From positions 32,001 through 96,000 of IMG/VR virus record IMGVR_UViG_3300043411_001575: a stretch of DNA of 64,000 nucleotides. One strand, written 5' to 3'. The translations under genes were made by a program, and so were the position numbers. Position 1 is the first letter of the stretch, and the number at the start of each line of letters is the position of its first letter. Below the pieces are notes generated by a model, which did not search any database, was not told the origin of the DNA, and worked only from the letters and a program-made list of their open reading frames with translations. This document shows, piece by piece, positions 1-64,000 of this stretch. This DNA is from a virus.

Positions 1-1
1 T

Positions 2-262
2 CCTGATGAACACGCTAAAAGCAAATGGAGAGATAGTAACAAAGAAAATGAAGAGTTAAAAAAAGCTCGTGAAAGAGCAGAAAAATTAAGTAAAACCAAA
101 GATGAAACAGTAAAAAACTCTACATCTATGGAAGATTTAGAAAAGTTGAAAAAAAACGAGCAAATTCAAAGGTTAAATCAAGCTAGATTTGCTAAATTAG
201 CAGCTATATTACTAGAAGGTAAATACGTTAGGACTTACCAAACAATTGACAAAGAAAAATAA
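2..262 (+). CDS. hypothetical protein, 5'-truncated by window edge
   Basis: Open frame from base 2 to TAA 260-262, directly upstream of next ORF. Confidence 0.6.
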   Translation, partial: PDEHAKSKWRDSNKENEELKKARERAEKLSKTKDETVKNSTSMEDLEKLKKNEQIQRLNQARFAKLAAILLEGKYVRTYQTIDKEK

Positions 263-265
263 TTT

Positions 266-697
266 ATGCAAGACAATTTAAACTATACCAAAATTAAAGA
301 AAGATTCCCTTTAGCATTTGAAAAATTAGAATCGGTTGGTAAAGATAAACATGGAGATGTAAATCTAAAAGTTCGTGACAATGGAACTTTGCAATTTATT
401 GATATAGAAGGATACATATCTGAAAACTATCGTTGGCATGAGAGAATGCTTTTTGATTTTTTTGATGAGTTTCAAATTTCAGTTGAGATACAACCTTCGT
501 TTGATAGTAAGGTTAGATTTGCTCATGTTGTTTCGTATATGAATGATAGTTGTGACAAAATAATTTTTAAATCAGAAGGAGTTTGGACTCATAGAGAAAC
601 AGCGGAAAAAGAAGCTTTTGAAGCTGCGTTCAAGTGTTTAAATATACTTTTGGAAAGAGGGAAATTCAAAGACTTAAAATTAAATAAATTAATATAA
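266..697 (+). CDS. hypothetical phage protein (paralogous to 10746 and 42998)
   Basis: ORF track; shared L(F/Y)DFFD and RxxAExxAF motifs. Confidence 0.75.
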   Translation: MQDNLNYTKIKERFPLAFEKLESVGKDKHGDVNLKVRDNGTLQFIDIEGYISENYRWHERMLFDFFDEFQISVEIQPSFDSKVRFAHVVSYMNDSCDKIIFKSEGVWTHRETAEKEAFEAAFKCLNILLERGKFKDLKLNKLI

Positions 698-706
698 GAA
701 AAGTCC

Positions 707-904
707 ATGACTAAAGAAGAAAAAATTTGGAATGATGCATGCAAGGCAACATTAAAGTCAATATCAGAAGTGTTTCAGGATGAAAAATACTTAGCTAAAG
801 TTCCTAGAGAACTTGATAGCGTTGTAATAAAAGCTGTTGGCAAACAAATAATTAACTTTCCGATTCCTGAATACAAAACTAAAAAAACTAAAACGAAAAA
901 ATGA
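707..904 (+). CDS. hypothetical protein
   Basis: ORF in tightly packed operon. Confidence 0.65.
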   Translation: MTKEEKIWNDACKATLKSISEVFQDEKYLAKVPRELDSVVIKAVGKQIINFPIPEYKTKKTKTKK

Positions 905-1116
905 GTAAAGATGTAATTTTAATATGTGCTTTAATTTGGAGTATTTTGTATCCAATCGCAGCTACTCTTAACGAGACTATGAATTCTTATAGAAGAGTTA
1001 AAATTGAAGGAAAAGAACCGTATTCCGATGAGATTCATGGTACATCTCAGATTATTAATATTGTTTTATATTTATTAGGATTATCTTTATTTATTTACCT
1101 GTTAAATTTGAAATAA
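901..1116 (+). CDS. small membrane protein
   Basis: Two hydrophobic segments; ATGA overlap. Confidence 0.65.
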   Translation: MSKDVILICALIWSILYPIAATLNETMNSYRRVKIEGKEPYSDEIHGTSQIINIVLYLLGLSLFIYLLNLK

Positions 1117-1397
1117 TGAATAATACTCACTCAGCTTTTATTTCAGGTGAAATTAATGGAAGTAAATTCACTGCCTTTGTAGATGGTATTCCTGATAAGT
1201 GCGAACATGATGATAATGGAGAAATTCTTTCATTTAATGATTTAGGGCAATATTTTAAAGATAGTGAAATGCCTAATCCCAAAACTGATTATGATGCTTG
1301 GGTGGAATTTCAAGAAAAACATAAAATTAATGGAGGATGTGTTTCATGCTCTAAATGCGGAAAACCTTTTGAACCTGACTTTTTTAATATGCCATGA
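1116..1397 (+). CDS. hypothetical protein with CxxC motif
   Basis: ORF; TAATG overlap; CSKCG. Confidence 0.7.
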   Translation: MNNTHSAFISGEINGSKFTAFVDGIPDKCEHDDNGEILSFNDLGQYFKDSEMPNPKTDYDAWVEFQEKHKINGGCVSCSKCGKPFEPDFFNMP

Positions 1398-1885
1398 GTA
1401 GAATATCAGAAACATTGGATGCCGACTTAAATGCTTTAGAAATATATCTTAAATTAGGTTACACTAAAAAGGAATATAAAATGGCTTTTGAAAATATTTT
1501 TAAGACAACTCCTGCTATTGTAAATAGAGAAAAAGGAACTATTGAAATATCAAAAAGTGTTTTTTTAAATAAAGAAACTAATAACTTTATACCTATAATA
1601 ACGGAGCATGAAATAGAGCATTTTGACTTTCACGTAAGAAATAAAAAATTAAGGAGAAAACTTAGTGGGAAAAGAGTACAGGAATTTATTGATTACCTTG
1701 AAAAAAGCACTCCGAAAATGGATGAAGTTTTTAATAAATTTCGGGCAAAAATTGAAAACAAAAACATATACTACGACTTTAAATTCAATTACTATATTGA
1801 TAGGTACAAGAAAATATTTTGGTTTAAATTATTAATAAATAAGTTAAAAAATAAAGCATGTTCAATTTTCTCAAGAAAAAAATAA
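1394..1885 (+). CDS. hypothetical protein
   Basis: ORF; ATGA overlap. Confidence 0.65.
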   Translation: MSRISETLDADLNALEIYLKLGYTKKEYKMAFENIFKTTPAIVNREKGTIEISKSVFLNKETNNFIPIITEHEIEHFDFHVRNKKLRRKLSGKRVQEFIDYLEKSTPKMDEVFNKFRAKIENKNIYYDFKFNYYIDRYKKIFWFKLLINKLKNKACSIFSRKK

Positions 1886-2244
1886 AAGTAAATAATCCTG
1901 ATAATAAATCAGTTTCAGGTGTAGGCTCTTATAATCAATTTTTAATTGATAGAGATTCATTTCGTTCTAAATTAGCTCAAAAAATTCAAGATGATAAAAT
2001 ATCTATTGACATAATAAAAGAAGCTAACAGGTGTTTTCAGGAATGGTTAAATACACCAACTACAAGAATAGCAGGGAAGGATTTGAGACTTTGGATAATT
2101 GTACCTAGAAACATTTATCCTGTGTATTATATACATGATTATGAATCTGCTAAATTTAGAAAAACAGGTATAAGTAAATTAATAAGTGAAGAGTTTCATA
2201 AGCTTATGATTAAACATGAAGAAAAACAATTAATAAACAAATAA
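1858..2244 (+). CDS. hypothetical protein
   Basis: ORF in operon. Confidence 0.65.
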   Translation: MFNFLKKKIKVNNPDNKSVSGVGSYNQFLIDRDSFRSKLAQKIQDDKISIDIIKEANRCFQEWLNTPTTRIAGKDLRLWIIVPRNIYPVYYIHDYESAKFRKTGISKLISEEFHKLMIKHEEKQLINK

Positions 2245-2256
2245 AAAAAAGAAAAC

Positions 2257-2703
2257 ATGAGAAGAATGACAGCAACAGGCAACATCGTAAAAGATGCTGA
2301 AGTAAAGAATGTAAATGGAAGCAACGTAATTCAATTTACAGTTTGCGTAAACGAAAAATTCAACGATAAACAAGGTAACAAGCAAGAGAACGCTTACTAC
2401 TATGATTGTTCTATTTGGCGTGATGACACAAATGTATCAAAGTACATGAAAAAAGGAGTAAAAATGCTTGTAGAAGGTACTCCCGAAGTAAATCAATGGA
2501 CTGATAAAGACGGAAAGCCAAGAGCAGGAATTAGAATACGTGTTTCTATGTGGGAATTTTTGAGTAGTTCAAATAACAATAATACTCAAGCAGCAGCAAC
2601 AACTACTAATGCACAATCTAGTAATGGTAATTCAGGAATGCAGCAAAACACAGGGTTTACAAATCAAGGTTCTGCACAAGACGGAAGCGATATGCCGTTT
2701 TAA
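2257..2703 (+). CDS. ssb: single-stranded DNA-binding protein
   Basis: OB-fold pattern (GNIVKDAE...YMKKGVKMLVEG), Q/N/G-rich linker, acidic DMPF tail. Confidence 0.95.
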   Translation: MRRMTATGNIVKDAEVKNVNGSNVIQFTVCVNEKFNDKQGNKQENAYYYDCSIWRDDTNVSKYMKKGVKMLVEGTPEVNQWTDKDGKPRAGIRIRVSMWEFLSSSNNNNTQAAATTTNAQSSNGNSGMQQNTGFTNQGSAQDGSDMPF

Positions 2704-2757
2704 AATGGTAGCGTTAAAATAAAACTACCTTTCTAAAAATAAATTAAATTAAAAAAA

Positions 2758-3231
2758 ATGGAAGCAACACACAAAAACATAAAATACAAATTATTTTGGA
2801 ATGGCTTATTTAGCAATTGGCACGAGTGCTACTTCACTGATAACAACATAATGTTTAATTGTGGTGAGCAATACATGATGTATCAAAAAGCAATTACATT
2901 CGGGGACAATGAAACGGCAAATAAAATACTAAAAGAACTATCTCCTAGAAAACAGAAAGAACTTGGGAGACAAGTGAAAAATTTCAATCCTAAAGTTTGG
3001 GACTCTTTAAAGTATATCATAGTTAAAAATGGATTAACCGAAAAGTTCAATCAAAATCCTGAATTTAAAGATTATCTTTTAAAATATAAAGGATATGTTT
3101 TAGTAGAGGCATCTCCTTATGATAGAATTTGGGGCATTGGTTTTTATGACTATGAAGCTATTCAAAACATAGATAATTGGGGAGAAAACTTACTTGGTAA
3201 AATACTAACTGAATTAGCAATGGAATTATGA
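2758..3231 (+). CDS. NADAR/YbiA family N-glycosidase
   Basis: FSNW, EQYMMYQKA, KELGRQV, LVEASPYDRIWGIG, GENLLGKIL motifs. Confidence 0.92.
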   Translation: MEATHKNIKYKLFWNGLFSNWHECYFTDNNIMFNCGEQYMMYQKAITFGDNETANKILKELSPRKQKELGRQVKNFNPKVWDSLKYIIVKNGLTEKFNQNPEFKDYLLKYKGYVLVEASPYDRIWGIGFYDYEAIQNIDNWGENLLGKILTELAMEL

Positions 3232-3605
3232 TTACAAAAATCTTAAAAAATATAACTAAGTTTTTAGATAAAGTAAATCAATGGTTTGATGAGCAACAGA
3301 AATGCGAAATAATGAATGTTGAATATAATTTGGAGACAGATTATATTCACTGCATAGGTTGGGATGGTAAAATTATTTATCCTTTTTGTGGCAAATTTTC
3401 TTTGGAACTTTGGAGCGAGATTACCAAGTGGTCTCGCTTAACCAAGTTTCCATACACATTGATTTATATCTATGCAGGAAATGATAGAAAACACTTGGCT
3501 TATAGAGAACCGATTGAAGATTATTTAAAAGATGTAAGCCTTTTAAAAACAGGAAATGGTTATCATTATGGTAGCGAAAAAGTCTATAAACACAACTTAA
3601 TGTAA
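3228..3605 (+). CDS. hypothetical protein
   Basis: ORF; ATGA overlap. Confidence 0.65.
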   Translation: MITKILKNITKFLDKVNQWFDEQQKCEIMNVEYNLETDYIHCIGWDGKIIYPFCGKFSLELWSEITKWSRLTKFPYTLIYIYAGNDRKHLAYREPIEDYLKDVSLLKTGNGYHYGSEKVYKHNLM

Positions 3606-3618
3606 CTATTTTTATCAT

Positions 3619-3690
3619 TGTTAATAAGTTTATTACTATTTTGTTGCATAGTAAAAACAGAGTTGTTATTTTTGCAACAATACGGTCAAA
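3619..3690 (+). promoter_or_regulatory. Bacteroidota-type promoter with TGTTAATAA upstream box and CGGTCAAA downstream box
   Basis: TGTTAATAA 3619, TATTTTTG 3667-3674, CGGTCA 3683; architecture recurs elsewhere. Confidence 0.7.
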
Positions 3691-3729
3691 TATTTTATTA
3701 ATGGAGCATTCAAAAACATTTTTATTTCA

Positions 3730-4113
3730 ATGGAAATAGCTATTCTTAAAAAAATAAGGGAGAAGCTACGCATTGATTTTCCTGATGAATGGATTGAAAA
3801 TTCTGAGATTAAGTTTTTGGAATATAAAGGCGGTCAGTATGTTTTAGTTTCAGAAAAGATTGTCCATATATATTACAAAATAAAGAGTGATGACCAATTT
3901 GAACAAGGTTACATAATAGCGGAACAAACAGATATTCCTGATGAACTGAAAGCTTTATTTTTAGAAGCTAGTAACGTTTTTGAAGAGAAAGAATTCGACC
4001 CATTAGAAGTTCCATGCAGAAGGTCATTTTTATACGAAGATATGGTTGATAGAGGCGAGTTATTAGGAGATGAACTTTTAGAAAAACACGGATTATCAAA
4101 AAAGCAAAAATAA
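3730..4113 (+). CDS. hypothetical protein
   Basis: ORF after promoter. Confidence 0.7.
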   Translation: MEIAILKKIREKLRIDFPDEWIENSEIKFLEYKGGQYVLVSEKIVHIYYKIKSDDQFEQGYIIAEQTDIPDELKALFLEASNVFEEKEFDPLEVPCRRSFLYEDMVDRGELLGDELLEKHGLSKKQK

Positions 4114-4117
4114 GAAA

Positions 4118-4843
4118 ATGAACTACAAGTTAATACATAACCAAGAGGAACTACAAAAGTTTGTTGACTTCCTACCTGAGCTTAATCCAAATGAAGGTTA
4201 CTTTATTATTCTTATTGCTCGTAAAAAATGGTTTCCTGAAAGTGGAATAGCTTCTGCGCATAAATTAAGAAGAGAAACTGTTGGCAGAAAAGATAAGATT
4301 ATCCCTACTATTAAACAATGGGAAATTGAAGAAAGTGGCTATGATAGTAATGGCACTCCTATTGATATTAAAAACTTAGGTGTTTATATTGGATTTAACC
4401 CTAAGAATCAACACAAAGCTTGTTTTGAGTTAATCAATCAATGCCTAGAGGCTATTAAGTCAAATAAAGAAAATATCAATGTTAAGTCAATGGCTAACGA
4501 TGTTATTCAAGGCTCTAATGGAACTAAAAACTTTATTGATGTAGACGTTGATATTAAAGAAGATGAAAATTACTTAGATATTGTTTCCTACATCAAAGAT
4601 TTGATTAATCCTAGCAGACTAACTTTTATCAAAACAAATGGAGGATTTCATGCCCTTATCAATTTAATTAAATGTGAAGGAGAAGGTAGAATGATGGAGC
4701 TATCTCCTAATCATGGGAATCAATGGTATCAAAAATTACAAAATCATCCTTTTAAAAGTGAATTAAATATCATGAGTAATGACTTAGTTCCTGTTGTAGG
4801 ATGCAATCAGGGTAAGTATATTCCGCATTTTTTAAACGATTAA
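4118..4843 (+). CDS. hypothetical protein, possible AEP/primpol-like fold
   Basis: FIDVDVD and KTNGGFH resemble AEP motifs I and II. Confidence 0.5.
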   Translation: MNYKLIHNQEELQKFVDFLPELNPNEGYFIILIARKKWFPESGIASAHKLRRETVGRKDKIIPTIKQWEIEESGYDSNGTPIDIKNLGVYIGFNPKNQHKACFELINQCLEAIKSNKENINVKSMANDVIQGSNGTKNFIDVDVDIKEDENYLDIVSYIKDLINPSRLTFIKTNGGFHALINLIKCEGEGRMMELSPNHGNQWYQKLQNHPFKSELNIMSNDLVPVVGCNQGKYIPHFLND

Positions 4844-4853
4844 AACAAATAAA

Positions 4854-5549
4854 ATGGAACAGAATTTAGATTTTTTAGAATTTCCAAAGATGGCTAGACT
4901 GTCGAGAGAAATGATTATTACAGAAAAAATAGATGGTACTAATTCTCAAATTTTCATTTGGGATGAAGAAAAAGATATTAAGATGCTAGATGGTACTATA
5001 CAAAAAAAAGGTAAAAGACCTGACAATATTCCTTTTATATACTCAGATGGTAATTTTCATATTGCAACAGGTAGTAGAACCCGTTGGATTACACCAAAGG
5101 ATGACAATTATGGTTTTTCAAAATGGGTATTTGAAAATTCAGGAAAATTAATTGAACTAAATGACGGGAGACATTTTGGTGAATGGTGGGGAAGCGGTGT
5201 ACAAAGAGGATACGGATTACAGAAAGGCGATAAAAGATTTTCACTATTTAATGTTAGTAGATGGGCATTGCATGGAACACAGCCTAAATTAATTCCAAAT
5301 TCTGACCCAACAATTGAAAAGTTTCAGGATGTACTCCCTGAAATTTGTTCACTCGTTCCTGAACTTTATAGAGGTCAATTTGATACTCAAAAGATTAATG
5401 AAGTGTTAGAAGACTTGAAGATTAATGGTAGTTATGCTTCAAAAGGGTTTATGAAGCCTGAAGGAATTATAACGTTCCATGTTGCTGCAAACATTGGATT
5501 TAAAAAGACTATTGAAAAAGATGAAATACCTAAATCATTAGTCAGATAA
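4854..5549 (+). CDS. ATP-dependent RNA ligase (Rnl2-like)
   Basis: Motif I TEKIDGTN, GEWWG, EGII, terminal KK. Confidence 0.85.
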   Translation: MEQNLDFLEFPKMARLSREMIITEKIDGTNSQIFIWDEEKDIKMLDGTIQKKGKRPDNIPFIYSDGNFHIATGSRTRWITPKDDNYGFSKWVFENSGKLIELNDGRHFGEWWGSGVQRGYGLQKGDKRFSLFNVSRWALHGTQPKLIPNSDPTIEKFQDVLPEICSLVPELYRGQFDTQKINEVLEDLKINGSYASKGFMKPEGIITFHVAANIGFKKTIEKDEIPKSLVR

Positions 5550-6149
5550 ATGAGTTTATTTGAAAAACATAAATCAATAATTGAAGGAAACGTACCTTTT
5601 GGAGTTGTTATTGAGAACAACACCAACAAGGATGCTTATGTTGATTTTTTTGGTGTAGAAGATACTTATGGGTCTTATAGATGGAATAATGAAAGGGAAT
5701 ACAATTCTCATGGAATAAAAGTTTATCCACTGTATAGAGATATGTATCTTTCAGATATGACAATGTTAATGAATTACATATCATCGAAGGGAGCTATTTT
5801 AGTTGATGTAACTAAATTTCAATCATCAACATCTTTTAATTTAGAAAAAAAATATAGTATTAATATTAGAAAACATGACGCATCAGGATTTATACATACT
5901 CTTCCTATGGAAATAGAGAGTAATGAAGATGGCTCATTGTATACTAAAAAACTTAATAAAAAAATTTTAATTGATATGCACACTTCATTTGGAATGACTA
6001 TCGATAAGTATACAGATATGATTATAAAATTTTATCCGCATAAAATGGAAGAAGTATTTTTTAGTAGTAGTTTTTACAATAATATTAAAAACGAAGATAT
6101 AGAAAAACTAAACAAAGAAAAGAGAAAAAGAATTCGAATAATAATTTAA
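5550..6149 (+). CDS. hypothetical protein
   Basis: ORF abutting ligase. Confidence 0.7.
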   Translation: MSLFEKHKSIIEGNVPFGVVIENNTNKDAYVDFFGVEDTYGSYRWNNEREYNSHGIKVYPLYRDMYLSDMTMLMNYISSKGAILVDVTKFQSSTSFNLEKKYSINIRKHDASGFIHTLPMEIESNEDGSLYTKKLNKKILIDMHTSFGMTIDKYTDMIIKFYPHKMEEVFFSSSFYNNIKNEDIEKLNKEKRKRIRIII

Positions 6150-6176
6150 AAATAACAAACCAAAAAAAACAGCAAA

Positions 6177-6524
6177 ATGTCAAAAACAGCAACAAAAAAA
6201 GCAAAAGGAAACGAGTTAACAACTATAGTTGATTTAAACCGTATCCAAAATTTATCTTTCGATAACATCTACAACATGGATGAGAAAGAATTATCAAAAC
6301 AAAACTCATATAACCAAAAGAAGATTGGTAAAATGGGGCAGTTGAAAGCGAAAATTATTGATATGCAAAACAGAATTGCAAAATGTGAGCAGCAATTCAC
6401 TGTTTCTTTAACTGACCCTACAATGGACAGTGTTGAATTGCGTATTCAAATTGAATGCTACCAAAAAGAAAAGGAAGTTGCAACTACCTTACTTAAATCT
6501 TTATTTCCTGAAGAATTTGCTTAA
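6177..6524 (+). CDS. hypothetical coiled-coil protein
   Basis: ORF with A-rich leader. Confidence 0.7.
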   Translation: MSKTATKKAKGNELTTIVDLNRIQNLSFDNIYNMDEKELSKQNSYNQKKIGKMGQLKAKIIDMQNRIAKCEQQFTVSLTDPTMDSVELRIQIECYQKEKEVATTLLKSLFPEEFA

Positions 6525-6621
6525 CTATTAAAATAATTAGTTATAAAAAAAATAACGTAAATAATTTTGTAAATAACATTATTTACGTTATTTTTACAAT
6601 CAGTAAATAAAACTAAAAAAA

Positions 6622-7317
6622 ATGCTGATATATAAAATAACAAATAAAATAAATGGTAAAATATACATTGGATTAACTTCAAAAAAAGATATTACTAATT
6701 ATTGGGGGAGTGGAAAAATAATTATGAAATCCATAAAAAAATATGGAATACATAATTTTACAAAGGAAATTTTAGAATTTTGTGATTCTCAAGAAAAATT
6801 AAACGAAAGAGAAATACATTGGATAGATAAATTAAAGAAGGATGGGTATTCTCTTTATAACATTTCAAATGGTGGAAATGGAGGTAATCTTGGGGAAGAG
6901 GTTAATAAACTAATAAGCGATGCTGTTAAAGGAGAAAAGCATCGATTGTTTGGTAAACAAAATCTTAGCAGAAAAGGTAAAGGAGCTTGGAATAAAGGTA
7001 AAAAGAATGTTTACTCAGATGAAACTATAAATAAAATGAAAAAACCAAAAACAGAAGAGCATAGAAAAGCTCTTTCAGTTTCACATTCAGGAAAAATAAT
7101 ATCCGAAGAGCATAAAAAATCTCTTTCAATAGCTTTTTCAGGTGAAAAAAATCCAAGATGTAAAAAAATTGAAGTAGAAACAATATTTGGCGAAAAAATT
7201 AATTTTGAATTTATTTCTCAATTTTTAAATGAACATAAAATTTCTTGGTATTTATTTAGAAATTTAGAAAAAGGGAAAATAGTTAAAATTTTTAAGTCTG
7301 TAAAATATTTAAAATGA
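6622..7317 (+). CDS. GIY-YIG homing endonuclease with NUMOD3 repeats
   Basis: LIYKITNKINGKIYIG, YWGSG, YNI..GG, S/TEEH(K/R)K repeats. Confidence 0.92.
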   Translation: MLIYKITNKINGKIYIGLTSKKDITNYWGSGKIIMKSIKKYGIHNFTKEILEFCDSQEKLNEREIHWIDKLKKDGYSLYNISNGGNGGNLGEEVNKLISDAVKGEKHRLFGKQNLSRKGKGAWNKGKKNVYSDETINKMKKPKTEEHRKALSVSHSGKIISEEHKKSLSIAFSGEKNPRCKKIEVETIFGEKINFEFISQFLNEHKISWYLFRNLEKGKIVKIFKSVKYLK

Positions 7318-7730
7318 AAAAAAACAAATATTCTTATTTTAAAATAGCACTTCCAATGTATTTATTTGGAGTATTTATTTCACTTATTATTTTTATATTA
7401 AATCAAAACTATTATTGTTTTTTGTTTTCCACAATTGGATTTATTTTTCACTTTATATTATTAGGATATAAAAGTCCATTTCAGAAAAAACTGCAAATAT
7501 TAAGTGATAGAATGAATATGTGTATAAATGAATCAGACCCTAAAAAAGAAGCAATAATGCTATCTATAGTGGCAATGAGAAATGCAAATACTTGTGCAGC
7601 AGAATCAAATATTGATAAAGAAAATAAACATCATTGGATGTTTTTGTGCTTATTTTACGATAAACTAAGTAAAATACATAGAGAAAGTTTTTACGAATTA
7701 AATAGCAAAAAACAATGCGAACAGTATTAA
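7314..7730 (+). CDS. membrane protein
   Basis: Two N-terminal hydrophobic helices. Confidence 0.65.
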   Translation: MKKNKYSYFKIALPMYLFGVFISLIIFILNQNYYCFLFSTIGFIFHFILLGYKSPFQKKLQILSDRMNMCINESDPKKEAIMLSIVAMRNANTCAAESNIDKENKHHWMFLCLFYDKLSKIHRESFYELNSKKQCEQY

Positions 7731-8203
7731 GAAACAGAACCGACTACTCTGAACTAGAACAAGAGGCTATACATAAGTACCATTATTGTAATGATGAAGT
7801 ATTTAAAGAGTTTTTCCATACACTTTCAAAAAAGGATTCACTCATAGTATCAAGAGTACTTAATATCGGTATTTATAATTTGAATTTTAGCAGCATTGAA
7901 TACACTATAAAATACATGCCATCAGAGATTATGTTTACAAAACAAACATCAGATGTAACAGTTAATCATCACTTTAAATTTGAAATTACTATTGAAGGGC
8001 ATCAAATGGTAATGGGCTATAAGCACTACTTATCAGAAATACCTGAAAATGAAATAGGAGGAACTACAGATATTTGGTGCAATCCATTCGAAGGGGATAA
8101 GATTTCTAATTACCTTATTTCAAAAAAGGTTTCAGCTATTGATTATAGAGATGGGCTGATTAGTATTTATGAGTTCTTAATTGAAAATAACATAATCAAA
8201 TAA
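7715..8203 (+). CDS. hypothetical protein
   Basis: ORF in operon. Confidence 0.7.
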   Translation: MRTVLRNRTDYSELEQEAIHKYHYCNDEVFKEFFHTLSKKDSLIVSRVLNIGIYNLNFSSIEYTIKYMPSEIMFTKQTSDVTVNHHFKFEITIEGHQMVMGYKHYLSEIPENEIGGTTDIWCNPFEGDKISNYLISKKVSAIDYRDGLISIYEFLIENNIIK

Positions 8204-8204
8204 A

Positions 8205-8537
8205 ATGAAGCCGAAATTTAGAATAATAGAAAAGACAACCTTATCAGGAAAAAAGATATTTGTTCCTCAAGTTGGAATATGGGAAGAGACTCATATTACA
8301 GGAATTCTTTGGTGGAAAGAGTCTAACTATGCATACGTTTATTATGGATTAAAACCTCAGCCTAGCTCTATAGTTATTGATTTTAACACTAAATACACAA
8401 CAAGAGGTCATGGTTTTGAATCTACTTCTGAAGCTATGATTTTTCTTAATGAATTTAAGGAAATATTATTAAATCAGTATGAGAAAGATAAAGACAGATT
8501 ATTTCAAGAAGAAATTAAAATAATTGACGTAGAATAA
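8205..8537 (+). CDS. hypothetical protein
   Basis: ORF in operon. Confidence 0.7.
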   Translation: MKPKFRIIEKTTLSGKKIFVPQVGIWEETHITGILWWKESNYAYVYYGLKPQPSSIVIDFNTKYTTRGHGFESTSEAMIFLNEFKEILLNQYEKDKDRLFQEEIKIIDVE

Positions 8538-9076
8538 TGAGCAATTCATTTATACATAGATTAAGATTAGCAGTAAAGGAGGCTTTAACTAATCCTAAAA
8601 AAATATCTTCAAGGGAGGCGGCAAAGCAAATGGATATTAGCGCAGCTACTTTTTGTAGGTTTCAAAAGGGAGATTTGAGCATGGATGCTTCTACTCTTAT
8701 TAAAATTTGTGTTTGGCTAAGCTCTAAAACTAAATCAGAATTATCTATTGATGATTTTACAGAAGAAAATAATCCAACATACATTGATGTTAAGTTTAAC
8801 GAATCCGAAGAAAGAGATATTTACAACACAATAGAAACTATAAATAAAGCTGTAAACACAGATAGTTTTTCAGGATTATTTTCAGTAAAAGAAAAAATAT
8901 ATTCATACGTTACTATTGAAGGAATTAAAACTAAAATACTAAAAGAGGTTTGCAGAAGACTTGAATTATATGGGAAATGGGAAACGAAATTAATTAGTTT
9001 AAACTCTGATTCTTTTCCTAATAATTCAAATGGAATATGCTTGTTTAAAGAAAAATTTAATACAGATTTAAAATGA
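8537..9076 (+). CDS. XRE-type helix-turn-helix protein
   Basis: SSREAAKQMDISAATFCRFQKG...TLIKIC. Confidence 0.75.
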   Translation: MSNSFIHRLRLAVKEALTNPKKISSREAAKQMDISAATFCRFQKGDLSMDASTLIKICVWLSSKTKSELSIDDFTEENNPTYIDVKFNESEERDIYNTIETINKAVNTDSFSGLFSVKEKIYSYVTIEGIKTKILKEVCRRLELYGKWETKLISLNSDSFPNNSNGICLFKEKFNTDLK

Positions 9077-9450
9077 AAAAAATTGAACTAATAGGAGTAA
9101 TGAATTTATCTTCAAACCTTGTTACTTGGCTCAGAGGAGATAAAAGAGATGTTCCATCAGAAACAATCGTTAGCGCATTAACAGGTGTAATGATTATTCA
9201 GAAAGGAAGCCATCCAACTACCTATGAAAATTTTGAATGCATATTCGATTTAATGGAAAAAGAGCCGCTTGTAAGAACTAACTTTCACTTATTGAAATTT
9301 TTAGATAGAAATTGGAAAGTAATATCTGAAAACATAAATCAGATTGAAGAAATGTTTAAAGAGTGTTATTCTTTAAAAGATATTAATCCGAATAGTTATC
9401 TACTTGAGGTTATAGAGTTTAATGAAATGATTAAAAAACTTTTAAAATAA
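9073..9450 (+). CDS. hypothetical protein
   Basis: ORF; ATGA overlap. Confidence 0.7.
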   Translation: MKKIELIGVMNLSSNLVTWLRGDKRDVPSETIVSALTGVMIIQKGSHPTTYENFECIFDLMEKEPLVRTNFHLLKFLDRNWKVISENINQIEEMFKECYSLKDINPNSYLLEVIEFNEMIKKLLK

Positions 9451-9455
9451 ACAAC

Positions 9456-9944
9456 ATGTTAAACAAAAGCAAAAAAGGATTACTTATTTTTGATAATTTT
9501 AGAGTAGACTACAATTTACCTAAATACAAGAAAAATAGTAAAGAAGAACAGGAATCAACGCCAAATGAAATTGGATTTATTAATATGGATTCTGATGAAT
9601 TTGATGCAGTTGCGGTTGGAGGATGGGGGTCATTTTTTTTCCAATATGTAACAAGAGATAATTATTCATTCTGTATGAAATGTACATACGCAGAATATGA
9701 AATAGACGGGGAGATTGTGGGTATAGACATATTCAAAGACCCTATTACCGATTCAGGAATGAAAAAATCAGCTCGTGGATTAACGGCAGTTTTTAAAGAT
9801 GAAAATGGTGAATACTACTTAAAAGACCAAGCCACTTGGGAAGAAATTAATAACTGTGAATTAAAAACGGTATTTAAAGATGGTAAAATCCTACATGAAA
9901 CTACACTAACTGAAATTCGTGAGCGAATCAAGCAAAACATGTAA
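9456..9944 (+). CDS. C-terminal fragment of nicotinamide phosphoribosyltransferase (NAMPT-like) on an unrelated N-terminus
   Basis: GSFFFQYVTRDNYSFCMKCT, IFKDPITDSGMKKSARG, VFKDGK...TLTEIRER match the NAMPT C-terminus; only 162 aa. Confidence 0.75.
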   Translation: MLNKSKKGLLIFDNFRVDYNLPKYKKNSKEEQESTPNEIGFINMDSDEFDAVAVGGWGSFFFQYVTRDNYSFCMKCTYAEYEIDGEIVGIDIFKDPITDSGMKKSARGLTAVFKDENGEYYLKDQATWEEINNCELKTVFKDGKILHETTLTEIRERIKQNM

Positions 9945-9947
9945 CCA

Positions 9948-10433
9948 ATGGCAGTTCAAAAACATAAAGATATTGACATCGGTGACGTGGTTCTACATAA
10001 AGACAAGGAGTTCTTGGTTGAGTATGTTTGGAATAACGTAATAGGTCAATGGTATTTCGATTTAAAAGCTTTAACTCCTGTATTAGAGGGATTAGATATT
10101 TATGCCAATGAAGTTAGTGTACCTAGTTACGATTGTATTCTAGTTAAAAAGAAAGAGGTTGATGTTCTTTTGTTTGCATTCAAACTAAGTGACTTGAAGC
10201 TAGGTGAAAAATTTAAGTTTAAAGAAGGACAAAAAGCATTTTACTATACTAATGGAACACAATCTCAAGAACTTGAAACAGAGGAACACATTGAGTTTAT
10301 TGTACTAAAACGAAATCCTACATCTGTTAAATGTAAGATGACTTGTGGTAGAATAGAATATACATTCAAGTTTTCAGGTTATTTCTCAGGTTACATACCT
10401 GTTGAAGATAATTTAATTATAGCTAAAACTTAG
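9948..10433 (+). CDS. hypothetical protein
   Basis: ORF in operon. Confidence 0.7.
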   Translation: MAVQKHKDIDIGDVVLHKDKEFLVEYVWNNVIGQWYFDLKALTPVLEGLDIYANEVSVPSYDCILVKKKEVDVLLFAFKLSDLKLGEKFKFKEGQKAFYYTNGTQSQELETEEHIEFIVLKRNPTSVKCKMTCGRIEYTFKFSGYFSGYIPVEDNLIIAKT

Positions 10434-10436
10434 TTC

Positions 10437-10745
10437 ATGATTATTGAAAATAAAAAATATACTCAGAATTACGATGGTTCTCATTCAATTATGGTTTCCG
10501 TAGATGATGAATGGTGGTGCGGTAAGGATTTATATGAAACAATTTTAGATTTGGATAATCCTAATTGTAAAAATCAACACTTCATGCATCATGAAAATAA
10601 AATTGTAAAAAAACTACATGAAGAAGGAATTATATTCAAAACTGAACATACTACATGTTTAATGATTGGAGATAATAAAGATAAAATAAAAAAGTTTAAA
10701 GTAGAATTAAAAAGTATTATACTACCAATTTTAATAAGTGAATAA
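10437..10745 (+). CDS. hypothetical protein
   Basis: ORF in operon. Confidence 0.7.
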   Translation: MIIENKKYTQNYDGSHSIMVSVDDEWWCGKDLYETILDLDNPNCKNQHFMHHENKIVKKLHEEGIIFKTEHTTCLMIGDNKDKIKKFKVELKSIILPILISE

Positions 10746-11276
10746 ATGCAAGACATAAATGAATTATTAATTCATGATGACTCTGAACTTCAAAAAGATG
10801 ATTGGTTCTCATATGGATTAAAACAACAACAAAAAGAAAAAGAAATGGAAAACACAGAAAATCAAAACGAAGAAAACCAATTAGAAAATATGAATATCAT
10901 TGATTGGTTTAAAATTAAGGAAGATTACCCTCTTTCAGTTCAAGCTGTACAAGATTGGTTTACGGCTAGATATGACCTTGCTGATGCTGAAGTTATAATA
11001 GACCAATACTCAATACTAATAACAAATGGTGTTGGAGGAATGTACTTAAATATTCGTGATTTGTATGACTTCTTTGATGTATATAACGTAAGACCATTTG
11101 TTGTTCCTGAAGGAAATTTCCCGAATGTCAAATATATTATTCAGTCTAAAAAATCTATCATTGAATCAGAAGTTATATTTGAAGAACGAGCTGCTGCTGA
11201 GATAGCAATGTTCATTGAAACTTTTCAGTATATTGAGATTACTATCGAGCATCAAATGAAAACTCAAAAAACATAA
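10746..11276 (+). CDS. hypothetical protein (paralog of 266)
   Basis: LYDFFD...RAAAE motif. Confidence 0.7.
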   Translation: MQDINELLIHDDSELQKDDWFSYGLKQQQKEKEMENTENQNEENQLENMNIIDWFKIKEDYPLSVQAVQDWFTARYDLADAEVIIDQYSILITNGVGGMYLNIRDLYDFFDVYNVRPFVVPEGNFPNVKYIIQSKKSIIESEVIFEERAAAEIAMFIETFQYIEITIEHQMKTQKT

Positions 11277-11277
11277 A

Positions 11278-11520
11278 ATGGCTAAATTAAAAGGAAAAAA
11301 ATTAGAATTCATTAGCTTCATTAAGAGAGATGGTACAGGCACAATAATGTGCGGTACTGAATGGAATGAAAAAATGAATCATCCAAAGGTAGATGACATG
11401 AGCTACGTTGATGAAGAGGTTTTTAACATACGTGCGCTTTCTTTAAGCAAAGGAACTTTTATTGCAAGTAATTTCAATTGTTTTGTTGTTAAATTGAAAA
11501 ATAAAAATGCGAAAGTATAA
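11278..11520 (+). CDS. hypothetical protein
   Basis: ORF in operon. Confidence 0.65.
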   Translation: MAKLKGKKLEFISFIKRDGTGTIMCGTEWNEKMNHPKVDDMSYVDEEVFNIRALSLSKGTFIASNFNCFVVKLKNKNAKV

Positions 11521-11869
11521 GCCAAGCAACGGAACAGAAGGAGAATGGTTCATCGATAAGTATTGTATGAATTGTTTCCACTGTGACCCTGACCCAAGAG
11601 GAAAGAAGCAATGTATGCTTTTATGTGCCTCCATGTGTTATGATGTGAATGAACCTGAATATCCGAAGGAATGGATTTACGATGATGAAAATAAACCAAC
11701 ATGCACTAAATGGCAAAAATGGGATTGGGATACGGATGGTAATCCTGATGACCCTGATAATCCAAATGCTCCTCAACCTGAAGACCCTAATCAATTAGTT
11801 ATGCCATTTATTTTGGATGAGATTGAAATGAAAATAAATGAAAAAAAACATGAAAAAATTGAATGTTGA
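11507..11869 (+). CDS. Cys-rich hypothetical phage protein
   Basis: PSNGTEG...CxxC...C...PxCT pattern. Confidence 0.7.
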   Translation: MRKYKPSNGTEGEWFIDKYCMNCFHCDPDPRGKKQCMLLCASMCYDVNEPEYPKEWIYDDENKPTCTKWQKWDWDTDGNPDDPDNPNAPQPEDPNQLVMPFILDEIEMKINEKKHEKIEC

Positions 11870-12128
11870 TTATTACGATGTTAAAAACAAATTACCTATA
11901 ATTGGTGAAATTGTAAGCGTGTTTTTTGAAAATAAAGCGTATTCAGGTCATGGTATTTGGTTGAAAGGAATAAGAGTTTCTGATACCACTTTTAAATTAA
12001 ATGAATTAATTGTTAAAATTGATAAAACTGATAGAAGCGAATCAGGAATAGGAGTAACGCATTGGTCTTATTTAGAAGCTAATCATTTACCGAATTTATG
12101 TAGATTGCATAATGGTAATTGTTTTTAA
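11838..12128 (+). CDS. hypothetical protein, DUF551-like (VTHW)
   Basis: VKNKLP...GVTHW. Confidence 0.55.
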   Translation: MKKNMKKLNVDYYDVKNKLPIIGEIVSVFFENKAYSGHGIWLKGIRVSDTTFKLNELIVKIDKTDRSESGIGVTHWSYLEANHLPNLCRLHNGNCF

Positions 12129-12149
12129 AAAAATATAAAATCAAACAAA

Positions 12150-12344
12150 ATGACGAAAGCAGAAATGTTAGTCGCCTTGAAAAAAGGCAAAAAAGTTACG
12201 CATAAAAACTTCATGGATGATGAATACATGTACCTGAAAGATGGCATGATTGTATTCGAAGATGGTATATCTGTAACTGAAGAAGAATTTTGGATAGGTA
12301 GGAGAGATTATGATTGGCTCACAGATTGGGAGCTTTACAAATAA
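12150..12344 (+). CDS. hypothetical protein
   Basis: ORF, last of + operon. Confidence 0.65.
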   Translation: MTKAEMLVALKKGKKVTHKNFMDDEYMYLKDGMIVFEDGISVTEEEFWIGRRDYDWLTDWELYK

Positions 12345-12568
12345 TTTTTCCAAGCTTCAACAGCAACCTTTTTATATTTTATATTAAATGGATACTCATC
12401 AATTGGTAAATCAAGAAAGCCTCTATATATTTGTCCATGACCATGATTAGAATACATCGTGAAATCATATTCCTTTCCTGTTACAGTAGAAACATAAAAT
12501 TCAGGGTTACTCACTGAATGTTCTTCTTTACATATTAACCTATTGGTTAATTCTTCGTTAGTTAGCAT
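12335..12568 (-). CDS. hypothetical protein
   Basis: ORF overlapping upstream DUF4406 gene. Confidence 0.6.
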   Translation of the reverse strand: MLTNEELTNRLICKEEHSVSNPEFYVSTVTGKEYDFTMYSNHGHGQIYRGFLDLPIDEYPFNIKYKKVAVEAWKNYL

Positions 12569-12860
12569 CTACATCAAAGTAAATTGAAAAACCAAGCTCT
12601 TTGGCAAGCTCTAATTCTATCATAGCTCCTTTGCTTGTTTTGTAATTTGATAACATAAATATAGCATCACACTCCATCATAGCAATAATATCTTCCTTCA
12701 TATAGGATAGCCAAGTCTTATCATGGGCATGATTTAGCTTAATTGGATTAACAGGGATGTATCCTAATTTTATACATTTAGATTCTGCTTCATTAAATAG
12801 CCATTCGGCATCGCATAATTCTAAACCTGTTATTTTACCACTAATATAAATCTTTTTCAT
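12558..12860 (-). CDS. DUF4406 / nucleoside deoxyribosyltransferase-like protein
   Basis: IYISGKITG...PVNP...CDAIFML...SKGAMIE. Confidence 0.85.
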   Translation of the reverse strand: MKKIYISGKITGLELCDAEWLFNEAESKCIKLGYIPVNPIKLNHAHDKTWLSYMKEDIIAMMECDAIFMLSNYKTSKGAMIELELAKELGFSIYFDVDAN

Positions 12861-12892
12861 TCAATTAATTTTGTTATTTTACCGTTAAACCG

Positions 12893-12965
12893 TTGAGCGA
12901 CTAGGAATCGAACCTAGAGTCTCTTGAATCAAAATCAAGCGTGTTGCCTGTTACACTATCGCACA
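12893..12965 (-). tRNA. tRNA-Gln(UUG)
   Basis: Cloverleaf; anticodon arm CTTGA-TT TTG AT-TCAAG; GGTTCGATTCC. Confidence 0.9.
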
Positions 12966-13009
12966 ATAAATATTTTATTTTCAGAAAACAAATATACAAA
13001 AAAAATTAG

Positions 13010-13081
13010 TGTGAGTAACAGGAATTGAACCTGTGCGGACGGATTTTCAGTCCGTTGCTCTACCTGCTGAGCTATACCCAC
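13010..13081 (-). tRNA. tRNA-Phe(GAA)
   Basis: ACGGA-CT GAA AA-TCCGT; TAGCTCAG D arm. Confidence 0.93.
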
Positions 13082-13120
13082 ATAAGGCTTTTCAGCCTAT
13101 TGTTTGTTGTTAAATTATTA

Positions 13121-13864
13121 TTACCAATTACCCTTACCTGAATGATAATCATTTAATCTGTTTTTTCTTTTTCCGTTACCTATATTCTTTCCGCAATAAG
13201 TAGGAGTCTGAGCATGGCAGTTAGGGCATATGTTTCTTATATTAGAAACTTTGTCATTTTCAGAATCTCCATCTATGTGGTCTAATTGTAATGGTATTTT
13301 ATTTCCCATCCAATCATGTAAACCGCAAACCATGCACTTGTGACCATTTTTATCAATTAGATATAATTTAAGTATTTTATTCTTACTCGTTCCTGATATG
13401 TTACTTTTAAATGTTCCATCTTCTATTTTTTTGAAATTATATAGTTTCCTGTGATAATAACTACATTCACGAGAGCAAAATTTAGCCACATGGTTTTTTA
13501 ATTTTTTTCCACATATTATACAATTTAATTTTTCCCTCCACATTGGATGACTATTTCCTGACATCAAATATTTATTATTACATTCTCTTGAACACGATTT
13601 AAAATCTTTGTTTTTAGAACCAATAGCCTTCTCGTACTCTTTTCCACAATGACATATACAAATTACTCTTTCATACTTTCTTTTATTAATATTTGAATTA
13701 AAATGCTCTATACTTAAATTAAATTTATCTAACAGTTTTTTAATTTTTTTCATGTTAGCTCCGTTAATACTTAATTTTAAAGCTCTACATAAATCACTTT
13801 TTGAATTTGAATTAATTAATATTTTTTCAAATTCTTCTTTTGTTATACTTTTAAAGTCTAGCAT
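13121..13864 (-). CDS. HNH endonuclease with Zn-ribbon repeats
   Basis: LQLDHIDGD..N..N...CPNCH. Confidence 0.9.
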   Translation of the reverse strand: MLDFKSITKEEFEKILINSNSKSDLCRALKLSINGANMKKIKKLLDKFNLSIEHFNSNINKRKYERVICICHCGKEYEKAIGSKNKDFKSCSRECNNKYLMSGNSHPMWREKLNCIICGKKLKNHVAKFCSRECSYYHRKLYNFKKIEDGTFKSNISGTSKNKILKLYLIDKNGHKCMVCGLHDWMGNKIPLQLDHIDGDSENDKVSNIRNICPNCHAQTPTYCGKNIGNGKRKNRLNDYHSGKGNW

Positions 13865-13930
13865 TTGGATGTCGATTTAATGTAAAGTTACAAATAAAAT
13901 TAAATAAAACAAACGTCATCTTATACTAAG

Positions 13931-14002
13931 TCGAAAGTATCGGACTTGAACCGCTCCTGATTACCCCAAATAACCTATGCTACCAATTACAACATACTCT
14001 CG
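13931..14002 (-). tRNA. tRNA-Pro(UGG)
   Basis: GGTTA-TT TGG GG-TAATC; C1-G72, A73. Confidence 0.85.
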
Positions 14003-14041
14003 ATATTATTAAATAAAATTAAAGAACGAATTTTTGAACAT

Positions 14042-14069
14042 AAAAAAACCCTGATGATTAGTCAGGGTC
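14042..14069 (-). terminator. attenuator terminator of Pro/Phe/Gln tRNA operon
   Basis: Minus strand ACCCTGA-loop-TCAGGGT followed by T run. Confidence 0.85.
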
Positions 14070-14097
14070 TCTTATTGTTTGTTTGTGATATATTTTT

Positions 14098-14190
14098 TCA
14101 CCCACACGGACAATACGCTCCTGACAACTGCAATCTAAACTGCGGTTGTTGAGGAAAAAATTGTTGAGTGTATGTGTTTGTTATTTTCAT
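14098..14190 (-). CDS. leader peptide MKITNTYTQQFFPQQPQFRLQLSGAYCPCG
   Basis: 30-codon ORF between TACTTTG promoter (~14195) and terminator; Q/F/P run matches downstream tRNAs. Confidence 0.85.
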   Translation of the reverse strand: MKITNTYTQQFFPQQPQFRLQLSGAYCPCG

Positions 14191-14270
14191 GATGCAAAGT
14201 AACGAAATGTTTTTTAATCTACCAAATTTATTTTGAATTATTTTTAAAAATATTTTATTAACTTCGTGAA

Positions 14271-14768
14271 ATGATAGTAATGAAAGGTGTTTGCGAAGTT
14301 TGTAATGATGGAAAAGAAAAGCAATTAGCTAAGAAAAGACCTCCTTTGTGTGGTTATCATTACTCAATTGAACAGCGAAAAAAATCTGCTGAGAAAAACA
14401 AAGACAAGCCAAAGAAAGTTCAAAAGCAATTAAAACGTACTCCATTGTCTTATAAAAGAAAAGCTACAGGAGAGCTTGAACTTATGAAGAGTATTTGGGA
14501 TAACATGGAAGAACATAAATCTTTCATTAGCGGAAATCCAATTTATGAATTCAATGTAAGTTGCATGGCACATGTATTAGCAAAAGCAAAAAATAAGTAT
14601 CCTAAATTTAAATTGAATCCTGATAATATAAAATTACTCACATACGAAGAACACTTCAAATGGGATAATGCTCCACGCTCTGAGTTAATAAAACTTCCTG
14701 AGTGGGACAAAATGTTTAAGTTAGAAGAAGAACTAAAACAAGAATATAAATTATTGTTTGGATTATAA
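14271..14768 (+). CDS. HNH-like nuclease domain protein
   Basis: N-terminal CxxC/CxxH; AHVLAK...NPDNI.LL...EH pattern. Confidence 0.55.
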   Translation: MIVMKGVCEVCNDGKEKQLAKKRPPLCGYHYSIEQRKKSAEKNKDKPKKVQKQLKRTPLSYKRKATGELELMKSIWDNMEEHKSFISGNPIYEFNVSCMAHVLAKAKNKYPKFKLNPDNIKLLTYEEHFKWDNAPRSELIKLPEWDKMFKLEEELKQEYKLLFGL

Positions 14769-14769
14769 A

Positions 14770-15264
14770 TTAATGCTTATTGTTATGCTTTTCCCGATGA
14801 TGCTTTCTACACAACCAATTTACTGTTAAAGGCTCATTGTAATCTTCATGATGCGCAAATGTATTTATGCTATCACATCCTTCAGTCTCGCATATTCCAC
14901 GAATTAATTTACCTGTCTTAACTGCGTAATATACCTTTTTTCTTGCTCTTATCTTTTCAGGATACCTTTCGCATTGGATTTTTTTATAGTGGTAATTGTT
15001 ATTTGATATGCCATCCTTCCAATTAGGATTATTTTCACCATCAAATTTATATTTTTCATGTATTATTTTAGCACTTTTTTTACCGTTCTCTATTCTAAGC
15101 TTACTAATTTGTGCAGTTGTTCTTTTAATATTATTCCTCATCATTATCCTTTCAATACCCCAATGAGTCATATTGAATTTTTCAGCGAGTACTGAATTAG
15201 ATAAATGTAAATTATTTGAAATAAATTCAAGCATTTCATTTTTTTGTTCCTTTGTTTTTCTCAT
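14770..15264 (-). CDS. HNH-like endonuclease (start at 15264; the longer ORF call runs through tRNAs)
   Basis: NPNWKDG, C..C..AHHEDY...WLCRKHH; own TATATTTG promoter near 15290. Confidence 0.8.
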   Translation of the reverse strand: MRKTKEQKNEMLEFISNNLHLSNSVLAEKFNMTHWGIERIMMRNNIKRTTAQISKLRIENGKKSAKIIHEKYKFDGENNPNWKDGISNNNYHYKKIQCERYPEKIRARKKVYYAVKTGKLIRGICETEGCDSINTFAHHEDYNEPLTVNWLCRKHHREKHNNKH

Positions 15265-15306
15265 AATACAAATATACATAAATCTTAGTAGTTGTACAAT
15301 AAAAAG

Positions 15307-15387
15307 TATCCCTAGCAGAACTCGAATCTGCAAGTCAAAGACAATGGTTTTTAAGACCATCCTGTTTACCAATTTCAGCATAGGGAT
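15307..15387 (-). tRNA. tRNA-Leu(UAA)
   Basis: ATGGT-CT TAA AA-ACCAT; variable arm. Confidence 0.9.
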
Positions 15388-15393
15388 ATTTTG

Positions 15394-15475
15394 TACAGAT
15401 AGAGGTATTCGAAACCTCATGCATTTCTGCGTATGATTCTAAATCATGTGCGTCTTCCAATTCCGCCATATCTGC
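15394..15475 (-). tRNA. tRNA-Leu(UAG)
   Basis: ATGA-TT TAG AA-TCAT; TGGCGGAATTGG D arm; variable arm. Confidence 0.9.
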
Positions 15476-15491
15476 ATTTGTTTTTTTATTG

Positions 15492-15564
15492 TTGGAACAC
15501 TAGGAGTCGAACCTAGATTAGCGGTTTTACAGACCGAATTCTTACCCTTAGAAATGATGCTCCA
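15492..15564 (-). tRNA. tRNA-Tyr(GUA), short variable loop
   Basis: CGGT-CT GTA AA-ACCG; CTAGGTTCGACTCCTAG T arm. Confidence 0.8.
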
Positions 15565-15570
15565 ATTTTG

Positions 15571-15656
15571 CGGAAACAGCAGGACTTCAACCTGCACGGG
15601 CTTTTATACCCCTAGCGTTTTTCAAGAACGTGTACCTCTGTCAATTGGGTGCTTCC
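15571..15656 (-). tRNA. tRNA-Ser(UGA)
   Basis: CGTT-CT TGA AA-AACG; long variable arm; G73. Confidence 0.8.
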
Positions 15657-15685
15657 AAATTATTTTATTTCAATGAACTGTTTTG

Positions 15686-15769
15686 CGGAGAGCAGTGGTC
15701 GTGACCCACACTCGTTTAACCGAGCCGACAACTTAGCAGGTTGCGCCTACCCTGATAGGTTTACTCTCC
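15686..15769 (-). tRNA. tRNA-Ser(GCU)
   Basis: CAAC-CT GCT AA-GTTG; GGAGAG acceptor; long variable arm. Confidence 0.85.
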
Positions 15770-15774
15770 TTTTG

Positions 15775-15847
15775 GGTAATATATCGGGATTGAACCGATG
15801 ACCTCTCGAATCACAATCGAGCGTTCTACCACTGAACTAATATCACC
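15775..15847 (-). tRNA. tRNA-His(GUG)
   Basis: CTCGA-TT GTG AT-TCGAG; G-1:C73. Confidence 0.92.
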
Positions 15848-15881
15848 ATGTATCTTTTTAAAGAACGAATTAATATAAAAC

Positions 15882-15912
15882 AAAAAACCCCAAACTTTTC
15901 AGTTCAGGGTTC
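15882..15912 (-). terminator. attenuator terminator of His/Ser/Tyr/Leu tRNA operon
   Basis: Minus strand AACCCTGAAC-loop-GTTTGGGGTT plus T run. Confidence 0.85.
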
Positions 15913-15933
15913 TTATCATGTAAACAAATATGT

Positions 15934-16011
15934 TTAACTACAATAGAGATTTTCCTGAACCGATTGCTTCGGATACAGCGACAAATAACTATGTAATGAT
16001 GTATTTTTCAT
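15934..16011 (-). CDS. leader peptide MKNTSLHSYLSLYPKQSVQENLYCS
   Basis: 25-codon ORF after TAATTTG promoter (~16020); S/L/H/Y run matches downstream tRNAs. Confidence 0.85.
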   Translation of the reverse strand: MKNTSLHSYLSLYPKQSVQENLYCS

Positions 16012-16099
16012 AATGGATGCAAATTAAAGGATTATTTATTTATCCGCAAAATTTATTTTTAATAAAAATCATATTGAATTGAAAATGAGTGAAATAAAA

Positions 16100-16321
16100 T
16101 TATTCGATGCAAATTAATTCTACTTTTTTGACTTTATCCCAAATCTTACCGAATGCAGTAGGATTCAACCCAACTTTTGCAGTCCAATTTGTAGGGGCAA
16201 TCCATTTCTGTCCATCGTGTAAATTACCCACAGAAGCTACAGAAGTACCTCCTCCTGATTTTTTCTTCCAATAAATACGGTACAAACCACATCTTAATTC
16301 TTTAACGTCTTCTTTTTTCAT
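16100..16321 (-). CDS. hypothetical protein
   Basis: ORF in minus operon. Confidence 0.65.
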   Translation of the reverse strand: MKKEDVKELRCGLYRIYWKKKSGGGTSVASVGNLHDGQKWIAPTNWTAKVGLNPTAFGKIWDKVKKVELICIE

Positions 16322-16331
16322 CTTATTTTTT

Positions 16332-16652
16332 TTAATTTAAAATACGTCTAACTTCAGGAAAACATTTGTCTAATTTATTCTCCCATTCTACTGAGTAACG
16401 TGAATAATAGTCCATGTTTCTATTTACTCTTTCAATAGCCTGCTCTCTTGTGAAATTGTTACATATCATACAGAATTCAATGTGAGTTTCATGAGCATCT
16501 TTAGCTAATTTAAATTTGTCTTTCATTAAAACATCTTTGAAAAACCAATCCATAAACCAATCATATACGATTGGTAATTCTTTTGTTGGATTAGCATTCC
16601 ATTCTTTTAATTCCTTTAATGATTTTATTCTTTTTTTCATTTTATAATACAT
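16332..16652 (-). CDS. hypothetical protein
   Basis: ORF in minus operon. Confidence 0.65.
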   Translation of the reverse strand: MYYKMKKRIKSLKELKEWNANPTKELPIVYDWFMDWFFKDVLMKDKFKLAKDAHETHIEFCMICNNFTREQAIERVNRNMDYYSRYSVEWENKLDKCFPEVRRILN

Positions 16653-17235
16653 TTAATTCTGAATATTCTGTACCCCAATTTTCAATAGCAGCTTCATTAT
16701 ATGCTTTAGCAGCATCTTCTTCACTTAAAAAATAACCTAAATGCTTTTTCTTGTAGTCTAATTTTATTGACGCAGACCACTTGTTAGCGAACTTATTCCA
16801 ACTGACTCCTTTATAAATACTGCTTGGAACATTACCATTAGCGGTTCTTTGTTTTTTCTCTTTATAGTGAGCTTTTTGATGGCTTATTAATTCAAGATTA
16901 TCTCTTCTTAAATTTAATGGATTCCTGTCTTTATAATGAATTACCGTTTTACCTTCTGCTTCAAGTAATAATTTAGCAAAAGGAGCTACAATTCTTTTTC
17001 CTTCTTTTGAAATCCAAAGTGCCATTACTGCTTGTCTCTGTTCATCAAACCAAATATCTTGTTGCCTGAGAACTTCATAATCAAAATCATCAAACTGAAT
17101 ATTTTTTCCGCAAGTGGTTTTTACCCATCTGAATTGGTCTGCAAAAATACGCATTGCCTTTACCACATCTTCAGATGTAAAACTATTATTCTCTTTCCCA
17201 AATAAATCTTTTATAACCTGTATCTCTGTTTTCAT
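16642..17235 (-). CDS. HNH-AP2 domain protein
   Basis: Degenerate HNH (HYKDRNPLNLRRDNL) plus AP2 (SIYKGVSW...W.A.I...HLGYF..EEDAAKAYN). Confidence 0.88.
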   Translation of the reverse strand: MKTEIQVIKDLFGKENNSFTSEDVVKAMRIFADQFRWVKTTCGKNIQFDDFDYEVLRQQDIWFDEQRQAVMALWISKEGKRIVAPFAKLLLEAEGKTVIHYKDRNPLNLRRDNLELISHQKAHYKEKKQRTANGNVPSSIYKGVSWNKFANKWSASIKLDYKKKHLGYFLSEEDAAKAYNEAAIENWGTEYSELNVL

Positions 17236-17579
17236 CTAGCATAAATATATTTACCGCCATCCCAAAATCTTTCTGATTTATTTTTAATACCTAACCACTC
17301 CCTAAATGAAAGACCACTATCATCACTAAGGAATTCACGGTATCTTATTTGTGAACGAGTTAGTTTTTTAATTGGTGGCTTATGATTAAATGTTTCCAAG
17401 TATTGTACTTCCCATGTTGGATGGCAAGGCAAAGGCTCTGCGGTTACATTATCATAAAAATTAACTCCGATATAGTTTCCCATATCTTTTGTTATTACCC
17501 CTTTTTTACCATTAACAATTACCTCTCTGTGTATTTCAGCAGGAACATTATATCTGTTTTTTATGTATTCGAATTCCAC
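17232..17579 (-). CDS. hypothetical phage protein
   Basis: ORF; YNVPA..., CHPTW. Confidence 0.7.
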   Translation of the reverse strand: MEFEYIKNRYNVPAEIHREVIVNGKKGVITKDMGNYIGVNFYDNVTAEPLPCHPTWEVQYLETFNHKPPIKKLTRSQIRYREFLSDDSGLSFREWLGIKNKSERFWDGGKYIYAR

Positions 17580-17582
17580 TTT

Positions 17583-17858
17583 TTATTTCGTTTTAAAATC
17601 TTCGTATTCTCCAATATAACAAACTCCATATTCAAGATAATCACCATCCTTAGTAAATTCTTTTTCCATAAATCTAGCTTCTTTATAGGCACTATCTTCT
17701 GTTTCAAATAACTTACTCTTACCAAAGTACTTTTTAAGTTCCTTTTTACGCTTTACACTTCCTTCAGGAAAGAAATAAATATTATCTATGCATTGCGTAT
17801 AAATAACTCTATATCCATCAGGAAACTTAGCTATGTATATCCCATTGTCTGCACTCAT
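17583..17858 (-). CDS. hypothetical protein
   Basis: ORF in operon. Confidence 0.7.
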   Translation of the reverse strand: MSADNGIYIAKFPDGYRVIYTQCIDNIYFFPEGSVKRKKELKKYFGKSKLFETEDSAYKEARFMEKEFTKDGDYLEYGVCYIGEYEDFKTK

Positions 17859-18139
17859 TAATTTGTATTTTTATAAAACCAATATAAATCTCCATCAGGC
17901 TCTAAAATCCATTCGCCTAAATAATCTTTTGCGTTATCACAGGTTAAGGTTATTTTACTCATACTATCAATCTTCAAAGTTTTAGTATCCATAATAGTAG
18001 CAGCTCTTATTGTTAACTGCCCATGAATTTCCTTTACAACCACATCAGTACTTCCGATGTGGCTCTTTAGGTCTTTTGGTACACAAATGATAACAGTATT
18101 GTGCCTGTATGTAGTATCTACAATTTTAACTTGAAACAT
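17858..18139 (-). CDS. hypothetical protein
   Basis: ORF in operon. Confidence 0.7.
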   Translation of the reverse strand: MFQVKIVDTTYRHNTVIICVPKDLKSHIGSTDVVVKEIHGQLTIRAATIMDTKTLKIDSMSKITLTCDNAKDYLGEWILEPDGDLYWFYKNTN

Positions 18140-18141
18140 AA

Positions 18142-19194
18142 TTACTCTTCGTTATTGTAAAACACTTTGTAAAACTTCATTCCTTTTTCTTCATCAAAAC
18201 CTTTTTGAACTAGGTCATGTCTTCCATGAATGTAAAGATGAAAGTTCTTGTCTAATTTGATGATTCCTTTAAAATATTTCTCTTGTTTCTTTACCGCTGT
18301 TGCTGAAATTTCGAAGTCTTCAACATCATTTTTTACGTGATTAACTTCTTCACTAATTGTTCGGTATTCTTTGAAGCTATCAATTAATTCAGGTTGAGAT
18401 AAAACTTCTGCTTGAAACTCTTCTATGTTAAATCTATCCTTATCTTTAAAGTAGTTTAGTGACCTGTCTTTAATCAACATTTGGTCAACAGGCTCAACAT
18501 TGTTTTCTTGTGTTAAAACCTCTTCACAGAAATTATTAATTGTAGCTAACATGTTGTTTGTATGAAAGAATCTATCTTCACAAAGTTTTACCCCTAAGAA
18601 ATCTTCTGTCCAATATAAAGCTGCCTGAGCTATTTTATGACTATTATCAATGATGCTGATTTTATAACCATCTTCATTGTTAACATTGAATATCAAACAT
18701 CCCTTGTCAAGTTTATTGATGTTTATTCCATTCTCTGCTTCTACCTCAAAATTATCAAGGTTTTGATTTAATTTTAAGTATGTTTCTTTATTCTCCGACT
18801 TGAAGATTCCAATAGCATCACAAAGTTCTCCATCTACAACACAATCTCTGATATATGTCATAAAGAAATCACCACCTTTAATTTTAGGATGATTACTTTG
18901 GTCATAAAGACGTTGAGCAATCTTCTTAGAGTTTTCAAACATAGTTGATGGGTTATCAAACACATCTCGTACATACGATTGAACATCATAAATTTTAATC
19001 GCATCAGGCTTTCTGAATTGGAAATACACATCAGATTTAAAGGTATTCAGGAAGAAATGGTAAATAGTTTCCTTAACCCATTCATCGCCTATTTTATTAG
19101 GCATGTTTGCGAAGACAATCTCTTCTCCTAATCCTTTGTTACCAACGTAGTGTATTGCGATTTCGTTGGATTCACTTCTTTTAAATTCAATCAT
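18142..19194 (-). CDS. nucleoid-associated protein, YejK/NdpA family (Bacteroidota type)
   Basis: IHYVGNK, LY.QSNHPKIKGG, GIFKSENK, GININKLDKGCLIFN, YW.EDFL, IKLDKNFHLYIHG. Confidence 0.85.
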   Translation of the reverse strand: MIEFKRSESNEIAIHYVGNKGLGEEIVFANMPNKIGDEWVKETIYHFFLNTFKSDVYFQFRKPDAIKIYDVQSYVRDVFDNPSTMFENSKKIAQRLYDQSNHPKIKGGDFFMTYIRDCVVDGELCDAIGIFKSENKETYLKLNQNLDNFEVEAENGININKLDKGCLIFNVNNEDGYKISIIDNSHKIAQAALYWTEDFLGVKLCEDRFFHTNNMLATINNFCEEVLTQENNVEPVDQMLIKDRSLNYFKDKDRFNIEEFQAEVLSQPELIDSFKEYRTISEEVNHVKNDVEDFEISATAVKKQEKYFKGIIKLDKNFHLYIHGRHDLVQKGFDEEKGMKFYKVFYNNEE

Positions 19195-19214
19195 TTTTTT
19201 CTGTTTTTTAATTA

Positions 19215-19433
19215 TTATTTATCTTCTACTTTTTTAATTATTTCACACCATTCAGCTATGAAATCAGTTTCTTCACCTGATTCTAAGCGAACATAAACAC
19301 GATTATTATCCAAGAAGCCATACCCAATAATTTCTCCTTTAGATGAAGTTCCAAATGCTTTTTGCTCGACAATATCACCTACTCTTAAACCATAGTAGCG
19401 ACTTCTGTTTTCGTTATCAAATTCTTTTTGCAT
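19215..19433 (-). CDS. hypothetical protein (SH3-like)
   Basis: ORF; LRVGDIV. Confidence 0.65.
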   Translation of the reverse strand: MQKEFDNENRSRYYGLRVGDIVEQKAFGTSSKGEIIGYGFLDNNRVYVRLESGEETDFIAEWCEIIKKVEDK

Positions 19434-19434
19434 T

Positions 19435-20301
19435 TTAATCCTCCTCAGATAAAACAGGTTCTAACTCTAATTCAAGAAGAGTAGCTAGTTTTTGTTTTTC
19501 TTCTTCTGTTACTTCAATTAATTCTTCTTCATCCCATTTTTCACACAATGTTTTAGTTGGAAGAGAAGTTGGAGAAAAGAACTTATGCTCAATACCATTT
19601 TCATCAATTACAGTAATGATAGTTGTTCCACCATCTCTGTATCTAGTAAAGTTTTTAACTTCAAATTCTTTTACAACTTCATTTTCAATGACAAAAAATC
19701 TGTGGTTTTTATATTGGGAATTGTAAGCAGGTGAATCAACTAAAAAATATTTAGGGTTTTCATCTTTTGTCTTGAAACAATATTGAATTTTTCTAACATC
19801 TTCAGGTATTTTCAAAAACGTCATAGATAAAGCTTTTTCTATCTGTTCGAAATTTACAAAAGTTTCATTTGGGTATGGATGATTAAATGGATTACCCTTG
19901 TCGTAACTAGCAGCTTTTTTCATGAAATTAAATTCAGGTGTCCAATCCATCCTACCAATTAAAAGTATTAAATTATCACCATGTGAATAAACTGTAAATT
20001 GTGATTTATGCACATCATACCAAACGTTTTTACCATCTGCTTGTTTCATATCTCCACGACCTGAACCAAATCCACCACCAATCATTTCAACAAAATAATC
20101 TGTTTTAGGAAATCTAATGTAAACTTGATGGTCTCCACCTTCTAAACCGAATCTTAACAACTCAAAATATTCTTGTGCCGTTTCTCTGTTTTCATCTTCA
20201 ACATCTGTGAAGTAAATAGCAGTATTTTTTAAATCAGAACTTCTAAAAAGTTCCACATCTCTTCCTTTGAATTGTGATAAATCACCGAATTGTTTTTCCA
20301 T
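19435..20301 (-). CDS. hypothetical protein
   Basis: 288-aa ORF. Confidence 0.8.
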   Translation of the reverse strand: MEKQFGDLSQFKGRDVELFRSSDLKNTAIYFTDVEDENRETAQEYFELLRFGLEGGDHQVYIRFPKTDYFVEMIGGGFGSGRGDMKQADGKNVWYDVHKSQFTVYSHGDNLILLIGRMDWTPEFNFMKKAASYDKGNPFNHPYPNETFVNFEQIEKALSMTFLKIPEDVRKIQYCFKTKDENPKYFLVDSPAYNSQYKNHRFFVIENEVVKEFEVKNFTRYRDGGTTIITVIDENGIEHKFFSPTSLPTKTLCEKWDEEELIEVTEEEKQKLATLLELELEPVLSEED

Positions 20302-20325
20302 TTTGTTTTCTTTTAATTTAAATTT

Positions 20326-20724
20326 TTAAATATTTTCAAGTTTTTTCAACTCTTTCAATTTTTCATCTCGAAGCTTTCTTACTTCAGATAAAATTAATTC
20401 TTTTGTTTCTTCTAAAGAATATAATTCAGAATGCGCACCTATACCTCCTACAAACATGAATTTATGTTTATACCTATCTCTTATGAATCTAACTGAAAAC
20501 AAAATTGCATCATTAATAAAATGTTCAACTGAATAAAGAGAGTCAATATGTTTATCATAATCTGAATAGTGAACATCCTGATAAGTTGAACTTTCTTTCC
20601 AATAGTGTCCTACTCTAAATCCGATAGAGCGAATCCACCTGTCGAACTCATTGTATTTATCCAAGAAAGCTTGTCTTTCTTCTCTTTCTTTAATTGCTGA
20701 TGTTTTGTATTTTTTCTTTGCCAT
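20326..20724 (-). CDS. hypothetical protein
   Basis: ORF in operon. Confidence 0.7.
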   Translation of the reverse strand: MAKKKYKTSAIKEREERQAFLDKYNEFDRWIRSIGFRVGHYWKESSTYQDVHYSDYDKHIDSLYSVEHFINDAILFSVRFIRDRYKHKFMFVGGIGAHSELYSLEETKELILSEVRKLRDEKLKELKKLENI

Positions 20725-20726
20725 AA

Positions 20727-21092
20727 TTATCCAATTTGATTTTTAATAATTTCTTGTTTTGTCATATACTCATCAAATGCATTCATGAAAGCTAATACAT
20801 CATCATCGTAATCTGAATCAGGGTCGTAATAATCAAAATCTAACTTATGTGATATTTCTTTTGAAAAAATCATATCATATTTATTCTTCCATGATAAATC
20901 AGATGCAGCAATTTTTTTAGCTCTTTCGTATATAGCAACTTTTTCACCATAAGTTAATTCAACTTCATTCATTGATTCTTTTGTAGACTCAATAACATCA
21001 TTAACTAAAGTTAATATTTCATCTGTGAACCATTCACTTTCGAAATCATAACCTAATTTCTTTTCTAATATTTTTTTTACTTTCTCATCCAT
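20727..21092 (-). CDS. hypothetical protein
   Basis: ORF in operon. Confidence 0.7.
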   Translation of the reverse strand: MDEKVKKILEKKLGYDFESEWFTDEILTLVNDVIESTKESMNEVELTYGEKVAIYERAKKIAASDLSWKNKYDMIFSKEISHKLDFDYYDPDSDYDDDVLAFMNAFDEYMTKQEIIKNQIG

Positions 21093-21094
21093 GA

Positions 21095-21646
21095 TTATTT
21101 ATTTTCAATTTTATACTCGGTTCTAATTTTTGATGGAGAATAACTAATAGCAGGTAAAGTTTTAATAAATTGATTTAACTCATCTAGTTTATCTTGTAGT
21201 TCTTTTGGTATATCTCCATCTTCAGGCAATTTATCCTCCCAAATACTACTATCAATATTATCCAAATAATTTGAATCGCAAATTACAAGCATAAGGTCTT
21301 TTGGGTCAACTTCTGAGTCTTCACAAAAATCATCAATCTCATCAATATTATAAAAATATTTACTATAGTTCTCAGAATAAACAGGCTGTTTACCATCCCA
21401 CTCTTGAAAAGTATAAGCTTTATATCTTTCTACAGCCGATTTACTTATACAAAAATCACATTTAGTCCAACCTTTAGTTACCTTGTTCCCACACTCACAT
21501 TTATTATGAGTAGAACCATCATGACGAGCAGTACGTTCATCAGAGCCATAAAATCTACCATTACGACTTACCCATCCTGTTACTGTCATTTTTTTTGCAG
21601 CAATTTCATCATCAGGGAATACTACTAATTCTTTTTCCTTTTCCAT
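21095..21646 (-). CDS. hypothetical phage protein with Zn ribbon
   Basis: TVTGWVSRNGRFYG..ERTAR...THNKCECG...CDFC. Confidence 0.75.
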   Translation of the reverse strand: MEKEKELVVFPDDEIAAKKMTVTGWVSRNGRFYGSDERTARHDGSTHNKCECGNKVTKGWTKCDFCISKSAVERYKAYTFQEWDGKQPVYSENYSKYFYNIDEIDDFCEDSEVDPKDLMLVICDSNYLDNIDSSIWEDKLPEDGDIPKELQDKLDELNQFIKTLPAISYSPSKIRTEYKIENK

Positions 21647-21660
21647 TCTTTTTTTTTTAA

Positions 21661-21867
21661 TTAAGATTGCTCAGGCAAATTATTAAATTCTTCTTCTGTC
21701 ATCATTACGGGAGTAACAGTGTATTGTAAATCATCAATCTCATATTTACCATCATCTGTTTCAACATCGAAATCTGCTAAAATTATTTCTTCTGCTCTTG
21801 AAATATCTTTAATAGTTACTGATAAATCTCCGTTGCTTTCTACAAGCCAATATAATTTCTTTTCCAT
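21661..21867 (-). CDS. hypothetical protein
   Basis: ORF in operon. Confidence 0.65.
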   Translation of the reverse strand: MEKKLYWLVESNGDLSVTIKDISRAEEIILADFDVETDDGKYEIDDLQYTVTPVMMTEEEFNNLPEQS

Positions 21868-21883
21868 TTTTAGTTTTTATAGT

Positions 21884-22081
21884 TTATAATAATGAAAGTA
21901 TTTCATGATATTTGTTAGTTAATCTTACAAGTTCTTCAAAATCTTTTTTTGAAAAATCTTTAAATTCATCTATATTATCAATGTTATCAAGAATTAATTC
22001 CATTTGATTCAAGACTTTAAGAACATCCATTTTATGTATAATTCCTAATTGGATTTTTGCTTCTGAAGTTAGTTTACCCAT
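21884..22081 (-). CDS. hypothetical protein
   Basis: ORF in operon. Confidence 0.6.
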   Translation of the reverse strand: MGKLTSEAKIQLGIIHKMDVLKVLNQMELILDNIDNIDEFKDFSKKDFEELVRLTNKYHEILSLL

Positions 22082-22091
22082 TTTTATTTTT

Positions 22092-22463
22092 TTAGCTAAC
22101 TAAAATTGTTTCTTCAATATAAACAGATGGTCTTCCTCCTGACATCTCTTCATTGTATACCTGAGACTTCTTTTTATCTTCAGCTTTTTCTTTATCAGTA
22201 GTGCATAAGATAAAACCATTATCTCTTGATAAAACGATATAAACTTTTGTATCTTCCATGTATTTATTTTTTAAAAAACTTCTATTAGGTTCTCTTCCAA
22301 ATATTTTTATATAATGTTTAACAGTCCATTTTCTCCACCTTGCGCTCTTTTTATGATGATTTGAAAACAAACAATCTCCACTAGTACATCCGTTTTCTCC
22401 GCCTTCACAAGTAGCACTATTACATAGTTTCACCATAACATATTTTTCTTCTTTACCTTTCAT
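22092..22463 (-). CDS. hypothetical protein
   Basis: ORF in operon. Confidence 0.6.
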   Translation of the reverse strand: MKGKEEKYVMVKLCNSATCEGGENGCTSGDCLFSNHHKKSARWRKWTVKHYIKIFGREPNRSFLKNKYMEDTKVYIVLSRDNGFILCTTDKEKAEDKKKSQVYNEEMSGGRPSVYIEETILVS

Positions 22464-22870
22464 TTTTTAAAAGTTTTTTTATCAATAAATCCATTTCCTT
22501 CTTTAAGTAGTAGTTTGTATTTATCTTCATTGAATATTTTAATGCAATTATTTTGTTCATCATCTAAAGCAACAAAACCTCTTTTTACTATCAAGTGATG
22601 GTGAAAGTTTTTATTCATGCATTCAAGAACTAATAGATTTTTACCATCACGTTTGGCTGAGTATTCAAACCATTCAAAAACATCATCCAAATGACCATTT
22701 CCAATTTCATCATTCATAACAGAAAGGATAAAATAGCTATCACCCGAATCACCCCATTGACCATGACAAGTACCTACTTTGAATAGCATATGTTTTTTAC
22801 CAACAACGCTGTAAGGACTTTGAGCAACTTGGAAGTCTAAGTTATGTTTTGTTTGAATTACGTTTTCCAT
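22460..22870 (-). CDS. GNAT-like protein
   Basis: GNGH motif-A-like segment, N...L..RGF motif-B-like segment. Confidence 0.5.
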   Translation of the reverse strand: MENVIQTKHNLDFQVAQSPYSVVGKKHMLFKVGTCHGQWGDSGDSYFILSVMNDEIGNGHLDDVFEWFEYSAKRDGKNLLVLECMNKNFHHHLIVKRGFVALDDEQNNCIKIFNEDKYKLLLKEGNGFIDKKTFKK

Positions 22871-22872
22871 AA

Positions 22873-23361
22873 TTAAATCAATTTATAAACTCCTAATTCA
22901 ACTAATTCTTCTACTGAGTAATCCAAGTAAGGTAGAGCGTAACCTTTTGATTGTAAAAACTGAAAGCAATAAGCATATTCTAATGGAGAAGTACTAACCG
23001 AGTCTACCGATTTACCAAAAAAAACTTTTGTTGATTCCTTTCCAACTATAACGTACATCTCTTTAAGGTCATCTATATTTTGGTCTTCCCTAATATCCCC
23101 ATCCAATCTTTTTTTGATAATATCACGACCCCAATTTAAATATTTAGCTACCTCAATGGCATCTTCATCAGAAATATTTTGTATTTCATTCAGAATAACC
23201 TGAATATTTGAAAACATATAATGGTCTTCTTGTATTTTAGAACAAGTTTCATATGTAACTTTGAATAAATCGCTAGGCTCAACAATAGCAGGAGTTAAAA
23301 ATCTTTGCCCTATATATTGAGCAAATATCTTAGCTTTTATTTCTTTCGTTATTTCTTTCAT
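22873..23361 (-). CDS. hypothetical protein
   Basis: ORF in operon. Confidence 0.7.
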   Translation of the reverse strand: MKEITKEIKAKIFAQYIGQRFLTPAIVEPSDLFKVTYETCSKIQEDHYMFSNIQVILNEIQNISDEDAIEVAKYLNWGRDIIKKRLDGDIREDQNIDDLKEMYVIVGKESTKVFFGKSVDSVSTSPLEYAYCFQFLQSKGYALPYLDYSVEELVELGVYKLI

Positions 23362-23378
23362 AATTATTTTTAGTTTAA

Positions 23379-23876
23379 CTAAACTTCAAAACAACATTTA
23401 GGATTCATTATTAAAACACTTTCACAATCCCAACCATATAGTGAAATAGGATACGTTAAATGAGTTTCCCCTTGTCCTTTTTCAGTTAACCAAATGGCAT
23501 CACACATTGTTGATAAAAATGAAAAATCAGGATACTCTCTTTTAATTGAACCTAAACCTATATCCAATAGAGGAAGTTCAATAAGGTCTTTTAGGCTATC
23601 AATAAGAATTATCTTAGTATCAGGATTAAACTTCAACTTAAAGCTATTTGATTCATGGCATTGTCTAAATTCAGCACCTTCACACCAATCTTTCCATCCC
23701 CAATTAGAATCAACAGGAGAAGTCCATAAGCCACCTTTAGGTTTAACCCAATTTTCATTTGAAATTGGCTTAATAGATGACTCTATGTATTTTTTTGCTC
23801 CGTAATGAATAACAGTTAGACTACTAACAGCATCAGGATTTGCGAAATTAAGCTTATATTTAGTTTGATTTTCCAT
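23379..23876 (-). CDS. hypothetical phage protein
   Basis: KPKGGLWTSP...YGWDCES. Confidence 0.75.
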   Translation of the reverse strand: MENQTKYKLNFANPDAVSSLTVIHYGAKKYIESSIKPISNENWVKPKGGLWTSPVDSNWGWKDWCEGAEFRQCHESNSFKLKFNPDTKIILIDSLKDLIELPLLDIGLGSIKREYPDFSFLSTMCDAIWLTEKGQGETHLTYPISLYGWDCESVLIMNPKCCFEV

Positions 23877-23882
23877 AACTAA

Positions 23883-24266
23883 TTAATCAATTAATTCAAA
23901 TTCAACAGACTCCGAATAGTAACCATTTGATGAGCCAAACCAACGAATATCTACATATCCTTTTATGGTAGCTAATTTATAGAAAGTCCAAGTGTAAGAA
24001 TCATAACTAGAAGAATTTTTACCTTCATCTGATTCAGCATATTTTTTTTCAAAATCTTCGTTGCTAACTTGTTCAGATAACAAAATTGGACTGCCAACTA
24101 AATCTTGTAAATCACCATTAATATCATCAATCATTACGTTTTCGCAACAATCCTGAGAGTGATACATTTTGTATTGTAAACCTTCTGACGTAACGAAAAT
24201 TATTTCATCATTCCCATCATTAATCACAGAGGTAAGTGTTTTACCAACTAGAACTGAAACATCCAT
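23883..24266 (-). CDS. conserved hypothetical phage protein
   Basis: HSQDCCE, TWTFYKLAT.KG.V.IRW.G.SNGYYSE. Confidence 0.8.
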   Translation of the reverse strand: MDVSVLVGKTLTSVINDGNDEIIFVTSEGLQYKMYHSQDCCENVMIDDINGDLQDLVGSPILLSEQVSNEDFEKKYAESDEGKNSSSYDSYTWTFYKLATIKGYVDIRWFGSSNGYYSESVEFELID

Positions 24267-24281
24267 AATTGTTTTTAGTAT

Positions 24282-24338
24282 TTGACCATTGCAAATATAA
24301 TAACATTTTTGATATTACAAGCAAAAAAGATATTAACA
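24282..24338 (-). promoter_or_regulatory. promoter of the 24.3-16.1 kb minus operon
   Basis: Minus strand TGTTAATA...TATATTTGCAATGGTCAAAT, near-identical to the + strand promoter at 44963-45020. Confidence 0.75.
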
Positions 24339-24349
24339 ATTTTATAGAG

Positions 24350-24423
24350 TGACTATACAAGGACTCCAACCTTGAATCTTCGAGTTCGTAGCCCGATATG
24401 TTATGCGATTACACTATATAGTC
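24350..24423 (-). tRNA. tRNA-Arg(ACG)
   Basis: TCGGG-CT ACG AA-CTCGA; GACTATA/TATAGTC acceptor. Confidence 0.85.
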
Positions 24424-25487
24424 ATTTGTTTTTTATATCTCCTTACCCAAGAAGTAGCTCCACTCTTAGTTAGTCCAAATAAATTCATTATTTTTTTAAC
24501 TATTTTTTTATCATTTATATTAATGTTGTTTTCAGTTAAAATTTGAATTCTATTCTTATTGAACTTAATTGATTCATCTTTCATATTGTCAAAGTATCCT
24601 GATTTAGAACCATATTTCCTAGCCCTTGACAATCCATTTCTATCAGTCTTTTTAAAACACTTTGATTCATAAAAGTCAGGCATAAATTTAGACATCCATC
24701 CTTTAACTTTTTGTGGTATTAAGTCTGTTATTTCACTAACTCTCTTTGCCCATCCAAACTTAGAAAAATCAATATCTGAATTACTTATTATTTCTATTCT
24801 TTTAGAATGTATATTTTTAAAATTAAACTCATTAATACAATCAGTATATTCTTTACGTGATTTACTTTTAAATACTTCTTTTTTCTGTTTAATATAAAAA
24901 GAATAGTCAATATTACCCATATAATATTCATTCTTTAATCCTGAAATTAAATCACTTACAAATGATTTTTTATATATATTTGAATAGTGTATATCAAATA
25001 ATTTCCATCCTAATTCCTCTATTTCTTCTTTTCTTTTTTGATAATATTCTTTTAGAGAACCATCTCTATTATAATGTTGATTTCCATTTACCTCTATACC
25101 TATTTTTTTATCAGGGAATGCAATATCAATACTAAAAAACCTATTATCTAATGGTTTATACTCTTCTACAAAACTAATATCATTTTCAATAAATAACTTT
25201 TTTAAAATTTCACATGGTACAGATTTTAATTTTTCACTTCGTTTCCAAACGCATTTTTCAGGATTTTCTCGTAGATATAAAGACATTTTCAAACTTAAAT
25301 GCTTTCTTAATTCATCACTATGTTTTATTTTATGTTTTATTTTTTTGATGAAACCTTCTCTTTCAGCTCTATTTAATACATTTTTACCAATACCAAATTT
25401 TTTTGTTATTTTAGTCCAAAGTAATCCATTCTCATGTTCTGATTTAATTAAATCCCAATCTATTTTTGTTAAATCTAATCTCTTCAT
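24414..25487 (-). CDS. DUF559/Vsr-like PD-(D/E)XK endonuclease; stop codon lies inside tRNA-Arg 5' end
   Basis: IDIAFPDKKIGIEVNGNQHY...LGWKL. Confidence 0.8.
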   Translation of the reverse strand: MKRLDLTKIDWDLIKSEHENGLLWTKITKKFGIGKNVLNRAEREGFIKKIKHKIKHSDELRKHLSLKMSLYLRENPEKCVWKRSEKLKSVPCEILKKLFIENDISFVEEYKPLDNRFFSIDIAFPDKKIGIEVNGNQHYNRDGSLKEYYQKRKEEIEELGWKLFDIHYSNIYKKSFVSDLISGLKNEYYMGNIDYSFYIKQKKEVFKSKSRKEYTDCINEFNFKNIHSKRIEIISNSDIDFSKFGWAKRVSEITDLIPQKVKGWMSKFMPDFYESKCFKKTDRNGLSRARKYGSKSGYFDNMKDESIKFNKNRIQILTENNININDKKIVKKIMNLFGLTKSGATSWVRRYKKQMTI

Positions 25488-25527
25488 AATATTTATTTTT
25501 ATACAAATATATGAATATTATTTTTAG

Positions 25528-25617
25528 AATCCCCGATAGGAGTCGAACCTACATTATTCTTTTAAAAAGAAAGCAAAATTAGAAGTTTTGTGCATTATCC
25601 ATTTATGCTACGGGGAC
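25528..25617 (-). tRNA. tRNA-Arg(UCU) with extended variable arm
   Basis: CAAAA-CT TCT AA-TTTTG; extra TTCTTT/AAAGAA stem. Confidence 0.85.
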
Positions 25618-25691
25618 ATATATTTATCTACCTCTTCGCAATCTGCGAGAAGTAAAAAAAGTTTTTATGTGCCTTGTAGTTAACATTGAAT

Positions 25692-26093
25692 TTAATTTTT
25701 GATATGTTTATTAAAGGATAACATTAATCCATTTATATTTTCTTTTCCAACAGGATTAGCACTTTGAATATTATACAATGGTAATTTTAATTTATTATCC
25801 AAACAATATTCTACTAACCATTTAGCGCAATCATATCCTGTTTTTTCTTCTTTCTTTAATAATCTTGATTTTCTTTTACTCATTCCTTTTGCCCTAGCTT
25901 CTAAAGCAACTTCCATTCCTAAATCATGGTCAAAACAAATAGCTTCAGGTAATCCATTTTGGTTAATCCAATCAACAAATTCATTATAAGATTTAACCCA
26001 AATACAATCAAAAGGTTTTTCAATCGGACTATATGAAAGCCAATCTCCTTCAAAAGGATTTCTCAAATCATCTAACCATAAAAGTTTTTTCAT
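25692..26093 (-). CDS. cyclic-phosphate-processing receiver-like domain protein
   Basis: LWLDDLRNP, FDHDLG, TGYDCAKWLVE, SANPVG. Confidence 0.8.
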   Translation of the reverse strand: MKKLLWLDDLRNPFEGDWLSYSPIEKPFDCIWVKSYNEFVDWINQNGLPEAICFDHDLGMEVALEARAKGMSKRKSRLLKKEEKTGYDCAKWLVEYCLDNKLKLPLYNIQSANPVGKENINGLMLSFNKHIKN

Positions 26094-26107
26094 TTTAAAA
26101 ATATTTG

Positions 26108-26180
26108 TGGCTCAGGGGGAACTCGAATCCCCAACCCTCGCATTAAAAGTGCGATGCTCTACCGATTAAGCTACTGAACC
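26108..26180 (-). tRNA. tRNA-Lys(UUU)
   Basis: TCGCA-CT TTT AA-TGCGA. Confidence 0.92.
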
Positions 26181-26270
26181 ATATTAATAATTACTTACTC
26201 TTTCGCTTTCGCAAAAAAGAAGATAAAGATTTTATGTTTCTCGTAACTAACATTGTTTTATTTTTTTATG

Positions 26271-26342
26271 TACCCGTTGATAGAATCGAACTACCGACAT
26301 AATCCATGTAAGGGATTCGCTCTACCCCTGAGCTAAACGGGC
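26271..26342 (-). tRNA. tRNA-Val(UAC)
   Basis: AATCC-CT TAC AT-GGATT. Confidence 0.92.
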
Positions 26343-26352
26343 ATTTATTTTG

Positions 26353-26426
26353 TGGAGCGTACAGGATTCAAACCTGTGTAATCTTTCGTGCAAGGAAAGT
26401 GCATAGTCGGACTCTGCCAACACCCC
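26353..26426 (-). tRNA. tRNA-Ala(UGC)
   Basis: CTTTC-CT TGC AC-GAAAG; G3-U70. Confidence 0.9.
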
Positions 26427-26432
26427 ATTTTG

Positions 26433-26505
26433 TGTTCCCTACTTGAATCGAACAAGTGACCTCTCGGTTATGAGCCGAATGCTTCTACCCCTGAGCTAAA
26501 GGAAC
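26433..26505 (-). tRNA. tRNA CAU, probably Ile2 (lysidine)
   Basis: TCGG-CT CAT AA-CCGA; third CAU tRNA; the operon's leader contains an ATA codon. Confidence 0.8.
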
Positions 26506-26514
26506 TAATTAATA

Positions 26515-26760
26515 TTATTCTCTCAATGCATCTCTTATAACTTTATTCTTCTGTGTACGTTTATATTTGTTATATCCGCTACATCCAAAACAATTACAAG
26601 GTCTGCTTGTTGTTTTCAAAAAAGTATAACCATTTCCTGTTAATGCTTTCTTAATTTCTTTTTCGTCATTCCAAGATGGATGAGCGAACCAATTTTTTAC
26701 TCTTCTTTTAAATTTTGTTTCTTGTTTATGCCTATTGTAGGCACGACTTAAATTTTTCAT
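26515..26760 (-). CDS. small basic protein with CxCxxC
   Basis: PCNCFGC; within tRNA operon. Confidence 0.65.
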   Translation of the reverse strand: MKNLSRAYNRHKQETKFKRRVKNWFAHPSWNDEKEIKKALTGNGYTFLKTTSRPCNCFGCSGYNKYKRTQKNKVIRDALRE

Positions 26761-26833
26761 AGCTTCAAGGTTATCACCACTAGCGTAGCTTGGCTAATGG
26801 CTTATAGTTTGAATCTATGTTCTTTTATTGTTT

Positions 26834-27355
26834 TCATTTTTTAGCCTCGATTGATTTTTTAATAATAAAACTTATAGTTCCTTTGCTTTTAATATTTAGT
26901 TTTTCAGCTATTTGCTTATACGAAAGTCCTTCAATATGTAATTTAATTATCTCTTCATGATTGTGCTTCTTTACAAATGAAGTAGCTCTTAAAGCCATTT
27001 TCATTCTAACATCAGAAGGTTTATCCATATTGTTTTCTGAAGCTGTTCCTATTAAAATATTGTCTTTTGAATTATCTTTTTTATTCCCATTTAAATGCCT
27101 AACATGTACACCTTTTTTAAATATTTCATCTCCATATTTTTGATAAGCTACAAGACGATGTACCGAAACTTGTTTTGAAACAGATTTACCATCTATCAAT
27201 ATTCTTCTTGAAATATAGTAATATTTAGTCGTTGTATTAGTGGATAAATTATGCTTTCTTTTTTTATAAAAAACATTCCCTTCTTCATCAACCTTATATC
27301 CTACTCTAACAGCCTCTAATAAAGCTAATGTAGATATTGATTCTTTTATTTTCAT
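26834..27355 (-). CDS. HNH endonuclease with C-terminal HTH
   Basis: VHRLVAY...VRHLNGNKKDN..DN...GTASEN. Confidence 0.9.
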   Translation of the reverse strand: MKIKESISTLALLEAVRVGYKVDEEGNVFYKKRKHNLSTNTTTKYYYISRRILIDGKSVSKQVSVHRLVAYQKYGDEIFKKGVHVRHLNGNKKDNSKDNILIGTASENNMDKPSDVRMKMALRATSFVKKHNHEEIIKLHIEGLSYKQIAEKLNIKSKGTISFIIKKSIEAKK

Positions 27356-27368
27356 TTTGTTATTTTTG

Positions 27369-27442
27369 AGATAATGACCTGAATCGAACAGGTATTTCAG
27401 GTTTTGCAGACCTGTGCCAAAGCCAATATTAGCTACATTATC
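27369..27442 (-). tRNA. tRNA-Cys(GCA)
   Basis: CAGGT-CT GCA AA-ACCTG; U73. Confidence 0.88.
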
Positions 27443-27451
27443 TTTTTATTG

Positions 27452-27524
27452 AGCGAGTAGAGTGAATCGAACACTCATTTCCTGATTGGAAGTCAGGAGT
27501 AATAACACATTATACTATACTCGC
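27452..27524 (-). tRNA. tRNA-Gly(UCC)
   Basis: CCTGA-CT TCC AA-TCAGG; GCG start; U73. Confidence 0.92.
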
Positions 27525-27528
27525 ATTT

Positions 27529-27693
27529 TTGTTATTGGATTCCGTGAGGACAACGTGTACGCAGGTCGTTACCTTCATTATTCTGTCGTTCACAAATGAG
27601 AATCAAATGTATTTACGGATAATTCTGACTACAAAAATTAATTTGCACAGCTTATCAATGGTTGCGCTTACAGGAGCGGATTACCAATAACAA
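27529..27693 (-). ncRNA. candidate structured RNA of about 165 nt in tRNA operon
   Basis: Closed by TTGTTATTGG/CCAATAACAA stem; non-coding; between tRNA-Glu and tRNA-Gly. Confidence 0.45.
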
Positions 27694-27726
27694 TATTTTT
27701 ATTTTCAAAGAACTTAATTTTGTTAG

Positions 27727-27801
27727 TCACCCGTAGCGTGGTCGAAACGCTTTTTAATGGTTGAAAACCATTTGTCCTAACCTACCGTAGACGAACGGGC
27801 G
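27727..27801 (-). tRNA. tRNA-Glu(UUC)
   Basis: AATGG-TT TTC AA-CCATT; TCGTCTA D arm. Confidence 0.88.
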
Positions 27802-28042
27802 TTTTTGAATACCTCAAATGCCTCGTCCGATTCTGTTTTTTCTAATTTTGTTTTCATAATGTTTTTATTTTTTTAATCCAATTATCAGTGGATGCTGTTT
27901 TAAATTTATTTTCAAATTCAACCTCTTTAATTTCTTTGTGAGGTTTTATTTCTGTGTACTTTAATTCTTCTTTTACTACTCTTCCTTTTCTCTTTTTAAC
28001 TAATGGTTTCTTTTCTTCGCTATGAATGTTTCCTTCGCATTT

Positions 28043-28273
28043 TTATTTTTTAGGAGATAGCCAAACTTTTAACCTATTTAAATACCAATCATCTGATTGT
28101 TTTAAGCTCCTATGAGATTCATGCCTATCAACGTCGTGCATCCATCTTTTAAAGATATTATACTTCGCTACTGGGAACTTTTTTTTAATTGAACTATCAA
28201 ATTCAATTTGAGCCATAATTCCTGTAAGTTTTAAATATTTTTTTCCGTAATCTAAATATTCTTCTTTTGTCAT
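28043..28273 (-). CDS. hypothetical protein
   Basis: ORF with A-rich leader. Confidence 0.6.
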   Translation of the reverse strand: MTKEEYLDYGKKYLKLTGIMAQIEFDSSIKKKFPVAKYNIFKRWMHDVDRHESHRSLKQSDDWYLNRLKVWLSPKK

Positions 28274-28292
28274 TTTTTTTGTTTTAAAATTG

Positions 28293-28490
28293 TTATTGCA
28301 AATATATGTAATTTAAACTAATCCGTACAAAATCCTGCTTGGCATCCGCTGCCTGTTCCAAAGTTAAAATCCTGTGCAACCCTATTTTTTTAAATTCAAA
28401 GTAACTACCTTCTTTTTTCCATTCACATTTTGTAGTGCCACATCTTTGCTTCTGACCTATTCTGCAAAATTCAATTTCATTTAACCCCAT
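28293..28490 (-). CDS. hypothetical protein
   Basis: ORF with A-rich leader. Confidence 0.45.
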   Translation of the reverse strand: MGLNEIEFCRIGQKQRCGTTKCEWKKEGSYFEFKKIGLHRILTLEQAADAKQDFVRISLNYIYLQ

Positions 28491-28691
28491 TGTATTTTTT
28501 TTATTTTAATACCACTGAGCAATGGAGAGCAATTCATTTCATTTATCTTCATTATTTGCAAATAACAAAGGACTACTTTACTCTGCTCTTTACCCACTAC
28601 TCAATATTTTAAGAGTACAATTCAAGCTAACTTCCTACACTGAACACCGCTTCAGCAAGGCTTTGAGCCTATTTTAAATTATACTCTTTTG

Positions 28692-28776
28692 CACAAGCGG
28701 TAGGAGTCGAACCTACACATCCCTTTCGGGCAACAGATTTGGAGTCTATCCATCTCTCCATTGTATTAGCACTTGC
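28692..28776 (-). tRNA. tRNA-Trp(CCA) with long variable arm
   Basis: ATAGA-CT CCA AA-TCTGT; CCC-GAAA-GGG variable arm; G73. Confidence 0.8.
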
Positions 28777-28786
28777 GTTTTTTTTG

Positions 28787-28861
28787 CAGTTATGATGGGA
28801 TTTGAACCCACGACCTCTACCGTGACAGGGTAGCATTCTAACCGAGCTGAACTACATAACT
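28787..28861 (-). tRNA. tRNA-Asp(GUC)
   Basis: CTACC-CT GTC AC-GGTAG; G73. Confidence 0.93.
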
Positions 28862-28886
28862 ATTTTTTATTTTAAAGAACTATTTG

Positions 28887-28958
28887 CGTATAGAAAAGGG
28901 TTCGAACCTCTGTAACCTTCATTAACAGTGAAGTGCTTAGCCACTCAGCCATCTATAC
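28887..28958 (-). tRNA. tRNA-Asn(GUU)
   Basis: CTTCA-CT GTT AA-TGAAG; G73. Confidence 0.92.
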
Positions 28959-28969
28959 TTTTTTTCAAT

Positions 28970-29044
28970 TGGTAGCGGAAGGGTGACTCTAACACCCGAC
29001 CTTTGGGATATGAACCCAACGAGCTAACCCTGCTCTATTCCGCA
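28970..29044 (-). tRNA. initiator tRNA-fMet(CAU)
   Basis: GGG/CCC anticodon stem, unpaired 1-72, encoded CCA. Confidence 0.9.
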
Positions 29045-29614
29045 CTGTTTCATTTCATAATGTAGTTCTCTATGACAATTAGAACAAACAATTATGCATT
29101 TATCAAGTTCTTTTTTTATCTTTTCCCAACACGTTGTAGAATATCTTGATATATTAAAATCTTTTTGTTTTGGTTCAATATGGTGGAAATCAAACGCCCA
29201 TATACATTTATCATATCCACATTTTTCACATTTACCACCTTTATATTTAACTGCTTTTTCTTTAATTTTTTGCCGTGCTGTTTTTACTCTCAAATAATTT
29301 CTTTTTTTTCTTTCTTGTGTACTTAAAATTACTTTTTTTACTATTAATTTTAAATATCTTTTTATTCCTGATACAGAAACATTAAATTTTTCTGCTGTTT
29401 GTTTTAATGTATGTGTTTTATAATACTCTTGAACTTTTAATATTTTTTCATCAGATAGTTTCCTTGTATCCATAAGACCTATATATGATAGATTATGGTT
29501 TTTGCAATGATAACTAATAGTAGATGAAGAGCATTTTAGCTTATTTTTTATTTTGCTATAACTCCACCCTTTCTCTCTTAAATTTAATATTTTATTCTTC
29601 AAACCTTTACCCAT
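29024..29614 (-). CDS. HTH-HNH endonuclease; ends inside tRNA-fMet (start 29614)
   Basis: KGGKCEKCGY...FDFHH...ELDKC..VCSNCHRELH; TATATTTG promoter near 29634. Confidence 0.85.
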   Translation of the reverse strand: MGKGLKNKILNLREKGWSYSKIKNKLKCSSSTISYHCKNHNLSYIGLMDTRKLSDEKILKVQEYYKTHTLKQTAEKFNVSVSGIKRYLKLIVKKVILSTQERKKRNYLRVKTARQKIKEKAVKYKGGKCEKCGYDKCIWAFDFHHIEPKQKDFNISRYSTTCWEKIKKELDKCIIVCSNCHRELHYEMKQCGIEQG

Positions 29615-29661
29615 ATAAAAATTATTAATGATACAAATATAGTTAAAAGTTCGATAAATAG

Positions 29662-29735
29662 TACGCAAAGATGGATTTGAACCACCGACCACATGATTAT
29701 CAGTCATGTATTCTAACCAACTGAACTATTTGCGT
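29662..29735 (-). tRNA. tRNA-Ile(GAU)
   Basis: CATGA-CT GAT AA-TCATG. Confidence 0.93.
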
Positions 29736-29749
29736 ATTTAATATTTAAA

Positions 29750-30053
29750 AATGAGAACGCATGTGTGCTTCTTTGCGTTTTTCTCCAACCGCACAGGAAG
29801 GATTTCCAAAAGTGTTTCTCCACTTCCAAAATAAAATCGTATAGCCTCCAATAAAGAAAAGGTTTTGCGCTTTTCGGTCTTGTACCGCCCTGAAACCTCT
29901 GCTCATCTAAGTTATAGACAATTTTAGTTTCATCCAAATTTGGAGCAGTCCTGTTTTTCAACTACATTCATTTATTTTTTTCATAGAGTTTCTATTTCAT
30001 CAGGTCAAGGCTCGAAGCCCCTTTTTCTCACTGACACTCACAGGTAACTCATT
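29750..30053 (-). ncRNA. candidate structured RNA of about 300 nt in tRNA operon
   Basis: AATGAG/CTCATT closing ends, several short GC-rich hairpins, GC-richer than intergenic background. Confidence 0.4.
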
Positions 30054-30109
30054 CTAATCAATTCAGAAAATTCTGAATGATATTTTAATATTTCAAAGAA
30101 CTAAAAACG

Positions 30110-30183
30110 TCCCGACAGCAAGATTTGAACTTGCGACACTTTGGATATGAACCAAATGCTCTACCGAACTGAGCTATGTCGGA
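30110..30183 (-). tRNA. tRNA-Met(CAU), elongator
   Basis: TTTGG-TT CAT AT-CCAAA. Confidence 0.88.
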
Positions 30184-30246
30184 ATATAAGATTCCTTGCT
30201 GCAAGTCCCCGCACTATATCTGCTTTTATGGGGAGGAATCTTTTTG

Positions 30247-30318
30247 AGCCGTGAGAAGGAATCGAACCCTCGTGCGTAGATTACAAATCTACTGCTTTAC
30301 CAACTAAGCTATTACGGC
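30247..30318 (-). tRNA. tRNA-Thr(UGU)
   Basis: GTAGA-TT TGT AA-TCTAC; GCC start. Confidence 0.92.
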
Positions 30319-31025
30319 TAAAATGACTTACCATCTCTTGCTCTTTGTCTCCTACTATGCCTTCCATTACCTTTATTTAAAGCTTTATAATTCAGTGTTA
30401 GTGAATGGCAATTTGGACAAATTAACTCGACATTATCAGAATTATTATTTTTAGAATTTCCATCTTTATGATTTAGTTCAATTGGAACTTTTTTTGTTGT
30501 TTCATTTATTTCGTTCCAACCACACTTCATACACTTTTCACCATACATCAATATCAATGTTCTCTTTAATACAAAATCACTTAATCCGTCCGTATCATTA
30601 TTATTTATCCTTTCAATTAATTTTTTATTTCTGTAATCAGAGCAGCAAACAATAGAACAATATTTTGTAAAATTAGTTTTACACTCACTCTCACAATTCA
30701 CGCATTTTGGCTTCTCTTTTTTTTTCTTTCTAATTCTAAATTTATTAGAAAATGAAGCTGAACATGAATTATTACAAAATTTAGTTCTTACAACACGTTT
30801 GCCATTAATAAAATCAATATTACTAATAGAATTTCCACAATTTAGACACTCAATAATTTTCCTTTTCAAGTTTTCAGAGTAGTATCCTTCTCTATTCAAA
30901 TGATTTTTTATCAATCCCCATGTAAGATTTAATTCTTCCGATATTTGCATATACGTAAATCCTTCTTTAATCATTTTTTTAGCAAAATTTGATTGCTCAA
31001 TTGTTATTTTTCTATTAACACCCAT
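30318..31025 (-). CDS. HNH endonuclease; TAG overlaps first base of tRNA-Thr
   Basis: IELNHKDGNSKNN...N...CPNCHS; paralog of 13121. Confidence 0.9.
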   Translation of the reverse strand: MGVNRKITIEQSNFAKKMIKEGFTYMQISEELNLTWGLIKNHLNREGYYSENLKRKIIECLNCGNSISNIDFINGKRVVRTKFCNNSCSASFSNKFRIRKKKKEKPKCVNCESECKTNFTKYCSIVCCSDYRNKKLIERINNNDTDGLSDFVLKRTLILMYGEKCMKCGWNEINETTKKVPIELNHKDGNSKNNNSDNVELICPNCHSLTLNYKALNKGNGRHSRRQRARDGKSF

Positions 31026-31132
31026 TTGTTTTTAATAATTAGTTGAAATACAAATTTAACAAAAAAAATAAACAAAGTCAATAATTCAAATAAAACTATT
31101 GGCTCAATACATATTTTCAAAGAACGTAAAAC

Positions 31133-31162
31133 AAAAAGCCCCAACTTTTTAGGTTGAGGCTT
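31133..31162 (-). terminator. attenuator terminator of the 16-tRNA operon
   Basis: Minus strand AAGCCTCAAC-loop-GTTGGGGCTT plus T run. Confidence 0.85.
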
Positions 31163-31186
31163 CTGTGTTTGTATTTTTATGTTTTA

Positions 31187-31297
31187 TTACACTCCCATTG
31201 TCGTAATTAAACAATACACAGATGCCCCTTGAGTACACGCCTTATCGCCCGTATTCTCTGACCACATATTTTCCACTATAATATTTCTGCGTTTCAT
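31187..31297 (-). CDS. leader peptide MKRRNIIVENMWSENTGDKACTQGASVYCLITTMGV
   Basis: 36-codon ORF after TATATTTG promoter (~31340); first 22 codons include all 13 amino acids of the downstream tRNAs. Confidence 0.85.
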   Translation of the reverse strand: MKRRNIIVENMWSENTGDKACTQGASVYCLITTMGV

Positions 31298-31401
31298 TAT
31301 TTTTATTATTTATTACCACACCATGTAGTAATGAGCTGCAAATATACAACTATTGTTTTTTTAAATGCAAATTTATTTTCAATTATTTTTTCATTTTACA
31401 T

Positions 31402-31716
31402 TTAAAACATTGTAAATCTGATGATTAAAATTACATAGACCATCAAACTTATTATCCATCTATTAATTATTTTTCGATTAAAGCTTCTCCAATTAGCTAC
31501 AAATTTATCATCATACGACTGATAAAAAATAAAACGTGCAACACTCATTTTATCTTGATTTAATTTTAATTCAATGAGTACTTTTTCCTTGTATTTCAAT
31601 GCACTCAAGATACCTATAGTATATCGAATAACAAAAGAAAGTATTTTATATGGAAGCAGTATTACGAAGAAAATTAATCTGAAAATGGCTTCAATGAACA
31701 TTAAGTAGAGATACAT
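31402..31716 (-). CDS. membrane protein
   Basis: Hydrophobic termini. Confidence 0.55.
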   Translation of the reverse strand: MYLYLMFIEAIFRLIFFVILLPYKILSFVIRYTIGILSALKYKEKVLIELKLNQDKMSVARFIFYQSYDDKFVANWRSFNRKIINRWIISLMVYVILIIRFTMF

Positions 31717-31759
31717 AGTTTTTATTTTTTGCTGTTATTAATTATTTTATTTTAAATTA

Positions 31760-32044
31760 TTAAACGAAATTAGCGATTCCATTGGTAATAATGTAGTGAC
31801 TCCTACATTCAAATAACTGTTGTAATGATGGCTTCACTGTTAATTTACCATTTTCATTATCAATAGACCACTCGCCTTGTTTAATTGGTATTGGAGCTTT
31901 TACACCACATCCACATAGGCATAAATGATTTGCAACTCCGTATTCTTTTGAATAGTATAGTTTTCCAAATTCTAATTCATCAGGCATAAACTCATCATCA
32001 TTCAATTCTATAAGTTCTATTGGAACTCTTTTTAGCGTTTTCAT
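31760..32044 (-). CDS. DUF6527-like Cys/His protein
   Basis: HLCLCGCG...LTVKPSL....CRSHY. Confidence 0.75.
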   Translation of the reverse strand: MKTLKRVPIELIELNDDEFMPDELEFGKLYYSKEYGVANHLCLCGCGVKAPIPIKQGEWSIDNENGKLTVKPSLQQLFECRSHYIITNGIANFV

Positions 32045-32713
32045 TTACACGATTTCGTTTTTAAATTTATCGAAGAAATATTTTGGAATTTCAGAATGTC
32101 TTAACTTAACTTTTTCAGCTACTCCTCCTGATGATTCAATCTTCGAATCAAGTTTCGGTAATGCTGATTTTATTGCAGGGTATCCTCCCCAATTCGAATC
32201 ATTATAAACCATTTTTGTTTTTGAATTAAATGGTAAAGACAAGTACCTTTCGTTTGTAGAAGGGTCTATTAAACCAACGAATTTAAAATTATTGTTATAA
32301 GCCTTTTGTACGTTTGTTCCTCCTGCTGAATATCCTATAAGAGATGACGAACTTGTTTTATAATTATTATCAGAAAGATATTTTAAAGCTTCTGATTTTA
32401 CTGATTCAAAAGATGATGTGTATGGAGCGAAAACAACAATTGCTTTAGATAATACTTCAATAGGAACTTGTTGCAACATCCAATCAGGAGTAGCAAAATC
32501 AATACCTCCAAAAACATATATAAGTGGATAAGATTCTTTTTTTGATTTAGGAATTGAGATTAAAAGTTTACCGATTTTTTTTGTAGTATTACCTAATTCC
32601 TGATTTTCTAAGTTGGAGTCATCTGATTTTTTTCTGAAAAATATTTTGTAAATACCATAGATACTAGCAAATGCAAAAGAACCAATTAATATATTTTTAC
32701 CTGTCTTATTCAT
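32045..32713 (-). CDS. membrane-anchored alpha/beta hydrolase
   Basis: N-terminal TM helix; GYSAGG nucleophile elbow; LIDP; C-terminal His. Confidence 0.75.
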   Translation of the reverse strand: MNKTGKNILIGSFAFASIYGIYKIFFRKKSDDSNLENQELGNTTKKIGKLLISIPKSKKESYPLIYVFGGIDFATPDWMLQQVPIEVLSKAIVVFAPYTSSFESVKSEALKYLSDNNYKTSSSSLIGYSAGGTNVQKAYNNNFKFVGLIDPSTNERYLSLPFNSKTKMVYNDSNWGGYPAIKSALPKLDSKIESSGGVAEKVKLRHSEIPKYFFDKFKNEIV

Positions 32714-32728
32714 GCATCAAATATAAAC

Positions 32729-32760
32729 AAAAAACCTGAAACAATTAAGCTTCAGGTTTC
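32729..32760 (-). terminator. intrinsic terminator after tmRNA
   Basis: AAACCTGAA-loop-TTCAGGTTT plus T run on minus strand. Confidence 0.75.
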
Positions 32761-32764
32761 TTTT

Positions 32765-32985
32765 GAACCTCTTTCGAGGGCTGAGAATGTTCCCCACTAG
32801 GGAAGATTAAGCAGCTAATTTTACTTCGCCATTTAAGACTTGTGAGTTTCTAATTTAGTTTTCCTTACGCTGTCAAAACCGTGCGCACCCATGTGTAATA
32901 CTCATCATTGGTGGAAGCGGAGAGATTCGAACTCTCGTCCAAACATAACTATTAAAAAATTTCATGTATAAATACAAACGAAACT
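32765..32985 (-). ncRNA. ssrA: tmRNA, circularly permuted two-piece gene; tag (A)GEVKLAA
   Basis: T arm/acceptor GAGAGTTCGAATCTCTCCGCTTCCACCA ends at 32909; 18-nt spacer; 5' piece GGGTGCGCACGGTTTTGACAGC starts at 32890; G3-U70; tag at 32830-32807. Confidence 0.88.
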
Positions 32986-33210
32986 CGATGCAAATATACA
33001 AAATTATTTGATTAGTAAAAAAAGAAAACCCCGCAATGGAGTGAGCGGGGCTTTCAAAGGCAAACCATCTAATTTTATACGGTCAAATACTAGAGAAGAT
33101 GATGTGGTTGCGGTACAAATGTAGTAACATGATTCTAATCATTAAAAAATAAAATCAGTGCTTTATCAACATGGTTTTTAACATTCGTATTTATTGAATG
33201 CTTTTGTAAA

Positions 33211-33280
33211 TGTTAATAATTATTTTTAAGTTCTATTTGAATATTAAAACTAACAACTTATTTTTGTTTTTCGGTCATAT
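33211..33280 (+). promoter_or_regulatory. promoter with TGTTAATAA and CGGTCA boxes
   Basis: TGTTAATAA 33211, TATTTTTG 33259, CGGTCA 33272. Confidence 0.7.
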
Positions 33281-33297
33281 ACAATTACAAAAAAAAC

Positions 33298-33780
33298 ATG
33301 GTGAAGAACAAAAATATTTATATGAATAAGCTGACCGCTATTGACAAGTCATTATTATACGGAAAGCCCGCTACAGTAAGAGAACTACTTGAAGGATTAC
33401 AAAGTAAAGTTTTTTCTAAATCTAGTAAAGAAGCTCCTATTACTATTTCAACAACAGGAGAAGTTACAGAATTATTAACAGTAGTATACAAGTGTACAGA
33501 CTGCGAATGCCTTCACTTAGATAGTGGATACAACATAAGTAATCATTATAGTGCGGGAGATGTTGTTTACATTGATAAATCAGATGAAGAAGATTGTGTA
33601 TCGATTGGAGAAATGATTTCTCTTATTGAAGAAGGAGATATTGATTTAGATAGCCCAATTATCATTTCATGCTCTATTGATAATAACAGCTTTCCAATGA
33701 CTATGCTTATTAAGTGTAGTGAATCGTGTCCATCTGCACATATAACATTTCATGTTAGTAACGAAATCATAATGAATTAA
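33298..33780 (+). CDS. hypothetical protein with two internal CxxC..H repeats
   Basis: KCTDCECLH / KCSESCPSAH. Confidence 0.7.
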   Translation: MVKNKNIYMNKLTAIDKSLLYGKPATVRELLEGLQSKVFSKSSKEAPITISTTGEVTELLTVVYKCTDCECLHLDSGYNISNHYSAGDVVYIDKSDEEDCVSIGEMISLIEEGDIDLDSPIIISCSIDNNSFPMTMLIKCSESCPSAHITFHVSNEIIMN

Positions 33781-33781
33781 A

Positions 33782-33973
33782 ATGAAAGAAATTAAAGAAG
33801 TCCTTCAACTCGAATCAATAGAAGAGTTGGAAAGTCAAATTAAAGAAAGACGAGAGCTTGGCACTAAGACACCAAGCTTTATACACACCTGTATTTTAAT
33901 GAATGAAATAATTAAAATAGAGCAAAGAGTTTTAGAAGTTAAAAGCAAATTAAACATCAAAAAAACAACATAA
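33782..33973 (+). CDS. hypothetical protein
   Basis: ORF in operon. Confidence 0.6.
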   Translation: MKEIKEVLQLESIEELESQIKERRELGTKTPSFIHTCILMNEIIKIEQRVLEVKSKLNIKKTT

Positions 33974-34386
33974 TGGAGAGTAGAGAAATTTTACCTGCAC
34001 AAAGAAGATTAAGTATTGAGAAAGCAGTTGAGCTTTACGGCACATTTGGAGATGGAGACCAATTTGAATCATTGGTAAATATTATTACAAATTATGAAAG
34101 AGCATTAAAGTCAGTTGAGGACAACTTCTACAAATGGAGGCTAGATAATACTAAATACTTTACAACTTACTTTAAATGGAATAGAGTAAAAGATGGAGAA
34201 TATGTTTCATTTGGTAAGTTTACTCATTTCAGTTTTTATGATAGACTGAAAAAGTATATCGATATACTACCAAAGGCAGAAGCGTTCTATGAAGAAAACA
34301 GAATAAGTAAGATTGAAGACATGAAAAAGCGAAACGAAAGAAGTGCTGACAATGGACAAAAAAATGAATTAGAAAAAAAAGATTAG
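33973..34386 (+). CDS. hypothetical protein
   Basis: ORF; TAATG overlap. Confidence 0.7.
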   Translation: MESREILPAQRRLSIEKAVELYGTFGDGDQFESLVNIITNYERALKSVEDNFYKWRLDNTKYFTTYFKWNRVKDGEYVSFGKFTHFSFYDRLKKYIDILPKAEAFYEENRISKIEDMKKRNERSADNGQKNELEKKD

Positions 34387-34406
34387 TTTTACCAAAAATT
34401 AAAAAC

Positions 34407-34691
34407 ATGTTTATAGTAGAAGAAAAAGTTTATTTTAAGGGTACTGAAGATTACATAGTACCATTCGTTCAGGAAGAAAACTCAGAAGAACTAAAAAAAG
34501 TTCATTTCAAACCACAAACAACAAACATCCTTGCATTAGTTCAAGAAGATATAAAAATGGCTTTGATAAAGCATGAAGGAGGTTACGATATAAATACTTT
34601 CGTAGATTTAGAAATAGTTCCTGAGAGCTATCGTGATAGCGGATTAACTGCCATTTTAGTTGAAGAAGCTTTTTTAGAGAAAATAATGTAG
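34407..34691 (+). CDS. hypothetical protein
   Basis: ORF in operon. Confidence 0.7.
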   Translation: MFIVEEKVYFKGTEDYIVPFVQEENSEELKKVHFKPQTTNILALVQEDIKMALIKHEGGYDINTFVDLEIVPESYRDSGLTAILVEEAFLEKIM

Positions 34692-34709
34692 AAAAAAATA
34701 ATGGAGTAA

Positions 34710-35180
34710 ATGAAAAAAGAACAACAAGAAAAATTTGAACTGATTGCTAAAGAAGCTTTCAAAACATTTGGAGTTAAGTTTCAAAGAAACATGCTCGTAG
34801 AAGAATGTAGTGAACTTATAATGGCTATTCAAAAACTAAAAAGAGCTGAATATACAAATTGCAGTCCTATTGCATCTCAAAGAAAAAACAATCAAGCTAA
34901 TCTTATATCAAGAAAAGATAATCTAGTTGAAGAAATGGTAGATGTTTCAATCATCATTATGCAGTTTCATCTCTGTTCTTCTGACGCAGTAAAAAAGCGA
35001 TTCGATGATATTTTCGCTAGTAAAATGGAGCGATTAGATAAACGAACTAAAGAACATAAAAAGACTTTAACTTCAACAGTTAAATCAAAGAAAAAGAAGT
35101 CTCCCGCTAAAAAAGTCGCTTTAAAACCAAAGGACAAATTACCTAGAACTAAATTCAAAAAGGTAGCAATCAAAAAATAA
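34710..35180 (+). CDS. MazG-like NTP pyrophosphohydrolase with Lys-rich tail
   Basis: LVEECSEL...LVEEMVDV.I. Confidence 0.8.
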   Translation: MKKEQQEKFELIAKEAFKTFGVKFQRNMLVEECSELIMAIQKLKRAEYTNCSPIASQRKNNQANLISRKDNLVEEMVDVSIIIMQFHLCSSDAVKKRFDDIFASKMERLDKRTKEHKKTLTSTVKSKKKKSPAKKVALKPKDKLPRTKFKKVAIKK

Positions 35181-35251
35181 TAAAAACTGTTAATAACTTA
35201 TTTTTGTTATTAGTTGCATTATAACTATATTTGCATTTCATTAGCGGTCAA

Positions 35252-36307
35252 ATGAATCAAACTTTTAATAGTATTACATCAGAGGAACTTTGTAAAAAGC
35301 TTAGTATTAAAGATACTAGGTCTCTATTAACTACAGAAGGATTTCCTAAACCTTTATTCAATGAAGGCGAAATGCTATTTAGTAAAGAAGAAGTTTCGAA
35401 ATATTTTAACATTGAAAATATTGATGAGGCTTTTATAACTACTAAAGAAGCTGCTAAATATGTTAACTTAGGGACAGAACACCTTAAAAATTTAGCTTCT
35501 CAAAATAAAGTTCCTAGTTATAGGATGAAATCTGTAAAAGGGAGCGGTTATTTATTTAGAAAATCAGAACTAGACATTTTTTTGAAAACTGATGTTAAAG
35601 GTAATACCGAGTTCGTAAATTATTTTGTTGGCAATGAAATAATGAAAAACATTTTTTTAAATTACATTGAACTATACAGAAACGTAGTGACAATAAGGGA
35701 ACACGAGGTCGTTTATGAATATTTTTTTAACAGAAAAACATTTGTTGAAATAGGGAAACATTTTGATTTAACTCCAATTAGAGTACGTTCAATTTTTTAT
35801 AAAGCCATGAATAGGTTTAATAGAAAATTAACTACTCAAAACATGCTCGATATAGGTGAATTAGAAAGAAAAATAATTCAAAAGGACATTGAAATAAAAT
35901 ATTTGAGAGAATTGATATACGAAAAAAAATTGGCAAGTTCAGATGCCAAGCAGACTGAATTTAACGAGTATCAAAAAACGAAAACATGTGTTGATTTCCT
36001 ATCTAGGAATATTTTAGATGAAGACATAAGTGTTAGAGCATTAAACATATTAAGAGGTATTGACAAAATTAATATTTATGATATATTGGTCAACTTCAAT
36101 ACATTTAATAAAACAGCTAGACACCTTATTAAATTAAGAAATATGGGTAAAAGAACATGTAACGAATTAACTGAATTTATTATAGATAAAGAAAAAGAGT
36201 TTGAAATAGTAACAGGAGTGAGTTCTGAAGAGTTTTTTTCAGATAGACCAAAAACTCCTGAAAATCTATCTTTATTTTCAAAAATACACGCAAATTTTAA
36301 AAATTAA
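35252..36307 (+). CDS. multi-domain regulator: excisionase-type HTH + sigma region-4-like HTH + RNA polymerase alpha-CTD-like domain
   Basis: ITTKEAAKYV...YLFRKSELD; TIREHEVV...TFVEIGKHFDLTPIRVRSI; ISVRALNILR...LIKLRNMGKRTCNEL; promoter TATATTTG 35226. Confidence 0.75.
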   Translation: MNQTFNSITSEELCKKLSIKDTRSLLTTEGFPKPLFNEGEMLFSKEEVSKYFNIENIDEAFITTKEAAKYVNLGTEHLKNLASQNKVPSYRMKSVKGSGYLFRKSELDIFLKTDVKGNTEFVNYFVGNEIMKNIFLNYIELYRNVVTIREHEVVYEYFFNRKTFVEIGKHFDLTPIRVRSIFYKAMNRFNRKLTTQNMLDIGELERKIIQKDIEIKYLRELIYEKKLASSDAKQTEFNEYQKTKTCVDFLSRNILDEDISVRALNILRGIDKINIYDILVNFNTFNKTARHLIKLRNMGKRTCNELTEFIIDKEKEFEIVTGVSSEEFFSDRPKTPENLSLFSKIHANFKN

Positions 36308-36310
36308 TTT

Positions 36311-36589
36311 ATGACTGAAGAAGAAAAAACAATTTTATTTAATTTATTAGGGATAATTATTGTATTCGTAATATTAGGCTATTTTGCATTATGGATGGCA
36401 CGGAAGTCTTGGGACATATACGAGAATTTAGATAAATTAGAAAAAAGAGTATCTGTAGCGAAAAGCATTATAGAACTTGAAGAGTGTATTTCAGATATAG
36501 AAAAACTTAACTTGTTTCATCCTTCACATCACCAAGAGGTTCAAAAAATAAAGGATATGATAAAAGTTAAAATGCAATACTTAAATTAG
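36311..36589 (+). CDS. membrane-anchored hypothetical protein
   Basis: N-terminal TM helix. Confidence 0.65.
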   Translation: MTEEEKTILFNLLGIIIVFVILGYFALWMARKSWDIYENLDKLEKRVSVAKSIIELEECISDIEKLNLFHPSHHQEVQKIKDMIKVKMQYLN

Positions 36590-36592
36590 AAT

Positions 36593-37225
36593 ATGAAAGA
36601 AATCATTTACTACATCGTGATATTTGGAGTGTTCGCAGTAAATATTGCTGAACTTTATTTATCAAGAAAAGAAGATAATAATTGCTACAAATTAGTTTAT
36701 TTAAGAAGACCATTAGATTGGCTTTTAGCATTACTAGTTATCATTTGCCTTATTACATCTGTTGGATTATTATACCCATACATCCCTGAATTTCTTAAAT
36801 TCAGTTTATTTTCACTATTAGATAAAGATGGTACAAATGCAAATATTGAAATCATTAATAAATCAAATGATATATCGGTATATTTGACTATAATTATTTT
36901 CTTATTTTTCGCTTTACTATTACCTAAAGCAGCTTATTGGGAAGAACAAAAATTCAGGCAAGGTGATGAGAAATTCAGTCAATCTATTTTATCAAATATT
37001 AAATTTGGAATGATTCATTGCTTAATAGGTATTCCTGTTTACATTGGAATATTTTTGATAATCATTGGGTTTGTTTTAACTCTAAAATATTTAAGTACAT
37101 ACAGAAAAACAAATTCACACAAACTAGCTGTTGAATCAAGCACTAGTCTTCATGGAAAGTATAATATAATTCTAGTTTCAATATTAGCACTATCACTTAT
37201 ACTCAAAGAAGTTTATTCAAAATAA
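36593..37225 (+). CDS. CPBP/CAAX-family intramembrane metalloprotease
   Basis: EExxFR, FGxxH, HxxYN motifs with multiple TM helices. Confidence 0.8.
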   Translation: MKEIIYYIVIFGVFAVNIAELYLSRKEDNNCYKLVYLRRPLDWLLALLVIICLITSVGLLYPYIPEFLKFSLFSLLDKDGTNANIEIINKSNDISVYLTIIIFLFFALLLPKAAYWEEQKFRQGDEKFSQSILSNIKFGMIHCLIGIPVYIGIFLIIIGFVLTLKYLSTYRKTNSHKLAVESSTSLHGKYNIILVSILALSLILKEVYSK

Positions 37226-37231
37226 AAAAAT

Positions 37232-37435
37232 ATGGAATACGAGAAAGTTAAATTTAAAGAGTTAAAAATTGGAGATAAATTTGAGTGCTATGGTGATTCA
37301 TTAATAAATTATGATTACCCTAAGATTTGTAAATGTATAAAAACAGGATTAGATACAGCAGAAGAAATAAATGGCGTTTCATTTTATGTAGATGATTCAT
37401 CAGAAGTTTTTACACCGTCAAAAGACAAAAAATAA
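37232..37435 (+). CDS. hypothetical protein
   Basis: ORF in operon. Confidence 0.65.
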   Translation: MEYEKVKFKELKIGDKFECYGDSLINYDYPKICKCIKTGLDTAEEINGVSFYVDDSSEVFTPSKDKK

Positions 37436-37449
37436 TTAAAAAAAATATA

Positions 37450-38202
37450 ATGGAGCAGTTTAAATTAAAATTAGAAAGACCAATTTGCTTTTATGATTTG
37501 GAAACCACAGGAATTAAACCGAGTGATAGAATAGTTTCTATAACGGTACTTAAAGTTTTTCCAAGCGGTGAAAAAGAAGTAAAATCTGCATTAGTTAATC
37601 CTGAGATGCCAATTCCGAAAGAAGCTAGTGATGTACATGGGATTCATGATGCAGACGTGGCAGATAAACCTACGTTTTCGAAAATATCAAAAAACTTAAA
37701 TAAGTTTATTGAAGGATGTGATATTGGAGGTTTCAATAACCGACAATTTGATGATATTATTCTTTGTGAAGAATTTGGTAGAGCTAATATTGTTTTTCCT
37801 GCTGTAGATGTGAGAAGTGTTGATGCTTGTACCATATTTAAAAAAATGGAACAAAGAACTCTTACCGCTGCTTACAAATTTTACTGTGATAAAACACTTG
37901 AAGATGCTCATAGTAGTGAAGCAGATACATTAGCTACATACGAAGTGTTCTTAGCTCAATTACAAAAGTATGAAGAGCTACAAGGTAAAACTATTGATGA
38001 AATTTCTAACTTCTGCAAACTTGATAATAGAGTTGATTTAGCAGGTAAAATAATCAAAAATGAAAATGGAGATTACCTGTATAACTTTGGGAAACACCAA
38101 AACCAAAAAGTTTTAGAAAATACTAGTTATGCAAATTGGATGCTAGACAACGACTTTTCAGGGAACACAAAAGCAGTTTTAAGAATGATTTTAAATAAAT
38201 AA
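37450..38202 (+). CDS. DEDDh 3'-5' exonuclease (DnaQ-like, Bacteroidota type)
   Basis: YDLETTG, VHGI, GFN..QFD, AHS.EAD, NFGKH. Confidence 0.92.
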   Translation: MEQFKLKLERPICFYDLETTGIKPSDRIVSITVLKVFPSGEKEVKSALVNPEMPIPKEASDVHGIHDADVADKPTFSKISKNLNKFIEGCDIGGFNNRQFDDIILCEEFGRANIVFPAVDVRSVDACTIFKKMEQRTLTAAYKFYCDKTLEDAHSSEADTLATYEVFLAQLQKYEELQGKTIDEISNFCKLDNRVDLAGKIIKNENGDYLYNFGKHQNQKVLENTSYANWMLDNDFSGNTKAVLRMILNK

Positions 38203-38205
38203 AAA

Positions 38206-38547
38206 ATGACAAAAACAAAAATTATAGCACTCCTTGACGAAAGAGATGCTTTATACAAAAAAGATAGTAATAGTAAACGAGTAGATGAAATACAAAAAGA
38301 AATTTCAAATGCTATTAAAAAGAATTTCGATAAATATGAAGTTGATTTCATTTTGGAAACGTGGACACGATTTGGTTCAGCCCCTTGTTTGATTTACGAT
38401 GACAATGGGATGTTTGCTGTTACAGGAGAGGGATACCAACCAATAGTGACAGGTAAAGAAAGAATTGAAGGTAATTTTACTGTTTTTGTAGAAAAAAAGC
38501 AATGGAAGAAAACAATAAGACAAGCACTTAAACACTTTATAAATTAA
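38206..38547 (+). CDS. hypothetical protein
   Basis: ORF in operon. Confidence 0.7.
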   Translation: MTKTKIIALLDERDALYKKDSNSKRVDEIQKEISNAIKKNFDKYEVDFILETWTRFGSAPCLIYDDNGMFAVTGEGYQPIVTGKERIEGNFTVFVEKKQWKKTIRQALKHFIN

Positions 38548-38557
38548 AAACAGAAAA

Positions 38558-39526
38558 ATGGAGAAAATAGATTTTACAAAAGAAGAGAGAACGATTATTG
38601 CTGATTTCATTCATGCAGTTAGTTCTGACACGTTAATTAAAACAGAAGCAATTGACTTAATCAATATTTTACATGCTCATGATTTAATTGAAGATAAATC
38701 AGATTTAGTTAAAAAAGTTGAAGCTCAAGATGATGGTATTGTTTCTGAATTAAAAACAATATTAACTACAAAGGTATCTAGCGAACAGGGTGGAGCTATT
38801 ATGGATGAATACTATGGTAGAGAGCCAAGACCTAATCAGGAAGAGTCTAAAGAAAAAGAACCTAAAAAACCACAACACTATAATTGGGGAGTGGGAAAAG
38901 AAGCGAACTCAAAAGCATGGAGAGACGTTAAAGTTCGTGGCGAAGATTACGAGTTGATTCATGGTGAGTTTCCGCACTCAAGACAGGATAATAATACTTA
39001 CGCAAGGAGCAAGGAAAATCCTGAAGAAATTTATGAATTTGATGGGCATAGACTTCCTTTTAAAATTGAAATAGAAGAAAGTAATTATATCAAACGCTCT
39101 GACCTAAGTGGAAATGAAATCAGAAAAGCTTGTAAAGGAAAATTATTTTTAAATGGAGTTCAAATTTATGAGTGTGGCGGACGTACATATGAATATACAT
39201 TCAAAAATATCGATAGATTCATTAATAGTATGGAAGAACAATGGTCTTGGTTTCCAAATAATTTGAATGAATACTTGGGTAAGTTAATTAAATATGAAGG
39301 TCAAATTTTTAAGATAGAAAGTTTCGTTGTCTCTCAAGCCTGTATGATTCTAGTTACTCCTGATGGAAAAGAAAGACAACCATTCGCTTCAGAAGTAGAA
39401 GATTTAGAAAATGGTAATTTTGACGGAGTAGATACATTGAAAGTGGAGATTAATAGCCCACATATTTGGTGGTTTTTAACCGAAAAAGAACTTGCGCAGT
39501 TTGAAGTTGGAGAGAAAGCGAATTAA
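38558..39526 (+). CDS. hypothetical protein
   Basis: 322-aa ORF. Confidence 0.8.
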   Translation: MEKIDFTKEERTIIADFIHAVSSDTLIKTEAIDLINILHAHDLIEDKSDLVKKVEAQDDGIVSELKTILTTKVSSEQGGAIMDEYYGREPRPNQEESKEKEPKKPQHYNWGVGKEANSKAWRDVKVRGEDYELIHGEFPHSRQDNNTYARSKENPEEIYEFDGHRLPFKIEIEESNYIKRSDLSGNEIRKACKGKLFLNGVQIYECGGRTYEYTFKNIDRFINSMEEQWSWFPNNLNEYLGKLIKYEGQIFKIESFVVSQACMILVTPDGKERQPFASEVEDLENGNFDGVDTLKVEINSPHIWWFLTEKELAQFEVGEKAN

Positions 39527-39598
39527 TTATGTTTTGTAAAAAATAATCACTAAATTTAATGATGTTTTTTTCATTTTTATAATCTTAAAAAAATAAAC

Positions 39599-40045
39599 AT
39601 GTTATCTAAAATATTTAAGTCAGAAAAGTCCAAAGAAGATATAGTTCAAGAACATTATATCAACAAGATAAAGACTATCACAGAGCATTACAATGGGGTT
39701 AGAATAAATGAGACTCTAGTTGGTAAAATAAGTGTCATGAAAAAGATGAGTGATATATTTGAAAGTAACAAAGATTACTTAATGATTTCAAAATCTCTTC
39801 CAAGACCTAAAATATACACAACAGATGAGAATGGTGTTAAAAAGGAATTCTTTTTTAATAACCCATCTGAATGGCTAATTTATATCCATAAGGAGTACAA
39901 AGATGTTATTGAAAAGTTAAAAAAATATGAAGACGAAGAAAAAGAAAGGTATGAATATCTAAAAAACAAAATGAACGAAGATGCACTAGGAAAAAAACGT
40001 GAGTTTTTAATGGAATATGGTCTTTTACCTAAAAATACAAATTAG
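39599..40045 (+). CDS. hypothetical protein
   Basis: ORF. Confidence 0.7.
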   Translation: MLSKIFKSEKSKEDIVQEHYINKIKTITEHYNGVRINETLVGKISVMKKMSDIFESNKDYLMISKSLPRPKIYTTDENGVKKEFFFNNPSEWLIYIHKEYKDVIEKLKKYEDEEKERYEYLKNKMNEDALGKKREFLMEYGLLPKNTN

Positions 40046-40078
40046 AAATTATTATTAAAAAGCAATAAAAAAATAATT

Positions 40079-41056
40079 ATGAATAACGCTACAAAGATTG
40101 AAATAATCATGGATAAGCTTTCGAAAGAAAGACAAAACCACATTAACGCCTTAATAGAGGGAGCTATTAACAAAATTAAAAATAATTCTAATCAAAATAC
40201 GACTTATAATTTAGAAATAACAGAACGATTTGATAAAGAAGAACCTTTTCAATTTGTTTGGTTATCACTAAGTTTTTCAATTCAAAATTTGGGGTTTGCA
40301 ATACCTACTCCTAATGGAATGGCTAATGCAATAGGTACTAATTTAGTAATAACAGATATTGAAATATATCCTCAATCAGATATTGATGGATGGCTAGACC
40401 ACGTTAAAAGAATTAAAGAACAAGAAGCAACTAATCTACTGAAAGAAGCTGAAGTTAAAAATAACGCTTCTAATAATAAAAACATAGATAACAAAGTAGA
40501 AGTTGACACGGATGACGAAGATGATAGAATGGATGAACAAAAAGCTGTTGAAGAATTAGAATGGCTATTCACTCCTCTTTTTTCTTCTCCATTCCCTAAA
40601 GAATATTCTACTGACGAATACATTAAAATATTCCAAAGATATTCCTCTATTTTTGCTAATAGAATTATAAGTGGATTCATAAATATTCAAGACGAACCAA
40701 TTCAATCGATAAAAAATAAAATTGATGAAGCCTTAATTATGCTCACTTCTGAATTCGACAAATGCGACTTTACTAAATTCAGTAAAGAACAATTAGAGCA
40801 ATTAGGTTTTGTTAATTGGAGAAATAAAACTTTAATGATTCCTATTTGGGCTTATCCAATAATTCTAAAAAACAATAATGGTTTAATTGTAATAGATGTG
40901 CAAGGAGAAGAATGGGTAATTGGTAAGGAATATATTTTCACTGAAGACAAGAATGGAGCTATGATGGTGGGAATTCCTTTCAAAAAAGTTAAATCAGAAG
41001 TTTTTGATTCTACAATTGATACTTACGAAATTATCGCTGAATATAAAAGGAATTAA
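40079..41056 (+). CDS. hypothetical protein
   Basis: 325-aa ORF. Confidence 0.8.
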   Translation: MNNATKIEIIMDKLSKERQNHINALIEGAINKIKNNSNQNTTYNLEITERFDKEEPFQFVWLSLSFSIQNLGFAIPTPNGMANAIGTNLVITDIEIYPQSDIDGWLDHVKRIKEQEATNLLKEAEVKNNASNNKNIDNKVEVDTDDEDDRMDEQKAVEELEWLFTPLFSSPFPKEYSTDEYIKIFQRYSSIFANRIISGFINIQDEPIQSIKNKIDEALIMLTSEFDKCDFTKFSKEQLEQLGFVNWRNKTLMIPIWAYPIILKNNNGLIVIDVQGEEWVIGKEYIFTEDKNGAMMVGIPFKKVKSEVFDSTIDTYEIIAEYKRN

Positions 41057-41137
41057 TTTAATTGTTAAAATTATACTTATTATTGATATTAATCTCAATT
41101 TTATTGTTATATTTGTAGTTCAAAATACGGTCAAATT

Positions 41138-41599
41138 ATGCAGGGTGAAATAGAAGATTCTGAAAAAGAAAGAGGAATTACGATTACAACTAAGGAAAAG
41201 CAGTACGCATTAGAGAAAGCCGCTAAAAATTACGCTAAGGAATTGATTCAAAGTGGTGCAATTAAAAGCTTTGATTCATCTTGGATGGAGTCCGTTTTCA
41301 TGTATGTTGTAAAATCAGATGCCTCCAAAGAATACCATTCTAAACCTAAAATTGAAAATCCATCAGGAACAGAAAGACTGAAGGTAGCATACAGATATTT
41401 AAACAAGTTTATTATTGAAAATGATTTAGATGGAGCTATTGAGTTTTTAAAAGTATTTATGTTTCCTGAGTATGATTTTGGTGTATTAAGAATGCTTTTA
41501 GATTGTATAGGTAAGGTTGCTGATGAAGAAAAAATAATTCCGATTAGAAAAGAATTAATAAAATTGTGTGAACAAAAATTAGGTGAAAAATTATACTAA
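41138..41599 (+). CDS. hypothetical protein with N-terminal EKERGITI (translational GTPase switch-I) motif
   Basis: MQGEIEDSEKERGITITTK; no P-loop; promoter at 41063-41135. Confidence 0.7.
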   Translation: MQGEIEDSEKERGITITTKEKQYALEKAAKNYAKELIQSGAIKSFDSSWMESVFMYVVKSDASKEYHSKPKIENPSGTERLKVAYRYLNKFIIENDLDGAIEFLKVFMFPEYDFGVLRMLLDCIGKVADEEKIIPIRKELIKLCEQKLGEKLY

Positions 41600-41608
41600 A
41601 AAAACAAT

Positions 41609-42484
41609 ATGAGCCAAGAAGGATTACAAGAACAAAAAATAATTTTAGTACCTGTTACTGAAGTTAGAGAGATTGAAGATACAATCGAAATTGATGGTAA
41701 AGAATTCTCCAAGAACGTTAGAACTGATATGGGGGATATTCCATTGTTAGCAAAACAAATCCAAGAGAATGGAGTTTTAATGCCTTGTAAGGGTTTAAAA
41801 AAGGACGGGATAGTTTATCTTACTGATGGACACAGAAGATTTCAAGCTTGTAGTCTGATATTAGAAGAAACAGGTGATGTTACTTTTATGCCATTCATAT
41901 TAGAAAATGGAATTACAGAAGAAAAAAGAATTATGGAAATGATTCTTTGTAACGAAGGTAAGCCTCTTAATCCTGTTGAACAAGCAGAAGCCGTATTCAG
42001 ATTAGTAGATTGCGGAATGAATGAAGAAGAAATTAGAAATAAGACAGGTTTTAGTCACACATACATGTCTAACCTGAAAATGCTATACAATGCTCCTACC
42101 AAAATAAAAAATATGGTTAGAGACAATGTTATAACAGGAACACTTGCAATGGATGTCATGAGAAAAGAAAAAAACTATGATAAAGCCATCGAAACAATAG
42201 AGCAAACAATAGCTTTCAAAAAAGCAAATTCATCAGGGACATCAGAAGCACCTAAAATTACACTAAGGGATATTGGAAAGGCAAAAGACAAAGTTAATTC
42301 CTTCTCCGCTGTAAAAAAAGCTTACAGGCACTACGAAAAAGAAGGTCTCGTTATTCGTCAAGATAAACTAGAACTATTCACATTCATATCTAGTTTAATT
42401 GAAGGAGATTATTCTTATGATGAATTAATGGCTATCCTGTATGAACCAAAAATAAAAATTGACGGAAGAAGAAAGACTAACTAA
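41609..42484 (+). CDS. ParB/Srx-like protein with HTH
   Basis: NVR, LA.QI.ENGVL.P, LTDGHRRFQA, N...LNPVEQAEA. Confidence 0.88.
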   Translation: MSQEGLQEQKIILVPVTEVREIEDTIEIDGKEFSKNVRTDMGDIPLLAKQIQENGVLMPCKGLKKDGIVYLTDGHRRFQACSLILEETGDVTFMPFILENGITEEKRIMEMILCNEGKPLNPVEQAEAVFRLVDCGMNEEEIRNKTGFSHTYMSNLKMLYNAPTKIKNMVRDNVITGTLAMDVMRKEKNYDKAIETIEQTIAFKKANSSGTSEAPKITLRDIGKAKDKVNSFSAVKKAYRHYEKEGLVIRQDKLELFTFISSLIEGDYSYDELMAILYEPKIKIDGRRKTN

Positions 42485-42501
42485 AATTTTAAATAAACGT
42501 A

Positions 42502-42753
42502 ATGGCAGCAGCAGAAACAGAAAAAAAAGAAAATAATATTATTACATTATTTAATGTTGGAACTAAGTTTGGACATTTAACAAATGGAGTAATTAAACCA
42601 TATTATCAAGCAGAAGTTTTTAAACCTTTCACTCCTTCTGATATTCAAAATTTATCAGACAAAGGATTTGAAATCCAAATTAGACCTGCAACTAAACAGG
42701 AAATGAATTGGACTTACATGGAACTAGGAAAATATCACTTTAATAATTCATAA
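42502..42753 (+). CDS. hypothetical protein
   Basis: ORF in operon. Confidence 0.65.
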   Translation: MAAAETEKKENNIITLFNVGTKFGHLTNGVIKPYYQAEVFKPFTPSDIQNLSDKGFEIQIRPATKQEMNWTYMELGKYHFNNS

Positions 42754-42757
42754 AAAA

Positions 42758-42970
42758 ATGAACTCAAAAATAATAACAGCAGTTTTCAAAGGACAAAATG
42801 GTTCTTGTCGTTATAATACAAATAAAAGATACGCTTTAAAAGTATATCGTAATTCAATAAATGGTAACATACGAATAGAACTCGCAGGAAAAGATGATGG
42901 AATTGTAGAATATGGAGACATTACTAATTTTCTTAGCAATTGGGATAGTATTAGAGTAATGAATCAATAA
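42758..42970 (+). CDS. hypothetical protein
   Basis: ORF in operon. Confidence 0.65.
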   Translation: MNSKIITAVFKGQNGSCRYNTNKRYALKVYRNSINGNIRIELAGKDDGIVEYGDITNFLSNWDSIRVMNQ

Positions 42971-42997
42971 TTAATTGTTTAACTAAAATAACGAAAA

Positions 42998-43369
42998 GTG
43001 GATTGGAGCAGAATATTTTACAACTACAAATTAGCATCTTACGAGATGTACATGTGGATAATTGGAAGCAAATCAGTTAATTACAAGTTTTTTACCGAAG
43101 AATTATTCAAAGAATCCTTGAAAGAAAAGGGATATTTTGAAAATGAAGAAAAAGCTTTGGAGTTTTTTGATGCTGCCTTCATTTGGTGTCATATAATGCC
43201 AATGGGAATCAGTAAGTTTAAATCTGTTGCAGAAAGCGAGTATAGACAGATTTTAAGCTCAGATTGGACATCAAGGAGGGAAACTAGCTTGAAGACGCTA
43301 GAAAGTGCTTTTGAACTCCTAGAAGAGCGAAAAATCAAAGAAACACAGTGGCACAATGTAACAAAGTAA
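42998..43369 (+). CDS. hypothetical protein (paralog of 266)
   Basis: LEFFD...AFELL; GTG start. Confidence 0.65.
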   Translation: MDWSRIFYNYKLASYEMYMWIIGSKSVNYKFFTEELFKESLKEKGYFENEEKALEFFDAAFIWCHIMPMGISKFKSVAESEYRQILSSDWTSRRETSLKTLESAFELLEERKIKETQWHNVTK

Positions 43370-43460
43370 CATCAAAAACAGGTTAATAAAACAGAACAAT
43401 TTTTTAAACAAAAAACCAAAGTAAGGACTATATTTGTAGTCCCTACCTAAATTCAAACAA

Positions 43461-43763
43461 ATGGCAAAAAAAGTAACAGCAAAAAAAGCAAAGAAGACTG
43501 TTTCAGTAGAAACAGAAGTGAAAAAGAAAAAAGAGATTCAGGGGGTAACTAAATTCAAAATTTGGTGCATTAAACAGAATCTTACACAAAGACAAATTAG
43601 AAAAGATACTGAACTTTCAATCGGTACAATTCATTCTACTTGGTACAAAGGAACAGCTAATGCTAGTGTAGTTAAATTGCTATCATTAGTGTACAAAATA
43701 GATGAAAAAAAGGTTGAGAAGATGATTCAAACTTTTGACAACTCTAATCCAATTGAGGATTAA
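43461..43763 (+). CDS. XRE-type HTH protein
   Basis: NLTQRQIRKDTELSIGTIH; promoter TATATTTG 43429. Confidence 0.7.
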   Translation: MAKKVTAKKAKKTVSVETEVKKKKEIQGVTKFKIWCIKQNLTQRQIRKDTELSIGTIHSTWYKGTANASVVKLLSLVYKIDEKKVEKMIQTFDNSNPIED

Positions 43764-43786
43764 TATTATTGGATTGAGCATGTTCA

Positions 43787-44956
43787 ATGGCAAAGAAAAA
43801 AGGAAAAATACTACCGAAAAATAGTACGGATGATAATTCAAAAAAGTCAGCCAAAAAAAGTCCTATTTCTAAAAACGCCAAAGAGAAAACTAAATCTACT
43901 TCTTCAAGTAAAGTAAAAAAAAAACCGACAACTAAATCGGTAGGAAAATCCTCTAAAAAAAGTAAGGAAAAACCTAAAGTTGGCGGGTTTTCAAAAAACA
44001 ATTTCAATTTCATAAGGTCACTTCTTTGGAAAAACAATAGAAGTGACTTTATTTCTTATTTCGACCCTTCATTCATAAGGTTAGTACGAGAGATTTTCAA
44101 TGACTGCAAGGCAGCAGGTGTAAATTGTACTGAAGAAATAATACAAAAAAAGTATGAGCAGCTAAAGTCTGATGACAAAAGACCCAAACCATACATACTT
44201 CCTAAGTTCCAAAACCCAAATGTTTATTACGAAATAAAGGATGTTCCATTTGAAACATTATCACCATACCTATACGTAATAAGCCCAATGATAATTCCTT
44301 ATCCTCATGAATTTAGGATAACTGAGTATTTCAAAAAAACCATCCGTGATACCCCAACGGGGATAGTAGAATCAATCGAATCAAAAGGATACGACAAGTT
44401 CTTTGCTAAATGGGTTAATTGGTGTAATGCCTCTATGAGAAGCGAATACGGTAGCACTATAGGCTCTGAAGACTTAGACATCTATTTTAAAATGACAGAT
44501 GCAGAGTACAATGAATCCAAAAAAAGATGGGAAACATATATTTACACCTGTACTTCTATGGGGAAAGTATATGACTTTGGATTCAAACCTGAAGGAGAAT
44601 TAGAACGAGATGAAGAACCCGAATATAGACTTCCAACTGAATCTCAGGCATCAGAAAAACCAATTTCTGAAAAAGAAAAAAGCAAAATTAAGAGGATTAT
44701 CAAAAAACAAAAAATAAATGACTCCCTAAACTCTTGGAACAACTTCTTCTCATCAGTAAAAAAATCTTCCGAAAAAGAAGAAATGGAGAAATATGCCCAA
44801 GAACTATCCGATTTACAAAGCTTAAGAAAGGAACTAGAAAAGCTTATCCGTAAATATAAAAAAGAAAAAAACACTAAGAAATTAAAGCAAGTTAACAAGG
44901 AATACGACTTATTGACTGATAAATATTTAAAATTAGTTAAGAGGAAATTAAAATAA
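43787..44956 (+). CDS. hypothetical protein with Lys/Ser-rich N-terminus and coiled-coil C-terminus
   Basis: 389-aa ORF. Confidence 0.8.
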   Translation: MAKKKGKILPKNSTDDNSKKSAKKSPISKNAKEKTKSTSSSKVKKKPTTKSVGKSSKKSKEKPKVGGFSKNNFNFIRSLLWKNNRSDFISYFDPSFIRLVREIFNDCKAAGVNCTEEIIQKKYEQLKSDDKRPKPYILPKFQNPNVYYEIKDVPFETLSPYLYVISPMIIPYPHEFRITEYFKKTIRDTPTGIVESIESKGYDKFFAKWVNWCNASMRSEYGSTIGSEDLDIYFKMTDAEYNESKKRWETYIYTCTSMGKVYDFGFKPEGELERDEEPEYRLPTESQASEKPISEKEKSKIKRIIKKQKINDSLNSWNNFFSSVKKSSEKEEMEKYAQELSDLQSLRKELEKLIRKYKKEKNTKKLKQVNKEYDLLTDKYLKLVKRKLK

Positions 44957-44962
44957 TCATCC

Positions 44963-45020
44963 TGTTAGTAACTTTTATGTAATTAGTATTAAATTTGTTA
45001 TTATATTTGCAATGGTCAAG
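44963..45020 (+). promoter_or_regulatory. promoter at the head of the cassette array
   Basis: TGTTAGTAA 44963, TATATTTG 45002, TGGTCAAG 45013. Confidence 0.7.
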
Positions 45021-45043
45021 TACTAATAATAAATTTTTTAACA

Positions 45044-45253
45044 ATGGAAAGCAAAATAGTTATTGAAATTACAAATGAATATGAGGCATCAAGACTTTTG
45101 AATCTCATAGAGGATGGTATGAAGATACTTAACAAACAAGGTCGTTCACAAAGAGGTATTGATGGATATACATATTCAGAATTACAAAAATGGCATGATA
45201 AGCTATCTAAATTTACAACTGTGAAATGCAATTTTGCAGATGGGGAAATCTAA
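45044..45253 (+). CDS. hypothetical protein
   Basis: ORF after promoter. Confidence 0.65.
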   Translation: MESKIVIEITNEYEASRLLNLIEDGMKILNKQGRSQRGIDGYTYSELQKWHDKLSKFTTVKCNFADGEI

Positions 45254-45383
45254 GCGATGGTAGGTAAATCGAAGCCGAAATTTGAATTTATTACAAATGT
45301 TTAATCAAGGCACTAATATTGAATTTTGCACGTCAGCCCCACTATTGCAAAACCGATGTTATAAGCCGTTTTTATTTTAAATT

Positions 45384-45758
45384 ATGGAAGTTACATATTA
45401 TCAATTCTGTAAAACAATAGCTGATGATTTAAAAATTGAGTTAAATCAAAAGCATAAAACTAAATTAAGTCAATTTCCAATAAAAAATGGAAAAAGAAAA
45501 ATCAATTCTTTTCACGATGCTATAATTGTAGATTCTAATGGAAATGAATATCCATATATGCTGGGGCAAACAATTAGGAACGAAGAAAAATTAATTGATT
45601 TTGATTACATATACATTACACTACCAAAAGGATTAGAACAAATATTAAAAGAAACTGGAATTAATTTAAAGTCAGAAAAATGCAAAATTTGTGAAGGTGG
45701 TGGATGGTACAGTCAAGGAACAAGGTATTTTTATAAAGATATTTCTTGTGAAGTGTAG
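45384..45758 (+). CDS. cassette hypothetical protein (cassette 45358-45780)
   Basis: Flanked by GTTATAAGCCGTTTT / AAAATGGCTTATAAC. Confidence 0.75.
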   Translation: MEVTYYQFCKTIADDLKIELNQKHKTKLSQFPIKNGKRKINSFHDAIIVDSNGNEYPYMLGQTIRNEEKLIDFDYIYITLPKGLEQILKETGINLKSEKCKICEGGGWYSQGTRYFYKDISCEV

Positions 45759-45773
45759 TCGTTCTAAAATGGC

Positions 45774-45896
45774 TTATAACGTATGGTGCTATACTTAGTG
45801 CCGATTTATGAAAACGAATGTTAATTATTAAAAACAAAAAGATGTTAAAAAACGAAATAACCGAGAATGAGGCATTGAGTATAGCACGTGTTAGTG
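45774..45896 (+). repeat. attC-like hairpin 1 (contains MTase start codon)
   Basis: TAAC..GTGCTATACTTAGTGCC/GGCATTGAGTATAGCAC..GTTA. Confidence 0.85.
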
Positions 45897-46882
45897 GCAG
45901 TACTTTTGTGAATGCTGATTGCTTCGATGTTTTTCCTTTTATTGAGGATAAATCAATTGATGCTATTATTTGCGATTTACCTTATGGAACTACTGCTTGT
46001 GCTTGGGATATAATAATACCTTTTGAGAAATTATGGAAAGAATATGATAGAGTTTTAAAAGACAAAGGAAGTATTATTTTGACAGCATCACAACCATTTA
46101 CAAGTATTTTACTTATGAGTAATTTAAAATGGTTTTCTCACGAATGGATTTGGGAAAAAGAAATGGGTAGCAATTTTATGTTAGCAAACAAGCAACCACT
46201 AAAAATACACGAAAGTATATTGGTTTTTAATAGACCAATAAATGAAGTGAAAAATGATTTTGGCAAATACTCGGATATTAGGGATTATTTTCAAGAAGAA
46301 AGAAAAAAAACAAATTTATCGTATAAAGAAATAAACGAAAAATGTTTTGGTAGTGCTTCAAATGGTGGTGGTATGGCTTCAAATATTTTAACGAGTTATA
46401 AGAAAGGTTGGAGTTTTCCAAGTAAAGAAAAATATGAAGCATTGCAAAAAATAGGTATTTGTAAAACTCCTTATAATGAATTGAAAAATGAATATTTAAA
46501 AGCATTTGAGATTGATAGAACATACAACCCTATAAAAACCGATGGTAAACCTTATGTAATTAAACAAGGTGGCGTTTCTGATGTTTACGGAAATAAAGAA
46601 AACAATATCACAACTGAAAATAACGGAGATAGATTTCCAACTTCAATTTTAAAAATCAAACGTGATAAAGAAAAAATACACCCAACAGCTAAACCGCTTG
46701 AACTTATGGAATACCTTGTTAAAACATATACCAACGAGGGCGACACGGTTTTAGATAATACAATGGGTTCAGGTACAACAAACTTAGCCTGTATCAAATT
46801 AAATCGCAAATCAATTGGAATAGAAAAGGAAAAACAATATTACGATGTGGCTGTTCGGAGGGCTTCGGAGTATTGCCACTAA
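45818..46882 (+). CDS. N6/N4 DNA methyltransferase (beta class) with internal HTH-like insertion
   Basis: DLPYG motif IV, HPTAKP, VLDNTMGSGTT motif I. Confidence 0.92.
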   Translation: MLIIKNKKMLKNEITENEALSIARVSGSTFVNADCFDVFPFIEDKSIDAIICDLPYGTTACAWDIIIPFEKLWKEYDRVLKDKGSIILTASQPFTSILLMSNLKWFSHEWIWEKEMGSNFMLANKQPLKIHESILVFNRPINEVKNDFGKYSDIRDYFQEERKKTNLSYKEINEKCFGSASNGGGMASNILTSYKKGWSFPSKEKYEALQKIGICKTPYNELKNEYLKAFEIDRTYNPIKTDGKPYVIKQGGVSDVYGNKENNITTENNGDRFPTSILKIKRDKEKIHPTAKPLELMEYLVKTYTNEGDTVLDNTMGSGTTNLACIKLNRKSIGIEKEKQYYDVAVRRASEYCH

Positions 46883-47007
46883 CGTATGGTGCTATACGAA
46901 GGAGGCGATTATTAGCACTAAAGTTGATGCGGAGTACAAATGTTTGTTTAACCACAAATGTTTCTACGGAGTACCAAACCGCCTCTTTTGTATAGCACGT
47001 GTTACCT
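46877..47007 (+). repeat. attC-like hairpin 2
   Basis: GTGCTATACGAAGGAGGCG/CGCCTCTTTTGTATAGCAC. Confidence 0.85.
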
Positions 47008-47073
47008 GCTGGTGTGGTTTATTTAGCAGGATTTTGATTTGAAAACGAATAGAAAATTTAAAAAGTTTTAGAA

Positions 47074-47319
47074 ATGGGAACACAAAAAATGTATGCAGTA
47101 GAATATAAAACGGATAGTAGTTCTACTTATGAAATATTTGAAAATTATGATGATGCCTTAGCGTTTGCTAATAGTAATGAAAATGCTATGTTTTTATTTA
47201 CGGCAGACTTTAATAAGGATAGAATTTATTTAGATGGCGAAACTTGGAATTATGATGATTTTGCCGACACTTTTATTAACCAAGAAACAATTGAAACTTA
47301 TGAAATATATGGGAAGTAA
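47074..47319 (+). CDS. cassette hypothetical protein
   Basis: ORF in cassette 47001-48095. Confidence 0.7.
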   Translation: MGTQKMYAVEYKTDSSSTYEIFENYDDALAFANSNENAMFLFTADFNKDRIYLDGETWNYDDFADTFINQETIETYEIYGK

Positions 47320-48067
47320 GGCAAGATTTAGTAAAGATATTTTGCCGATAATATTAAAAGATAGAACAGTCGAACAATGGTATGTTGAACCATTTGCAGG
47401 AGGAATGAACGCTATTTGCGAAGTAGGTGGTAATAGACTTGCTAACGATAAAAACTATCACTTAATTGAAATGTGGAAAGGATTAGCAAACGGAATTAAA
47501 TATCCAACGGACATACCAAAAGAATTGTATAACCTTGCAAGAGATGTGTATAATGGCAGAGAAACAAGGTTTGAACATAAAATGAATATGGCTGACGATA
47601 TGGTAGGATGGATTGGTTGGATGGGTTCTGCAAATGGAAGATTTTTTGATGGTGGATATAGTGGGAAATCAAACACAAAAATTGGAACTGTCCGTGATTA
47701 CATTAAGGAAGCAATAAGTAATATTGAAAAGCAATTACCAAAGATGGCAGGTGTTAAATTTGAAAATAAAGATTATACCAAATTGGAAATTCCTAATTGC
47801 AGTATTATTTATTGCGACATTCCATATCAAGGAACAAAACAATATTCAACATCAAAAGATTTTAACCATTCTAATTTTTGGAATTGGTGTAGAGAAAAAG
47901 CAAAGCAAGGACATACGATTTTTGTAAGTGAATACAATGCACCTGATGACTTTGAATGTGTTTGGCAAAAAGAGGCAAAATCTTCTTTATCGGCAAACGG
48001 CAAAATCGGTGGCAATAAGTTGAGCGTGGAAAAACTTTTTAAATTTTCTCCCACAAATGTTCAATAG
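47300..48067 (+). CDS. Dam/D12-class N6-adenine DNA methyltransferase
   Basis: MKYMGSK, YVEPFAGG, AND, YCDIPY, FVSEY. Confidence 0.92.
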   Translation: MKYMGSKARFSKDILPIILKDRTVEQWYVEPFAGGMNAICEVGGNRLANDKNYHLIEMWKGLANGIKYPTDIPKELYNLARDVYNGRETRFEHKMNMADDMVGWIGWMGSANGRFFDGGYSGKSNTKIGTVRDYIKEAISNIEKQLPKMAGVKFENKDYTKLEIPNCSIIYCDIPYQGTKQYSTSKDFNHSNFWNWCREKAKQGHTIFVSEYNAPDDFECVWQKEAKSSLSANGKIGGNKLSVEKLFKFSPTNVQ

Positions 48068-48088
48068 TAGCACTATCGTAGCACTTGC

Positions 48089-48154
48089 AGGTAACAGACA
48101 AGGCTATATTCTCGTGCCGTTTTTCACGGCATGGAATTATAGCCGATGTTATGC
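48089..48154 (+). repeat. attC-like hairpin 3 (same stem as hairpin 16)
   Basis: GGCTATATTCTCGTGCCG/CGGCATGGAATTATAGCC. Confidence 0.85.
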
Positions 48155-48233
48155 AAGTGGGTTGGGTTGTGGGTGGCTCGTTTCAAAACTCTTTTTCTTA
48201 TTTTTTTAGGGAGGGATTTTTTATTTTCTTTTT

Positions 48234-48266
48234 TACTTGCCAATTGACAATTTATGTTTATCTTTG
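48234..48266 (+). promoter_or_regulatory. cassette promoter/operator, repeated at 51771, 56831, 61529, 62489
   Basis: TACTTGCYAATTGACAATTTATGTTTATCTTTG: TTG -33 and TATCTTTG -7 around a near-palindrome. Confidence 0.85.
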
Positions 48267-48308
48267 TAGCAGATAATTTAATACTAACAATTTAAAAACA
48301 AAAACAAA

Positions 48309-48524
48309 ATGAGCAAAATCACAGACTTTTGGGTGGTTACTAAACCAACGAAAAATTCAACATTGGCAGATATTCTGTTTAGTGCAGATATGAAACGAAT
48401 GGAATTGCAGTTCAAAGGAGGATTGACTGGAAAGGAAATTGTTGGAACATTTACCACAAAAGACCAAGCTACAAAGGTTGCTAAAATGGCACTTTTAAAA
48501 GCTGGTGCAAATGTAAAATTTTAA
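48309..48524 (+). CDS. cassette hypothetical protein
   Basis: First ORF after cassette promoter. Confidence 0.75.
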   Translation: MSKITDFWVVTKPTKNSTLADILFSADMKRMELQFKGGLTGKEIVGTFTTKDQATKVAKMALLKAGANVKF

Positions 48525-48542
48525 CATCTAAAACGAAACAAA

Positions 48543-48734
48543 ATGGGAATTTCAAAAACACTTGACCAAAGCAGAACCATTGTTTACGAAAACAAACTCG
48601 TTACTTGGGTTGATTGGGCATCTAAGGATGTTCACAAAGGAACAATTAAAATAAAAATACTCGGCAGGAAAACTTACATAACTGTTGATTACAACGACTT
48701 GAAAAATGTAAGTGTTACTAAAATTAAAAAATAA
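48543..48734 (+). CDS. cassette hypothetical protein
   Basis: ORF with A-rich leader. Confidence 0.7.
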   Translation: MGISKTLDQSRTIVYENKLVTWVDWASKDVHKGTIKIKILGRKTYITVDYNDLKNVSVTKIKK

Positions 48735-48739
48735 AAACT

Positions 48740-48907
48740 ATGGCAACTAAACCTAAAGCACCGTTTCAGGTAGGCGGTTACAAAGTAAAATGGTCTACAT
48801 CAAATAAAACTTGGCAGATTTGGAAAGGCAGTAAATTGATTGACGATTTTACAACTAAAGAAAGTGCAAGAACAAAAGCCGAAAGACTAACAAGAGGCTC
48901 TTACTAA
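48740..48907 (+). CDS. cassette hypothetical protein (55 aa, below ORF-track cutoff)
   Basis: MATKPKAPFQ...RLTRGSY. Confidence 0.7.
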   Translation: MATKPKAPFQVGGYKVKWSTSNKTWQIWKGSKLIDDFTTKESARTKAERLTRGSY

Positions 48908-48917
48908 AAACAAAACA

Positions 48918-49070
48918 ATGAAACTATCTGTAACAGAATATGCAAAACAGCTTGGTGTAACTCGTCAGGCTGTTTTGTTACAGATTAAAGAAAAAAGGCT
49001 ACCAAAAAATGTTATAGTTGAAAAAATTGGTAATACTTATCTCTTATCTGTGCGTGGGCAAAAAAAATAA
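48918..49070 (+). CDS. small HTH DNA-binding protein, copy 1
   Basis: MKLSVTEYAKQLGVTRQAVLLQIKEKRLP. Confidence 0.85.
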   Translation: MKLSVTEYAKQLGVTRQAVLLQIKEKRLPKNVIVEKIGNTYLLSVRGQKK

Positions 49071-49091
49071 GAAAAAGAGTTTTGAAATGTT

Positions 49092-49213
49092 GCATAACGT
49101 TATCTCGCTTGGCGAGGTTTGGGGTTGAAACCCTATAATTTCTAATTTAAAACAAAATATAATGAACACCGATATAAACGAAAATCCCAAATCTTGCCAA
49201 ACGAGTGTTATGG
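49092..49213 (+). repeat. attC-like hairpin 4 (contains MTase start)
   Basis: CTCGCTTGGCGAGGTTTGGG/CCCAAATCTTGCCAAACGAG. Confidence 0.85.
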
Positions 49214-49998
49214 TTAGTGCGGATTTGATTAACAAAATTCATAATGAAAACTGCCTTGAAACAATGGCGAAAATGCCTGATAATTTTATTGATTTAACTG
49301 TTACCTCACCGCCTTATGATGGATTAAGAACGTACAACGGTTATAGTTTTGATTTTGAAAGTGTCGCAAAAGAATTATACCGAGTTACTAAAGAGGGTGG
49401 TGTTGTAGTGTGGGTTGTGGGCGATGCAACAGTAAAAGGCAGTGAAAGTTTAACATCATTTAAACAAGCTATTTATTTCAAAGATATTGGGTTTTCTGTA
49501 GAAACTATGATTTATGAAAAGGCGCAATCTTGCTTTGGTAGTAACACCTATTATTTGCAGGCGTTTGAATATATGTTTGTTTTAACTAAAGGCACTAAAC
49601 CAAAAGCAATTAATCATTTACGTGACCGCAGAAATGAGCGTAGTGGCGTTGAGAGTATGGGAAAAGGAGGCTTAAATAAAAACGGCACTAAAACAGACAG
49701 GCATAAAAAAGAAATGCTCGAATATGGTAAGCGAAAAAATATATGGAAATACGGAGTGGGTGGAGGCAAGACGGGACATCCTGCGGTATTTCCTGAACAG
49801 CTCGCAAACGACCATATAATTTCGTGGAGCAATGAAAACGATATTGTTTACGATTGCTTTAGCGGAAGCGGAACAACTGCTAAAATGAGTATAATTAATA
49901 GCAGGCGATGGATAGCGTCTGAAATGAGTGCTGAATATTGCGATATTATAAAAGAACGTATTAAAGTAGATAAAGGTCTTTTTGAAAACGTATCGTAG
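49162..49998 (+). CDS. N4-cytosine/N6 DNA methyltransferase
   Basis: TSPPY, HPAVFP, YDCFSGSGTT. Confidence 0.92.
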   Translation: MNTDINENPKSCQTSVMVSADLINKIHNENCLETMAKMPDNFIDLTVTSPPYDGLRTYNGYSFDFESVAKELYRVTKEGGVVVWVVGDATVKGSESLTSFKQAIYFKDIGFSVETMIYEKAQSCFGSNTYYLQAFEYMFVLTKGTKPKAINHLRDRRNERSGVESMGKGGLNKNGTKTDRHKKEMLEYGKRKNIWKYGVGGGKTGHPAVFPEQLANDHIISWSNENDIVYDCFSGSGTTAKMSIINSRRWIASEMSAEYCDIIKERIKVDKGLFENVS

Positions 49999-50004
49999 CA
50001 TTAA

Positions 50005-50099
50005 CCATAACGGATGGTGCTATGAGCAGGTTTGCCTTGTAGAAATGTTCAAGTTACCGAAAATGTTATTGGCAAACTTGCTTATAGCACGTGTTATAC
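50005..50099 (+). repeat. attC-like hairpin 5
   Basis: GTGCTATGAGCAGGTTTGCC/GGCAAACTTGCTTATAGCAC. Confidence 0.85.
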
Positions 50100-50156
50100 G
50101 CTGGCACGGTAAATTCAGCAGAAACTTAATTTGAAAAACTAAAAGAAAAAATAAAA

Positions 50157-50735
50157 ATGAGCAAAGGAGATTTTACAACATTAGGAGCATCAGCACACTC
50201 AAAAGAAGAGCGTGAAGAAAATGACTTTTATGCAACAGACCCAAAAGCATTAGAGATATTCCTTGAACAAACAGGGATTGAATTGCGAAACGTATGGGAA
50301 TGTGCTTGTGGAGAAGGGCATTTGGCAAAAGTATTAGATGCAAGAGGATTGCTTGGAAGAGCAAGTGATTTGATTGATAGAGGTTATGGAATAACGGAGA
50401 GTAATTTCTACTACTTTTCTGAAATATGGGAAGGAGATATATTAACAAATCCACCATACGGAGATGCTATGAAATTTTGCCAACACGCTCTTGATTGTGT
50501 GGATGAAGGAAGTAAAGTAGTGATGCTTATGCGTATTCAATTCTTAGAAGGGCAAAGACGTAAACCTTTTCTTTTGAAAAACCCGCCAAAGTATGTTTAT
50601 GTTAGCAGTAGCCGATTGTTACTCGCTAAAAACGCAGACTTTGTAAAGTACAACACACCTTCCGCTAATTGCTATGCGTGGTATGTTTGGGAAAAAGGAT
50701 TTAAAGGCGAAACTACTTTACGTTGGTTTAATTAA
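50157..50735 (+). CDS. compact N6-adenine DNA methyltransferase
   Basis: DFYATDP, WECACGEG, ILTNPPY, YAWYVW. Confidence 0.9.
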   Translation: MSKGDFTTLGASAHSKEEREENDFYATDPKALEIFLEQTGIELRNVWECACGEGHLAKVLDARGLLGRASDLIDRGYGITESNFYYFSEIWEGDILTNPPYGDAMKFCQHALDCVDEGSKVVMLMRIQFLEGQRRKPFLLKNPPKYVYVSSSRLLLAKNADFVKYNTPSANCYAWYVWEKGFKGETTLRWFN

Positions 50736-50804
50736 AAAGTGCGTGGGAAGATTTTTATTTTTTCTCTCACAAATGTTGAATCGAAGAACGAATGTAGTGC
50801 TTGC

Positions 50805-50937
50805 GTATAACGGCATCGGGCTTTGTGTCCGTTGGCGACTTAACCCACCAATGTTAAATTAAAAAACGAAACTTGATATGAGTACAAATGATGAATTGAA
50901 AAACGAAACCGCCAATGGCACAAAACCCGTGTTATCG
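50805..50937 (+). repeat. attC-like hairpin 6 (contains ORF start)
   Basis: CGGGCTTTGTGTCCGTTGGCG/CGCCAATGGCACAAAACCCG. Confidence 0.85.
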
Positions 50938-51150
50938 GCTGGTTGGATTTCTGTAAAAGAGCAATTACCTGAATATTGGAGTCAACACCGAAATGATTAT
51001 GGAAGTGGTTACGTTCTTGGTTATACTAAATATGGTGAATGGGAAATAACTCAACTTTGGAATAATAAAGATTGGGAAGGTGATGATGACAATGAAGGTG
51101 ATTATATTACTCATTGGATGCCGTTGACCGTTCCACCAACTTGCCGATAA
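50878..51150 (+). CDS. DUF551 family protein
   Basis: WISVKEQLP...ITHWMPL..PP. Confidence 0.85.
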   Translation: MSTNDELKNETANGTKPVLSAGWISVKEQLPEYWSQHRNDYGSGYVLGYTKYGEWEITQLWNNKDWEGDDDNEGDYITHWMPLTVPPTCR

Positions 51151-51280
51151 CGTATCGTGGCTTTGTTGTCGTTGTGGCTATTTAAGACCAAACTTAACAA
51201 ATAATAACTAAAAATTAAATTTATGACTGAACTTTCAAAAAATGCCCAAGTGCCACAATGCGACAAAACCGCTGTTAGTG
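51145..51280 (+). repeat. attC-like hairpin 7 (contains ORF start)
   Basis: GGCTTTGTTGTCGTTGTGGC/GCCACAATGCGACAAAACC. Confidence 0.85.
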
Positions 51281-51621
51281 GCTGTGTTTTAGGATTACCT
51301 GAAATTGGAAAAACATATAATTGCTTTGATGATGGGAAAATAAGTAAAAGTAGAATGTATCAAGTTACAATAAGTGAAATAATCCCATTTGAAAAAGCCG
51401 ATAATGAATTGTTAGAATTATGGGAAGAAGAAGGATTACCGAGTTATTGGTTGTTTGAAAAAACAGATTATTTCATAAAATTTAAAAGTACAGAATTTAA
51501 AGACGAACCAAACGGAGTTTTTGCAAGAACTAAAAACGGTGGTTGGTTTGGTTTAGGGAACTATTGGAATAGTGGTAGATTAGATGTTGACGGCTCTTTA
51601 ACGCAAAGCTTGTCAACATAG
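51223..51621 (+). CDS. cassette hypothetical protein
   Basis: ORF crossing GTT junction at 51274. Confidence 0.75.
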   Translation: MTELSKNAQVPQCDKTAVSGCVLGLPEIGKTYNCFDDGKISKSRMYQVTISEIIPFEKADNELLELWEEEGLPSYWLFEKTDYFIKFKSTEFKDEPNGVFARTKNGGWFGLGNYWNSGRLDVDGSLTQSLST

Positions 51622-51622
51622 C

Positions 51623-51685
51623 CACTAACGGCATCCGTATAAGGGAAGTGCGAGGAACGAGCATTTACTTTATACGGTGTTAGCA
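51623..51685 (+). repeat. attC-like hairpin 8
   Basis: CCGTATAAGG/TTTATACGG. Confidence 0.8.
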
Positions 51686-51850
51686 AAGTGCGTTGGGCTG
51701 TGTGTTGGCTCGTTCCAAAACCATTTATTTTCTTTTTTTTGGGGAGGTTTTGAAAACTTTTTTACTAAAATACTTGCTAAATGACAATTTATATTTATCT
51801 TTGAACCATATTAACAATTAAAAAATAAAAACAATTAAAAAATAAAAACA

Positions 51851-52036
51851 ATGACAAAATTCGGAACAACAACTTGCCAATTTTACAACGGAACAGATTC
51901 AGTAACCGTAAATTCATCACTATTCAGAACCATTAGAGGTTGGGCTTCTACTGGTATTCCAAAAGATGCTATTAAAGGGGGAAGAAAGGTTTACGTTGCT
52001 AAAACAACTCTTGAACGCATTAAAAAAATTGCTTAA
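51851..52036 (+). CDS. cassette hypothetical protein
   Basis: ORF after cassette promoter 51771. Confidence 0.7.
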   Translation: MTKFGTTTCQFYNGTDSVTVNSSLFRTIRGWASTGIPKDAIKGGRKVYVAKTTLERIKKIA

Positions 52037-52221
52037 TGAGAATTTCTGTAACTGATTATGCAAAACAGCTTGGTGTAACTCGTCAAGCTGTTTTGTTACA
52101 GATTAAAGAAAAAAGGTTGCCTAATAATGTTAAGTCTGAAAAAATTGGCAACACTTACTCTTTAACTGTGGGTGGGCAAAAAAAGAATAAAAATGCTTCC
52201 AATAAACTACAATCGAAGTAG
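52036..52221 (+). CDS. small HTH DNA-binding protein, copy 2
   Basis: SVTDYAKQLGVTRQAV. Confidence 0.85.
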   Translation: MRISVTDYAKQLGVTRQAVLLQIKEKRLPNNVKSEKIGNTYSLTVGGQKKNKNASNKLQSK

Positions 52222-52236
52222 TATCGTAGCAATGGG

Positions 52237-52362
52237 GCATAACGGTTTCGGGCTTGGCGAAGTGGCTGAACTCGAAGCTAAATAGGATTACTAAACTTTA
52301 AAATTAAAAACGAATGTTAGATAGAATTACTGAACAGCCATTTTGCCAAACCCGTGTTATGT
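52237..52362 (+). repeat. attC-like hairpin 9 (near-identical to 12; contains MTase start)
   Basis: GGGCTTGGCGAAGTGGCTG/CAGCCATTTTGCCAAACCC. Confidence 0.85.
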
Positions 52363-53135
52363 GCAGGGCGGTTGATAATCTTGAACTCCTTTTGTCGCAG
52401 CCTGATGAAAGTGTAGATTTGATTTATTGCGATATACTTTACGGAACAGGTAGAAATTTCAGTGAATATCAGGACTTGAAACCAATTAGAAGTGAGATTG
52501 AAAGCCACTACCTACCACGTTTTATCGAAATGAAACGAGTCTTAAAACAAAGCGGCACTATATACATTCATACGGGAGTAAACACTTCCCATTGGATTAG
52601 AAGTTTAATGGATGATGTTTTTGGGTATAATAATTTTCAAAATGAAATTATATGGTACTACAAAAATTCCGCATTGAAAGCTAAGTCAAATAAATTTAGG
52701 CAGAATACAGATACTATACTTTACTATGTAAAAGAAAAGGGTAAACATATTTGGAATGATGTTTACGAAAAGTGTAAACCTTATAAAAACTCAAAGCATA
52801 AATTTAATCCAATAACAAAAAAAGCTGAAAGGCAGAGAAATGAAAGTGGTAGAATTGAATACTTTATGGTAGATGAAAGGAAGTGCGATAACCTAATTCA
52901 GATAAATGCTTTAAATAGTAGTGAAAAGGTTGGTTACCCTACTCAAAAACCAAAGGAACTAATAAGCCGTTTTGTTTTAGCTTCTACGAATGAAGGGGAT
53001 GTAGTGGCTGATTATTATTTAGGTAGTGGCACAACCGCAGTAGTTTGTAAAGAACTAAACCGAAATTTTATAGGTTGCGACATTAATCCAAAGGCTATTG
53101 AAATAACAAATGCTCGTTTAGATGCAGTTTCGTAG
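52314..53135 (+). CDS. N6/N4 DNA methyltransferase (atypical DILY motif IV)
   Basis: VDLIYCDILY, FQNEIIW, YPTQKP, DYYLGSGTT. Confidence 0.88.
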   Translation: MLDRITEQPFCQTRVMCRAVDNLELLLSQPDESVDLIYCDILYGTGRNFSEYQDLKPIRSEIESHYLPRFIEMKRVLKQSGTIYIHTGVNTSHWIRSLMDDVFGYNNFQNEIIWYYKNSALKAKSNKFRQNTDTILYYVKEKGKHIWNDVYEKCKPYKNSKHKFNPITKKAERQRNESGRIEYFMVDERKCDNLIQINALNSSEKVGYPTQKPKELISRFVLASTNEGDVVADYYLGSGTTAVVCKELNRNFIGCDINPKAIEITNARLDAVS

Positions 53136-53141
53136 CCTTGC

Positions 53142-53272
53142 GCATAACGGTCGAGTATTGGCGAAGAAGCGGATTTATACCACCAAAGCCGATACGAAGC
53201 ACTACACTTGATTGACCTACAAATGTTCATACGAAGCACCGAAACCGCTTTTTTGCCAATACTTTGTTAGTG
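53142..53272 (+). repeat. attC-like hairpin 10
   Basis: AGTATTGGCGAAGAAGCGG/CCGCTTTTTTGCCAATACT. Confidence 0.85.
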
Positions 53273-53412
53273 GCTGATGCGGATTTTTAGCACTCATTTT
53301 TAGTCAGTTAGAAAATATTTTGAAAATAGTTGAAAATAAATTTGGTTTGTATTGTTTTTGTATATACATTTGCATTACAATAATTAAGTAAAACAATTTA
53401 AAAACAAACAAA

Positions 53413-53820
53413 ATGGAAAAGCAAGTAAAAACAAACACATTGATAGCTGAATTTATGGGCTATGAAACTATCCCTTATAATGGAAACAAAAATGTTCCAA
53501 TTTATAATGGCAATAAGTATGCTAAAACAGTAGGTGAACAAAAAGCCTTATGGGGTGGATTAGATTTACAATTCACTGGAAGGTTTACGGAAAGAGTAAA
53601 CTACCCATTTGATACAGACTTTAATTATTTAATACCTGTTATTAAAAGAATAGAAGAGCAAGGGTATGTAGTAGCTATTAAAGGTATAAGCTACCAAGTT
53701 TATAAAGTTATGGATGAACAAAACCCTATTATAAGTTTAGTTTGTGGGGATTTATCTAAAAAAACAGAAATGACTTGTGATTTAGTTACATCGTTTATTG
53801 AACAACTTAATAATAACTAA
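53413..53820 (+). CDS. cassette hypothetical phage protein
   Basis: NTLIAEFMG...L.PV..RIE; own TACATTTG promoter. Confidence 0.75.
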   Translation: MEKQVKTNTLIAEFMGYETIPYNGNKNVPIYNGNKYAKTVGEQKALWGGLDLQFTGRFTERVNYPFDTDFNYLIPVIKRIEEQGYVVAIKGISYQVYKVMDEQNPIISLVCGDLSKKTEMTCDLVTSFIEQLNNN

Positions 53821-53822
53821 TT

Positions 53823-54038
53823 ATGACTATCAAAAAATTTGACTACTCGAAAAGCACGGAGGATATATTTTACAAAATAATTTATCCTATTTATGCAAAG
53901 GAATTTTTATATGGCAATAGCTATGAAAACTTTGCTTTTACTGTATCAGCCAACTTTATATTAAACGCTCCGCAATGGGAATACATTTTGGAACATTGGG
54001 AACAAAAGGAAAGCATTTTAACATACGAAACCAAGTAA
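53823..54038 (+). CDS. cassette hypothetical protein
   Basis: ORF in cassette 53266-54226. Confidence 0.65.
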   Translation: MTIKKFDYSKSTEDIFYKIIYPIYAKEFLYGNSYENFAFTVSANFILNAPQWEYILEHWEQKESILTYETK

Positions 54039-54039
54039 T

Positions 54040-54207
54040 ATGGAAAAGAAAAAACGAGATATAAGCCTACCTAAAAGGTTTAATTCAGAAGATGTAAAGA
54101 AGTGGCAAGAACAAGCCAATTTAACAACTGGTGGTAATCTTACCCTATGGATGGAAAACGCTTTAAATAACGCTGTAAAGAAGCAGAATGTCAAATCGAA
54201 GCAGTAA
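54040..54207 (+). CDS. small ribbon-helix-helix-like protein (55 aa)
   Basis: RF.SED..KW.EQA....GGNLT.WMENALN; last gene of a promoter-bearing cassette. Confidence 0.6.
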   Translation: MEKKKRDISLPKRFNSEDVKKWQEQANLTTGGNLTLWMENALNNAVKKQNVKSKQ

Positions 54208-54219
54208 TGTAGCATTTGC

Positions 54220-54313
54220 CACTAACGGTTTGGTGTATGAGAAGGTTTGCTTAACTGAACTTTCAAATTACCACTAAACTTTATAACAAACTTTCTTATA
54301 CACCTTGTTATAC
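54220..54313 (+). repeat. attC-like hairpin 11
   Basis: GGTGTATGAGAAGGTTTG/CAAACTTTCTTATACACC. Confidence 0.85.
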
Positions 54314-54422
54314 ACAGTACGGTTTATTAAGGTAAAATGTTAATACGAAGAACAGATAAAAACTTTTTAAAAATGTGCGATGGAAAAATTAATTTCAAAT
54401 ATTTATATATAAAGATAAAACT

Positions 54423-54728
54423 ATGAGCAAAGAAATGAGAAAATACATAGACACATTCAAAGGTAGAATGTTAAAAGAAAATGTTGAAGTTAATCAACAG
54501 AAATCAATTCAACATATCATCAATAATGAAATAGTTGATAGATTTGATACTGGCAATGTTTCAATTACAACTGCTATTGAAGCAGTTAAAATAGCATATC
54601 AAGAAATTATTGATATGATTGAATTGAACTTTGAAACTGCTGGTGAATTAGGTGGTGGAATAACAGAAGCACAATCTATAATTAACAGAATTGAAGAATT
54701 TAAAAAAAGAGCGAAGGAGAATTTTTAA
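54423..54728 (+). CDS. cassette hypothetical protein
   Basis: ORF in cassette 54307-54781. Confidence 0.75.
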   Translation: MSKEMRKYIDTFKGRMLKENVEVNQQKSIQHIINNEIVDRFDTGNVSITTAIEAVKIAYQEIIDMIELNFETAGELGGGITEAQSIINRIEEFKKRAKENF

Positions 54729-54774
54729 AAGGTTTTTACACAGAACTATGATTGAAACATGAATGTAGTATTGT

Positions 54775-54900
54775 GTATAACGGTTTTGGGCTTGGCGAAG
54801 TGGCTGAACCCGATGCTAAATAGAATTACTAAACTTTAAAATTAAAAACGAATGATTGATAGAATTACCGAACAGCCATTTTGCCAAACCCGTGTTAGTG
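54775..54900 (+). repeat. attC-like hairpin 12 (contains MTase start)
   Basis: Same stem and loop as hairpin 9. Confidence 0.85.
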
Positions 54901-55619
54901 GCAGTACTTTTGTGAACGCTGATTGCTTTGATGTTTTTCCTTTTATTGAGGATAAATCAATAGATGCTATTATTTGCGACCTGCCTTATGGAACGACTAT
55001 TTTGAATTGGGATAAAATTTTACCTATTACAGAATTATGGAAACATTATAATCGTATTTTAAAAGATAATGGAGTGGTAGTTTTGTTTGGTGCTGAACCA
55101 TTTTCGACTATGTTAAGAAGTAGTAATATTTTGAATTATAAATATGATTGGATTTGGCAAAAAACAAGACCTTCATTATTCCAACACGCAAACAAAAGAC
55201 CAATGAAAGACCACGAAAATATTATGGTATTTTATAAAAAGCAGCCGACTTACAACCAAGAACTAAAAGAACTTGAAAAGCCAAATAAAAGATGGCGAAA
55301 AAATAAAATGGGTGCTTTTTTAGAAAATGGTTGCAATGATATTGAAAGCAAACAAACCAAGACAGGATTTAATAGGCAAATTTTAACCTATGCAATGCAC
55401 AATGTAGGAATGGAACATAAAACACAAAAGCCGATTGAACTTTTGGAATACCTTGTAAAAACATACACCAACGAAAACGATATGGTTTTAGACAATACAA
55501 TGGGTTCTGGAACAACAAATTTGGCTTGTATCAAATTAAATCGCAAGTCAATAGGAATAGAAAAGGAAAAACAATATTACGATGTCGCTGTTCGGCGTGC
55601 TTTGGAGTATTGCCACTAA
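54852..55619 (+). CDS. N6/N4 DNA methyltransferase, paralog of 45818
   Basis: DLPYG, HKTQKP, VLDNTMGSGTT; ends nearly identical to 45818. Confidence 0.92.
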   Translation: MIDRITEQPFCQTRVSGSTFVNADCFDVFPFIEDKSIDAIICDLPYGTTILNWDKILPITELWKHYNRILKDNGVVVLFGAEPFSTMLRSSNILNYKYDWIWQKTRPSLFQHANKRPMKDHENIMVFYKKQPTYNQELKELEKPNKRWRKNKMGAFLENGCNDIESKQTKTGFNRQILTYAMHNVGMEHKTQKPIELLEYLVKTYTNENDMVLDNTMGSGTTNLACIKLNRKSIGIEKEKQYYDVAVRRALEYCH

Positions 55620-56005
55620 CGGTGTGGGCTATGAGAAGTAAAACCCCTTTTTGTGCGGTGGATTTTGTAAATTTGTAATTATTAACTAAAACCTTTCGGA
55701 GTATAGGCAACCGAGTAAATGTTATGGCAAAAAAATATCTTATCAAATCGTGGAAAACAAATTCTGCATTTACAAAAACAGGAAAGTTTTATCAAAAACC
55801 ATTGGAAACAGATAGTAAATCAGAAGCTAATGAAATAGCCAAAGATTTGATTAAAAAACACAAAGTATATGCTGTTGAAATAGCAGTTTTTGATGAAAAA
55901 GCTAATGGATATACAAGAGCCGAATTGATTGGCAACTTTCCAAACAAAAAGTAGTTTTTACAGGTGCTGTGGCAGGGGTTTTATTTCTTATAGCCCCTGT
56001 TATGG
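55614..56005 (+). repeat. attC-like hairpin 13 with a gene in its loop
   Basis: GGGCTATGAGAAGTAAAACCCC...GGGGTTTTATTTCTTATAGCCC. Confidence 0.8.
55724..55954 (+). CDS. hypothetical protein nested in attC-like loop
   Basis: ORF with TAAATTTG promoter-like box upstream. Confidence 0.75.
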   Translation: MAKKYLIKSWKTNSAFTKTGKFYQKPLETDSKSEANEIAKDLIKKHKVYAVEIAVFDEKANGYTRAELIGNFPNKK

Positions 56006-56020
56006 CATCGTTTTAATGTG

Positions 56021-56116
56021 CCATAACGGCTCTAATAAACACAGTGCAGCGACCTACTGCACTTTAATAGCAGACGAAACGCCAACTCGCTGCATTGGGT
56101 TTATTTATTGTTGGCA
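56021..56116 (+). repeat. attC-like hairpin 14
   Basis: ATAAACACAGTGCAGCGA/TCGCTGCATTGGGTTTAT. Confidence 0.8.
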
Positions 56117-56129
56117 AATTCGTTCATAA

Positions 56130-56312
56130 ATGGAATTAACAGTAAAACAGATTCAAGAAAAGCAAAAGCAGCTTAAACGAGAGCTGCGTGACAAACTCAA
56201 CCAATTTGAGCAAGAAACAGGATTGAAAGTAACGGGCGAAATTCATTATGGATATACAGAAGAAAAAGACCAACATTGGTTGAGTTTAAAGTACTCGAAC
56301 CCATTTATGTAA
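56130..56312 (+). CDS. cassette hypothetical protein
   Basis: Flanked by GTTGGCAAA/TTTGCCAAC. Confidence 0.75.
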   Translation: MELTVKQIQEKQKQLKRELRDKLNQFEQETGLKVTGEIHYGYTEEKDQHWLSLKYSNPFM

Positions 56313-56316
56313 TGTT

Positions 56317-56449
56317 TGCCAACGGTTGAGGCTAACCGCACGTAGCGGAATTTGAAACACTTAATTATCAAAATATGACAGACTTAAATACAAGCACCGA
56401 AGTAACGCAACCCACTGAACCCGCTATTGCGGTTGAGCCTGTGTTAGCA
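56317..56449 (+). repeat. attC-like hairpin 15 (contains ORF start)
   Basis: AGGCTAACCGCACGTAGCGG/CCGCTATTGCGGTTGAGCCT. Confidence 0.85.
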
Positions 56450-56677
56450 CCAGTATTTGTTTATGAATTTCTTTATAATTCTGATTGTTGCGAAGGTGCA
56501 GCATCAACTGTAAGCATTCACAAAACAAAGAAAGGTGCTGAAATGGCAATGGAGTTTCATAAAAACGAAAAACTAAAAGAGTGGGAAAAAGAATGCAAAG
56601 AATATCCACCTACAAAAGAATATCCGTTTGATTTTGACCAATGGTGGGGAGTTCGTGAATGCGAGTTGCTTCCTTAA
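56375..56677 (+). CDS. cassette hypothetical protein
   Basis: ORF crossing GTT junction at 56443. Confidence 0.75.
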   Translation: MTDLNTSTEVTQPTEPAIAVEPVLAPVFVYEFLYNSDCCEGAASTVSIHKTKKGAEMAMEFHKNEKLKEWEKECKEYPPTKEYPFDFDQWWGVRECELLP

Positions 56678-56683
56678 TATTGG

Positions 56684-56749
56684 TGCTAACGTTTACGGCT
56701 ATATTCTCGTGCCGTTTTTCACGGCATGGAATTATAGCCGATGTTATGC
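56684..56749 (+). repeat. attC-like hairpin 16
   Basis: Identical stem to hairpin 3. Confidence 0.85.
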
Positions 56750-56903
56750 AAGTGCGTTGGCTTGTGGGTGGCACGTTTCAAAACTCTTTTTCTTATTTTT
56801 TTTAGAGAGGGATTTTTTTATTTTCTTTATTACTTGCTAATTGACAATTTATGTTTATCTTTGTAGCAGATAATTAATACTAACAATTTAAAATCAAAAC
56901 AAA

Positions 56904-57188
56904 ATGAGCAAAGCAGGATTAACAAAATTTTTAGCAAAGTTCCCAGATGACACTAAAAGCTGGGCTAAAGCAACAGATGAAGTTCGTGATATTGCACGAA
57001 CAGCAAAAGAATATTACAATGAAATAGAAGGCAAAGATATTCAACCTTGCGATTTCCGTTCAATGAAAACGCCTTCCGAATGGAACACAAAAGGTAAAAG
57101 CTACATTTTTAAAGTGTATGATAAAATGAGTGCAAAAACAAAAACAGAGTTTAACGGCTATTTGAAAAGCCACTTTAATATTAAATAA
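56904..57188 (+). CDS. cassette hypothetical protein
   Basis: ORF after cassette promoter 56831. Confidence 0.75.
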   Translation: MSKAGLTKFLAKFPDDTKSWAKATDEVRDIARTAKEYYNEIEGKDIQPCDFRSMKTPSEWNTKGKSYIFKVYDKMSAKTKTEFNGYLKSHFNIK

Positions 57189-57189
57189 A

Positions 57190-57348
57190 ATGGAGCAACT
57201 ATCTGTAACCGATTATGCAAAATTGCTTGGCGTAACTCGTCAGGCGATTTTGTTACAGATTAAAGAAAAAAGGTTGCCGAAAAATGTTACAGCAAAAAAA
57301 ATCGGGAACACTTATCTACTATCTGTGCGTAGGCAAAAAAGAAAATAA
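57190..57348 (+). CDS. small HTH DNA-binding protein, copy 3 (52 aa)
   Basis: MEQLSVTDYAKLLGVTRQAIL. Confidence 0.85.
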   Translation: MEQLSVTDYAKLLGVTRQAILLQIKEKRLPKNVTAKKIGNTYLLSVRRQKRK

Positions 57349-57474
57349 ATGGTTTTGGAATGTTTGCTAACGGTGTGGGCTATGAGAAGTAAAACCCCTT
57401 TTTGTGCGGTGGATTTTGTAAATTTGTAATTATTAACTAAAACCTTTCGGAGTATAGGAAACCGAAATAAAGTT

Positions 57475-57720
57475 ATGGCAAAATCAGTAGCAATTTTTCA
57501 AGAAAAATCATCTAAAACAGGAAGTTTTATTGGTGATAAAATTTATTATTACAAAACAAAAAATCCTAATTGGTGGTTTGTTTCAGTTGGCAAAGCATAT
57601 TTAGGGACTGTGCCTGAATACGGAAGCGGAACAGGGCAATTTAAAAACAAGAAACAATACCCGACTATTGCTTCATTGGAAAAATACCACAAAGAAGATA
57701 ATATTCACAGAGTAGATTAA
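57475..57720 (+). CDS. hypothetical protein
   Basis: ORF followed by terminator. Confidence 0.75.
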   Translation: MAKSVAIFQEKSSKTGSFIGDKIYYYKTKNPNWWFVSVGKAYLGTVPEYGSGTGQFKNKKQYPTIASLEKYHKEDNIHRVD

Positions 57721-57730
57721 TGTTATTTAT

Positions 57731-57765
57731 GTAGTGGCTATGCCTTATTGTAGCCACTACTTTTT
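57731..57765 (+). terminator. intrinsic terminator
   Basis: GTAGTGGCTA-loop-TAGCCACTAC TTTTT. Confidence 0.8.
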
Positions 57766-57833
57766 AATCTTTTCACAGTTTTGAAAAAACTGAAAGAGTG
57801 CGTGGGCTTTTTCTTTTTTAATAATTTAATTGC

Positions 57834-57926
57834 CACTAACGTTGAAGGGCTTGGCGAAGGTGGGCTTGTAGGATGCTCAATTTTAGCAGAATGTTTCTGC
57901 CCACTTTTGCCAAACCCGTGTTATAT
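57834..57926 (+). repeat. attC-like hairpin 18
   Basis: GGGCTTGGCGAAGGTGGGC/GCCCACTTTTGCCAAACCC. Confidence 0.85.
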
Positions 57927-57996
57927 GAAGTGCCGACTTATTTACGTTGAAGCCAAATTGGAACACTAAACAGAAAAACAAAAAGAAAAAAAAGGG

Positions 57997-58809
57997 ATGG
58001 AATTAAATAAAATACATTTAGGAGATTGTTTAGAAGTAATGAAAACTTTGCCAAATGAAAGCATTGATTGTATTGTTACTTCACCGCCATATTGGTTACA
58101 AAGAGATTACGGATGGGATGGACAATGGGGTATGGAAGAAACGTTTTATGAGTATTTGGATAAATTGTTTTTAATGATGGATGAAGCAAAACGAATATTG
58201 AAAAACGATGGAACTATTTTTGTAAATATTGGCGATGGCTATGCAAGAACAGGTGGAAAATCATTAGGTAAAAAACAACCAAACGCTTTATTGTATGCAA
58301 CACAAGAAGGGATAAGGGGCGGAAATAACAAGGGAGTTGCAGGAATACAAGATAAAACATTACTACAAATACCATATCGTTTTTCTATTGGCTGTATTGA
58401 TAGAGGATGGATTTTGCGAAACAATATAATTTGGTTTAAAAGAAACGCAATGCCCGAAAGTGTAAAGGACAGATTTACAAAATCACACGAAGTAATATTT
58501 ATGTTTTCTAAAAACAAAGAATACTTTTTTGACGAAAAATTTGTAACACAAGATGTTTGGGATATTCCTTTAACTCCTAACGGCACAAAACATATAGCAT
58601 CTTACAATACTGATTTAATTGGCAGACCTATTGTTTGCGGTTGCAGAAAGGGTGGAATAGTATTAGATATGTTTTGCGGAGCAGGAACAACAGGAATAAG
58701 AGCATTAGAACTTGGGAGAAACTTTATAGGGATAGATGGTAAAAAGGAATACGTTGATATGGCACAACAAAGAATTAATGATATTGTATCACAACCACAA
58801 TTATTTTAA
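57997..58809 (+). CDS. N4-cytosine DNA methyltransferase
   Basis: TSPPY, NIGD.Y, W.K.NAMPESVKDR, VLDMFCGAGTT. Confidence 0.92.
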   Translation: MELNKIHLGDCLEVMKTLPNESIDCIVTSPPYWLQRDYGWDGQWGMEETFYEYLDKLFLMMDEAKRILKNDGTIFVNIGDGYARTGGKSLGKKQPNALLYATQEGIRGGNNKGVAGIQDKTLLQIPYRFSIGCIDRGWILRNNIIWFKRNAMPESVKDRFTKSHEVIFMFSKNKEYFFDEKFVTQDVWDIPLTPNGTKHIASYNTDLIGRPIVCGCRKGGIVLDMFCGAGTTGIRALELGRNFIGIDGKKEYVDMAQQRINDIVSQPQLF

Positions 58810-58881
58810 AAGTGCGGTGGCTTTTTTCTTTTTGTTTTTCCTTCACGGAACTTCAATTGGAAACGGTCAGCAAGGCATTTC

Positions 58882-58949
58882 ATATAACGACCGTGTGTTT
58901 ATGTCAGGTTTTGCTTTTCGCAAAACTTGCATTAAACACAATGTTAGCA
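58882..58949 (+). repeat. attC-like hairpin 19
   Basis: TGTGTTTATGTCAGGTTTTGC/GCAAAACTTGCATTAAACACA. Confidence 0.85.
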
Positions 58950-59059
58950 AAGTGCGTTGGCTTGTGGGTGGCTCGTTGTATTTAATAAAAAAGAAAAAAA
59001 GGAAGGCGTGTGTTGGCTATTTTAATTTGTAAATTTGTATAAACATAAATCATATAAAA

Positions 59060-59896
59060 ATGAGTAGATATAATAATAGTGGAGATATTGAAGAAGTTTT
59101 ACCGAAAGAGGTATTACAGAAAATAAAAGACAAATTCAAAGCAAAGAGTTTTAAAAAACTTGGTTCAGGTAGATATGGAAGTGCTTTTAAAATAAGTCCA
59201 AAAAAGGTTTTGAAAATCACAAAAGATTTGAAAGAGTATGAATATGCTAAAAAAATTGAAGGACTGAAAAATAAACATATTGCTGATGTTTATGAAACAT
59301 ATCACTTTGAATATGGCGACACAAAGTATGCTGTAATAATTAAAGAATATTGCAATATTGGAGAAGCATATTTTGATAAACTAATAGATAGTTTTGCTGA
59401 ATACACGGGAAACGAAATGTCATTATCATTTGTTTCATCTGAATTTTTGCACGGAGATTTATCAAAGGCGGTTTTTGATAACTACTTTAAAAAGTATAAG
59501 CAAAATCAAGGTTACGCAACAGGATTTGCAGATGATTGGCAAGAAATGATAATGGAATTAAAGAACAAAAAAATCTATGTTAAAGATTTTAACGGTGCTA
59601 ATATTGGAACGAAGCCGAGTAATAATAACATCTGCATCATTGAACTTGGATTAGGTTATTGGGAAACCATAAAATTACCTGATGCAGACAAAATAATATT
59701 AAAGGAAGGTGGAACTATAATTGGAAATTTTGAACCGCTTGGCTCTGCAAAAGAATTAGGAATTAAACCGAAGATTGAGGGACACGATATGATTGCCATT
59801 TGTGATTGTGGAGAAAAATTTAGTTACCAAAACTCAAAGAAGAATATTGTTTGGGAATGTCCTGAATGTAAAAGAAGAAATAAGATTGTAGAATGA
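59060..59896 (+). CDS. protein-kinase-like enzyme with C-terminal Zn ribbon
   Basis: LGSGRYGSAF, VLKIT, KDFNGANIG, IELG; CDCG...CPEC. Confidence 0.8.
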   Translation: MSRYNNSGDIEEVLPKEVLQKIKDKFKAKSFKKLGSGRYGSAFKISPKKVLKITKDLKEYEYAKKIEGLKNKHIADVYETYHFEYGDTKYAVIIKEYCNIGEAYFDKLIDSFAEYTGNEMSLSFVSSEFLHGDLSKAVFDNYFKKYKQNQGYATGFADDWQEMIMELKNKKIYVKDFNGANIGTKPSNNNICIIELGLGYWETIKLPDADKIILKEGGTIIGNFEPLGSAKELGIKPKIEGHDMIAICDCGEKFSYQNSKKNIVWECPECKRRNKIVE

Positions 59897-59969
59897 TTTT
59901 AAACCTTTTCACAATTTTGAAAAAATTGAAGGGAGCGTGGGCTTTTTCTTTTTTATTAAATACAATGTT

Positions 59970-60299
59970 TGCTAACGCATATCGGCTAAACGCAGTATTT
60001 AAAAACTTTTGCGAGGGAAATTCGTAAATTTGACAATTATAAACAATTAAAAAACAAAACAAAATGGCAACAGAAAAAAAGTATGCGGTTTTCGCTACAT
60101 TCAAAACAACAGGTAGAGAAAGTGAAATGACACTACCTATGACAAAAAAAGAAGCTGAAAAGGCTTTATCTGCTTTAAAGGAAAAATCAGCCGAGTTCAA
60201 AAAATTGAACTTTAAAGGATTTAAGATAAAGGCAGTTTAATTATCTCATTAGTGCGGTGGGAAAGTTTTTAAATATTGTCGTTTTAGCCGTTGTTATGC
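59970..60299 (+). repeat. attC-like hairpin 20 with gene in loop
   Basis: CGGCTAAACGCAGTATTTAAAAACTTT...AAAGTTTTTAAATATTGTCGTTTTAGCCG. Confidence 0.8.
60064..60240 (+). CDS. hypothetical protein nested in attC-like loop (58 aa)
   Basis: MATEKKYAVF...KIKAV; TAAATTTG upstream. Confidence 0.7.
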   Translation: MATEKKYAVFATFKTTGRESEMTLPMTKKEAEKALSALKEKSAEFKKLNFKGFKIKAV

Positions 60300-60357
60300 G
60301 AAGGTGTGGCAATTCCAAAATTTCAAATTATAGACAAAACTTTCTTGCCACACTTTT

Positions 60358-60488
60358 GCATAACGTTCCGAGTATTGGAGCAGTGCGGATTTAAACCACA
60401 AATGTTGATATAAAAAATGAAACTTAAATAAACCGATAACCTTTATTAGAAGCACTAAACCCGCATTGCTTACAATACTGTGTTATAG
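60358..60488 (+). repeat. attC-like hairpin 21
   Basis: AGTATTGGAGCAGTGCGG/CCGCATTGCTTACAATACT. Confidence 0.85.
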
Positions 60489-60540
60489 GGAGTGTTTTTA
60501 AAATTTTAGCGGGGATAATTACTAAATTTACAATAAAAAA

Positions 60541-60930
60541 ATGTCAGCAAAATCATATCAAGCACCTGCCAATAAAAAAGTTTATAGAGCAGAAAAAAAA
60601 GGAGTAAAAGGAAACTGGTTTGCATTAAGTAAAGATGATGCAATAGGTTACGGAAATTTTGGTTACAAAATTGTTTCAAAATCAATAGGAGGCAAGAAGT
60701 TTTTATATGCTTCTGAATTAGAAGATGGCGGAACTTATTTTGATACCATAATCAAAAAATTCCCTAAACTTTTCAAAATAAATAAAGGTATTTTATGGAA
60801 TGACTATGAATTGAAAGTATCTCCAAGTGAACTATGGAGAGAGTGTGAAGCATTTTTAAAAAAAGAAGGTTATTCTGGAATATTTACAGGGAAGAAACTT
60901 TCTATTGATTATGAACTTTTTTTGTTTTAG
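60541..60930 (+). CDS. cassette hypothetical protein, possibly ADP-ribosyltransferase-like
   Basis: VYR...GNWFA.....A..Y...GYSGI pattern; weak. Confidence 0.55.
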   Translation: MSAKSYQAPANKKVYRAEKKGVKGNWFALSKDDAIGYGNFGYKIVSKSIGGKKFLYASELEDGGTYFDTIIKKFPKLFKINKGILWNDYELKVSPSELWRECEAFLKKEGYSGIFTGKKLSIDYELFLF

Positions 60931-60959
60931 GTGCGTGGGAAAAATTTTAAAAACATTTG

Positions 60960-61306
60960 CTATAACGTATATCGGCTAAATGCAGTATTTAAAAACTTTT
61001 GCGTGGGAATTTAATTCGTAAATTTGATAATTATAAACCAATAAAAAACAAAATAAAATGGCACAAACAAAAAAAGAGAAACGAGTAATTGCAAGAGCAA
61101 GATACATCGTTGAAGTATTCGCAAAAAGTCATTATGATTCAAGAGATTTGTTTAAGAAAATGACTAAAGAAGAAAAGAAAATAACCATTGATTACATCGA
61201 GAGAATTGGCGAAAGTGCCGTTAGTAGGTATTTATATCAATGGTATTAATTCTCTCATTAGTGCGGTGGGAAAGTTTTTAAATATTGAGTTTAGCCGTTG
61301 TTATGC
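60960..61306 (+). repeat. attC-like hairpin 22 with gene in loop
   Basis: Same arms as hairpin 20, different gene. Confidence 0.8.
61058..61249 (+). CDS. hypothetical protein nested in attC-like loop
   Basis: ORF. Confidence 0.7.
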   Translation: MAQTKKEKRVIARARYIVEVFAKSHYDSRDLFKKMTKEEKKITIDYIERIGESAVSRYLYQWY

Positions 61307-61364
61307 GAAGGTGTGGCAACTGCAAAATTTCAAATTATAGACAAAACTTTCTTGCCACACTTTT

Positions 61365-61432
61365 GCATAACGTTTTGCAGCTAAACGCTGATTTTGTTCT
61401 TCACAAAATTTGCGATTTAGGTGCTGTTACCT
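61365..61432 (+). repeat. attC-like hairpin 23
   Basis: GCAGCTAAACGCTGATTTTGT/ACAAAATTTGCGATTTAGGTGC. Confidence 0.8.
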
Positions 61433-61602
61433 GCTGATGCGGTTTCATAGTACAAATGCTGATTTGGAACATAAAACTAAGGGTTTAATTTTTTTCTTTT
61501 TTTTAGTGGAGGAAAACTTTTTCTTTTTTACTTGCTAATTGACAATTTATGTTTATCTTTGTAGCATATAATTTAACAATAACAATTTAAAACAAAAACA
61601 AA

Positions 61603-61896
61603 ATGGCTGACATCGCATTACCAAAATCAAACCTTTACCTTGAAGGTAGCGGACTTGACACAAACGGAAACAAAGTTGTAAAACTTGGAATTTCAAGTTT
61701 ACCGAAAAACTTTAGTATTCAAACTAATGGCAATTTGCCGAAAACTGGAAGTATCCTTCGTGGCTTGAAAACCAAAAAGGATATGGAAAGCGTGAGTAAA
61801 TCCGATTTGCAAATAATTTCAAAAGAAGTTGTTGCATACATTAAGGAGTTTGGCTCAAAACTGCAAAGAGAAAAATTAAGAACTTACAACTCTTAA
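61603..61896 (+). CDS. cassette hypothetical protein
   Basis: ORF after cassette promoter 61529. Confidence 0.75.
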   Translation: MADIALPKSNLYLEGSGLDTNGNKVVKLGISSLPKNFSIQTNGNLPKTGSILRGLKTKKDMESVSKSDLQIISKEVVAYIKEFGSKLQREKLRTYNS

Positions 61897-61898
61897 TT

Positions 61899-62063
61899 AT
61901 GGAGCAACTATCTGTAACCGATTATGCAAAATTGCTTGGTGTAACTCGCCAAGCAATTTTGTTACAGATAAAAGAAAAAAGGTTGCCGAAAAATGTTACA
62001 GTTAAAAAAATTGGTAATACTTACTCCTTATCTGTGCGTGGGCAAAAAAAAGAAAAAAAATAA
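61899..62063 (+). CDS. small HTH DNA-binding protein, copy 4 (54 aa)
   Basis: MEQLSVTDYAKLLGVTRQAIL. Confidence 0.85.
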   Translation: MEQLSVTDYAKLLGVTRQAILLQIKEKRLPKNVTVKKIGNTYSLSVRGQKKEKK

Positions 62064-62113
62064 ACCCGACTTCTACCACAAATGTTCATTCGGAGCAACA
62101 AAGTAGCATTTGC

Positions 62114-62188
62114 AGGTAACGGACGAGGCTATGAGCAGTTGAGCGTAGCCTGTGCGATGGAAAGAATTGCTTATAGCCTGTGTTATGC
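62114..62188 (+). repeat. attC-like hairpin 24 (loop holds an empty GTGCGATGG site)
   Basis: AGGCTATGAGCAGTT/AATTGCTTATAGCCT. Confidence 0.85.
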
Positions 62189-62277
62189 AAGTGCGTTGGC
62201 TTGTGGGTGGCTCGTTTCAAAACTCTTTTTCTTATTTTTTAGGGAGGGATTTTTATTTTCTTTTTTAACAACAAAAA

Positions 62278-62484
62278 ATGGCTGATTCAATCGGTGGCTT
62301 AGAAGGCACAAAAACTAAATTTTTCATAGATGTAAAAGTTCCTATCAGAGCAGGGATGGAGTTTGGCACAAAGAATTATAAAATAAGAACAATCGGATAT
62401 GAGGTTTTTCGACAATACTTTGATACTAAAGAAAAGGATATGCAAGTAGGTAGGCAAAGAATTGAAAGAAAAATAAATAACTAA
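62278..62484 (+). CDS. cassette hypothetical protein
   Basis: ORF inserted ahead of cassette promoter. Confidence 0.6.
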   Translation: MADSIGGLEGTKTKFFIDVKVPIRAGMEFGTKNYKIRTIGYEVFRQYFDTKEKDMQVGRQRIERKINN

Positions 62485-62562
62485 CTTTTACTTGCTAATT
62501 GACAAATTATGTTTATCTTTGTAGCAGATAATTTAATATTAACAATTTAAAAACAAAACAAA

Positions 62563-62733
62563 ATGGCAAAAAGTAGTTATTACAAGTACGCAGTTGTAGC
62601 GGTAAACACAAAAACAGGTGAAGAAAGTTTAGTATGCAAAGTTCGTGCTGCTGGGGACTTAAACAACATTTTACACGGATTAGAAAAAGCAGTAGGAAGC
62701 TCTCCTATTAAATACAAATCTAAAAAACTGTAA
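62563..62733 (+). CDS. cassette hypothetical protein (56 aa)
   Basis: MAKSSYYKYAVV...; after promoter 62489. Confidence 0.7.
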   Translation: MAKSSYYKYAVVAVNTKTGEESLVCKVRAAGDLNNILHGLEKAVGSSPIKYKSKKL

Positions 62734-62735
62734 AA

Positions 62736-62957
62736 ATGGAACTATCTGTAACAGAATATGCAAAATCGCTTGGCGTAACTCGTCAGGCGATTTTGTTACA
62801 GATTAAGGAAAAAAGGTTGCCTAAAAATGTTACGGTTAAAAAAATTGGTAATACTTATTCTTTATCTGTGCGAGGGCAAAAAAAAAATAAGAAAAAGAGT
62901 TTTGAAATGTTGCATAACGTTATCAGGCTTGGCGAAGTGCCGCTACTCGAAACTTAA
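62736..62957 (+). CDS. small HTH DNA-binding protein, copy 5 (reads through into next hairpin)
   Basis: MELSVTEYAKSLGVTRQAIL; longer A tract shifts the stop out of frame. Confidence 0.85.
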   Translation: MELSVTEYAKSLGVTRQAILLQIKEKRLPKNVTVKKIGNTYSLSVRGQKKNKKKSFEMLHNVIRLGEVPLLET

Positions 62958-63006
62958 ATTTTAGCACTAAACTATCCTGCGGCATTTTGCCAAACCCGTG
63001 TTATGG
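62912..63006 (+). repeat. attC-like hairpin 25
   Basis: GGCTTGGCGAAGTGCCGC/GCGGCATTTTGCCAAACC. Confidence 0.85.
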
Positions 63007-63051
63007 GATAGTTTTAAAAACCTTTTAGGGTGGGCATTAAAAAACGAAATA

Positions 63052-63510
63052 ATGATAATAGCAATTGATTTTGACGGAACTTGCGTAACACACGAATTTC
63101 CCAAAGTGGGCAAAGACATTGGTGCTGTGCCTGTATTGAAAGAGTTGGTTAAAAATAACCACCAATTAGTTTTGTTTACAATGAGAAGTGATATAGTTAA
63201 TCCAACTGGCGAGGATAACGAATTGCACCTTGAAAGTGGGAACTATTTAACTGATGCAATTGAATGGTTTAAACAAAACGAAATACCGCTTTATGGAATA
63301 CAAACCAACCCGACACAGCACACTTGGACTACAAGCCCAAAAGCATACGCACAACTTTACATTGATGATGCTGCTTTAGGTTGCCCACTTTTGGTTGACA
63401 TTGTAAAAGATGGTGACGAAAGCATTAAGCAAGTTGGACGACCTTATGTTAATTGGGAGAAGGTAAAAGAAATGCTAATTGATAAAGGAATTATTGATGA
63501 TGAGGACTAA
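63052..63510 (+). CDS. HAD-superfamily phosphatase
   Basis: IAIDFDGT, LFTMR, K..A.LYIDD. Confidence 0.88.
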   Translation: MIIAIDFDGTCVTHEFPKVGKDIGAVPVLKELVKNNHQLVLFTMRSDIVNPTGEDNELHLESGNYLTDAIEWFKQNEIPLYGIQTNPTQHTWTTSPKAYAQLYIDDAALGCPLLVDIVKDGDESIKQVGRPYVNWEKVKEMLIDKGIIDDED

Positions 63511-63542
63511 CCCGTGCGGTGGGAAAAGGTTTTTAAAATTTC

Positions 63543-63908
63543 CCATAACGGTTCGTGGCTATAAGAAGTAAAACCCATTTTTGAGCGGTGGAAAATTTCG
63601 TATCTTTGTAACGCAATATTGCAAATAAATATAATACTTTAAAAAATGGGAAAAAAAATTGCTTACGTTATTATGGGTGGCGATGATTATGTAACAGAAT
63701 CTTCATCATCAAGGAACAATGGATATGCTTTTACGCATAATCTACAAGGTGCAACTTTTTTTGATTCCAAAGAAAAAGCAGATAATTGTATTAAAAACAA
63801 AAATCTCGAATTTCATCTTGGAAGAAAAGTAAAAGCAAAAAAAGTTTCATTGGTTTAATCTAAGCGGTGCGTTGGCAGGGGTTTTATTTCTTATAGCCCC
63901 TGTTATAG
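63543..63908 (+). repeat. attC-like hairpin 26 with gene in loop
   Basis: Same arms as hairpin 13, different gene. Confidence 0.8.
63646..63858 (+). CDS. hypothetical protein nested in attC-like loop
   Basis: ORF; TATCTTTG upstream. Confidence 0.7.
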   Translation: MGKKIAYVIMGGDDYVTESSSSRNNGYAFTHNLQGATFFDSKEKADNCIKNKNLEFHLGRKVKAKKVSLV

Positions 63909-63923
63909 CATCGTTTTAATGTG

Positions 63924-64000
63924 CTATAACGGTTTGCGTATATGAGAAGTGGCACTTGCACGAACTTAAAATTTAGCACAAATGTTTCTGTGCCATTTCT
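63924..64000 (+). repeat. attC-like hairpin 27, truncated by window end
   Basis: AGAAGTGGCAC/GTGCCATTTCT. Confidence 0.75.

Follow-up and report, generated by a model that had tools for sequence, protein, structure and literature searches.

The tRNA genes of an uncultured phage (IMG/VR record IMGVR_UViG_3300043411_001575; 169,658 bp, ~170 kb) are organized in three blocks, each preceded by a cassette that is probably a ribosome-mediated leader-peptide transcription attenuator of the trp/his/thr type controlling the tRNA genes downstream. The three cassettes are paralogous, lie on the minus strand, and share the same order of elements: a Bacteroidota-type promoter, an ORF of 25–36 codons, an intrinsic terminator and a GTTCTTT box, exactly the common head that a first-pass annotation had described for all three blocks. 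Each contains the components that define this class of attenuator, namely an ORF with a run of regulatory codons (10, 9 and 21 codons), a terminator, an antiterminator that shares a strand with it, a predicted stall-dependent fold, and a correspondence between the codons and the controlled genes; the trp/his/pheST-like layout proposed earlier is thus borne out by the folding and codon tests.

Coordinates refer to the window, the whole 64,000-nt stretch that was analysed (record positions 32,001-96,000). ARAGORN predicts 24 tRNA genes in the interval 12892-30318, every one on the minus strand and together representing all 20 amino acids, and all tRNAs of the 169,658-bp record sit downstream of one of the three leaders. 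The amino acid coverage noted at first pass therefore stands, although the count of 25 given there does not: the second Ser gene (Ser-TGA, 15572-15656) is tRNA-like but scores below threshold (21.9 bits against the tRNA-Sec model) and is for this reason regarded as a probable, non-canonical tRNA. A permuted tmRNA gene is located at 32716-33002 (ARAGORN; Rfam concurs). Block 3 has the order Thr, Met(CAT), Ile, fMet, Asn, Asp, Trp, Glu, Gly, Cys, CAT, Ala, Val, Lys, Arg-TCT, Arg-ACG, in which the second CAT tRNA, between Cys and Ala, is presumed to be Ile2. The features of the cassettes and blocks are as follows.

14193..14226, minus strand: promoter P1 (composite motif match)
14098..14190, minus strand: leader ORF 1, putative, 30 codons plus stop
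14137..14166, minus strand: leader 1 control run, codons 9-18 (QQFFPQQPQF), exclusively Gln, Phe and Pro codons
14110..14125, minus strand: leader 1 antiterminator 5′ strand, two short helices including TATTGT (constrained folds)
14049..14067, minus strand: leader 1 intrinsic terminator stem-loop, followed by a 7-U run (folding)
14021..14027, minus strand: GTTCTTT box 1, 18 nt ahead of tRNA-Pro (sequence)
12892..14002, minus strand: tRNA block 1 (Pro, Phe, Gln), with an HNH gene inserted between Pro and Phe (13121-13864) (ARAGORN)
16018..16050, minus strand: promoter P2 (composite motif match)
15934..16011, minus strand: leader ORF 2, putative, 25 codons plus stop
15973..15999, minus strand: leader 2 control run, codons 5-13 (SLHSYLSLY)
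15954..15963, minus strand: leader 2 antiterminator 5′ strand, codons 17-20, complementary to the terminator 5′ arm (constrained folds)
15883..15914, minus strand: leader 2 intrinsic terminator, core 15888-15909, with U-run (folding)
15860..15866, minus strand: GTTCTTT box 2, 13 nt ahead of tRNA-His (sequence)
15306..15846, minus strand: tRNA block 2 (His, Ser-GCT, Ser-TGA candidate, Tyr, Leu-TAG, Leu-TAA) (ARAGORN and the sub-threshold match)
31337..31371, minus strand: promoter P3, -33 TTTG, 21-nt spacer, -7 TAnnTTTG (composite motif match)
31187..31297, minus strand: leader ORF 3, putative, 36 codons plus stop, with an A-rich 5′ UTR of ~36 nt ahead of it
31232..31294, minus strand: leader 3 control run, codons 2-22
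31216..31228, minus strand: leader 3 antiterminator 5′ strand, inside the ORF (constrained folds)
31134..31164, minus strand: leader 3 intrinsic terminator, core stem 31138-31160, with U-run (folding)
31119..31125, minus strand: GTTCTTT box 3, past terminator 3 (sequence)
24349..30318, minus strand: tRNA block 3, 16 tRNAs (ARAGORN)

Alignment of the cassettes shows that promoter, terminator and box are conserved and that the control runs differ. The promoters follow the Bacteroidota sigma-A-type consensus (-33 TTTG and -7 TAnnTTTG, ~19-21 nt apart), and this composite motif occurs 23 times in the genome compared with 6.1 ± 2.4 times in shuffled sequences. P3 matches the consensus exactly, and P1 and P2 deviate in the -7 element, whose second base is T instead of A. 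The -7 element of P1 ends 5 nt upstream of the leader 1 ATG, so this mRNA is probably leaderless, and the consensus predicts that the P2 transcript starts only a few bases upstream of its ATG; two of the three leaders are thus probably leaderless mRNAs. The leader ORFs are intergenic, and no long ORF overlaps leader ORF 3. The terminators are GC-rich stem-loops with U-runs, situated between the ORF and the tRNA genes. TATTGT is present near the 3′ end of all three leader ORFs, as expected from the earlier observation that the antiterminator segments have it in common. The extent first assigned to the finding encloses the cassettes except at its end, which P3, reaching to 31371, slightly exceeds.

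The control run of each leader is written in the codons of its own tRNA block. In leader 1, 9-10 of the 10 control codons belong to the block 1 set, and in leader 2 all nine are read by block 2 tRNAs and cover six of the six (including the sub-threshold Ser-TGA candidate); among null windows drawn from the long ORFs of the phage (~31,000), none reaches these values (0/31,639 and 0/31,761, respectively). When 1780 short ORFs taken from the entire genome are scored for each tRNA set, leaders 1 and 2 rank first for their own set and neither stands out for the others, and a three-by-three cross-comparison of leaders and tRNA sets shows that the match is block-specific. The set for leader 3 covers 69% of background residues and its simple run score ranks 6/1780. 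However, 20 of its 21 control codons specify amino acids served by block 3, all 13 such amino acids are present together with both Arg and both Ile codon classes, and codons 2-21 cover 14 (strict wobble) or 15 (relaxed) of the 15 elongator tRNAs; the null maximum for this coverage statistic is 13 in 30,419 windows. Leader 3 has mostly one codon per tRNA, which by analogy with classical attenuators may confer low sensitivity to any one species. Rare G-ending codons are enriched in the control runs. Coverage at the isoacceptor level, beyond that of amino acids, has a joint p of 0.077, a weak statistical hint at sensing of tRNA species instead of amino acids. The earlier claim that each control stretch uses the amino acids of its own operon is confirmed by the ranks and nulls. 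The suggestion that the phage turns on only the operon replacing the missing tRNA is slightly too clean, since three early codons of the block 3 set also fall in the predicted antitermination window of leader 2.

In each paralogue the strand embedded in the ORF complements its own terminator arm. That of leader 1 pairs with 14078-14073 and with the terminator 5′ arm (14066-14061), and the partner of the leader 3 strand is the terminator 5′ arm together with the bases immediately preceding it. Constrained folds, with a ribosome footprint extending 12 nt past the A-site codon and the U-run left out, predict a leader 1 terminator probability of ≤0.06 only for stalls at codons 11-17; in leaders 2 and 3 the minimum-energy structure is the antiterminator for stalls as far as codon 12 and codon 19, respectively. 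All three leaders regain the terminator when the ribosome is beyond the control run and at the stop codon, such that the switch is predicted to flip where the control run ends. Folding with and without a ribosome, as proposed at first pass, thus yields an antiterminator only for stalls in the control run and a terminator after it. The leader RNAs are unusually structured (z = -5.2, -3.7 and -3.5 for leaders 1, 2 and 3), and when untranslated fold as an upstream hairpin plus the terminator. With the U-run included there is no equilibrium switch in leader 1, the terminator winning at every stall position, and its switch must therefore rely on kinetic, co-transcriptional folding.

Leaders of the same build are present in at least eight other viral contigs (L018, L022, L032, L014, L064, L078, L079 and L133), with two clear leaders and a weaker third in L064. 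Their codon content differs and tracks the differing tRNA content downstream, which is the behaviour anticipated for related leaders if the codons are regulatory. Their scores reach 20.9, 19.7, 17.7 and 16.0, compared with maxima of 12.9 and 7.9 in strand-mirrored nulls. A stall-dependent switch is also predicted in L018, L022, L079 and two of the L064 leaders, and folding gives no equilibrium switch in the four leaders of L032, L014, L078 and L133. The L079 leader is likely an orthologue of leader 2; relative to block 2, Arg, Gln, Pro and Thr have been added to its tRNAs and Tyr is gone, changes that its control run mirrors.

We infer that the leaders are translated, that read-through responds to the position of the ribosome, and that a physiological trigger acts through this response. 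Host RNA polymerase would start at the Bacteroidota-type promoter and a ribosome would translate the short leader ORF. If all control codons are decoded fast, the ribosome would reach the stop codon and cover the ORF strand able to pair with the terminator 5′ arm, so that the terminator forms and transcription ends ahead of the tRNAs. If any control codon is slow, the ribosome would stall in the run and leave that strand free, the antiterminator would form, and transcription would read through into the tRNA block; each tRNA set would then be produced until its own codons are again decoded quickly. Because the downstream tRNAs are the ones that decode the control codons, such a circuit would constitute negative feedback on decoding capacity. 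The natural input is most likely a shortage of functional tRNA relative to the demand of this AT-rich phage, which could arise from mismatch with the host pool, loss of host tRNAs during infection, or a tRNA-cleaving defence.

The same hardware could instead have host amino acid starvation as its adaptive input, with read-through acting as a starvation or timing signal and no feedback on tRNA abundance. Stalling in trp/his attenuation reports aminoacyl-tRNA, so starvation would be bound to trip the switch too, and the isoacceptor-level coverage is merely suggestive. However, extra tRNA gives no relief when amino acids run short, the controlled genes encode precisely those tRNAs that decode the control run (the hallmark of a circuit that feeds back on what it senses), and the phage has tRNA and RNA-repair genes. 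This alternative is improbable, and since the objection to it is that tRNA induction under amino acid starvation would be futile, the adaptive input favoured here is an argument rather than a result.

Feedback on decoding capacity also has to be weighed against another reading of the region, in which the terminators are ordinary ones or insulators that do not switch and end upstream units, the short ORFs, translated or not, are bystanders, and the tRNAs are expressed from other promoters or by means of a phage antitermination protein. At least six HNH or nuclease-like ORFs break up the tRNA blocks, and additional promoter-like motifs are present.

30318..31025, minus strand: HNH homing-endonuclease gene between attenuator 3 and tRNA-Thr (PHROGs HNH endonuclease, E = 7e-16)
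29024-29614 and 26834-27355: HNH genes within block 3 (inserted ORFs)
25692-26093: cREC_REC gene within block 3 (inserted ORF)
24414-25487: nuclease-like ORF within block 3 (inserted ORF)
28297..28331, minus strand: putative internal promoter-like motif in block 3, upstream of ORF 28273..28043 and of tRNA-Glu onward (composite motif match)
24290..24325, minus strand: promoter-like motif right after the last block 3 tRNA (composite motif match)

The last of these marks the start of an 8-kb block of protein genes (24266..16100), at whose end terminator 2 lies, the block having no other strong terminator on that strand. A lone -7-like element precedes the HNH gene downstream of attenuator 3, and this element and the motif at 28331 could bypass attenuator 3. 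These interruptions leave the transcription-unit boundaries as deductions, and of the three minus-strand operons named earlier, the three blocks hold although not as uninterrupted units. This reading accommodates the position of terminator 2, the promoter-like motifs downstream of attenuator 3 and the GTTCTTT box found after an ordinary terminator in L133. Yet it leaves unexplained why each ORF is written in the codons of its own block, why such a match, of other content, appears again in at least eight further contigs, and why the switch point falls at the end of the control run, and it is very unlikely. That the codon-tRNA match is a product of chance or local base composition is already effectively refuted, for despite the breadth of the leader 3 set and the modest rank of its run score, no null window reaches leaders 1 or 2, leader 3 coverage lies above 30,419 of 30,419 windows, the match is block-specific, and the independent recurrences exceed their strand-mirrored nulls.

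A broader reading is offered tentatively, with the balance somewhat against it. Large phages of several host lineages may carry codon-matched attenuators as general sensors of decoding speed that switch on tRNA blocks on demand, the decisive demand arising when particular host tRNAs are lost to anticodon-nuclease defence or to decay induced by infection. In that case the cassettes would be operon-specific counter-defence alarms acting beside RNA repair, for which the phage encodes an RtcB ligase and the cREC_REC gene inside the tRNA array, and the rare G-ending codons would be a tuning for sensitivity to phage-type U34 tRNAs.

The closest known systems are the enterobacterial thrL (Thr, Ile) and ilvGMEDA (Leu, Val, Ile) leaders, in which several amino acids are likewise represented in the regulatory codon run of a short ORF, the position of the ribosome selects between mutually exclusive antiterminator and terminator hairpins, and the untranslated RNA defaults to termination. 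In contrast, the phage leaders have tRNA genes rather than biosynthetic enzymes as output, one of them samples up to 13 amino acids and 15 tRNA species, mostly once each, and they are phage-borne with Bacteroidota-type promoters and two probably leaderless mRNAs. They match no Rfam leader family at the gathering threshold (Thr_leader, RF00506, 30.4 bits vs 55; trpB motif, 22.7-23 vs 59; Phe_leader, RF01859, 16.7 vs 55) and no other riboswitch at threshold. In E. coli pheM-pheST a leader-peptide attenuator controls a component of the translation apparatus for the amino acid it senses, although it is a cellular gene, the output is a synthetase and a single amino acid is sensed; the E. coli tRNA-Phe gene pheV has neither leader ORF nor terminator upstream. 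In T-boxes tRNA status likewise decides between termination and read-through of translation-related genes, although uncharged tRNA is bound directly, with no ribosome or ORF, and the architecture differs; Rfam gives no T-box match even at E up to 5. Mycobacterial leaderless polycysteine short ORFs, as outlined in bioRxiv 10.1101/834739, similarly use a codon run to tie downstream expression to the supply of one amino acid, although they are cellular, respond to cysteine only and control cysteine-related protein genes.

A full-text literature search found no account of leader-peptide attenuation of tRNA genes, in keeping with the first-pass remark that no description of such control was known. 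Leader-peptide attenuation is textbook knowledge for amino acid biosynthesis and for a few synthetase or resistance genes, and tRNA genes are usually seen as growth-rate-controlled or constitutive. If the attenuators act as proposed, phages set their tRNA supply by measuring the speed of codon reading with a separate sensor for each tRNA block, which would account for the ability of large phages to carry complete tRNA sets without swamping the cell and offer a mechanistic way into the long-standing question of why, and when, phages need tRNAs of their own. Because each leader would naturally report depletion of one defined group of tRNAs, the idea that phage tRNAs counter tRNA-targeting defences would become directly testable, and the three paralogues, one scaffold with different control runs, would offer compact, reprogrammable multi-codon sensors for synthetic biology.

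Phage tRNA arrays have been studied as supply or counter-defence modules, with host tRNAs lost during infection and phage tRNAs escaping anticodon nucleases, and to our knowledge, and as far as we found, their expression is treated as constitutive or temporally programmed. The present array resembles others in being carried by a large phage and in having a full tRNA set, interspersed homing endonucleases and RNA-repair genes; the new element is a dedicated codon-matched sensor ahead of each block. Relatives of the HNH gene between attenuator 3 and tRNA-Thr adjoin tRNA genes in many viral contigs.

The source record is 169,658 bp long (estimated completeness 82%), and the window has a G+C content of ~30% with a minus-strand gene block extending from ~12 to ~33 kb. 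The 24 tRNA genes identified by ARAGORN, with which Rfam agrees, occupy the minus strand from 12892 to 30318, and no further tRNAs are present elsewhere in the whole 169,658-bp record. They form three blocks: block 1 (Pro/Phe/Gln), block 2 (His/Ser/Tyr/Leu/Leu, with a putative second Ser) and block 3 (16 tRNAs, Thr to Arg). The first-pass annotation had counted 25 tRNAs covering all 20 amino acids; the coverage stands without the 25th, but that sequence, the Ser-TGA candidate, scores below threshold. Of the three CAT tRNAs, the one at 28970-29044 is clearly the initiator, as its 1:72 pair is mismatched and its anticodon stem contains three G-C pairs; one of the other two is presumed to be Ile2. 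Two further RNA features are:

15572-15656, minus strand: tRNA-like Ser-TGA candidate with a long variable arm, missed by ARAGORN and sub-threshold in Rfam (21.9 bits against the tRNA-Sec model)
32716-33002, minus strand: permuted (two-piece) tmRNA called by ARAGORN, just upstream of the tRNA region

By eye, the Ser-TGA candidate has an apparent A-C mismatch atop the anticodon stem, and this presumed tRNA-Ser(TGA) is perhaps non-canonical or in decay. The tmRNA has its own promoter of the type described below, and flanking terminators at 33024-33055 and 32735-32756.

Each of the three blocks is preceded by the same minus-strand cassette, as the first-pass annotation had proposed, with a TTTG at −33, a TAnnTTTG-like element at −7, an ORF beginning ATG-AAA, a G+C-rich stem-loop followed by a U-run, and the heptamer GTTCTTT. 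The components at specific positions are:

14190..14098, minus strand: leader ORF 1
16011..15934, minus strand: leader ORF 2
31297..31187, minus strand: leader ORF 3
14021-14027, 15860-15866 and 31119-31125, minus strand: GTTCTTT following the leader terminators

When aligned, the cassettes are conserved in the promoter, the terminator region and the box and are divergent in the middle of the ORF; by their sequences this shows them to be paralogues. The promoters were assigned using the Bacteroidota consensus, and the genome contains 23 occurrences of the composite motif compared to 6.1±2.4 in shuffled sequences, an enrichment that supports a Bacteroidota-type host transcription apparatus. The mRNAs of cassettes 1 and 2 are probably leaderless or nearly so, because the −7 element ends 5 nt and 9 nt, respectively, before the ATG; in cassette 3, an A-rich 5′ UTR of ~36 nt precedes the ORF. 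An additional promoter-like motif (16110-16143, minus strand) is situated 93 nt upstream of the cassette 2 promoter, the 10-codon ORF behind this motif overlaps that promoter, and the 5′ UTR of leader 3 contains a 3-codon mini-ORF (Met-Val-Trp-stop; 31317-31328, minus strand).

One stretch of each leader ORF is composed almost entirely of codons for the amino acids of its own tRNA block, in agreement with the first-pass annotation. Leader 1 has an uninterrupted run of 10 codons restricted to Gln (four to five), Phe (three) and Pro (two), and in leader 2 a run of nine is made up of Ser, Leu, His and Tyr codons. In leader 3, 20 of the 21 codons from 2 to 22 are in the set and all 13 amino acids of the 16-tRNA block are represented, including Trp, Cys and Met as well as both Arg and both Ile codon classes. 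Among all 1780 short ORFs in the genome, leaders 1 and 2 each rank first for their own tRNA set and are unremarkable when scored for the other two. With codon-level scoring using wobble rules, the leader 1 count is reached by none of 31,639 windows from the long ORFs of the phage and the leader 2 count by none of 31,761 (null maximum 7); 20 codons of leader 3 match 14 (strict) or 15 (relaxed) of the 15 elongator tRNAs, compared to a maximum of 13 in 30,419 windows. The match between codons and tRNAs is not due to chance. Both codon classes of Ser, Leu, Arg and Ile are covered, and we make no claim of isoacceptor-level sensing because this coverage has a p value of only 0.077 given the peptides and the codon usage of the phage.

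The control runs, as these matched codons are termed (14137-14166, 15973-15999 and 31232-31294), contain an excess of codons little used by the phage, most of them G-ending; within four-codon boxes, 6 of 11 control codons end in G compared to 6% genome-wide (p = 2e-5). G-ending codons are read by wobble by tRNAs with U34, and their use may tune sensitivity; alternatively, the enrichment may be a by-product of the G+C requirement of the stems.

The predicted structure of the leader RNAs is much stronger than that of dinucleotide shuffles (z = −5.2, −3.7 and −3.5), and without translation each is predicted to fold into an upstream hairpin and the terminator. Ribosome stalling was modelled by masking the RNA to 12 nt past each possible A-site codon and refolding with the U-run omitted, because the U-run is still inside the polymerase at the time of decision. 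The predicted terminator probability of leader 1 is 0.87–0.98 for stalls at codons 1–9, 0.52 at codon 10, no higher than 0.06 at codons 11–17 (within the Gln/Phe/Pro run), 0.76 at codon 18 and 0.98 beyond. The best fold is the antiterminator for stalls up to codon 12 in leader 2 and up to codon 19 in leader 3, and the terminator from codons 13 and 20 onwards. With the U-run excluded, the folding check proposed in the first-pass annotation thus gives the antiterminator for stalls in the control run and the terminator for later positions. The predicted antitermination window of leader 2 also takes in three early codons of the block 3 set. The logic is that of classical attenuation, with a ribosome at the stop codon covering the ORF-embedded antiterminator strand in all three leaders. 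If the U-run is included, the leader 1 terminator is favoured at equilibrium for every stall position, and co-transcriptional kinetics must therefore be assumed, as they are for trp attenuation.

Every feature tested, in sequence and predicted folds, fits the ribosome-mediated attenuator class; among known systems, the multivalent leaders of thr and ilv come closest, together with pheM-pheST. None of the curated Rfam leader families reaches threshold (the best is Thr_leader, 30.4 bits against 55), and no T-box is present. A possible E. coli precedent, an attenuator-like leader before a tRNA-Phe gene, was discarded, as pheV has upstream of it a promoter only, with no ORF and no terminator. The first-pass annotation knew of no leader-peptide attenuation of tRNA genes, and we found no description in the full-text literature searched, which includes only a minority of subscription journals.

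Insertions among the tRNAs comprise at least six endonuclease or nuclease-like ORFs, and putative RNA-repair genes are located within the array and elsewhere in the genome:

13121-13864, 14770-15264, 16642-17235, 26834-27355 and 29024-29614, minus strand: free-standing HNH or nuclease-like genes
30318-31025, minus strand: HNH homing endonuclease (235 aa), between attenuator 3 and tRNA-Thr
24414-25487, minus strand: HNH or nuclease-like gene
25692-26093, minus strand: cREC_REC (cyclic-phosphate-processing receiver) gene inside the tRNA array (Pfam E = 3e-22)
Genome 25001-26362, plus strand, ~5.6 kb before the window start: RtcB-type RNA ligase gene (PHROGs E = 8e-90)

The free-standing HNH or nuclease-like genes are probably homing endonucleases, and the cREC_REC and RtcB genes suggest a putative capacity for tRNA or RNA repair. 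A zinc-finger-like ORF (14271-14768) is located on the opposite, plus strand between blocks 2 and 1.

Similar leaders were sought in ~110 viral loci, many with tRNA arrays, drawn from relatives of the attenuator 3 HNH ORF and of the cREC_REC gene; because homing endonucleases are mobile, these represent a loose sample of phage tRNA arrays and not close relatives. One scan searched for a terminator plus a short ORF, and a second scored every short ORF against the downstream tRNAs. Locus L032 has an Ala/Ile/Val run upstream of ten Val/Ile/Ala tRNAs, L022 has alternating Thr and Gln codons before a block of three Thr tRNAs, one unassigned tRNA and a Gln tRNA, and L014 has an Asn/Glu/Pro/Val/Lys/Ala/Asp run with downstream tRNAs serving exactly those amino acids. 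There are 33 in-set residues in succession in L018 (16-tRNA block), 18 in L079, and 16 of 17 residues in set in L133. Five Gln codons are situated ahead of three tRNA-Gln genes in L064 and ahead of two in L078; L064 also has a leader ahead of a block serving eight amino acids, and a third, weaker candidate. The top scores (20.9, 19.7, 17.7, 16.0, 14.8, 13.6 and 13.5) exceed the maxima of strand-mirrored nulls in two locus sets (12.9 and 7.9). Different codon contents are thus matched to different tRNA contents in eight loci, the tracking that the first-pass annotation had expected of related leaders. A stall-dependent fold switch is also predicted for L018, L022, L079 and two L064 leaders; no equilibrium switch is predicted for L032, L014, L078 and L133, where the terminators are very stable. 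Short ORFs in two loci were rejected as false positives, one an alternate frame of an HNH gene (L020) and the other having no terminator (L027).

The nearest lineage to these leaders is L078/L079. The L079 cassette heads a block beginning His-Ser-Ser, has a terminator similar to that of leader 2 as well as the GTTCTTT box, and is probably orthologous to leader 2; relative to block 2 its block has gained Arg, Gln, Pro and Thr and Tyr is absent, with the control run altered correspondingly. Some leader-bearing contigs are G+C-rich, and the device is therefore not confined to phages of Bacteroidota. In many sampled tRNA arrays no leader was found (e.g. for the upstream Arg/Val/Leu/Thr/Ile block of L014); either some phage tRNA blocks lack a leader, or the ATG-and-terminator criteria overlook some leaders. 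The exact terminator plus box pattern has no match in IMG/VR, BLAST against GenBank phages returned tRNA or HNH fragments only, and for a 497-aa protein that may be structural, the only relatives are distant and partial.

As far as sequence analysis goes, the codon match, the predicted folds and the recurrence in other contigs support the first-pass interpretation of phage leader-peptide attenuation, a known mechanism with a new target class and a new regulatory logic. If any control codon is decoded slowly, read-through would follow and the tRNAs reading those codons would be made, and faster decoding would restore termination, such that each tRNA block would have one negative feedback loop on decoding capacity. 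Leader 1 is similar to the sensitive attenuators of classical systems. Because leader 3 samples most tRNAs a single time, it should respond when one species is severely depleted or when decoding slows generally for many, in line with a modelling paper (PMC1183508). Feedback on tRNA supply as the natural input would fit the output genes, the RtcB ligase and the cREC_REC gene; sensing of starvation is a possible natural trigger.

Transcription of the region is complicated by promoter-like motifs inside block 3 (28331) and right after its last tRNA (24325), where an 8-kb block of protein genes starts. Transcription arriving from upstream is probably also stopped at the terminators of cassettes 2 and 1, because no strong terminator was found between this protein block and cassette 2. 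The promoter-like motif at 24290-24325 (minus strand) shares ~50 nt of near-identical sequence with a plus-strand promoter at genome position window+97666, ~73 kb away, and looks like a duplicated promoter module.

An A-rich stretch comes after GTTCTTT, and of the 41 terminator-like sites in the genome, the three leader terminators are the only ones with the heptamer behind them. In other contigs it is found behind the attenuator terminator (L078/L079) or behind an ordinary one (L133), and three inter-tRNA spacers of the window also contain it:

30095-30101, minus strand: GTTCTTT after tRNA-Met
28874-28880, minus strand: GTTCTTT after tRNA-Asn
27707-27713, minus strand: GTTCTTT after tRNA-Glu

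Given the spacer copies and the L133 terminator, we do not regard the heptamer as attenuator-specific; it may be an RNA-processing or spacer signal.

Other genes in the window include:

18142-19194, minus strand: homologue of a 37-kDa nucleoid-associated protein
41609-42484, plus strand: ParB-like protein
45818-46882, plus strand: DNA methyltransferase
Near 48920, 52040, 57195, 61905 and 62740 (48.9–62.8 kb), plus strand: paralogous starts of a helix-turn-helix-like gene, with two more beyond the window

Over ~150 nt, including a hairpin, the seven paralogous starts of this small helix-turn-helix-like gene are nearly identical.

Follow-up and report, generated by a model that had tools for sequence, protein, structure and literature searches.

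Leader regions of the amino-acid operon type, represented by trpL, hisL, pheL, leuL, thrL and ilvL, share a common architecture: behind the promoter lies a short ORF with a run of regulatory codons. Their transcripts form three overlapping helices, namely a 1:2 helix, a 2:3 antiterminator, and a 3:4 intrinsic terminator, and the regulatory codons lie just upstream of the point at which a ribosome would occlude segment 2. The peptide drifts while codon content and RNA pairing persist, and in thrL and ilvL one leader senses several amino acids. Each of these properties is found again at the phage locus described here. In the pheM leader of pheST, leader-peptide attenuation puts part of the decoding apparatus under the control of the charged-tRNA level. 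T-box riboswitches likewise sense tRNA status and, as at this locus, switch between terminator and antiterminator ahead of genes of the translation apparatus. Our literature search returned no account of tRNA genes being controlled by a leader peptide.

The locus lies in a 64,000-nucleotide stretch of a virus genome (IMG/VR record IMGVR_UViG_3300043411_001575, positions 32,001 to 96,000; hereafter the window). It is, in our assessment, likely a ribosome-mediated transcription attenuator of the trp type, gating a phage tRNA operon. Sequence and folding models together suggest that the phage probably makes six tRNAs only when ribosomes slow on the leader codons. An attenuator had been proposed at this position in the initial annotation, and every structural element is present in the right geometry, accompanied by two sister units that match their own tRNA sets.

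Leader ORF, predicted promoter and tRNA operon

On the minus strand, a Bacteroidota-type promoter is followed by the leader ORF, an intrinsic terminator, and six tRNA genes (Table 1). The predicted promoter, TTTG-N19-TTAATTTG, is separated from the AUG by 8 nt, and the same layout of TTTG and box is seen upstream of both sister leaders. The variant TTTG-N17-21-T[AT]nnTTTGCA occurs seven times in the genome, four times on the leader strand, and three of these four copies precede leaders. Use of this promoter at the leader unit is predicted from the sequence.

Table 1 Features of the leader unit, its tRNA operon and the sister leaders; positions are those of the window
Feature	Position	Strand	Details
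Promoter, -33-like TTTG	16047..16050	-	19 nt upstream of the -7-like box
Promoter, -7-like box TTAATTTG	16020..16027	-	followed by CATCCATT and ATG; one mismatch to Bacteroidota consensus TAnnTTTG
Leader ORF	15934..16011	-	25 codons and stop; MKNTSLHSYLSLYPKQSVQENLYCS
Regulatory run, codons 5-13	15973..15999	-	SLHSYLSLY
Antiterminator strand (segment 2) UCGGUUCAGG	15954..15963	-	leader nt 49-58
Conserved RNA block CTATTGTAGTTAA, with stop codon	15934..15946	-	antiterminator inner stem and part of 1:2 hairpin
Intrinsic terminator hairpin	15883..15914	-	5' arm 15914-15901, loop GAAA, 3' arm 15896-15883, tail TGTTTTAT
Conserved box CGTTCTTTAA	15858..15867	-	between terminator and first tRNA
tRNA-His (GUG)	15774..15846	-	nearest gene behind terminator; ARAGORN
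tRNA-Ser (GCU)	15685..15769	-	ARAGORN
Divergent tRNA-like gene, anticodon UGA, probable tRNA-Ser-UGA	15572..15656	-	fold and conservation in L161
tRNA-Tyr (GUA)	15491..15564	-	ARAGORN
tRNA-Leu (UAG)	15393..15475	-	ARAGORN
tRNA-Leu (UAA)	15306..15387	-	ARAGORN
Sister leader 1 (MKITNTYTQQFFPQQPQFRLQLSGAYCPCG)	14098..14190	-	terminator 14068-14048; before tRNA-Pro, -Phe, -Gln
Sister leader 3 (MKRRNIIVENMWSENTGDKACTQG...)	31187..31297	-	terminator 31164-31134; before 16-tRNA stretch

The leader ORF reads ATG AAA AAT ACA TCA TTA CAT AGT TAT TTG TCG CTG TAT CCG AAG CAA TCG GTT CAG GAA AAT CTC TAT TGT AGT TAA. Reading it from 16011 to 15934 on the minus strand reproduced the regulatory run first listed for codons 5-13 (TCA TTA CAT AGT TAT TTG TCG CTG TAT). 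These codons sample all six anticodon classes of the downstream tRNAs, which bears out the claim of the initial annotation that the leader samples all six isoacceptors. A six-frame scan of the 170-kb genome (339,312 codon positions) found six {S,L,H,Y} runs of at least nine codons, of which only this one contains all four amino acids. Over the whole leader peptide, 13 of 24 residues come from this set (20% expected, z=4.1).

ARAGORN calls five of the six downstream genes, namely tRNA-His (GUG), -Ser (GCU), -Tyr (GUA), -Leu (UAG), and -Leu (UAA). Neither ARAGORN nor the Rfam tRNA model recovers the sixth, a Ser-UGA-like gene at 15656-15572 (-), and it scores only 21.9 bits with the tRNA-Sec model. 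Unaided folding yields a cloverleaf with a long variable arm and the anticodon loop CUUGAAA. Its counterpart in the closer relative L161 shares about 95% identity and has G-C in place of a G.U pair of the acceptor stem. Of the six downstream tRNAs counted earlier, five are found by ARAGORN; the sixth is divergent and below gene-finder thresholds, but forms a cloverleaf and is conserved in L161. The leader content supports a tRNA-Ser(UGA) gene missed by gene finders. Also encoded in this phage are RtcB, a tmRNA and, within the tRNA region, a cREC_REC protein. Their functions lie in tRNA repair and at stalled ribosomes, and we count them as context for the attenuator reading.

RNA pairing and the modelled ribosome switch

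The terminator has a 14-pair stem of -16.7 kcal/mol; hairpin and U tract span 15914-15874, and tRNA-His begins at 15846. Within the ORF, segment 2 (nt 49-58) pairs over 10 bp with nt 104-113, which comprise the terminator 5' arm and two loop bases. At the core of this helix, GUUCAGG (codons 17-20) faces its exact reverse complement, CCUGAAC of the terminator 5' arm; this pairing had been noted before, and we confirm and extend it to the full 10 bp. The duplex between ORF and terminator arm reaches -12.3 kcal/mol, compared with -6.1 +/- 2.0 in shuffled ORFs (P=0.013), and folding of the leader region gives z=-3.6. In the leader of the six-tRNA operon, the antiterminator (-24.4 kcal/mol) is stronger than the terminator. 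The two structures are mutually exclusive, the competing segment being located in the 3' portion of the ORF, and the same holds for 20 of 20 leaders. In all 20, a decoy copy of the terminator 3' arm sits in the 3' third of the ORF. The motif TATTGT is common to all three leaders of the present phage, G000.

The switch was modelled by partition-function folding with a masked ribosome, the transcript being cut before the terminator 3' arm to represent the co-transcriptional state. With the A site anywhere in codons 1-12, upstream pairing of the 5' arm had a probability of 0.83; this fell to 0.74 at codon 13, to 0.49 at codon 14, and to 0.15 once codon 15 was reached. In the model, the antiterminator persists only with the A site in codons 2-12, and the switch at codons 13-15 coincides with the end of the run. 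In the masked-ribosome model, this loss of upstream pairing where the regulatory run ends recurs in 10 of 10 leaders and also in the L161 orthologs. In the full-length minimum-energy fold of this leader, the antiterminator wins with the ribosome at most of codons 2-12. On reaching the stop codon, a ribosome leaves segment 2 uncovered and melts the inner stem only, and termination would therefore depend on timing. The truncated transcript of this leader already favours the antiterminator without a ribosome (0.83), so that the untranslated default may be read-through rather than trp-like super-attenuation.

Full-length equilibrium folding shows no switch in most sister leaders because their terminators are too strong; the switch is seen in the truncated co-transcriptional model alone. 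In many of them, the terminator wins at equilibrium for any ribosome position, and the switch must therefore be kinetic.

We propose that host RNA polymerase would initiate at the Bacteroidota-type promoter and that a ribosome would start on the nearly leaderless AUG. If Ser, Leu, His or Tyr aminoacyl-tRNAs were scarce, slow decoding of codons 5-13 would hold the ribosome upstream of nt 49-58. The freed nucleotides could then pair with the terminator 5' arm, and the resulting antiterminator would allow read-through into the His, Ser, Ser, Tyr, Leu, and Leu tRNA genes. With fast decoding, the ribosome would cover segment 2 or, once at the stop codon, melt the inner stem; the terminator would then form, and transcription would end. 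Since the product of read-through relieves the stall, the arrangement would amount to negative feedback on tRNA supply. We infer that the ORF is translated, which way the switch works in vivo, and what triggers it; the trigger could be a mismatch in codon usage or the depletion of host tRNAs through host shut-off or anticodon nucleases.

Leaders in sister units and other phages

The orthologous leader of L161 starts at 9869 and carries the run TTA TAT CTA CAT AGT TCG TTG TAT CTA AGC. Order and codons differ, while the amino acids are restricted to S, L, H, and Y; every codon can be read by the six tRNAs through standard wobble. The initial annotation had suggested aligning orthologous leaders for constraint at synonymous sites, and the alignment shows a run that is reshuffled yet keeps all six anticodon classes and avoids TCT and CTT. 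GGTTCAGG is conserved in L161 despite a different reading frame, and CTATTGTAGTTAA is identical, again read in another frame, with TAG as the stop. Because both blocks are kept as RNA across the frameshift that follows the run, the C-terminal peptide is not conserved. The L161 terminator has matching deletions in both arms that maintain the stem. Between the two phages, codon content and RNA pairing are thus conserved and the peptide is not.

The two sister units follow the same logic. The run of sister leader 1, QQFFPQQPQF, is the only 10-codon {P,F,Q} run of the genome, and this leader reproduces the ribosome-mask switch in the model. Sister leader 3 is a near-pangram that places all 13 amino acids of its 16-tRNA stretch within 21-22 codons and covers 15 of 15 anticodon classes (P=0.018). 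Taken together, the three units of this one phage partition the 20 amino acids, each exactly according to its own tRNA set.

Matching to the unit's own tRNA set extends from the sister units to 20 leaders in other phages. Distant phages carry a PQPQHQPQ leader before Pro/His/Gln tRNAs, a KKSYSYKTYKK leader before Lys/Tyr tRNAs, a leader with ..VVALAMVEDDA.. before Asp/Leu/Ala/Glu/Met/Val tRNAs, and a 10-amino-acid leader before 28 matching tRNAs. Permutation of leaders against tRNA sets gave a matched z-sum of 45.2, compared with 0.7 +/- 5.8 (P<1e-5). An independent set was built from contigs picked solely by terminator tail and box; ten were found, L111 and L115 being one orthologous pair, and matching leaders were present in all nine non-redundant contigs. 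Permutation of this set alone gave 16.6 compared with 3.0 +/- 2.9 (P<1e-5). Of the IMG/VR contigs picked by terminator tail and box, 12 (11 of them clearly) have tRNA arrays downstream.

By a marker protein of the phrog_2087 family (33-37% identity), the lineage is distantly related to Lak and Tenacibaculum phages. The latter are poor models, as PTm1 is without tRNAs and pT24 has four odd ones. The present lineage combines Bacteroidota-type promoters with an extra GTTCTTT(A/G)A box; sigma-70-type promoters occur among the relatives, with units of this kind in L053 and L153. DNA comparison with the INPHARED phage set found no close relative, and an exact word search of IMG/VR with tRNA-His gave no match. 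The 73-aa upstream neighbour gave only non-syntenic matches, in IMG/VR and in a single metagenome scan, and the 197-aa neighbour gave none. Inspection of G007 showed no clear leaders, and the K/Y block of G006 has no recognisable unit. An Arg/Met-rich ORF in G001 was discarded as a leader, as it lies inside another gene and has no terminator. The tRNA array of G004 begins at the contig end.

Alternative readings and comparison with known systems

One alternative would have the unit sense translation capacity or amino-acid starvation in general, so that any slowing of the leader ribosome, be it from a shortage of amino acids or of ribosomes or from a defence that targets translation, opens the operon and the codons only reflect the amino acids served. 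A leader ribosome reads aminoacyl-tRNA supply, as established for the trp and his attenuators, and to it a missing tRNA looks like a missing amino acid. The question turns on the isoacceptors, where the initial annotation had argued for sensing of tRNA species rather than amino acids. For this leader alone the signal is weak (P~0.05 for both criteria jointly, 0.14 for coverage alone), and coverage is imperfect in the distant pair G002/G006, with 4 of 20 anticodons unsampled in G006. Against the general sensor, the pooled leaders sample 58 of 60 anticodons where synonymous shuffling gives 50.5 +/- 2.2 (P=0.0003). Both L2 orthologs avoid the common codons TCT and CTT, which the six tRNAs do not read under standard wobble (P~0.04-0.05 each), and leader 3 and its ortholog both use paired codons for Arg (CGC+AGA) and for Ile (ATT+ATA). 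Moreover, an output of tRNAs corrects a tRNA shortage only. The isoacceptor-level match is supported statistically, not proven; it becomes convincing in the pooled leaders only, and we regard the general sensor as unlikely.

Promoter, short ORF, and strong terminator could also form a self-contained unit for a micropeptide or small RNA, with the tRNAs starting separately after the terminator. The CGTTCTTTAA box, conserved between terminator and tRNA, could be such a second transcription entry point. It follows all three G000 terminators and the aligned terminator of the L161 L2 unit, its GTTCTTT core also follows L1- and L3-type terminators, and unit 3 has an additional promoter-like TAAATTTG past its terminator. 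By eye, however, the box fits neither the Bacteroidota -7 element (TAnnTTTG) nor sigma-70 elements (TTGACA/TATAAT), and G002, with a tRNA that begins 4-10 nt past the terminator, lacks it. An independent unit would account neither for the match between leader composition and downstream tRNA set in every examined phage nor for the terminator-arm decoy within the ORF, and it sits poorly with a peptide C-terminus that is not conserved on an RNA that is; we consider it improbable. Direct tRNA sensing by the leader RNA, with the codon run as specifiers and without translation, would resemble T-box leaders, which also switch terminator and antiterminator in response to tRNA, and the run does display codons of the six tRNAs. 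We rejected this highly improbable reading: an Rfam scan of 15280-16100 at E<=1 matched neither a T-box nor any other leader family, the run lies within an AUG-to-stop frame in every case, the modelled switch point follows the ribosome footprint, and nine to thirty specifiers per leader are without precedent. A chance ORF beside the terminator of upstream genes would be favoured by AT-rich DNA, where short ORFs are common, and by the AT-richness of S, L, H, and Y codons. This reading was likewise rejected, with next to no probability left to it, on the six-frame genome null, the permutation tests, the conserved ortholog, and the presence of three matching units within a single genome.

Current accounts of phage tRNAs, namely codon bias, host tRNA decay, and escape from anticodon nucleases, explain their presence, not their control. 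The ribosome-mediated attenuator, if true, would be the first classic attenuation applied to tRNA genes. Its feedback rule would be simple, a leader reading the codons served by the genes behind it. We tentatively postulate, at somewhat below an even chance, that many tRNA-rich phages with varied host promoter types run their tRNA blocks as demand-controlled modules. Each leader would sample every isoacceptor of its block, and loss of one species, through host shut-off, anticodon-nuclease defence, or codon mismatch, would switch on its replacement block; this would amount to a phage-borne, isoacceptor-resolved tRNA homeostat. The feedback rule of the attenuator would predict which stress opens which tRNA block and would provide compact natural sensors for single tRNA species. 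For annotation, it would make operon boundaries predictable from leader content.

The Rfam covariance models of the His, Trp, Thr, and Leu leaders did not match, and the unit works like these leaders without being a member by sequence. T-box riboswitches differ in relying on direct RNA-tRNA contact, one specifier codon, a conserved motif, and no translation, none of which applies here. Unlike this locus, pheM controls phenylalanyl-tRNA synthetase, responds to a single amino acid, is chromosomal, and has no tRNA gene behind its terminator. Compared with the amino-acid operon leaders, the present unit is phage-borne, and its mRNA is nearly leaderless and lacks a Shine-Dalgarno sequence, in Bacteroidota style. 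Up to 13 amino acids are represented per leader, codon classes appear matched to individual anticodons, and in this leader the untranslated state may favour read-through. Finally, the regulated genes are tRNAs instead of enzymes, and the loop closes on tRNA abundance.

Architecture of the L2 unit

The L2 unit of the phage consists of a promoter-like element, a leader ORF and a terminator, followed by genes for tRNA-His, Ser-GCU, a Ser-UGA-like RNA, Tyr, Leu-UAG and Leu-UAA. Codons 5-13 of the leader (SLHSYLSLY, the run) are exactly those listed in the initial annotation. As likewise proposed there, GUUCAGG in the leader is fully complementary to CCUGAAC in the terminator 5' arm; flanking bases extend this helix to 10 pairs (nt 49-58 and 104-113).

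The claim of six matching tRNAs downstream stands for the five called by ARAGORN, while the sixth, Ser-UGA, is called by neither ARAGORN nor the Rfam tRNA model, and reaches just 21.9 bits with the tRNA-Sec model. Folded unaided, its RNA adopts a cloverleaf whose variable arm is long and whose anticodon loop reads CUUGAAA. In L161, a closer relative of the phage, the gene is ~95% identical though the flanking spacers have diverged, and its acceptor-stem G.U pair is replaced by G-C. Judged by sequence, it is a probable divergent tRNA-Ser(UGA), and probably the phage's sole reader of TCN serine codons.

Features of the L2 unit and its genomic surroundings (window coordinates unless stated)
Feature	Position	Strand	Location or remark
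TTTG	16050-16047	minus	19 nt before TTAATTTG
TTAATTTG, promoter-like box	16027-16020	minus	
CATCCATT		minus	between TTAATTTG and ATG at 16011
Leader ORF MKNTSLHSYLSLYPKQSVQENLYCS, 25 codons	16011-15934	minus	ATG at 16011; stop 15936-15934
Terminator hairpin	15914-15874	minus	14 pairs, GAAA loop, U tract
Box CGTTCTTTAA	15867-15858	minus	between terminator and tRNA-His
tRNA-His	start 15846	minus	
tRNA-like gene, anticodon UGA, long variable arm	15656-15572	minus	candidate tRNA-Ser(UGA)
Box (C)GTTCTTT(A/G)A	15858-15867, 14020-14029, 31117-31126; L161 about 10008-10017	minus (window sites)	between terminator and first tRNA or downstream gene
NdpA-like nucleoid-associated protein (PF04245)	18142-19194	minus	
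HNH or HNH-AP2 homing-endonuclease-like ORFs	13121-13864, 14770-15261, 16642-17235, 26834-27355, 30318-31025	minus	interspersed with tRNA genes
cREC_REC (cyclic-phosphate processing receiver) protein	25692-26093	minus	within tRNA region
Permuted tmRNA, tag GEVKLAA	32716-33002	minus	just upstream of third attenuator
RtcB RNA ligase	genome 25001-26362 (L003:5001-6362)		away from tRNA region

Recurrence of the unit within and beyond the phage

Across all six frames of the phage genome (339,312 codon positions), runs of at least nine codons that all specify Ser, Leu, His or Tyr occur six times, and only the L2 run contains all four amino acids. The duplex between the L2 ORF and the terminator arm amounts to -12.3 kcal/mol, compared with -6.1 +/- 2.0 once the ORF is dinucleotide-shuffled (P=0.013). 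The strongest argument against chance is that L2 is one of three like units in the genome. L1, with the leader MKITNTYTQQFFPQQPQFRLQLSGAYCPCG, has a like architecture before tRNA-Pro, -Phe and -Gln, and its ten-codon P/F/Q run is unique in the genome. The L3 leader, MKRRNIIVENMWSENTGDKACTQG..., precedes a 16-tRNA stretch, and a span of 21-22 codons in it includes every one of the 13 amino acids that those tRNAs serve, as do 17 of 107,771 windows; this part lacks F, H, L, P and Y. By these codon contents, the three leaders thus divide the 20 amino acids along tRNA-gene lines.

Orthologs of all three units are present in L161, a 31-kb ENA contig found via its NdpA-like gene (73% identical). Its unit 2 reads ATG AAA AAT TTA TAT CTA CAT AGT TCG TTG TAT CTA AGC CCA AAA GGT TCA GGT GAC TTT CTA TTG TAG, encoding MKN, LYLHSSLYLS and a tail unrelated to that of the window, and is followed by His, Ser-GCU, the Ser-UGA-like gene, Tyr, Leu-UAG and Leu-UAA. 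The residue order of the run is unlike the window's, yet its content is still exclusively S/L/H/Y. A 5-nt indel 3' of the run shifts the frame, despite which GGTTCAGG and CTATTGTAGTTAA are identical base for base; the stop codon lies within the second of these blocks in either frame, and both terminator arms of the L161 unit lack one matching base. The reshuffled but pure run, together with RNA blocks kept across the frameshift, therefore points to selection on codon content in the 5' part and on RNA pairing in the 3' part, not on the peptide. This pattern is the signature of an attenuator leader.

Between the phage and L161, the genes for tRNA-His and -Tyr have diverged strongly, those for tRNA-Ser and -Leu hardly at all. 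This unequal divergence, along with the scattered HNH ORFs, suggests that tRNA genes are replaced piecemeal. In L161, two IS605 OrfB/TnpB-like genes and a resolvase adjoin the tRNA region (13363-17050).

The distant relatives G002 (362 kb) and G006 (366 kb), whose marker identities are 44% and 36% to the window phage and 52% mutually, group their tRNAs differently, and their leaders covary to match. Pro, His and Gln tRNAs lie behind MKKIVNVVPQPQHQPQ... and MKTLVNIALQHPQHQPQ...; Tyr and Lys behind MKKSYSYKTYKK...; Asp, Leu, Ala, Glu, Met and Val behind ...LETLAMESVVALAMVEDDA... and ...LEALALNAMAVALVEDDM...; and 28 tRNAs for W, F, T, R, I, S, N, G, L and C behind MKSLMSNISRINWCGSTITGGISTLNFRGSNS... 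A terminator tail followed by the box (TTTTTGTTTT, 0-12 nt, GTTCTTTRA), with no other requirement, retrieved at least 119 matches from IMG/VR, with tRNAs downstream in 12 among the matches listed. In 11 of these 12, an array begins 7-300 nt past the box; these 11 represent ten distinct units once the duplicates L075 and L130 are merged. All ten distinct units among the matches listed have a short upstream ORF (beginning MK in seven), a terminator and a composition fitting their tRNAs; for instance, ...SALVALLWADNDVDEL... stands in front of D, V, E, L, A and W, and MKTTIKHMVFSTQQKSICWYERMR... in front of precisely E, V, F, K, C, W, Y, M, Q, R, H, S and I. Since some of these units carry sigma-70-type promoters, the device is not limited to one host group.

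When each leader was paired with every tRNA set, the matched z-sum was 45.2 against 0.7 +/- 5.8, and the independently selected set alone gave 16.6 against 3.0 +/- 2.9; in either case, 0 of 100,000 permutations attained the observed sum.

Prevotella phage Lak-A1 (MK250015.1, L159) has a 37-codon near-pangram ORF, MRQFNNIYKNNVDIYADSFNWYEQVRCACMLRDIVNS, at 39528-39640 on the minus strand, and a strong terminator near 39448-39490, directly before tRNA-Trp, the first of an 18-tRNA stretch. By sequence, it probably carries the same leader/terminator device. CUA-anticodon tRNAs of the amber suppressor type occur in G002, G006 and a further distant relative, G007 (L021-L024, L035, L036), with none in the window phage; they hint that the three relatives may recode stop codons.

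A proposed translation-dependent switch and its input

A decoy of the terminator 3' arm is located in the 3' third of the ORF in 20 of 20 leaders. To mimic a ribosome, we kept the RNA unpaired over a footprint reaching 15 nt upstream and 14 nt downstream of the A-site codon's first base, and folded the transcript cut just 5' of the terminator 3' arm as the decision moment. In this model, the probability that the L2 terminator 5' arm is already paired upstream is 0.83 with the A site at codons 1-12, and 0.74, 0.49 and 0.15 at codons 13, 14 and 15, respectively. All 10 leaders folded in this way, as well as the L161 orthologs, show the predicted drop at the end of the regulatory run. The L2 antiterminator is a two-part stem (-24.4 kcal/mol, against -16.7 for the terminator), in which nt 49-58 paired with nt 104-113 enclose an inner stem with the conserved TATTGT block. 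In full-length minimum-energy folds, it is preferred with the ribosome at most of codons 2-12; the terminator takes over once the ribosome has reached codon 13, and also with the ribosome at the stop codon or absent altogether. Most sister leaders have terminators so stable that the switch appears in the co-transcriptional model only. Untranslated L2 RNA already favours the antiterminator (0.83) before the 3' arm is made, so the outcome without translation hinges on folding kinetics.

We postulate that a ribosome stalled on the run would permit read-through into the tRNAs, whereas smooth translation would lead to termination. Read-through would yield the very tRNAs that decode the run and should thereby lift the stall, providing negative-feedback control of tRNA supply. 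This logic is most likely, on the folding model, that of the trp and his attenuators. The trigger could be a drop in host tRNAs after shut-off, anticodon-nuclease cleavage or the phage's AT-rich codon demand.

The main remaining rival for tRNA expression is that the tRNAs could be transcribed from a second entry point at the box. The full box is found at the aligned L2 unit of L161 and its GTTCTTT core at the other two; it also occurs in G006 and with tRNA arrays in 11 unrelated IMG/VR contigs among the matches listed, the array lying 7-35 nt behind it or, in three cases, about 120-300 nt. Where a tRNA directly adjoins the terminator, as in G002, the box is absent. Its sequence fits neither a Bacteroidota nor a sigma-70 promoter, and it could be a processing signal, a pause signal or a second transcription entry point.

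For the attenuator reading, the input would be tRNA species rather than amino acids, according to the initial annotation. With the amino acids of the run fixed and synonymous codons redrawn from the phage's own usage (TCG 4% and TCT 27% of Ser codons; CTG 2% and CTT 19% of Leu codons), all six anticodon classes are sampled with a chance of 0.14, the six downstream tRNAs can decode all nine codons under standard wobble with 0.17, and both with ~0.05. The reshuffled L161 run again shows both coverage and readability (~0.04-0.05). The L3 leader samples 15 of 15 anticodon classes (P=0.018), with CGC beside AGA and ATT beside ATA providing one codon for each of two Arg and two Ile tRNAs, as in its ortholog. 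In G002, the Thr codons ACC, ACA and ACG face tRNAs GGU, UGU and CGU, and a Pro-CGG tRNA and a CCG codon are both present there and both absent from G006. Pooled over seven non-orthologous leaders of the window phage and G002, 58 of 60 classes are covered against 50.5 +/- 2.2 expected (P=0.0003). Against this, the large G006 leader is without 4 of 20 anticodon classes, and single positions switch codon class freely between orthologs; coverage is kept, position is not. Isoacceptor reading is thus supported in aggregate; for L2, where the signal is weak by itself, it is plausible on sequence grounds, not proven.

Phage setting and relation to known attenuators

The window forms bases 32001-96000 of a single virus record of 169,658 bp with 30.7% G+C. 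Its 24 tRNA genes (ARAGORN), covering all 20 amino acids, and the permuted tmRNA all lie on the minus strand between 12892 and 33002. The tmRNA may have a bearing on ribosomes that stall in leaders. RtcB and cREC_REC look like an RNA-repair kit, which suggests that the phage meets tRNA-cleaving defences; with the tmRNA, they accord with a way of life where damage to tRNAs and the stalling of ribosomes are important. A marker protein of the phrog_2087 family shares 33-37% identity with Prevotella Lak phages and Tenacibaculum jumbo phages, indicating distant kinship. The NdpA-like protein is 50-64% identical to proteins of which several are named as from Bacteroidota; by sequence, its gene looks host-derived, a handy marker for relatives and host phylum. 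Promoter-like sites in the genome have the Bacteroidota form TTTG-N19-21-TAnnTTTG.

An Rfam search placed the L2 unit in no leader family, nor is it a T-box, and full-text literature searches turned up no account of tRNA genes controlled by a leader peptide. The observation behind the initial annotation is confirmed, and sequence and folding model support its interpretation of L2 as an attenuator. In its operation, L2 would resemble the leader-peptide attenuators that govern amino-acid operons, the multivalent thr/ilv leaders among them, and it shows every sequence-level hallmark of that class. In contrast to these, L2-type units would regulate tRNAs, in a phage, on a nearly leaderless mRNA, and their leaders hold up to 13 amino acids with codon classes matched to anticodons. 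What is new here is the cargo of tRNAs and the design.

Follow-up and report, generated by a model that had tools for sequence, protein, structure and literature searches.

A probable multivalent leader-peptide attenuator at the head of a phage 16-tRNA operon

Main finding

We think it likely, with good if not full confidence, that a short leader at the head of a phage 16-tRNA operon is a multivalent, ribosome-mediated (leader-peptide) transcription attenuator, and, as we read its codons, the tRNA set is probably made when ribosomes stall for lack of one of its members. Indeed, the leader combines the features by which an attenuator is recognised, namely a short frame, an intrinsic terminator, a competing antiterminator and regulatory codons that match the genes under control. 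The attenuator proposed in an earlier note on this DNA is borne out in its architecture, and the arrangement that we find, a promoter, a mini-frame, an antiterminator opposed to an intrinsic terminator and then tRNA genes, recurs in eight diverged relatives. We infer that the frame is translated, that ribosomes stall on it and that polymerase then reads through, and we infer likewise what the physiological trigger might be. Why phages carry tRNA genes at all has been debated for some 50 years, with codon compensation set against making good the tRNAs that host defences destroy (PMC10264068, PMC11464382, PMC11555353), and a leader that reads the codons of its own operon would imply that the phage gauges its capacity to decode and supplies tRNAs as they are needed.

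The tRNA block and its leader region

The window, by which we mean the whole stretch of 64,000 nucleotides that was analysed, belongs to a virus record of 169,658 bp with 30.7% G+C, and Bacteroidota is the probable host phylum of this phage. Apart from a tmRNA gene, all of its tRNA genes lie in three minus-strand blocks, and the leader with the 13-amino-acid panel heads the largest of them.

24349..30318, minus strand: 16-tRNA operon, the putative controlled unit, with tRNA genes, interspersed small genes, an HNH gene and a cREC_REC gene
30318..31025, minus strand: HNH homing-endonuclease gene (phrog_1271, E = 6.8e-16), between the leader and the first tRNA gene

The tRNA genes of the operon are those for Thr, Met, Ile, fMet, Asn, Asp, Trp, Glu, Gly, Cys, a tRNA with anticodon CAT, Ala, Val, Lys, Arg-UCU and Arg-ACG, and their order is kept in the related loci L126, L128, L130, L196, L198, L200 and L202. 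The HNH gene is probably an insertion; in L128 the distance from the terminator to the first tRNA gene is no more than about 50 nt. No further terminator was found on the minus strand between 31134 and 23325. Two strict matches to the promoter consensus fall within the operon, at 28331 and 27635, and on their sequence these could supply the distal tRNA genes independently; the match at 27635 sits within a structured spacer and may be due to chance. The leader region itself, which precedes all of these genes, is laid out as follows.

31339..31378, minus strand: Bacteroidota-type promoter, consisting of AAATAAATTTG (31378..31368, with the -33 TTTG), 21 nt and the -7 box TATATTTG (31346..31339)
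31312..31332, minus strand: 5' stem-loop of nine pairs with the loop UGG, just upstream of the frame
31187..31297, minus strand: leader reading frame of 36 codons, with ATG at 31297 and TAA at 31189..31187
31128..31164, minus strand: intrinsic terminator, with a 12-pair stem (31164..31134), the loop CUAAAAA and the U-tract UUUUUGUUUU
31117..31126, minus strand: boxA-like motif CGTTCTTTGA, directly 3' of the terminator

The promoter fits the strict consensus, and its extended -33 motif also heads two sister modules in the same genome (at 16058 and 14233) and the leaders of L126, L128, L130, L200 and L202. The leader ATG lies 42 nt downstream of the -7 box, and the region before it is A/U-rich and unstructured. 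The 5' stem-loop, which appears in both the MFE and the centroid folds, shows a compensatory change from C-G to A-U in L120 and from U.G to U-A in L116, and it may act as an RNA stabiliser or as a pause element. The terminator hairpin has an energy of -15.0 kcal/mol, and in seven relatives its stem is 97% paired with four compensatory pairs, a result reached by none of 500 shuffles (pair counts, here and below, are over seven sequences and for the structure as stated). The boxA-like motif is found again after the other two terminators (15867 and 14028) and within the operon (30102, 28881 and 27714). It recalls the boxA of rrn operons and their Nus-dependent antitermination, in that GTTCTTT(A/G)A follows each terminator and recurs in an untranslated operon; the likeness is one of sequence alone, and by analogy Nus factors may bind here.

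A panel of codons for all 13 amino acids

The 16 tRNAs serve 13 amino acids, and the front of the leader frame names every one of them.

31235..31294, minus strand: panel, codons 2-21 of the leader frame, with all 13 operon amino acids and one Ser

The leader had been described as a frame of 22 codons; the first 22 codons do read as given there, while the frame itself continues to 36 codons, and the 14-codon tail includes Q, S, Y and L. For codons 1-22 the description holds, since K, R, N, I, V, E, M, W, T, G, D, A and C are all present, with one S and no Q, F, P, L, H or Y, and the Arg codons CGC and AGA and the Ile codons ATT and ATA are likewise confirmed in frame. Indeed, codons 4-21, a mere 18 residues, suffice for all 13 amino acids, and in the long reading frames of the phage only 1 of 38,473 windows of 18 residues holds them all. 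When 21 codons are drawn at random from the codon usage of this phage, the probability of finding all 13 amino acids is 1.5e-4, that of finding them with at most one foreign residue (one whose tRNA the operon does not supply) is 1e-5, and that of covering 15 of 15 elongator tRNA species is 1.5e-6; for codons 2-21, shuffles of the leader's own nucleotides give p = 1.3e-4 for all 13. Taken over the whole frame, the coverage statistic is p = 7e-4 to 3.4e-3, with the latter value under nucleotide shuffling. We considered purine-rich composition as the cause of the amino-acid bias and rejected it, since shuffles lift the expected own-operon fraction only to 0.68-0.74; the enrichment of own-operon residues still has p <= 0.018 in every leader under nucleotide shuffles.

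These same numbers leave some room for a simpler device, namely a generic translation-rate sensor, in which the frame and the switch are real, the codons have not been selected to match the operon, and any slowing of ribosomes or loss of translation leads to read-through. Such a sensor would sit comfortably with the moderate whole-frame statistics (p = 3e-3 under nucleotide shuffling) and with the presence of only one to three codons for each served amino acid in the panel; we return to it where the related leaders are compared.

The match between codons and tRNAs is not perfect in detail. By standard wobble rules, the GGC codon is not matched by tRNA-Gly(UCC). The one foreign codon of the panel, codon 13 (TCA), is that of tRNA-Ser(UGA), the gene for which lies in the neighbouring operon at about 15655..15566, where it was read by eye, having been missed by ARAGORN. 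In addition, one or two codons per amino acid give a low sensitivity. Codons 20-22 (Ala, Cys and Thr) include the sole Ala and Cys codons of the leader, and on our model they are probably too near the antiterminator arm (region 2, below) to sense by read-through, because a ribosome stalled there would mask that arm. The effective sensor zone of the window copy would thus be about codons 2-19, covering 11 of the 13 amino acids.

A probable antiterminator/terminator switch

Four segments of the leader RNA enter into alternative pairings, the fourth (region 4) being the one that completes the terminator; the others are listed here with the hairpin that lies among them.

31286..31292, minus strand: region 1, ACGCAGA, in codons 2-4, which can pair with UCUGUGU of region 2
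31216..31228, minus strand: region 2, the antiterminator 5' arm GGGGCAUCUGUGU, in codons 24-28
31180..31213, minus strand: inner hairpin between regions 2 and 3, formed from the last codons and the stop codon, seen in folds of the nascent RNA
31156..31168, minus strand: region 3, ACACAGAAGCCUC, which shares its last nine bases with the terminator 5' arm

The pairing of region 2 with region 3, and the overlap of the latter with the terminator arm, had been proposed already, and we find 12 of 13 positions paired, with one A.A mismatch and an overlap of nine bases. In the window this 2:3 duplex reaches -21.9 kcal/mol (z = -4.7), which none of 300 shuffles equalled, and in L116 it reaches -24.3 kcal/mol (z = -5.2), the pairing there still standing at 12 of 13 even with an altered region 2 arm (GCA to UCU). 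In the leaders other than these two the duplex is weaker, at -11 to -19 kcal/mol with p from 0.01 to 0.19, and in four relatives p is only 0.06-0.19. The alternative duplex, between regions 1 and 2, has an energy of -10.7 kcal/mol and is present in the MFE structure of the full leader. Folding is consistent with a switch between the two states: nascent RNA that lacks region 4 adopts the 2:3 helix, the full RNA adopts the 1:2 pairing together with the terminator, and the same change is seen in L116, L126, L128 and L130.

We also folded the window leader at equilibrium with the footprint of a ribosome masked. The terminator probability is 0.95 with the ribosomal A site at codons 22-32 and 0.41-0.70 at codons 1-19, with the intervening positions, codons 20-22, at 0.79-0.95. 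With the ribosome at the stop codon the probability stands at 0.43, no different from that for early stalls, so that equilibrium masked folding fails to distinguish an early stall from a ribosome at the stop in the window copy. The geometry agrees with this: in the window and in L116 the stop codon comes 26 nt after the 13-nt region 2 arm, or 18-20 nt after the extended duplex, and both leaders therefore exceed a limit of about 15 nt between stop and region 2. In L196, L126, L128, L130, L198 and L202 the distance is -3 to 7 nt; L196 and the second clade have the classical geometry. Since a ribosome at the stop leaves region 2 free, the switch in the window copy must work kinetically. The exclusion between antiterminator and terminator is also only partial, because 7 of the 12 pairs of the 2:3 helix lie upstream of the terminator core. 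Finally, the 2:3 helix is preferred by the nascent RNA in folding even without any ribosome, a behaviour that a generic translation-rate sensor would share.

Across the lineages the design is recognisable more readily than any one structure. Region 2 resembles the 3' arm of its own terminator in every lineage, and in-register pairing of the antiterminator stands at 84%, compared with no more than 59% once the partner is slid, one of its pairs being C-G, U.G and U-A by turns. Covariation of the antiterminator across the seven aligned sequences had no significance against column shuffles. A single consensus fold for all nine leaders was sought and abandoned, as RNAalifold gave none and region 2 is placed differently in the two clades. 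Leaders of the second clade show base-pairing between the start of the frame (UUACAAGU) and its end (ACUUGUAA), and this accounts for two foreign residues conserved there, Leu and Gln at codons 2-3.

Related leaders in other phages

Look-ups through three neighbouring proteins yielded eight further versions of the leader in related uncultured phages, making nine in all; homologues of the neighbouring proteins number 28 to 56. We treat these as two types, the window type (the window, L116 and L196) and a second type (L126, L128, L130, L198, L200 and L202), with a cross-clade leader identity of 16-23%. One relative is a 375-kb contig that is binned in a Bacteroidota MAG. The homologous frames run to 35-43 codons in the eight relatives, and at this degree of divergence only M1, I7 and a single Trp (W12) are invariant, with a Cys codon somewhere in all nine. 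The antiterminator/terminator design is kept in 9/9, and all 13 amino acids are present in seven, the exceptions being L126, which is without Arg, and L202, which is without an internal Met.

Pooled over the nine leaders, own-operon residues make up 85.4% of positions, where 68.4% would be expected. Cys shows a 3.2-fold and Trp a 1.95-fold enrichment, F, H, L, P, Y and S are all scarce, at 0.16-0.62-fold of expectation, and Gln is at its expected level (1.0-fold); since the nine leaders share descent, the p-values obtained from them are not independent of one another. Foreign residues are present in every leader, at 9-20%. We asked whether a merged operon was the source of the S, L, H and Y residues in the L202 leader, and rejected this, as L202 has its own Ser/Leu/His/Tyr leader.

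The manner in which the panel changes is also informative. All 13 amino acids fall within 18 residues in L196 and within 20 in L200, at positions that differ from those of the window, and between the window and L196 both Val and Ala have been lost at one place and gained at another. To judge from these sequences, residue turnover in the leader looks like the product of selection for composition rather than sequence. Over a shorter distance, between the window and L116, the panel has one synonymous change in 63 nt and the tail has eight changes in 48 nt, five of which alter an amino acid (Fisher p = 0.0097 for the contrast of panel and tail), with no change at all in the 52 nt of region 3, terminator and boxA.

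Conservation of this kind invites another explanation, which is that the frame is a small protein gene, or the transcript a small RNA, with its own terminator, that leaky read-through or other promoters account for expression of the tRNA genes, and that no sensing takes place. The three invariant residues and a recognisable peptide alignment over nine sequences would suit a small protein, the terminator is strong, and there are promoter-like matches within the operon. Against this, the C-terminal third varies freely as a peptide while its RNA pairings are kept, the N-terminal conservation of the second clade is accounted for by the pairing of frame start with frame end, and there are no protein-family matches. 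Moreover, the architecture with tRNA-matched codon runs occurs three times in the genome, and the element always heads a tRNA block. We consider this explanation very unlikely, and continue with leader-peptide attenuation as the preferred reading.

No close relative was found among GenBank phages or in IMG/VR, a look-up in IMG/VR by a 222-aa neighbour protein gave no match, and degenerate DNA patterns for the leaders of either clade matched nothing in IMG/VR. The window-type pattern had no match in JGI metagenomes, and the remaining leader patterns, run against GTDB genomes and metagenomes, returned only known contigs or a duplicate. Look-ups with the cREC_REC and DUF7448 genes led to 108 loci in unrelated phages, and a simple scan found no leader/terminator modules in the eight tRNA-rich cREC_REC loci that it covered, in L053 and L064, or in any of the tRNA-rich DUF7448 loci.

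Sister modules and the case of arginine

Two paralogous modules in the window are built like the leader: each has its promoter motif, followed by a short frame, a terminator and CGTTCTTTAA. The first carries the run QQFFPQQPQF before the genes for tRNA-Pro, -Phe and -Gln, and the second the run SLHSYLSLY before those for tRNA-His, -Ser, -Ser, -Tyr, -Leu and -Leu. Both frames have a 3' segment complementary to the 5' arm of their terminator, and their codon runs are kept in four to eight relatives. On their codon content, therefore, the 20 amino acids are divided among the three leaders as they are among the three operons, and we think that such a partition within one genome constitutes a built-in control for the codon-matching idea.

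A second natural comparison is provided by L126, the only leader without Arg, in which Q and M replace the R of its nearest relatives. L126 is also alone in having the promoter motif a second time, within the tRNA block, and this second promoter leads into a frame of 21 codons, of which six specify Arg (CGG, CGC, CGA, AGA, CGA and AGG, with the core LRLRRRR), directly preceding four Arg tRNA genes. A canonical terminator was searched for 3' of this Arg-rich frame and none was found. The loss of Arg from the main leader alongside the presence of a separate Arg-rich leader is the co-variation that a codon-matching model predicts.

These comparisons bear most directly on the generic translation-rate sensor introduced above. 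Its proponents could point, in addition to the features already given, to foreign codons in every leader, to the absence of Arg in L126 and of Met in L202, and to a nascent RNA that prefers the antiterminator without a ribosome. On such a view, however, there would be little reason for own-operon residues to be enriched and six of the seven other-operon amino acids (all except Gln) depleted in nine leaders, for Trp and Cys codons to be retained in 9/9, for all 13 amino acids to be packed into 18-20 residues in three lineages, or for Arg to be lost exactly where the Arg tRNAs have an Arg-rich leader of their own; the sister leaders, too, are plainly codon-matched. We therefore rate the generic sensor as unlikely, and codon-matched attenuation remains the reading that we prefer.

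How the leader might work

If codon-matched attenuation is correct, events would run as follows. Transcription would start a few bases past the -7 box, and the 36-codon frame would be translated while RNA polymerase progresses. A ribosome moving smoothly would occupy codons 22-32, and so cover region 2, as first region 3 and then region 4 emerge; with region 2 covered, the terminator would form and the transcript would end at about 31128. When a charged tRNA is scarce, the ribosome would stall anywhere from codon 2 to about codon 19, leaving region 2 free to take region 3 before region 4 is made, so that no terminator forms and polymerase continues into the operon, in which the boxA-like site probably assists it. 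A shortage of any one of the served tRNAs would in this way lead to the whole set being made, and accumulation of tRNAs would shut the operon down.

Comparison with known attenuators and riboswitches

The closest known relatives of this design are the enterobacterial leaders thrL (Thr and Ile) and those of ilvGMEDA and ilvBN (Leu, Val and Ile), which likewise have a translated frame between promoter and intrinsic terminator, four pairing regions, an antiterminator that overlaps the terminator 5' arm, and more than one amino acid per leader. Those attenuators control biosynthetic enzymes, whereas the phage leader precedes tRNA genes, and they use codon runs, whereas the phage leader has one to three scattered codons for each of 13 amino acids. 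They are enterobacterial, whereas the present element is in a Bacteroidota phage and, in the window copy, has its stop well past region 2. This last point also sets it apart from trpL, in which a ribosome at the stop covers the arm, as one at the stop of the window leader does not. Among Rfam models the best match is in fact Thr_leader (RF00506; 30.4 bits, E = 8.5e-4, 31130..31217, minus strand), which falls below the gathering threshold of 55 bits, and the likeness is one of shape only.

Control of the translation apparatus by charged-tRNA supply has a precedent in the pheST attenuator of E. coli, with its pheM leader, which operates by leader-peptide attenuation. There, a run of Phe codons senses one amino acid and a synthetase is controlled; in the phage the controlled genes would be those of the tRNAs themselves. 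The Bacteroid-trp leader motif is a predicted leader-peptide attenuator in Bacteroidota, host-borne and devoted to a single amino acid and a biosynthetic operon, and thus leader-peptide attenuation is to be expected in the probable host phylum; the motif has no match in the phage leader.

T-box riboswitches share the logic of a leader whose competing terminator and antiterminator report on tRNA status, and they raise a further alternative, that of a translation-independent RNA switch to which a tRNA or a protein would bind directly, as happens with a T-box or a protein-dependent attenuator. Mutually competing terminator and antiterminator folds do exist here, and the element does precede genes of the translation apparatus. 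A T-box, however, binds uncharged tRNA directly and has no need of translation, which our proposed mechanism requires, and an untranslated switch would not call for the open frame, start context and codon make-up that are conserved in these leaders. The leader has no Rfam match to a T-box at the gathering threshold or at E up to 10, and none to another known riboswitch at gathering or relaxed thresholds. We regard direct binding as highly improbable, and return to ribosome-mediated attenuation.

What the phage leaders would represent, on the basis of their sequences, is ribosome-mediated attenuation of the classical sort, used on phage tRNA operons, in which the usual codon run has given way to a compact 13-amino-acid panel. 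In our searches of the full-text literature, no account was found of tRNA genes under leader-peptide control. Leader-peptide attenuation would thus reach a new class of target, the RNA genes of the translation apparatus, by means of a new design, a compact sub-pangram, and leaders of this kind could serve as compact natural sensors of tRNA availability.

What might trigger induction

On-demand supply of tRNAs predicts induction that is specific to each operon. As to its cause, we would speculate, as the earlier note did, that nuclease attack on host tRNAs could be a trigger and that the leader might respond to nothing less than severe loss of a tRNA; nuclease attack is compatible with the gene content of the phage because a cREC_REC gene lies inside the 16-tRNA operon and RtcB is encoded elsewhere in the genome. 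Recent work on defences that target tRNAs is also compatible with it (PMC10264068, PMC11464382, PMC11555353). Taken further, and offered tentatively since we hold it to be rather doubtful, the three attenuators might be alarm circuits for the loss of particular host tRNAs, for example to anticodon nucleases, each inducing the matching set of tRNAs, which would make the system an inducible counter-defence as opposed to constitutive codon compensation. As a side observation on these three putative circuits, the 16-tRNA set would be the one that is co-transcribed with the RNA-repair-linked cREC_REC gene.

Leader stem-loop and an arginine frame in a relative

The transcript of the main leader, the 36-codon frame with its terminator that heads the 16-tRNA operon, has a 5' stem-loop that neither of the two sister modules in the window possesses, and in the related locus L120 this stem carries a compensatory change from C-G to A-U.

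31312-31332 (-), 5' stem-loop of leader transcript

Among the related phages, L126 is the sole genome with a main leader lacking Arg. It also has a second promoter motif, and after this comes a frame of 21 codons, six of them for Arg (core LRLRRRR). Immediately 3' of the frame lie four Arg tRNA genes; we looked for a canonical terminator downstream of this frame and found none.

L126 12573-12760 (G001:C16), second promoter motif and Arg-rich frame

Spacers and promoter matches

In the relatives, an untranslated spacer of 300-400 nt separates the boxA-like site, which directly follows the leader terminator, from tRNA-Thr, and it contains a conserved motif, ATCGGGTAGGAAAATCCTGA, with GGATAACGAA shortly after (about 7196-7222 in L126, 1476-1500 in L130, 6412-6436 in L196 and 8084-8110 in L198). 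This motif, whose place is taken in the window by the HNH homing-endonuclease gene, has no match in Rfam and may be a new structured RNA. Within the operon, a further spacer begins with a boxA-like motif; it appears highly structured.

27525-27725 (-), untranslated spacer of roughly 200 nt between tRNA-Glu and tRNA-Gly

Three strict matches to the promoter consensus TTTG-N-TAnnTTTG are, judged by sequence, possible internal promoters.

28331..28299 (-), inside tRNA operon
27635..27604 (-), inside tRNA operon
24325..24292 (-), just before DUF7448 gene

Further genes

A frame of 81 aa matches no known family but is conserved in 28 database proteins at 52-96% identity. In the window, L126, L130 and L200 it precedes the third tRNA gene with a CAT anticodon, a putative tRNA-Ile2, by about 10 nt or less; in L128 and L196 other genes stand between the two. 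A tRNA-Ser(UGA) gene, missed by ARAGORN and by Rfam at the gathering threshold, completes a six-tRNA block. Upstream of the leader is a circularly permuted tmRNA gene, and relatives have tmRNA genes in this same position with differing tags.

26515-26760 (-), 81-aa frame
about 15566-15655 (-), tRNA-Ser(UGA) gene
32716-33002 (-), tmRNA gene, tag GEVKLAA

We also observe that this phage, with its near-complete tRNA set, has both a cREC_REC and an RtcB-type gene, each linked to RNA repair.

25692-26093 (-), cREC_REC (cyclic-phosphate processing receiver, PF20274) gene within 16-tRNA operon
G000:C1 25001-26362 (+), RtcB-type tRNA ligase gene (phrog_1075), same genome, outside the window
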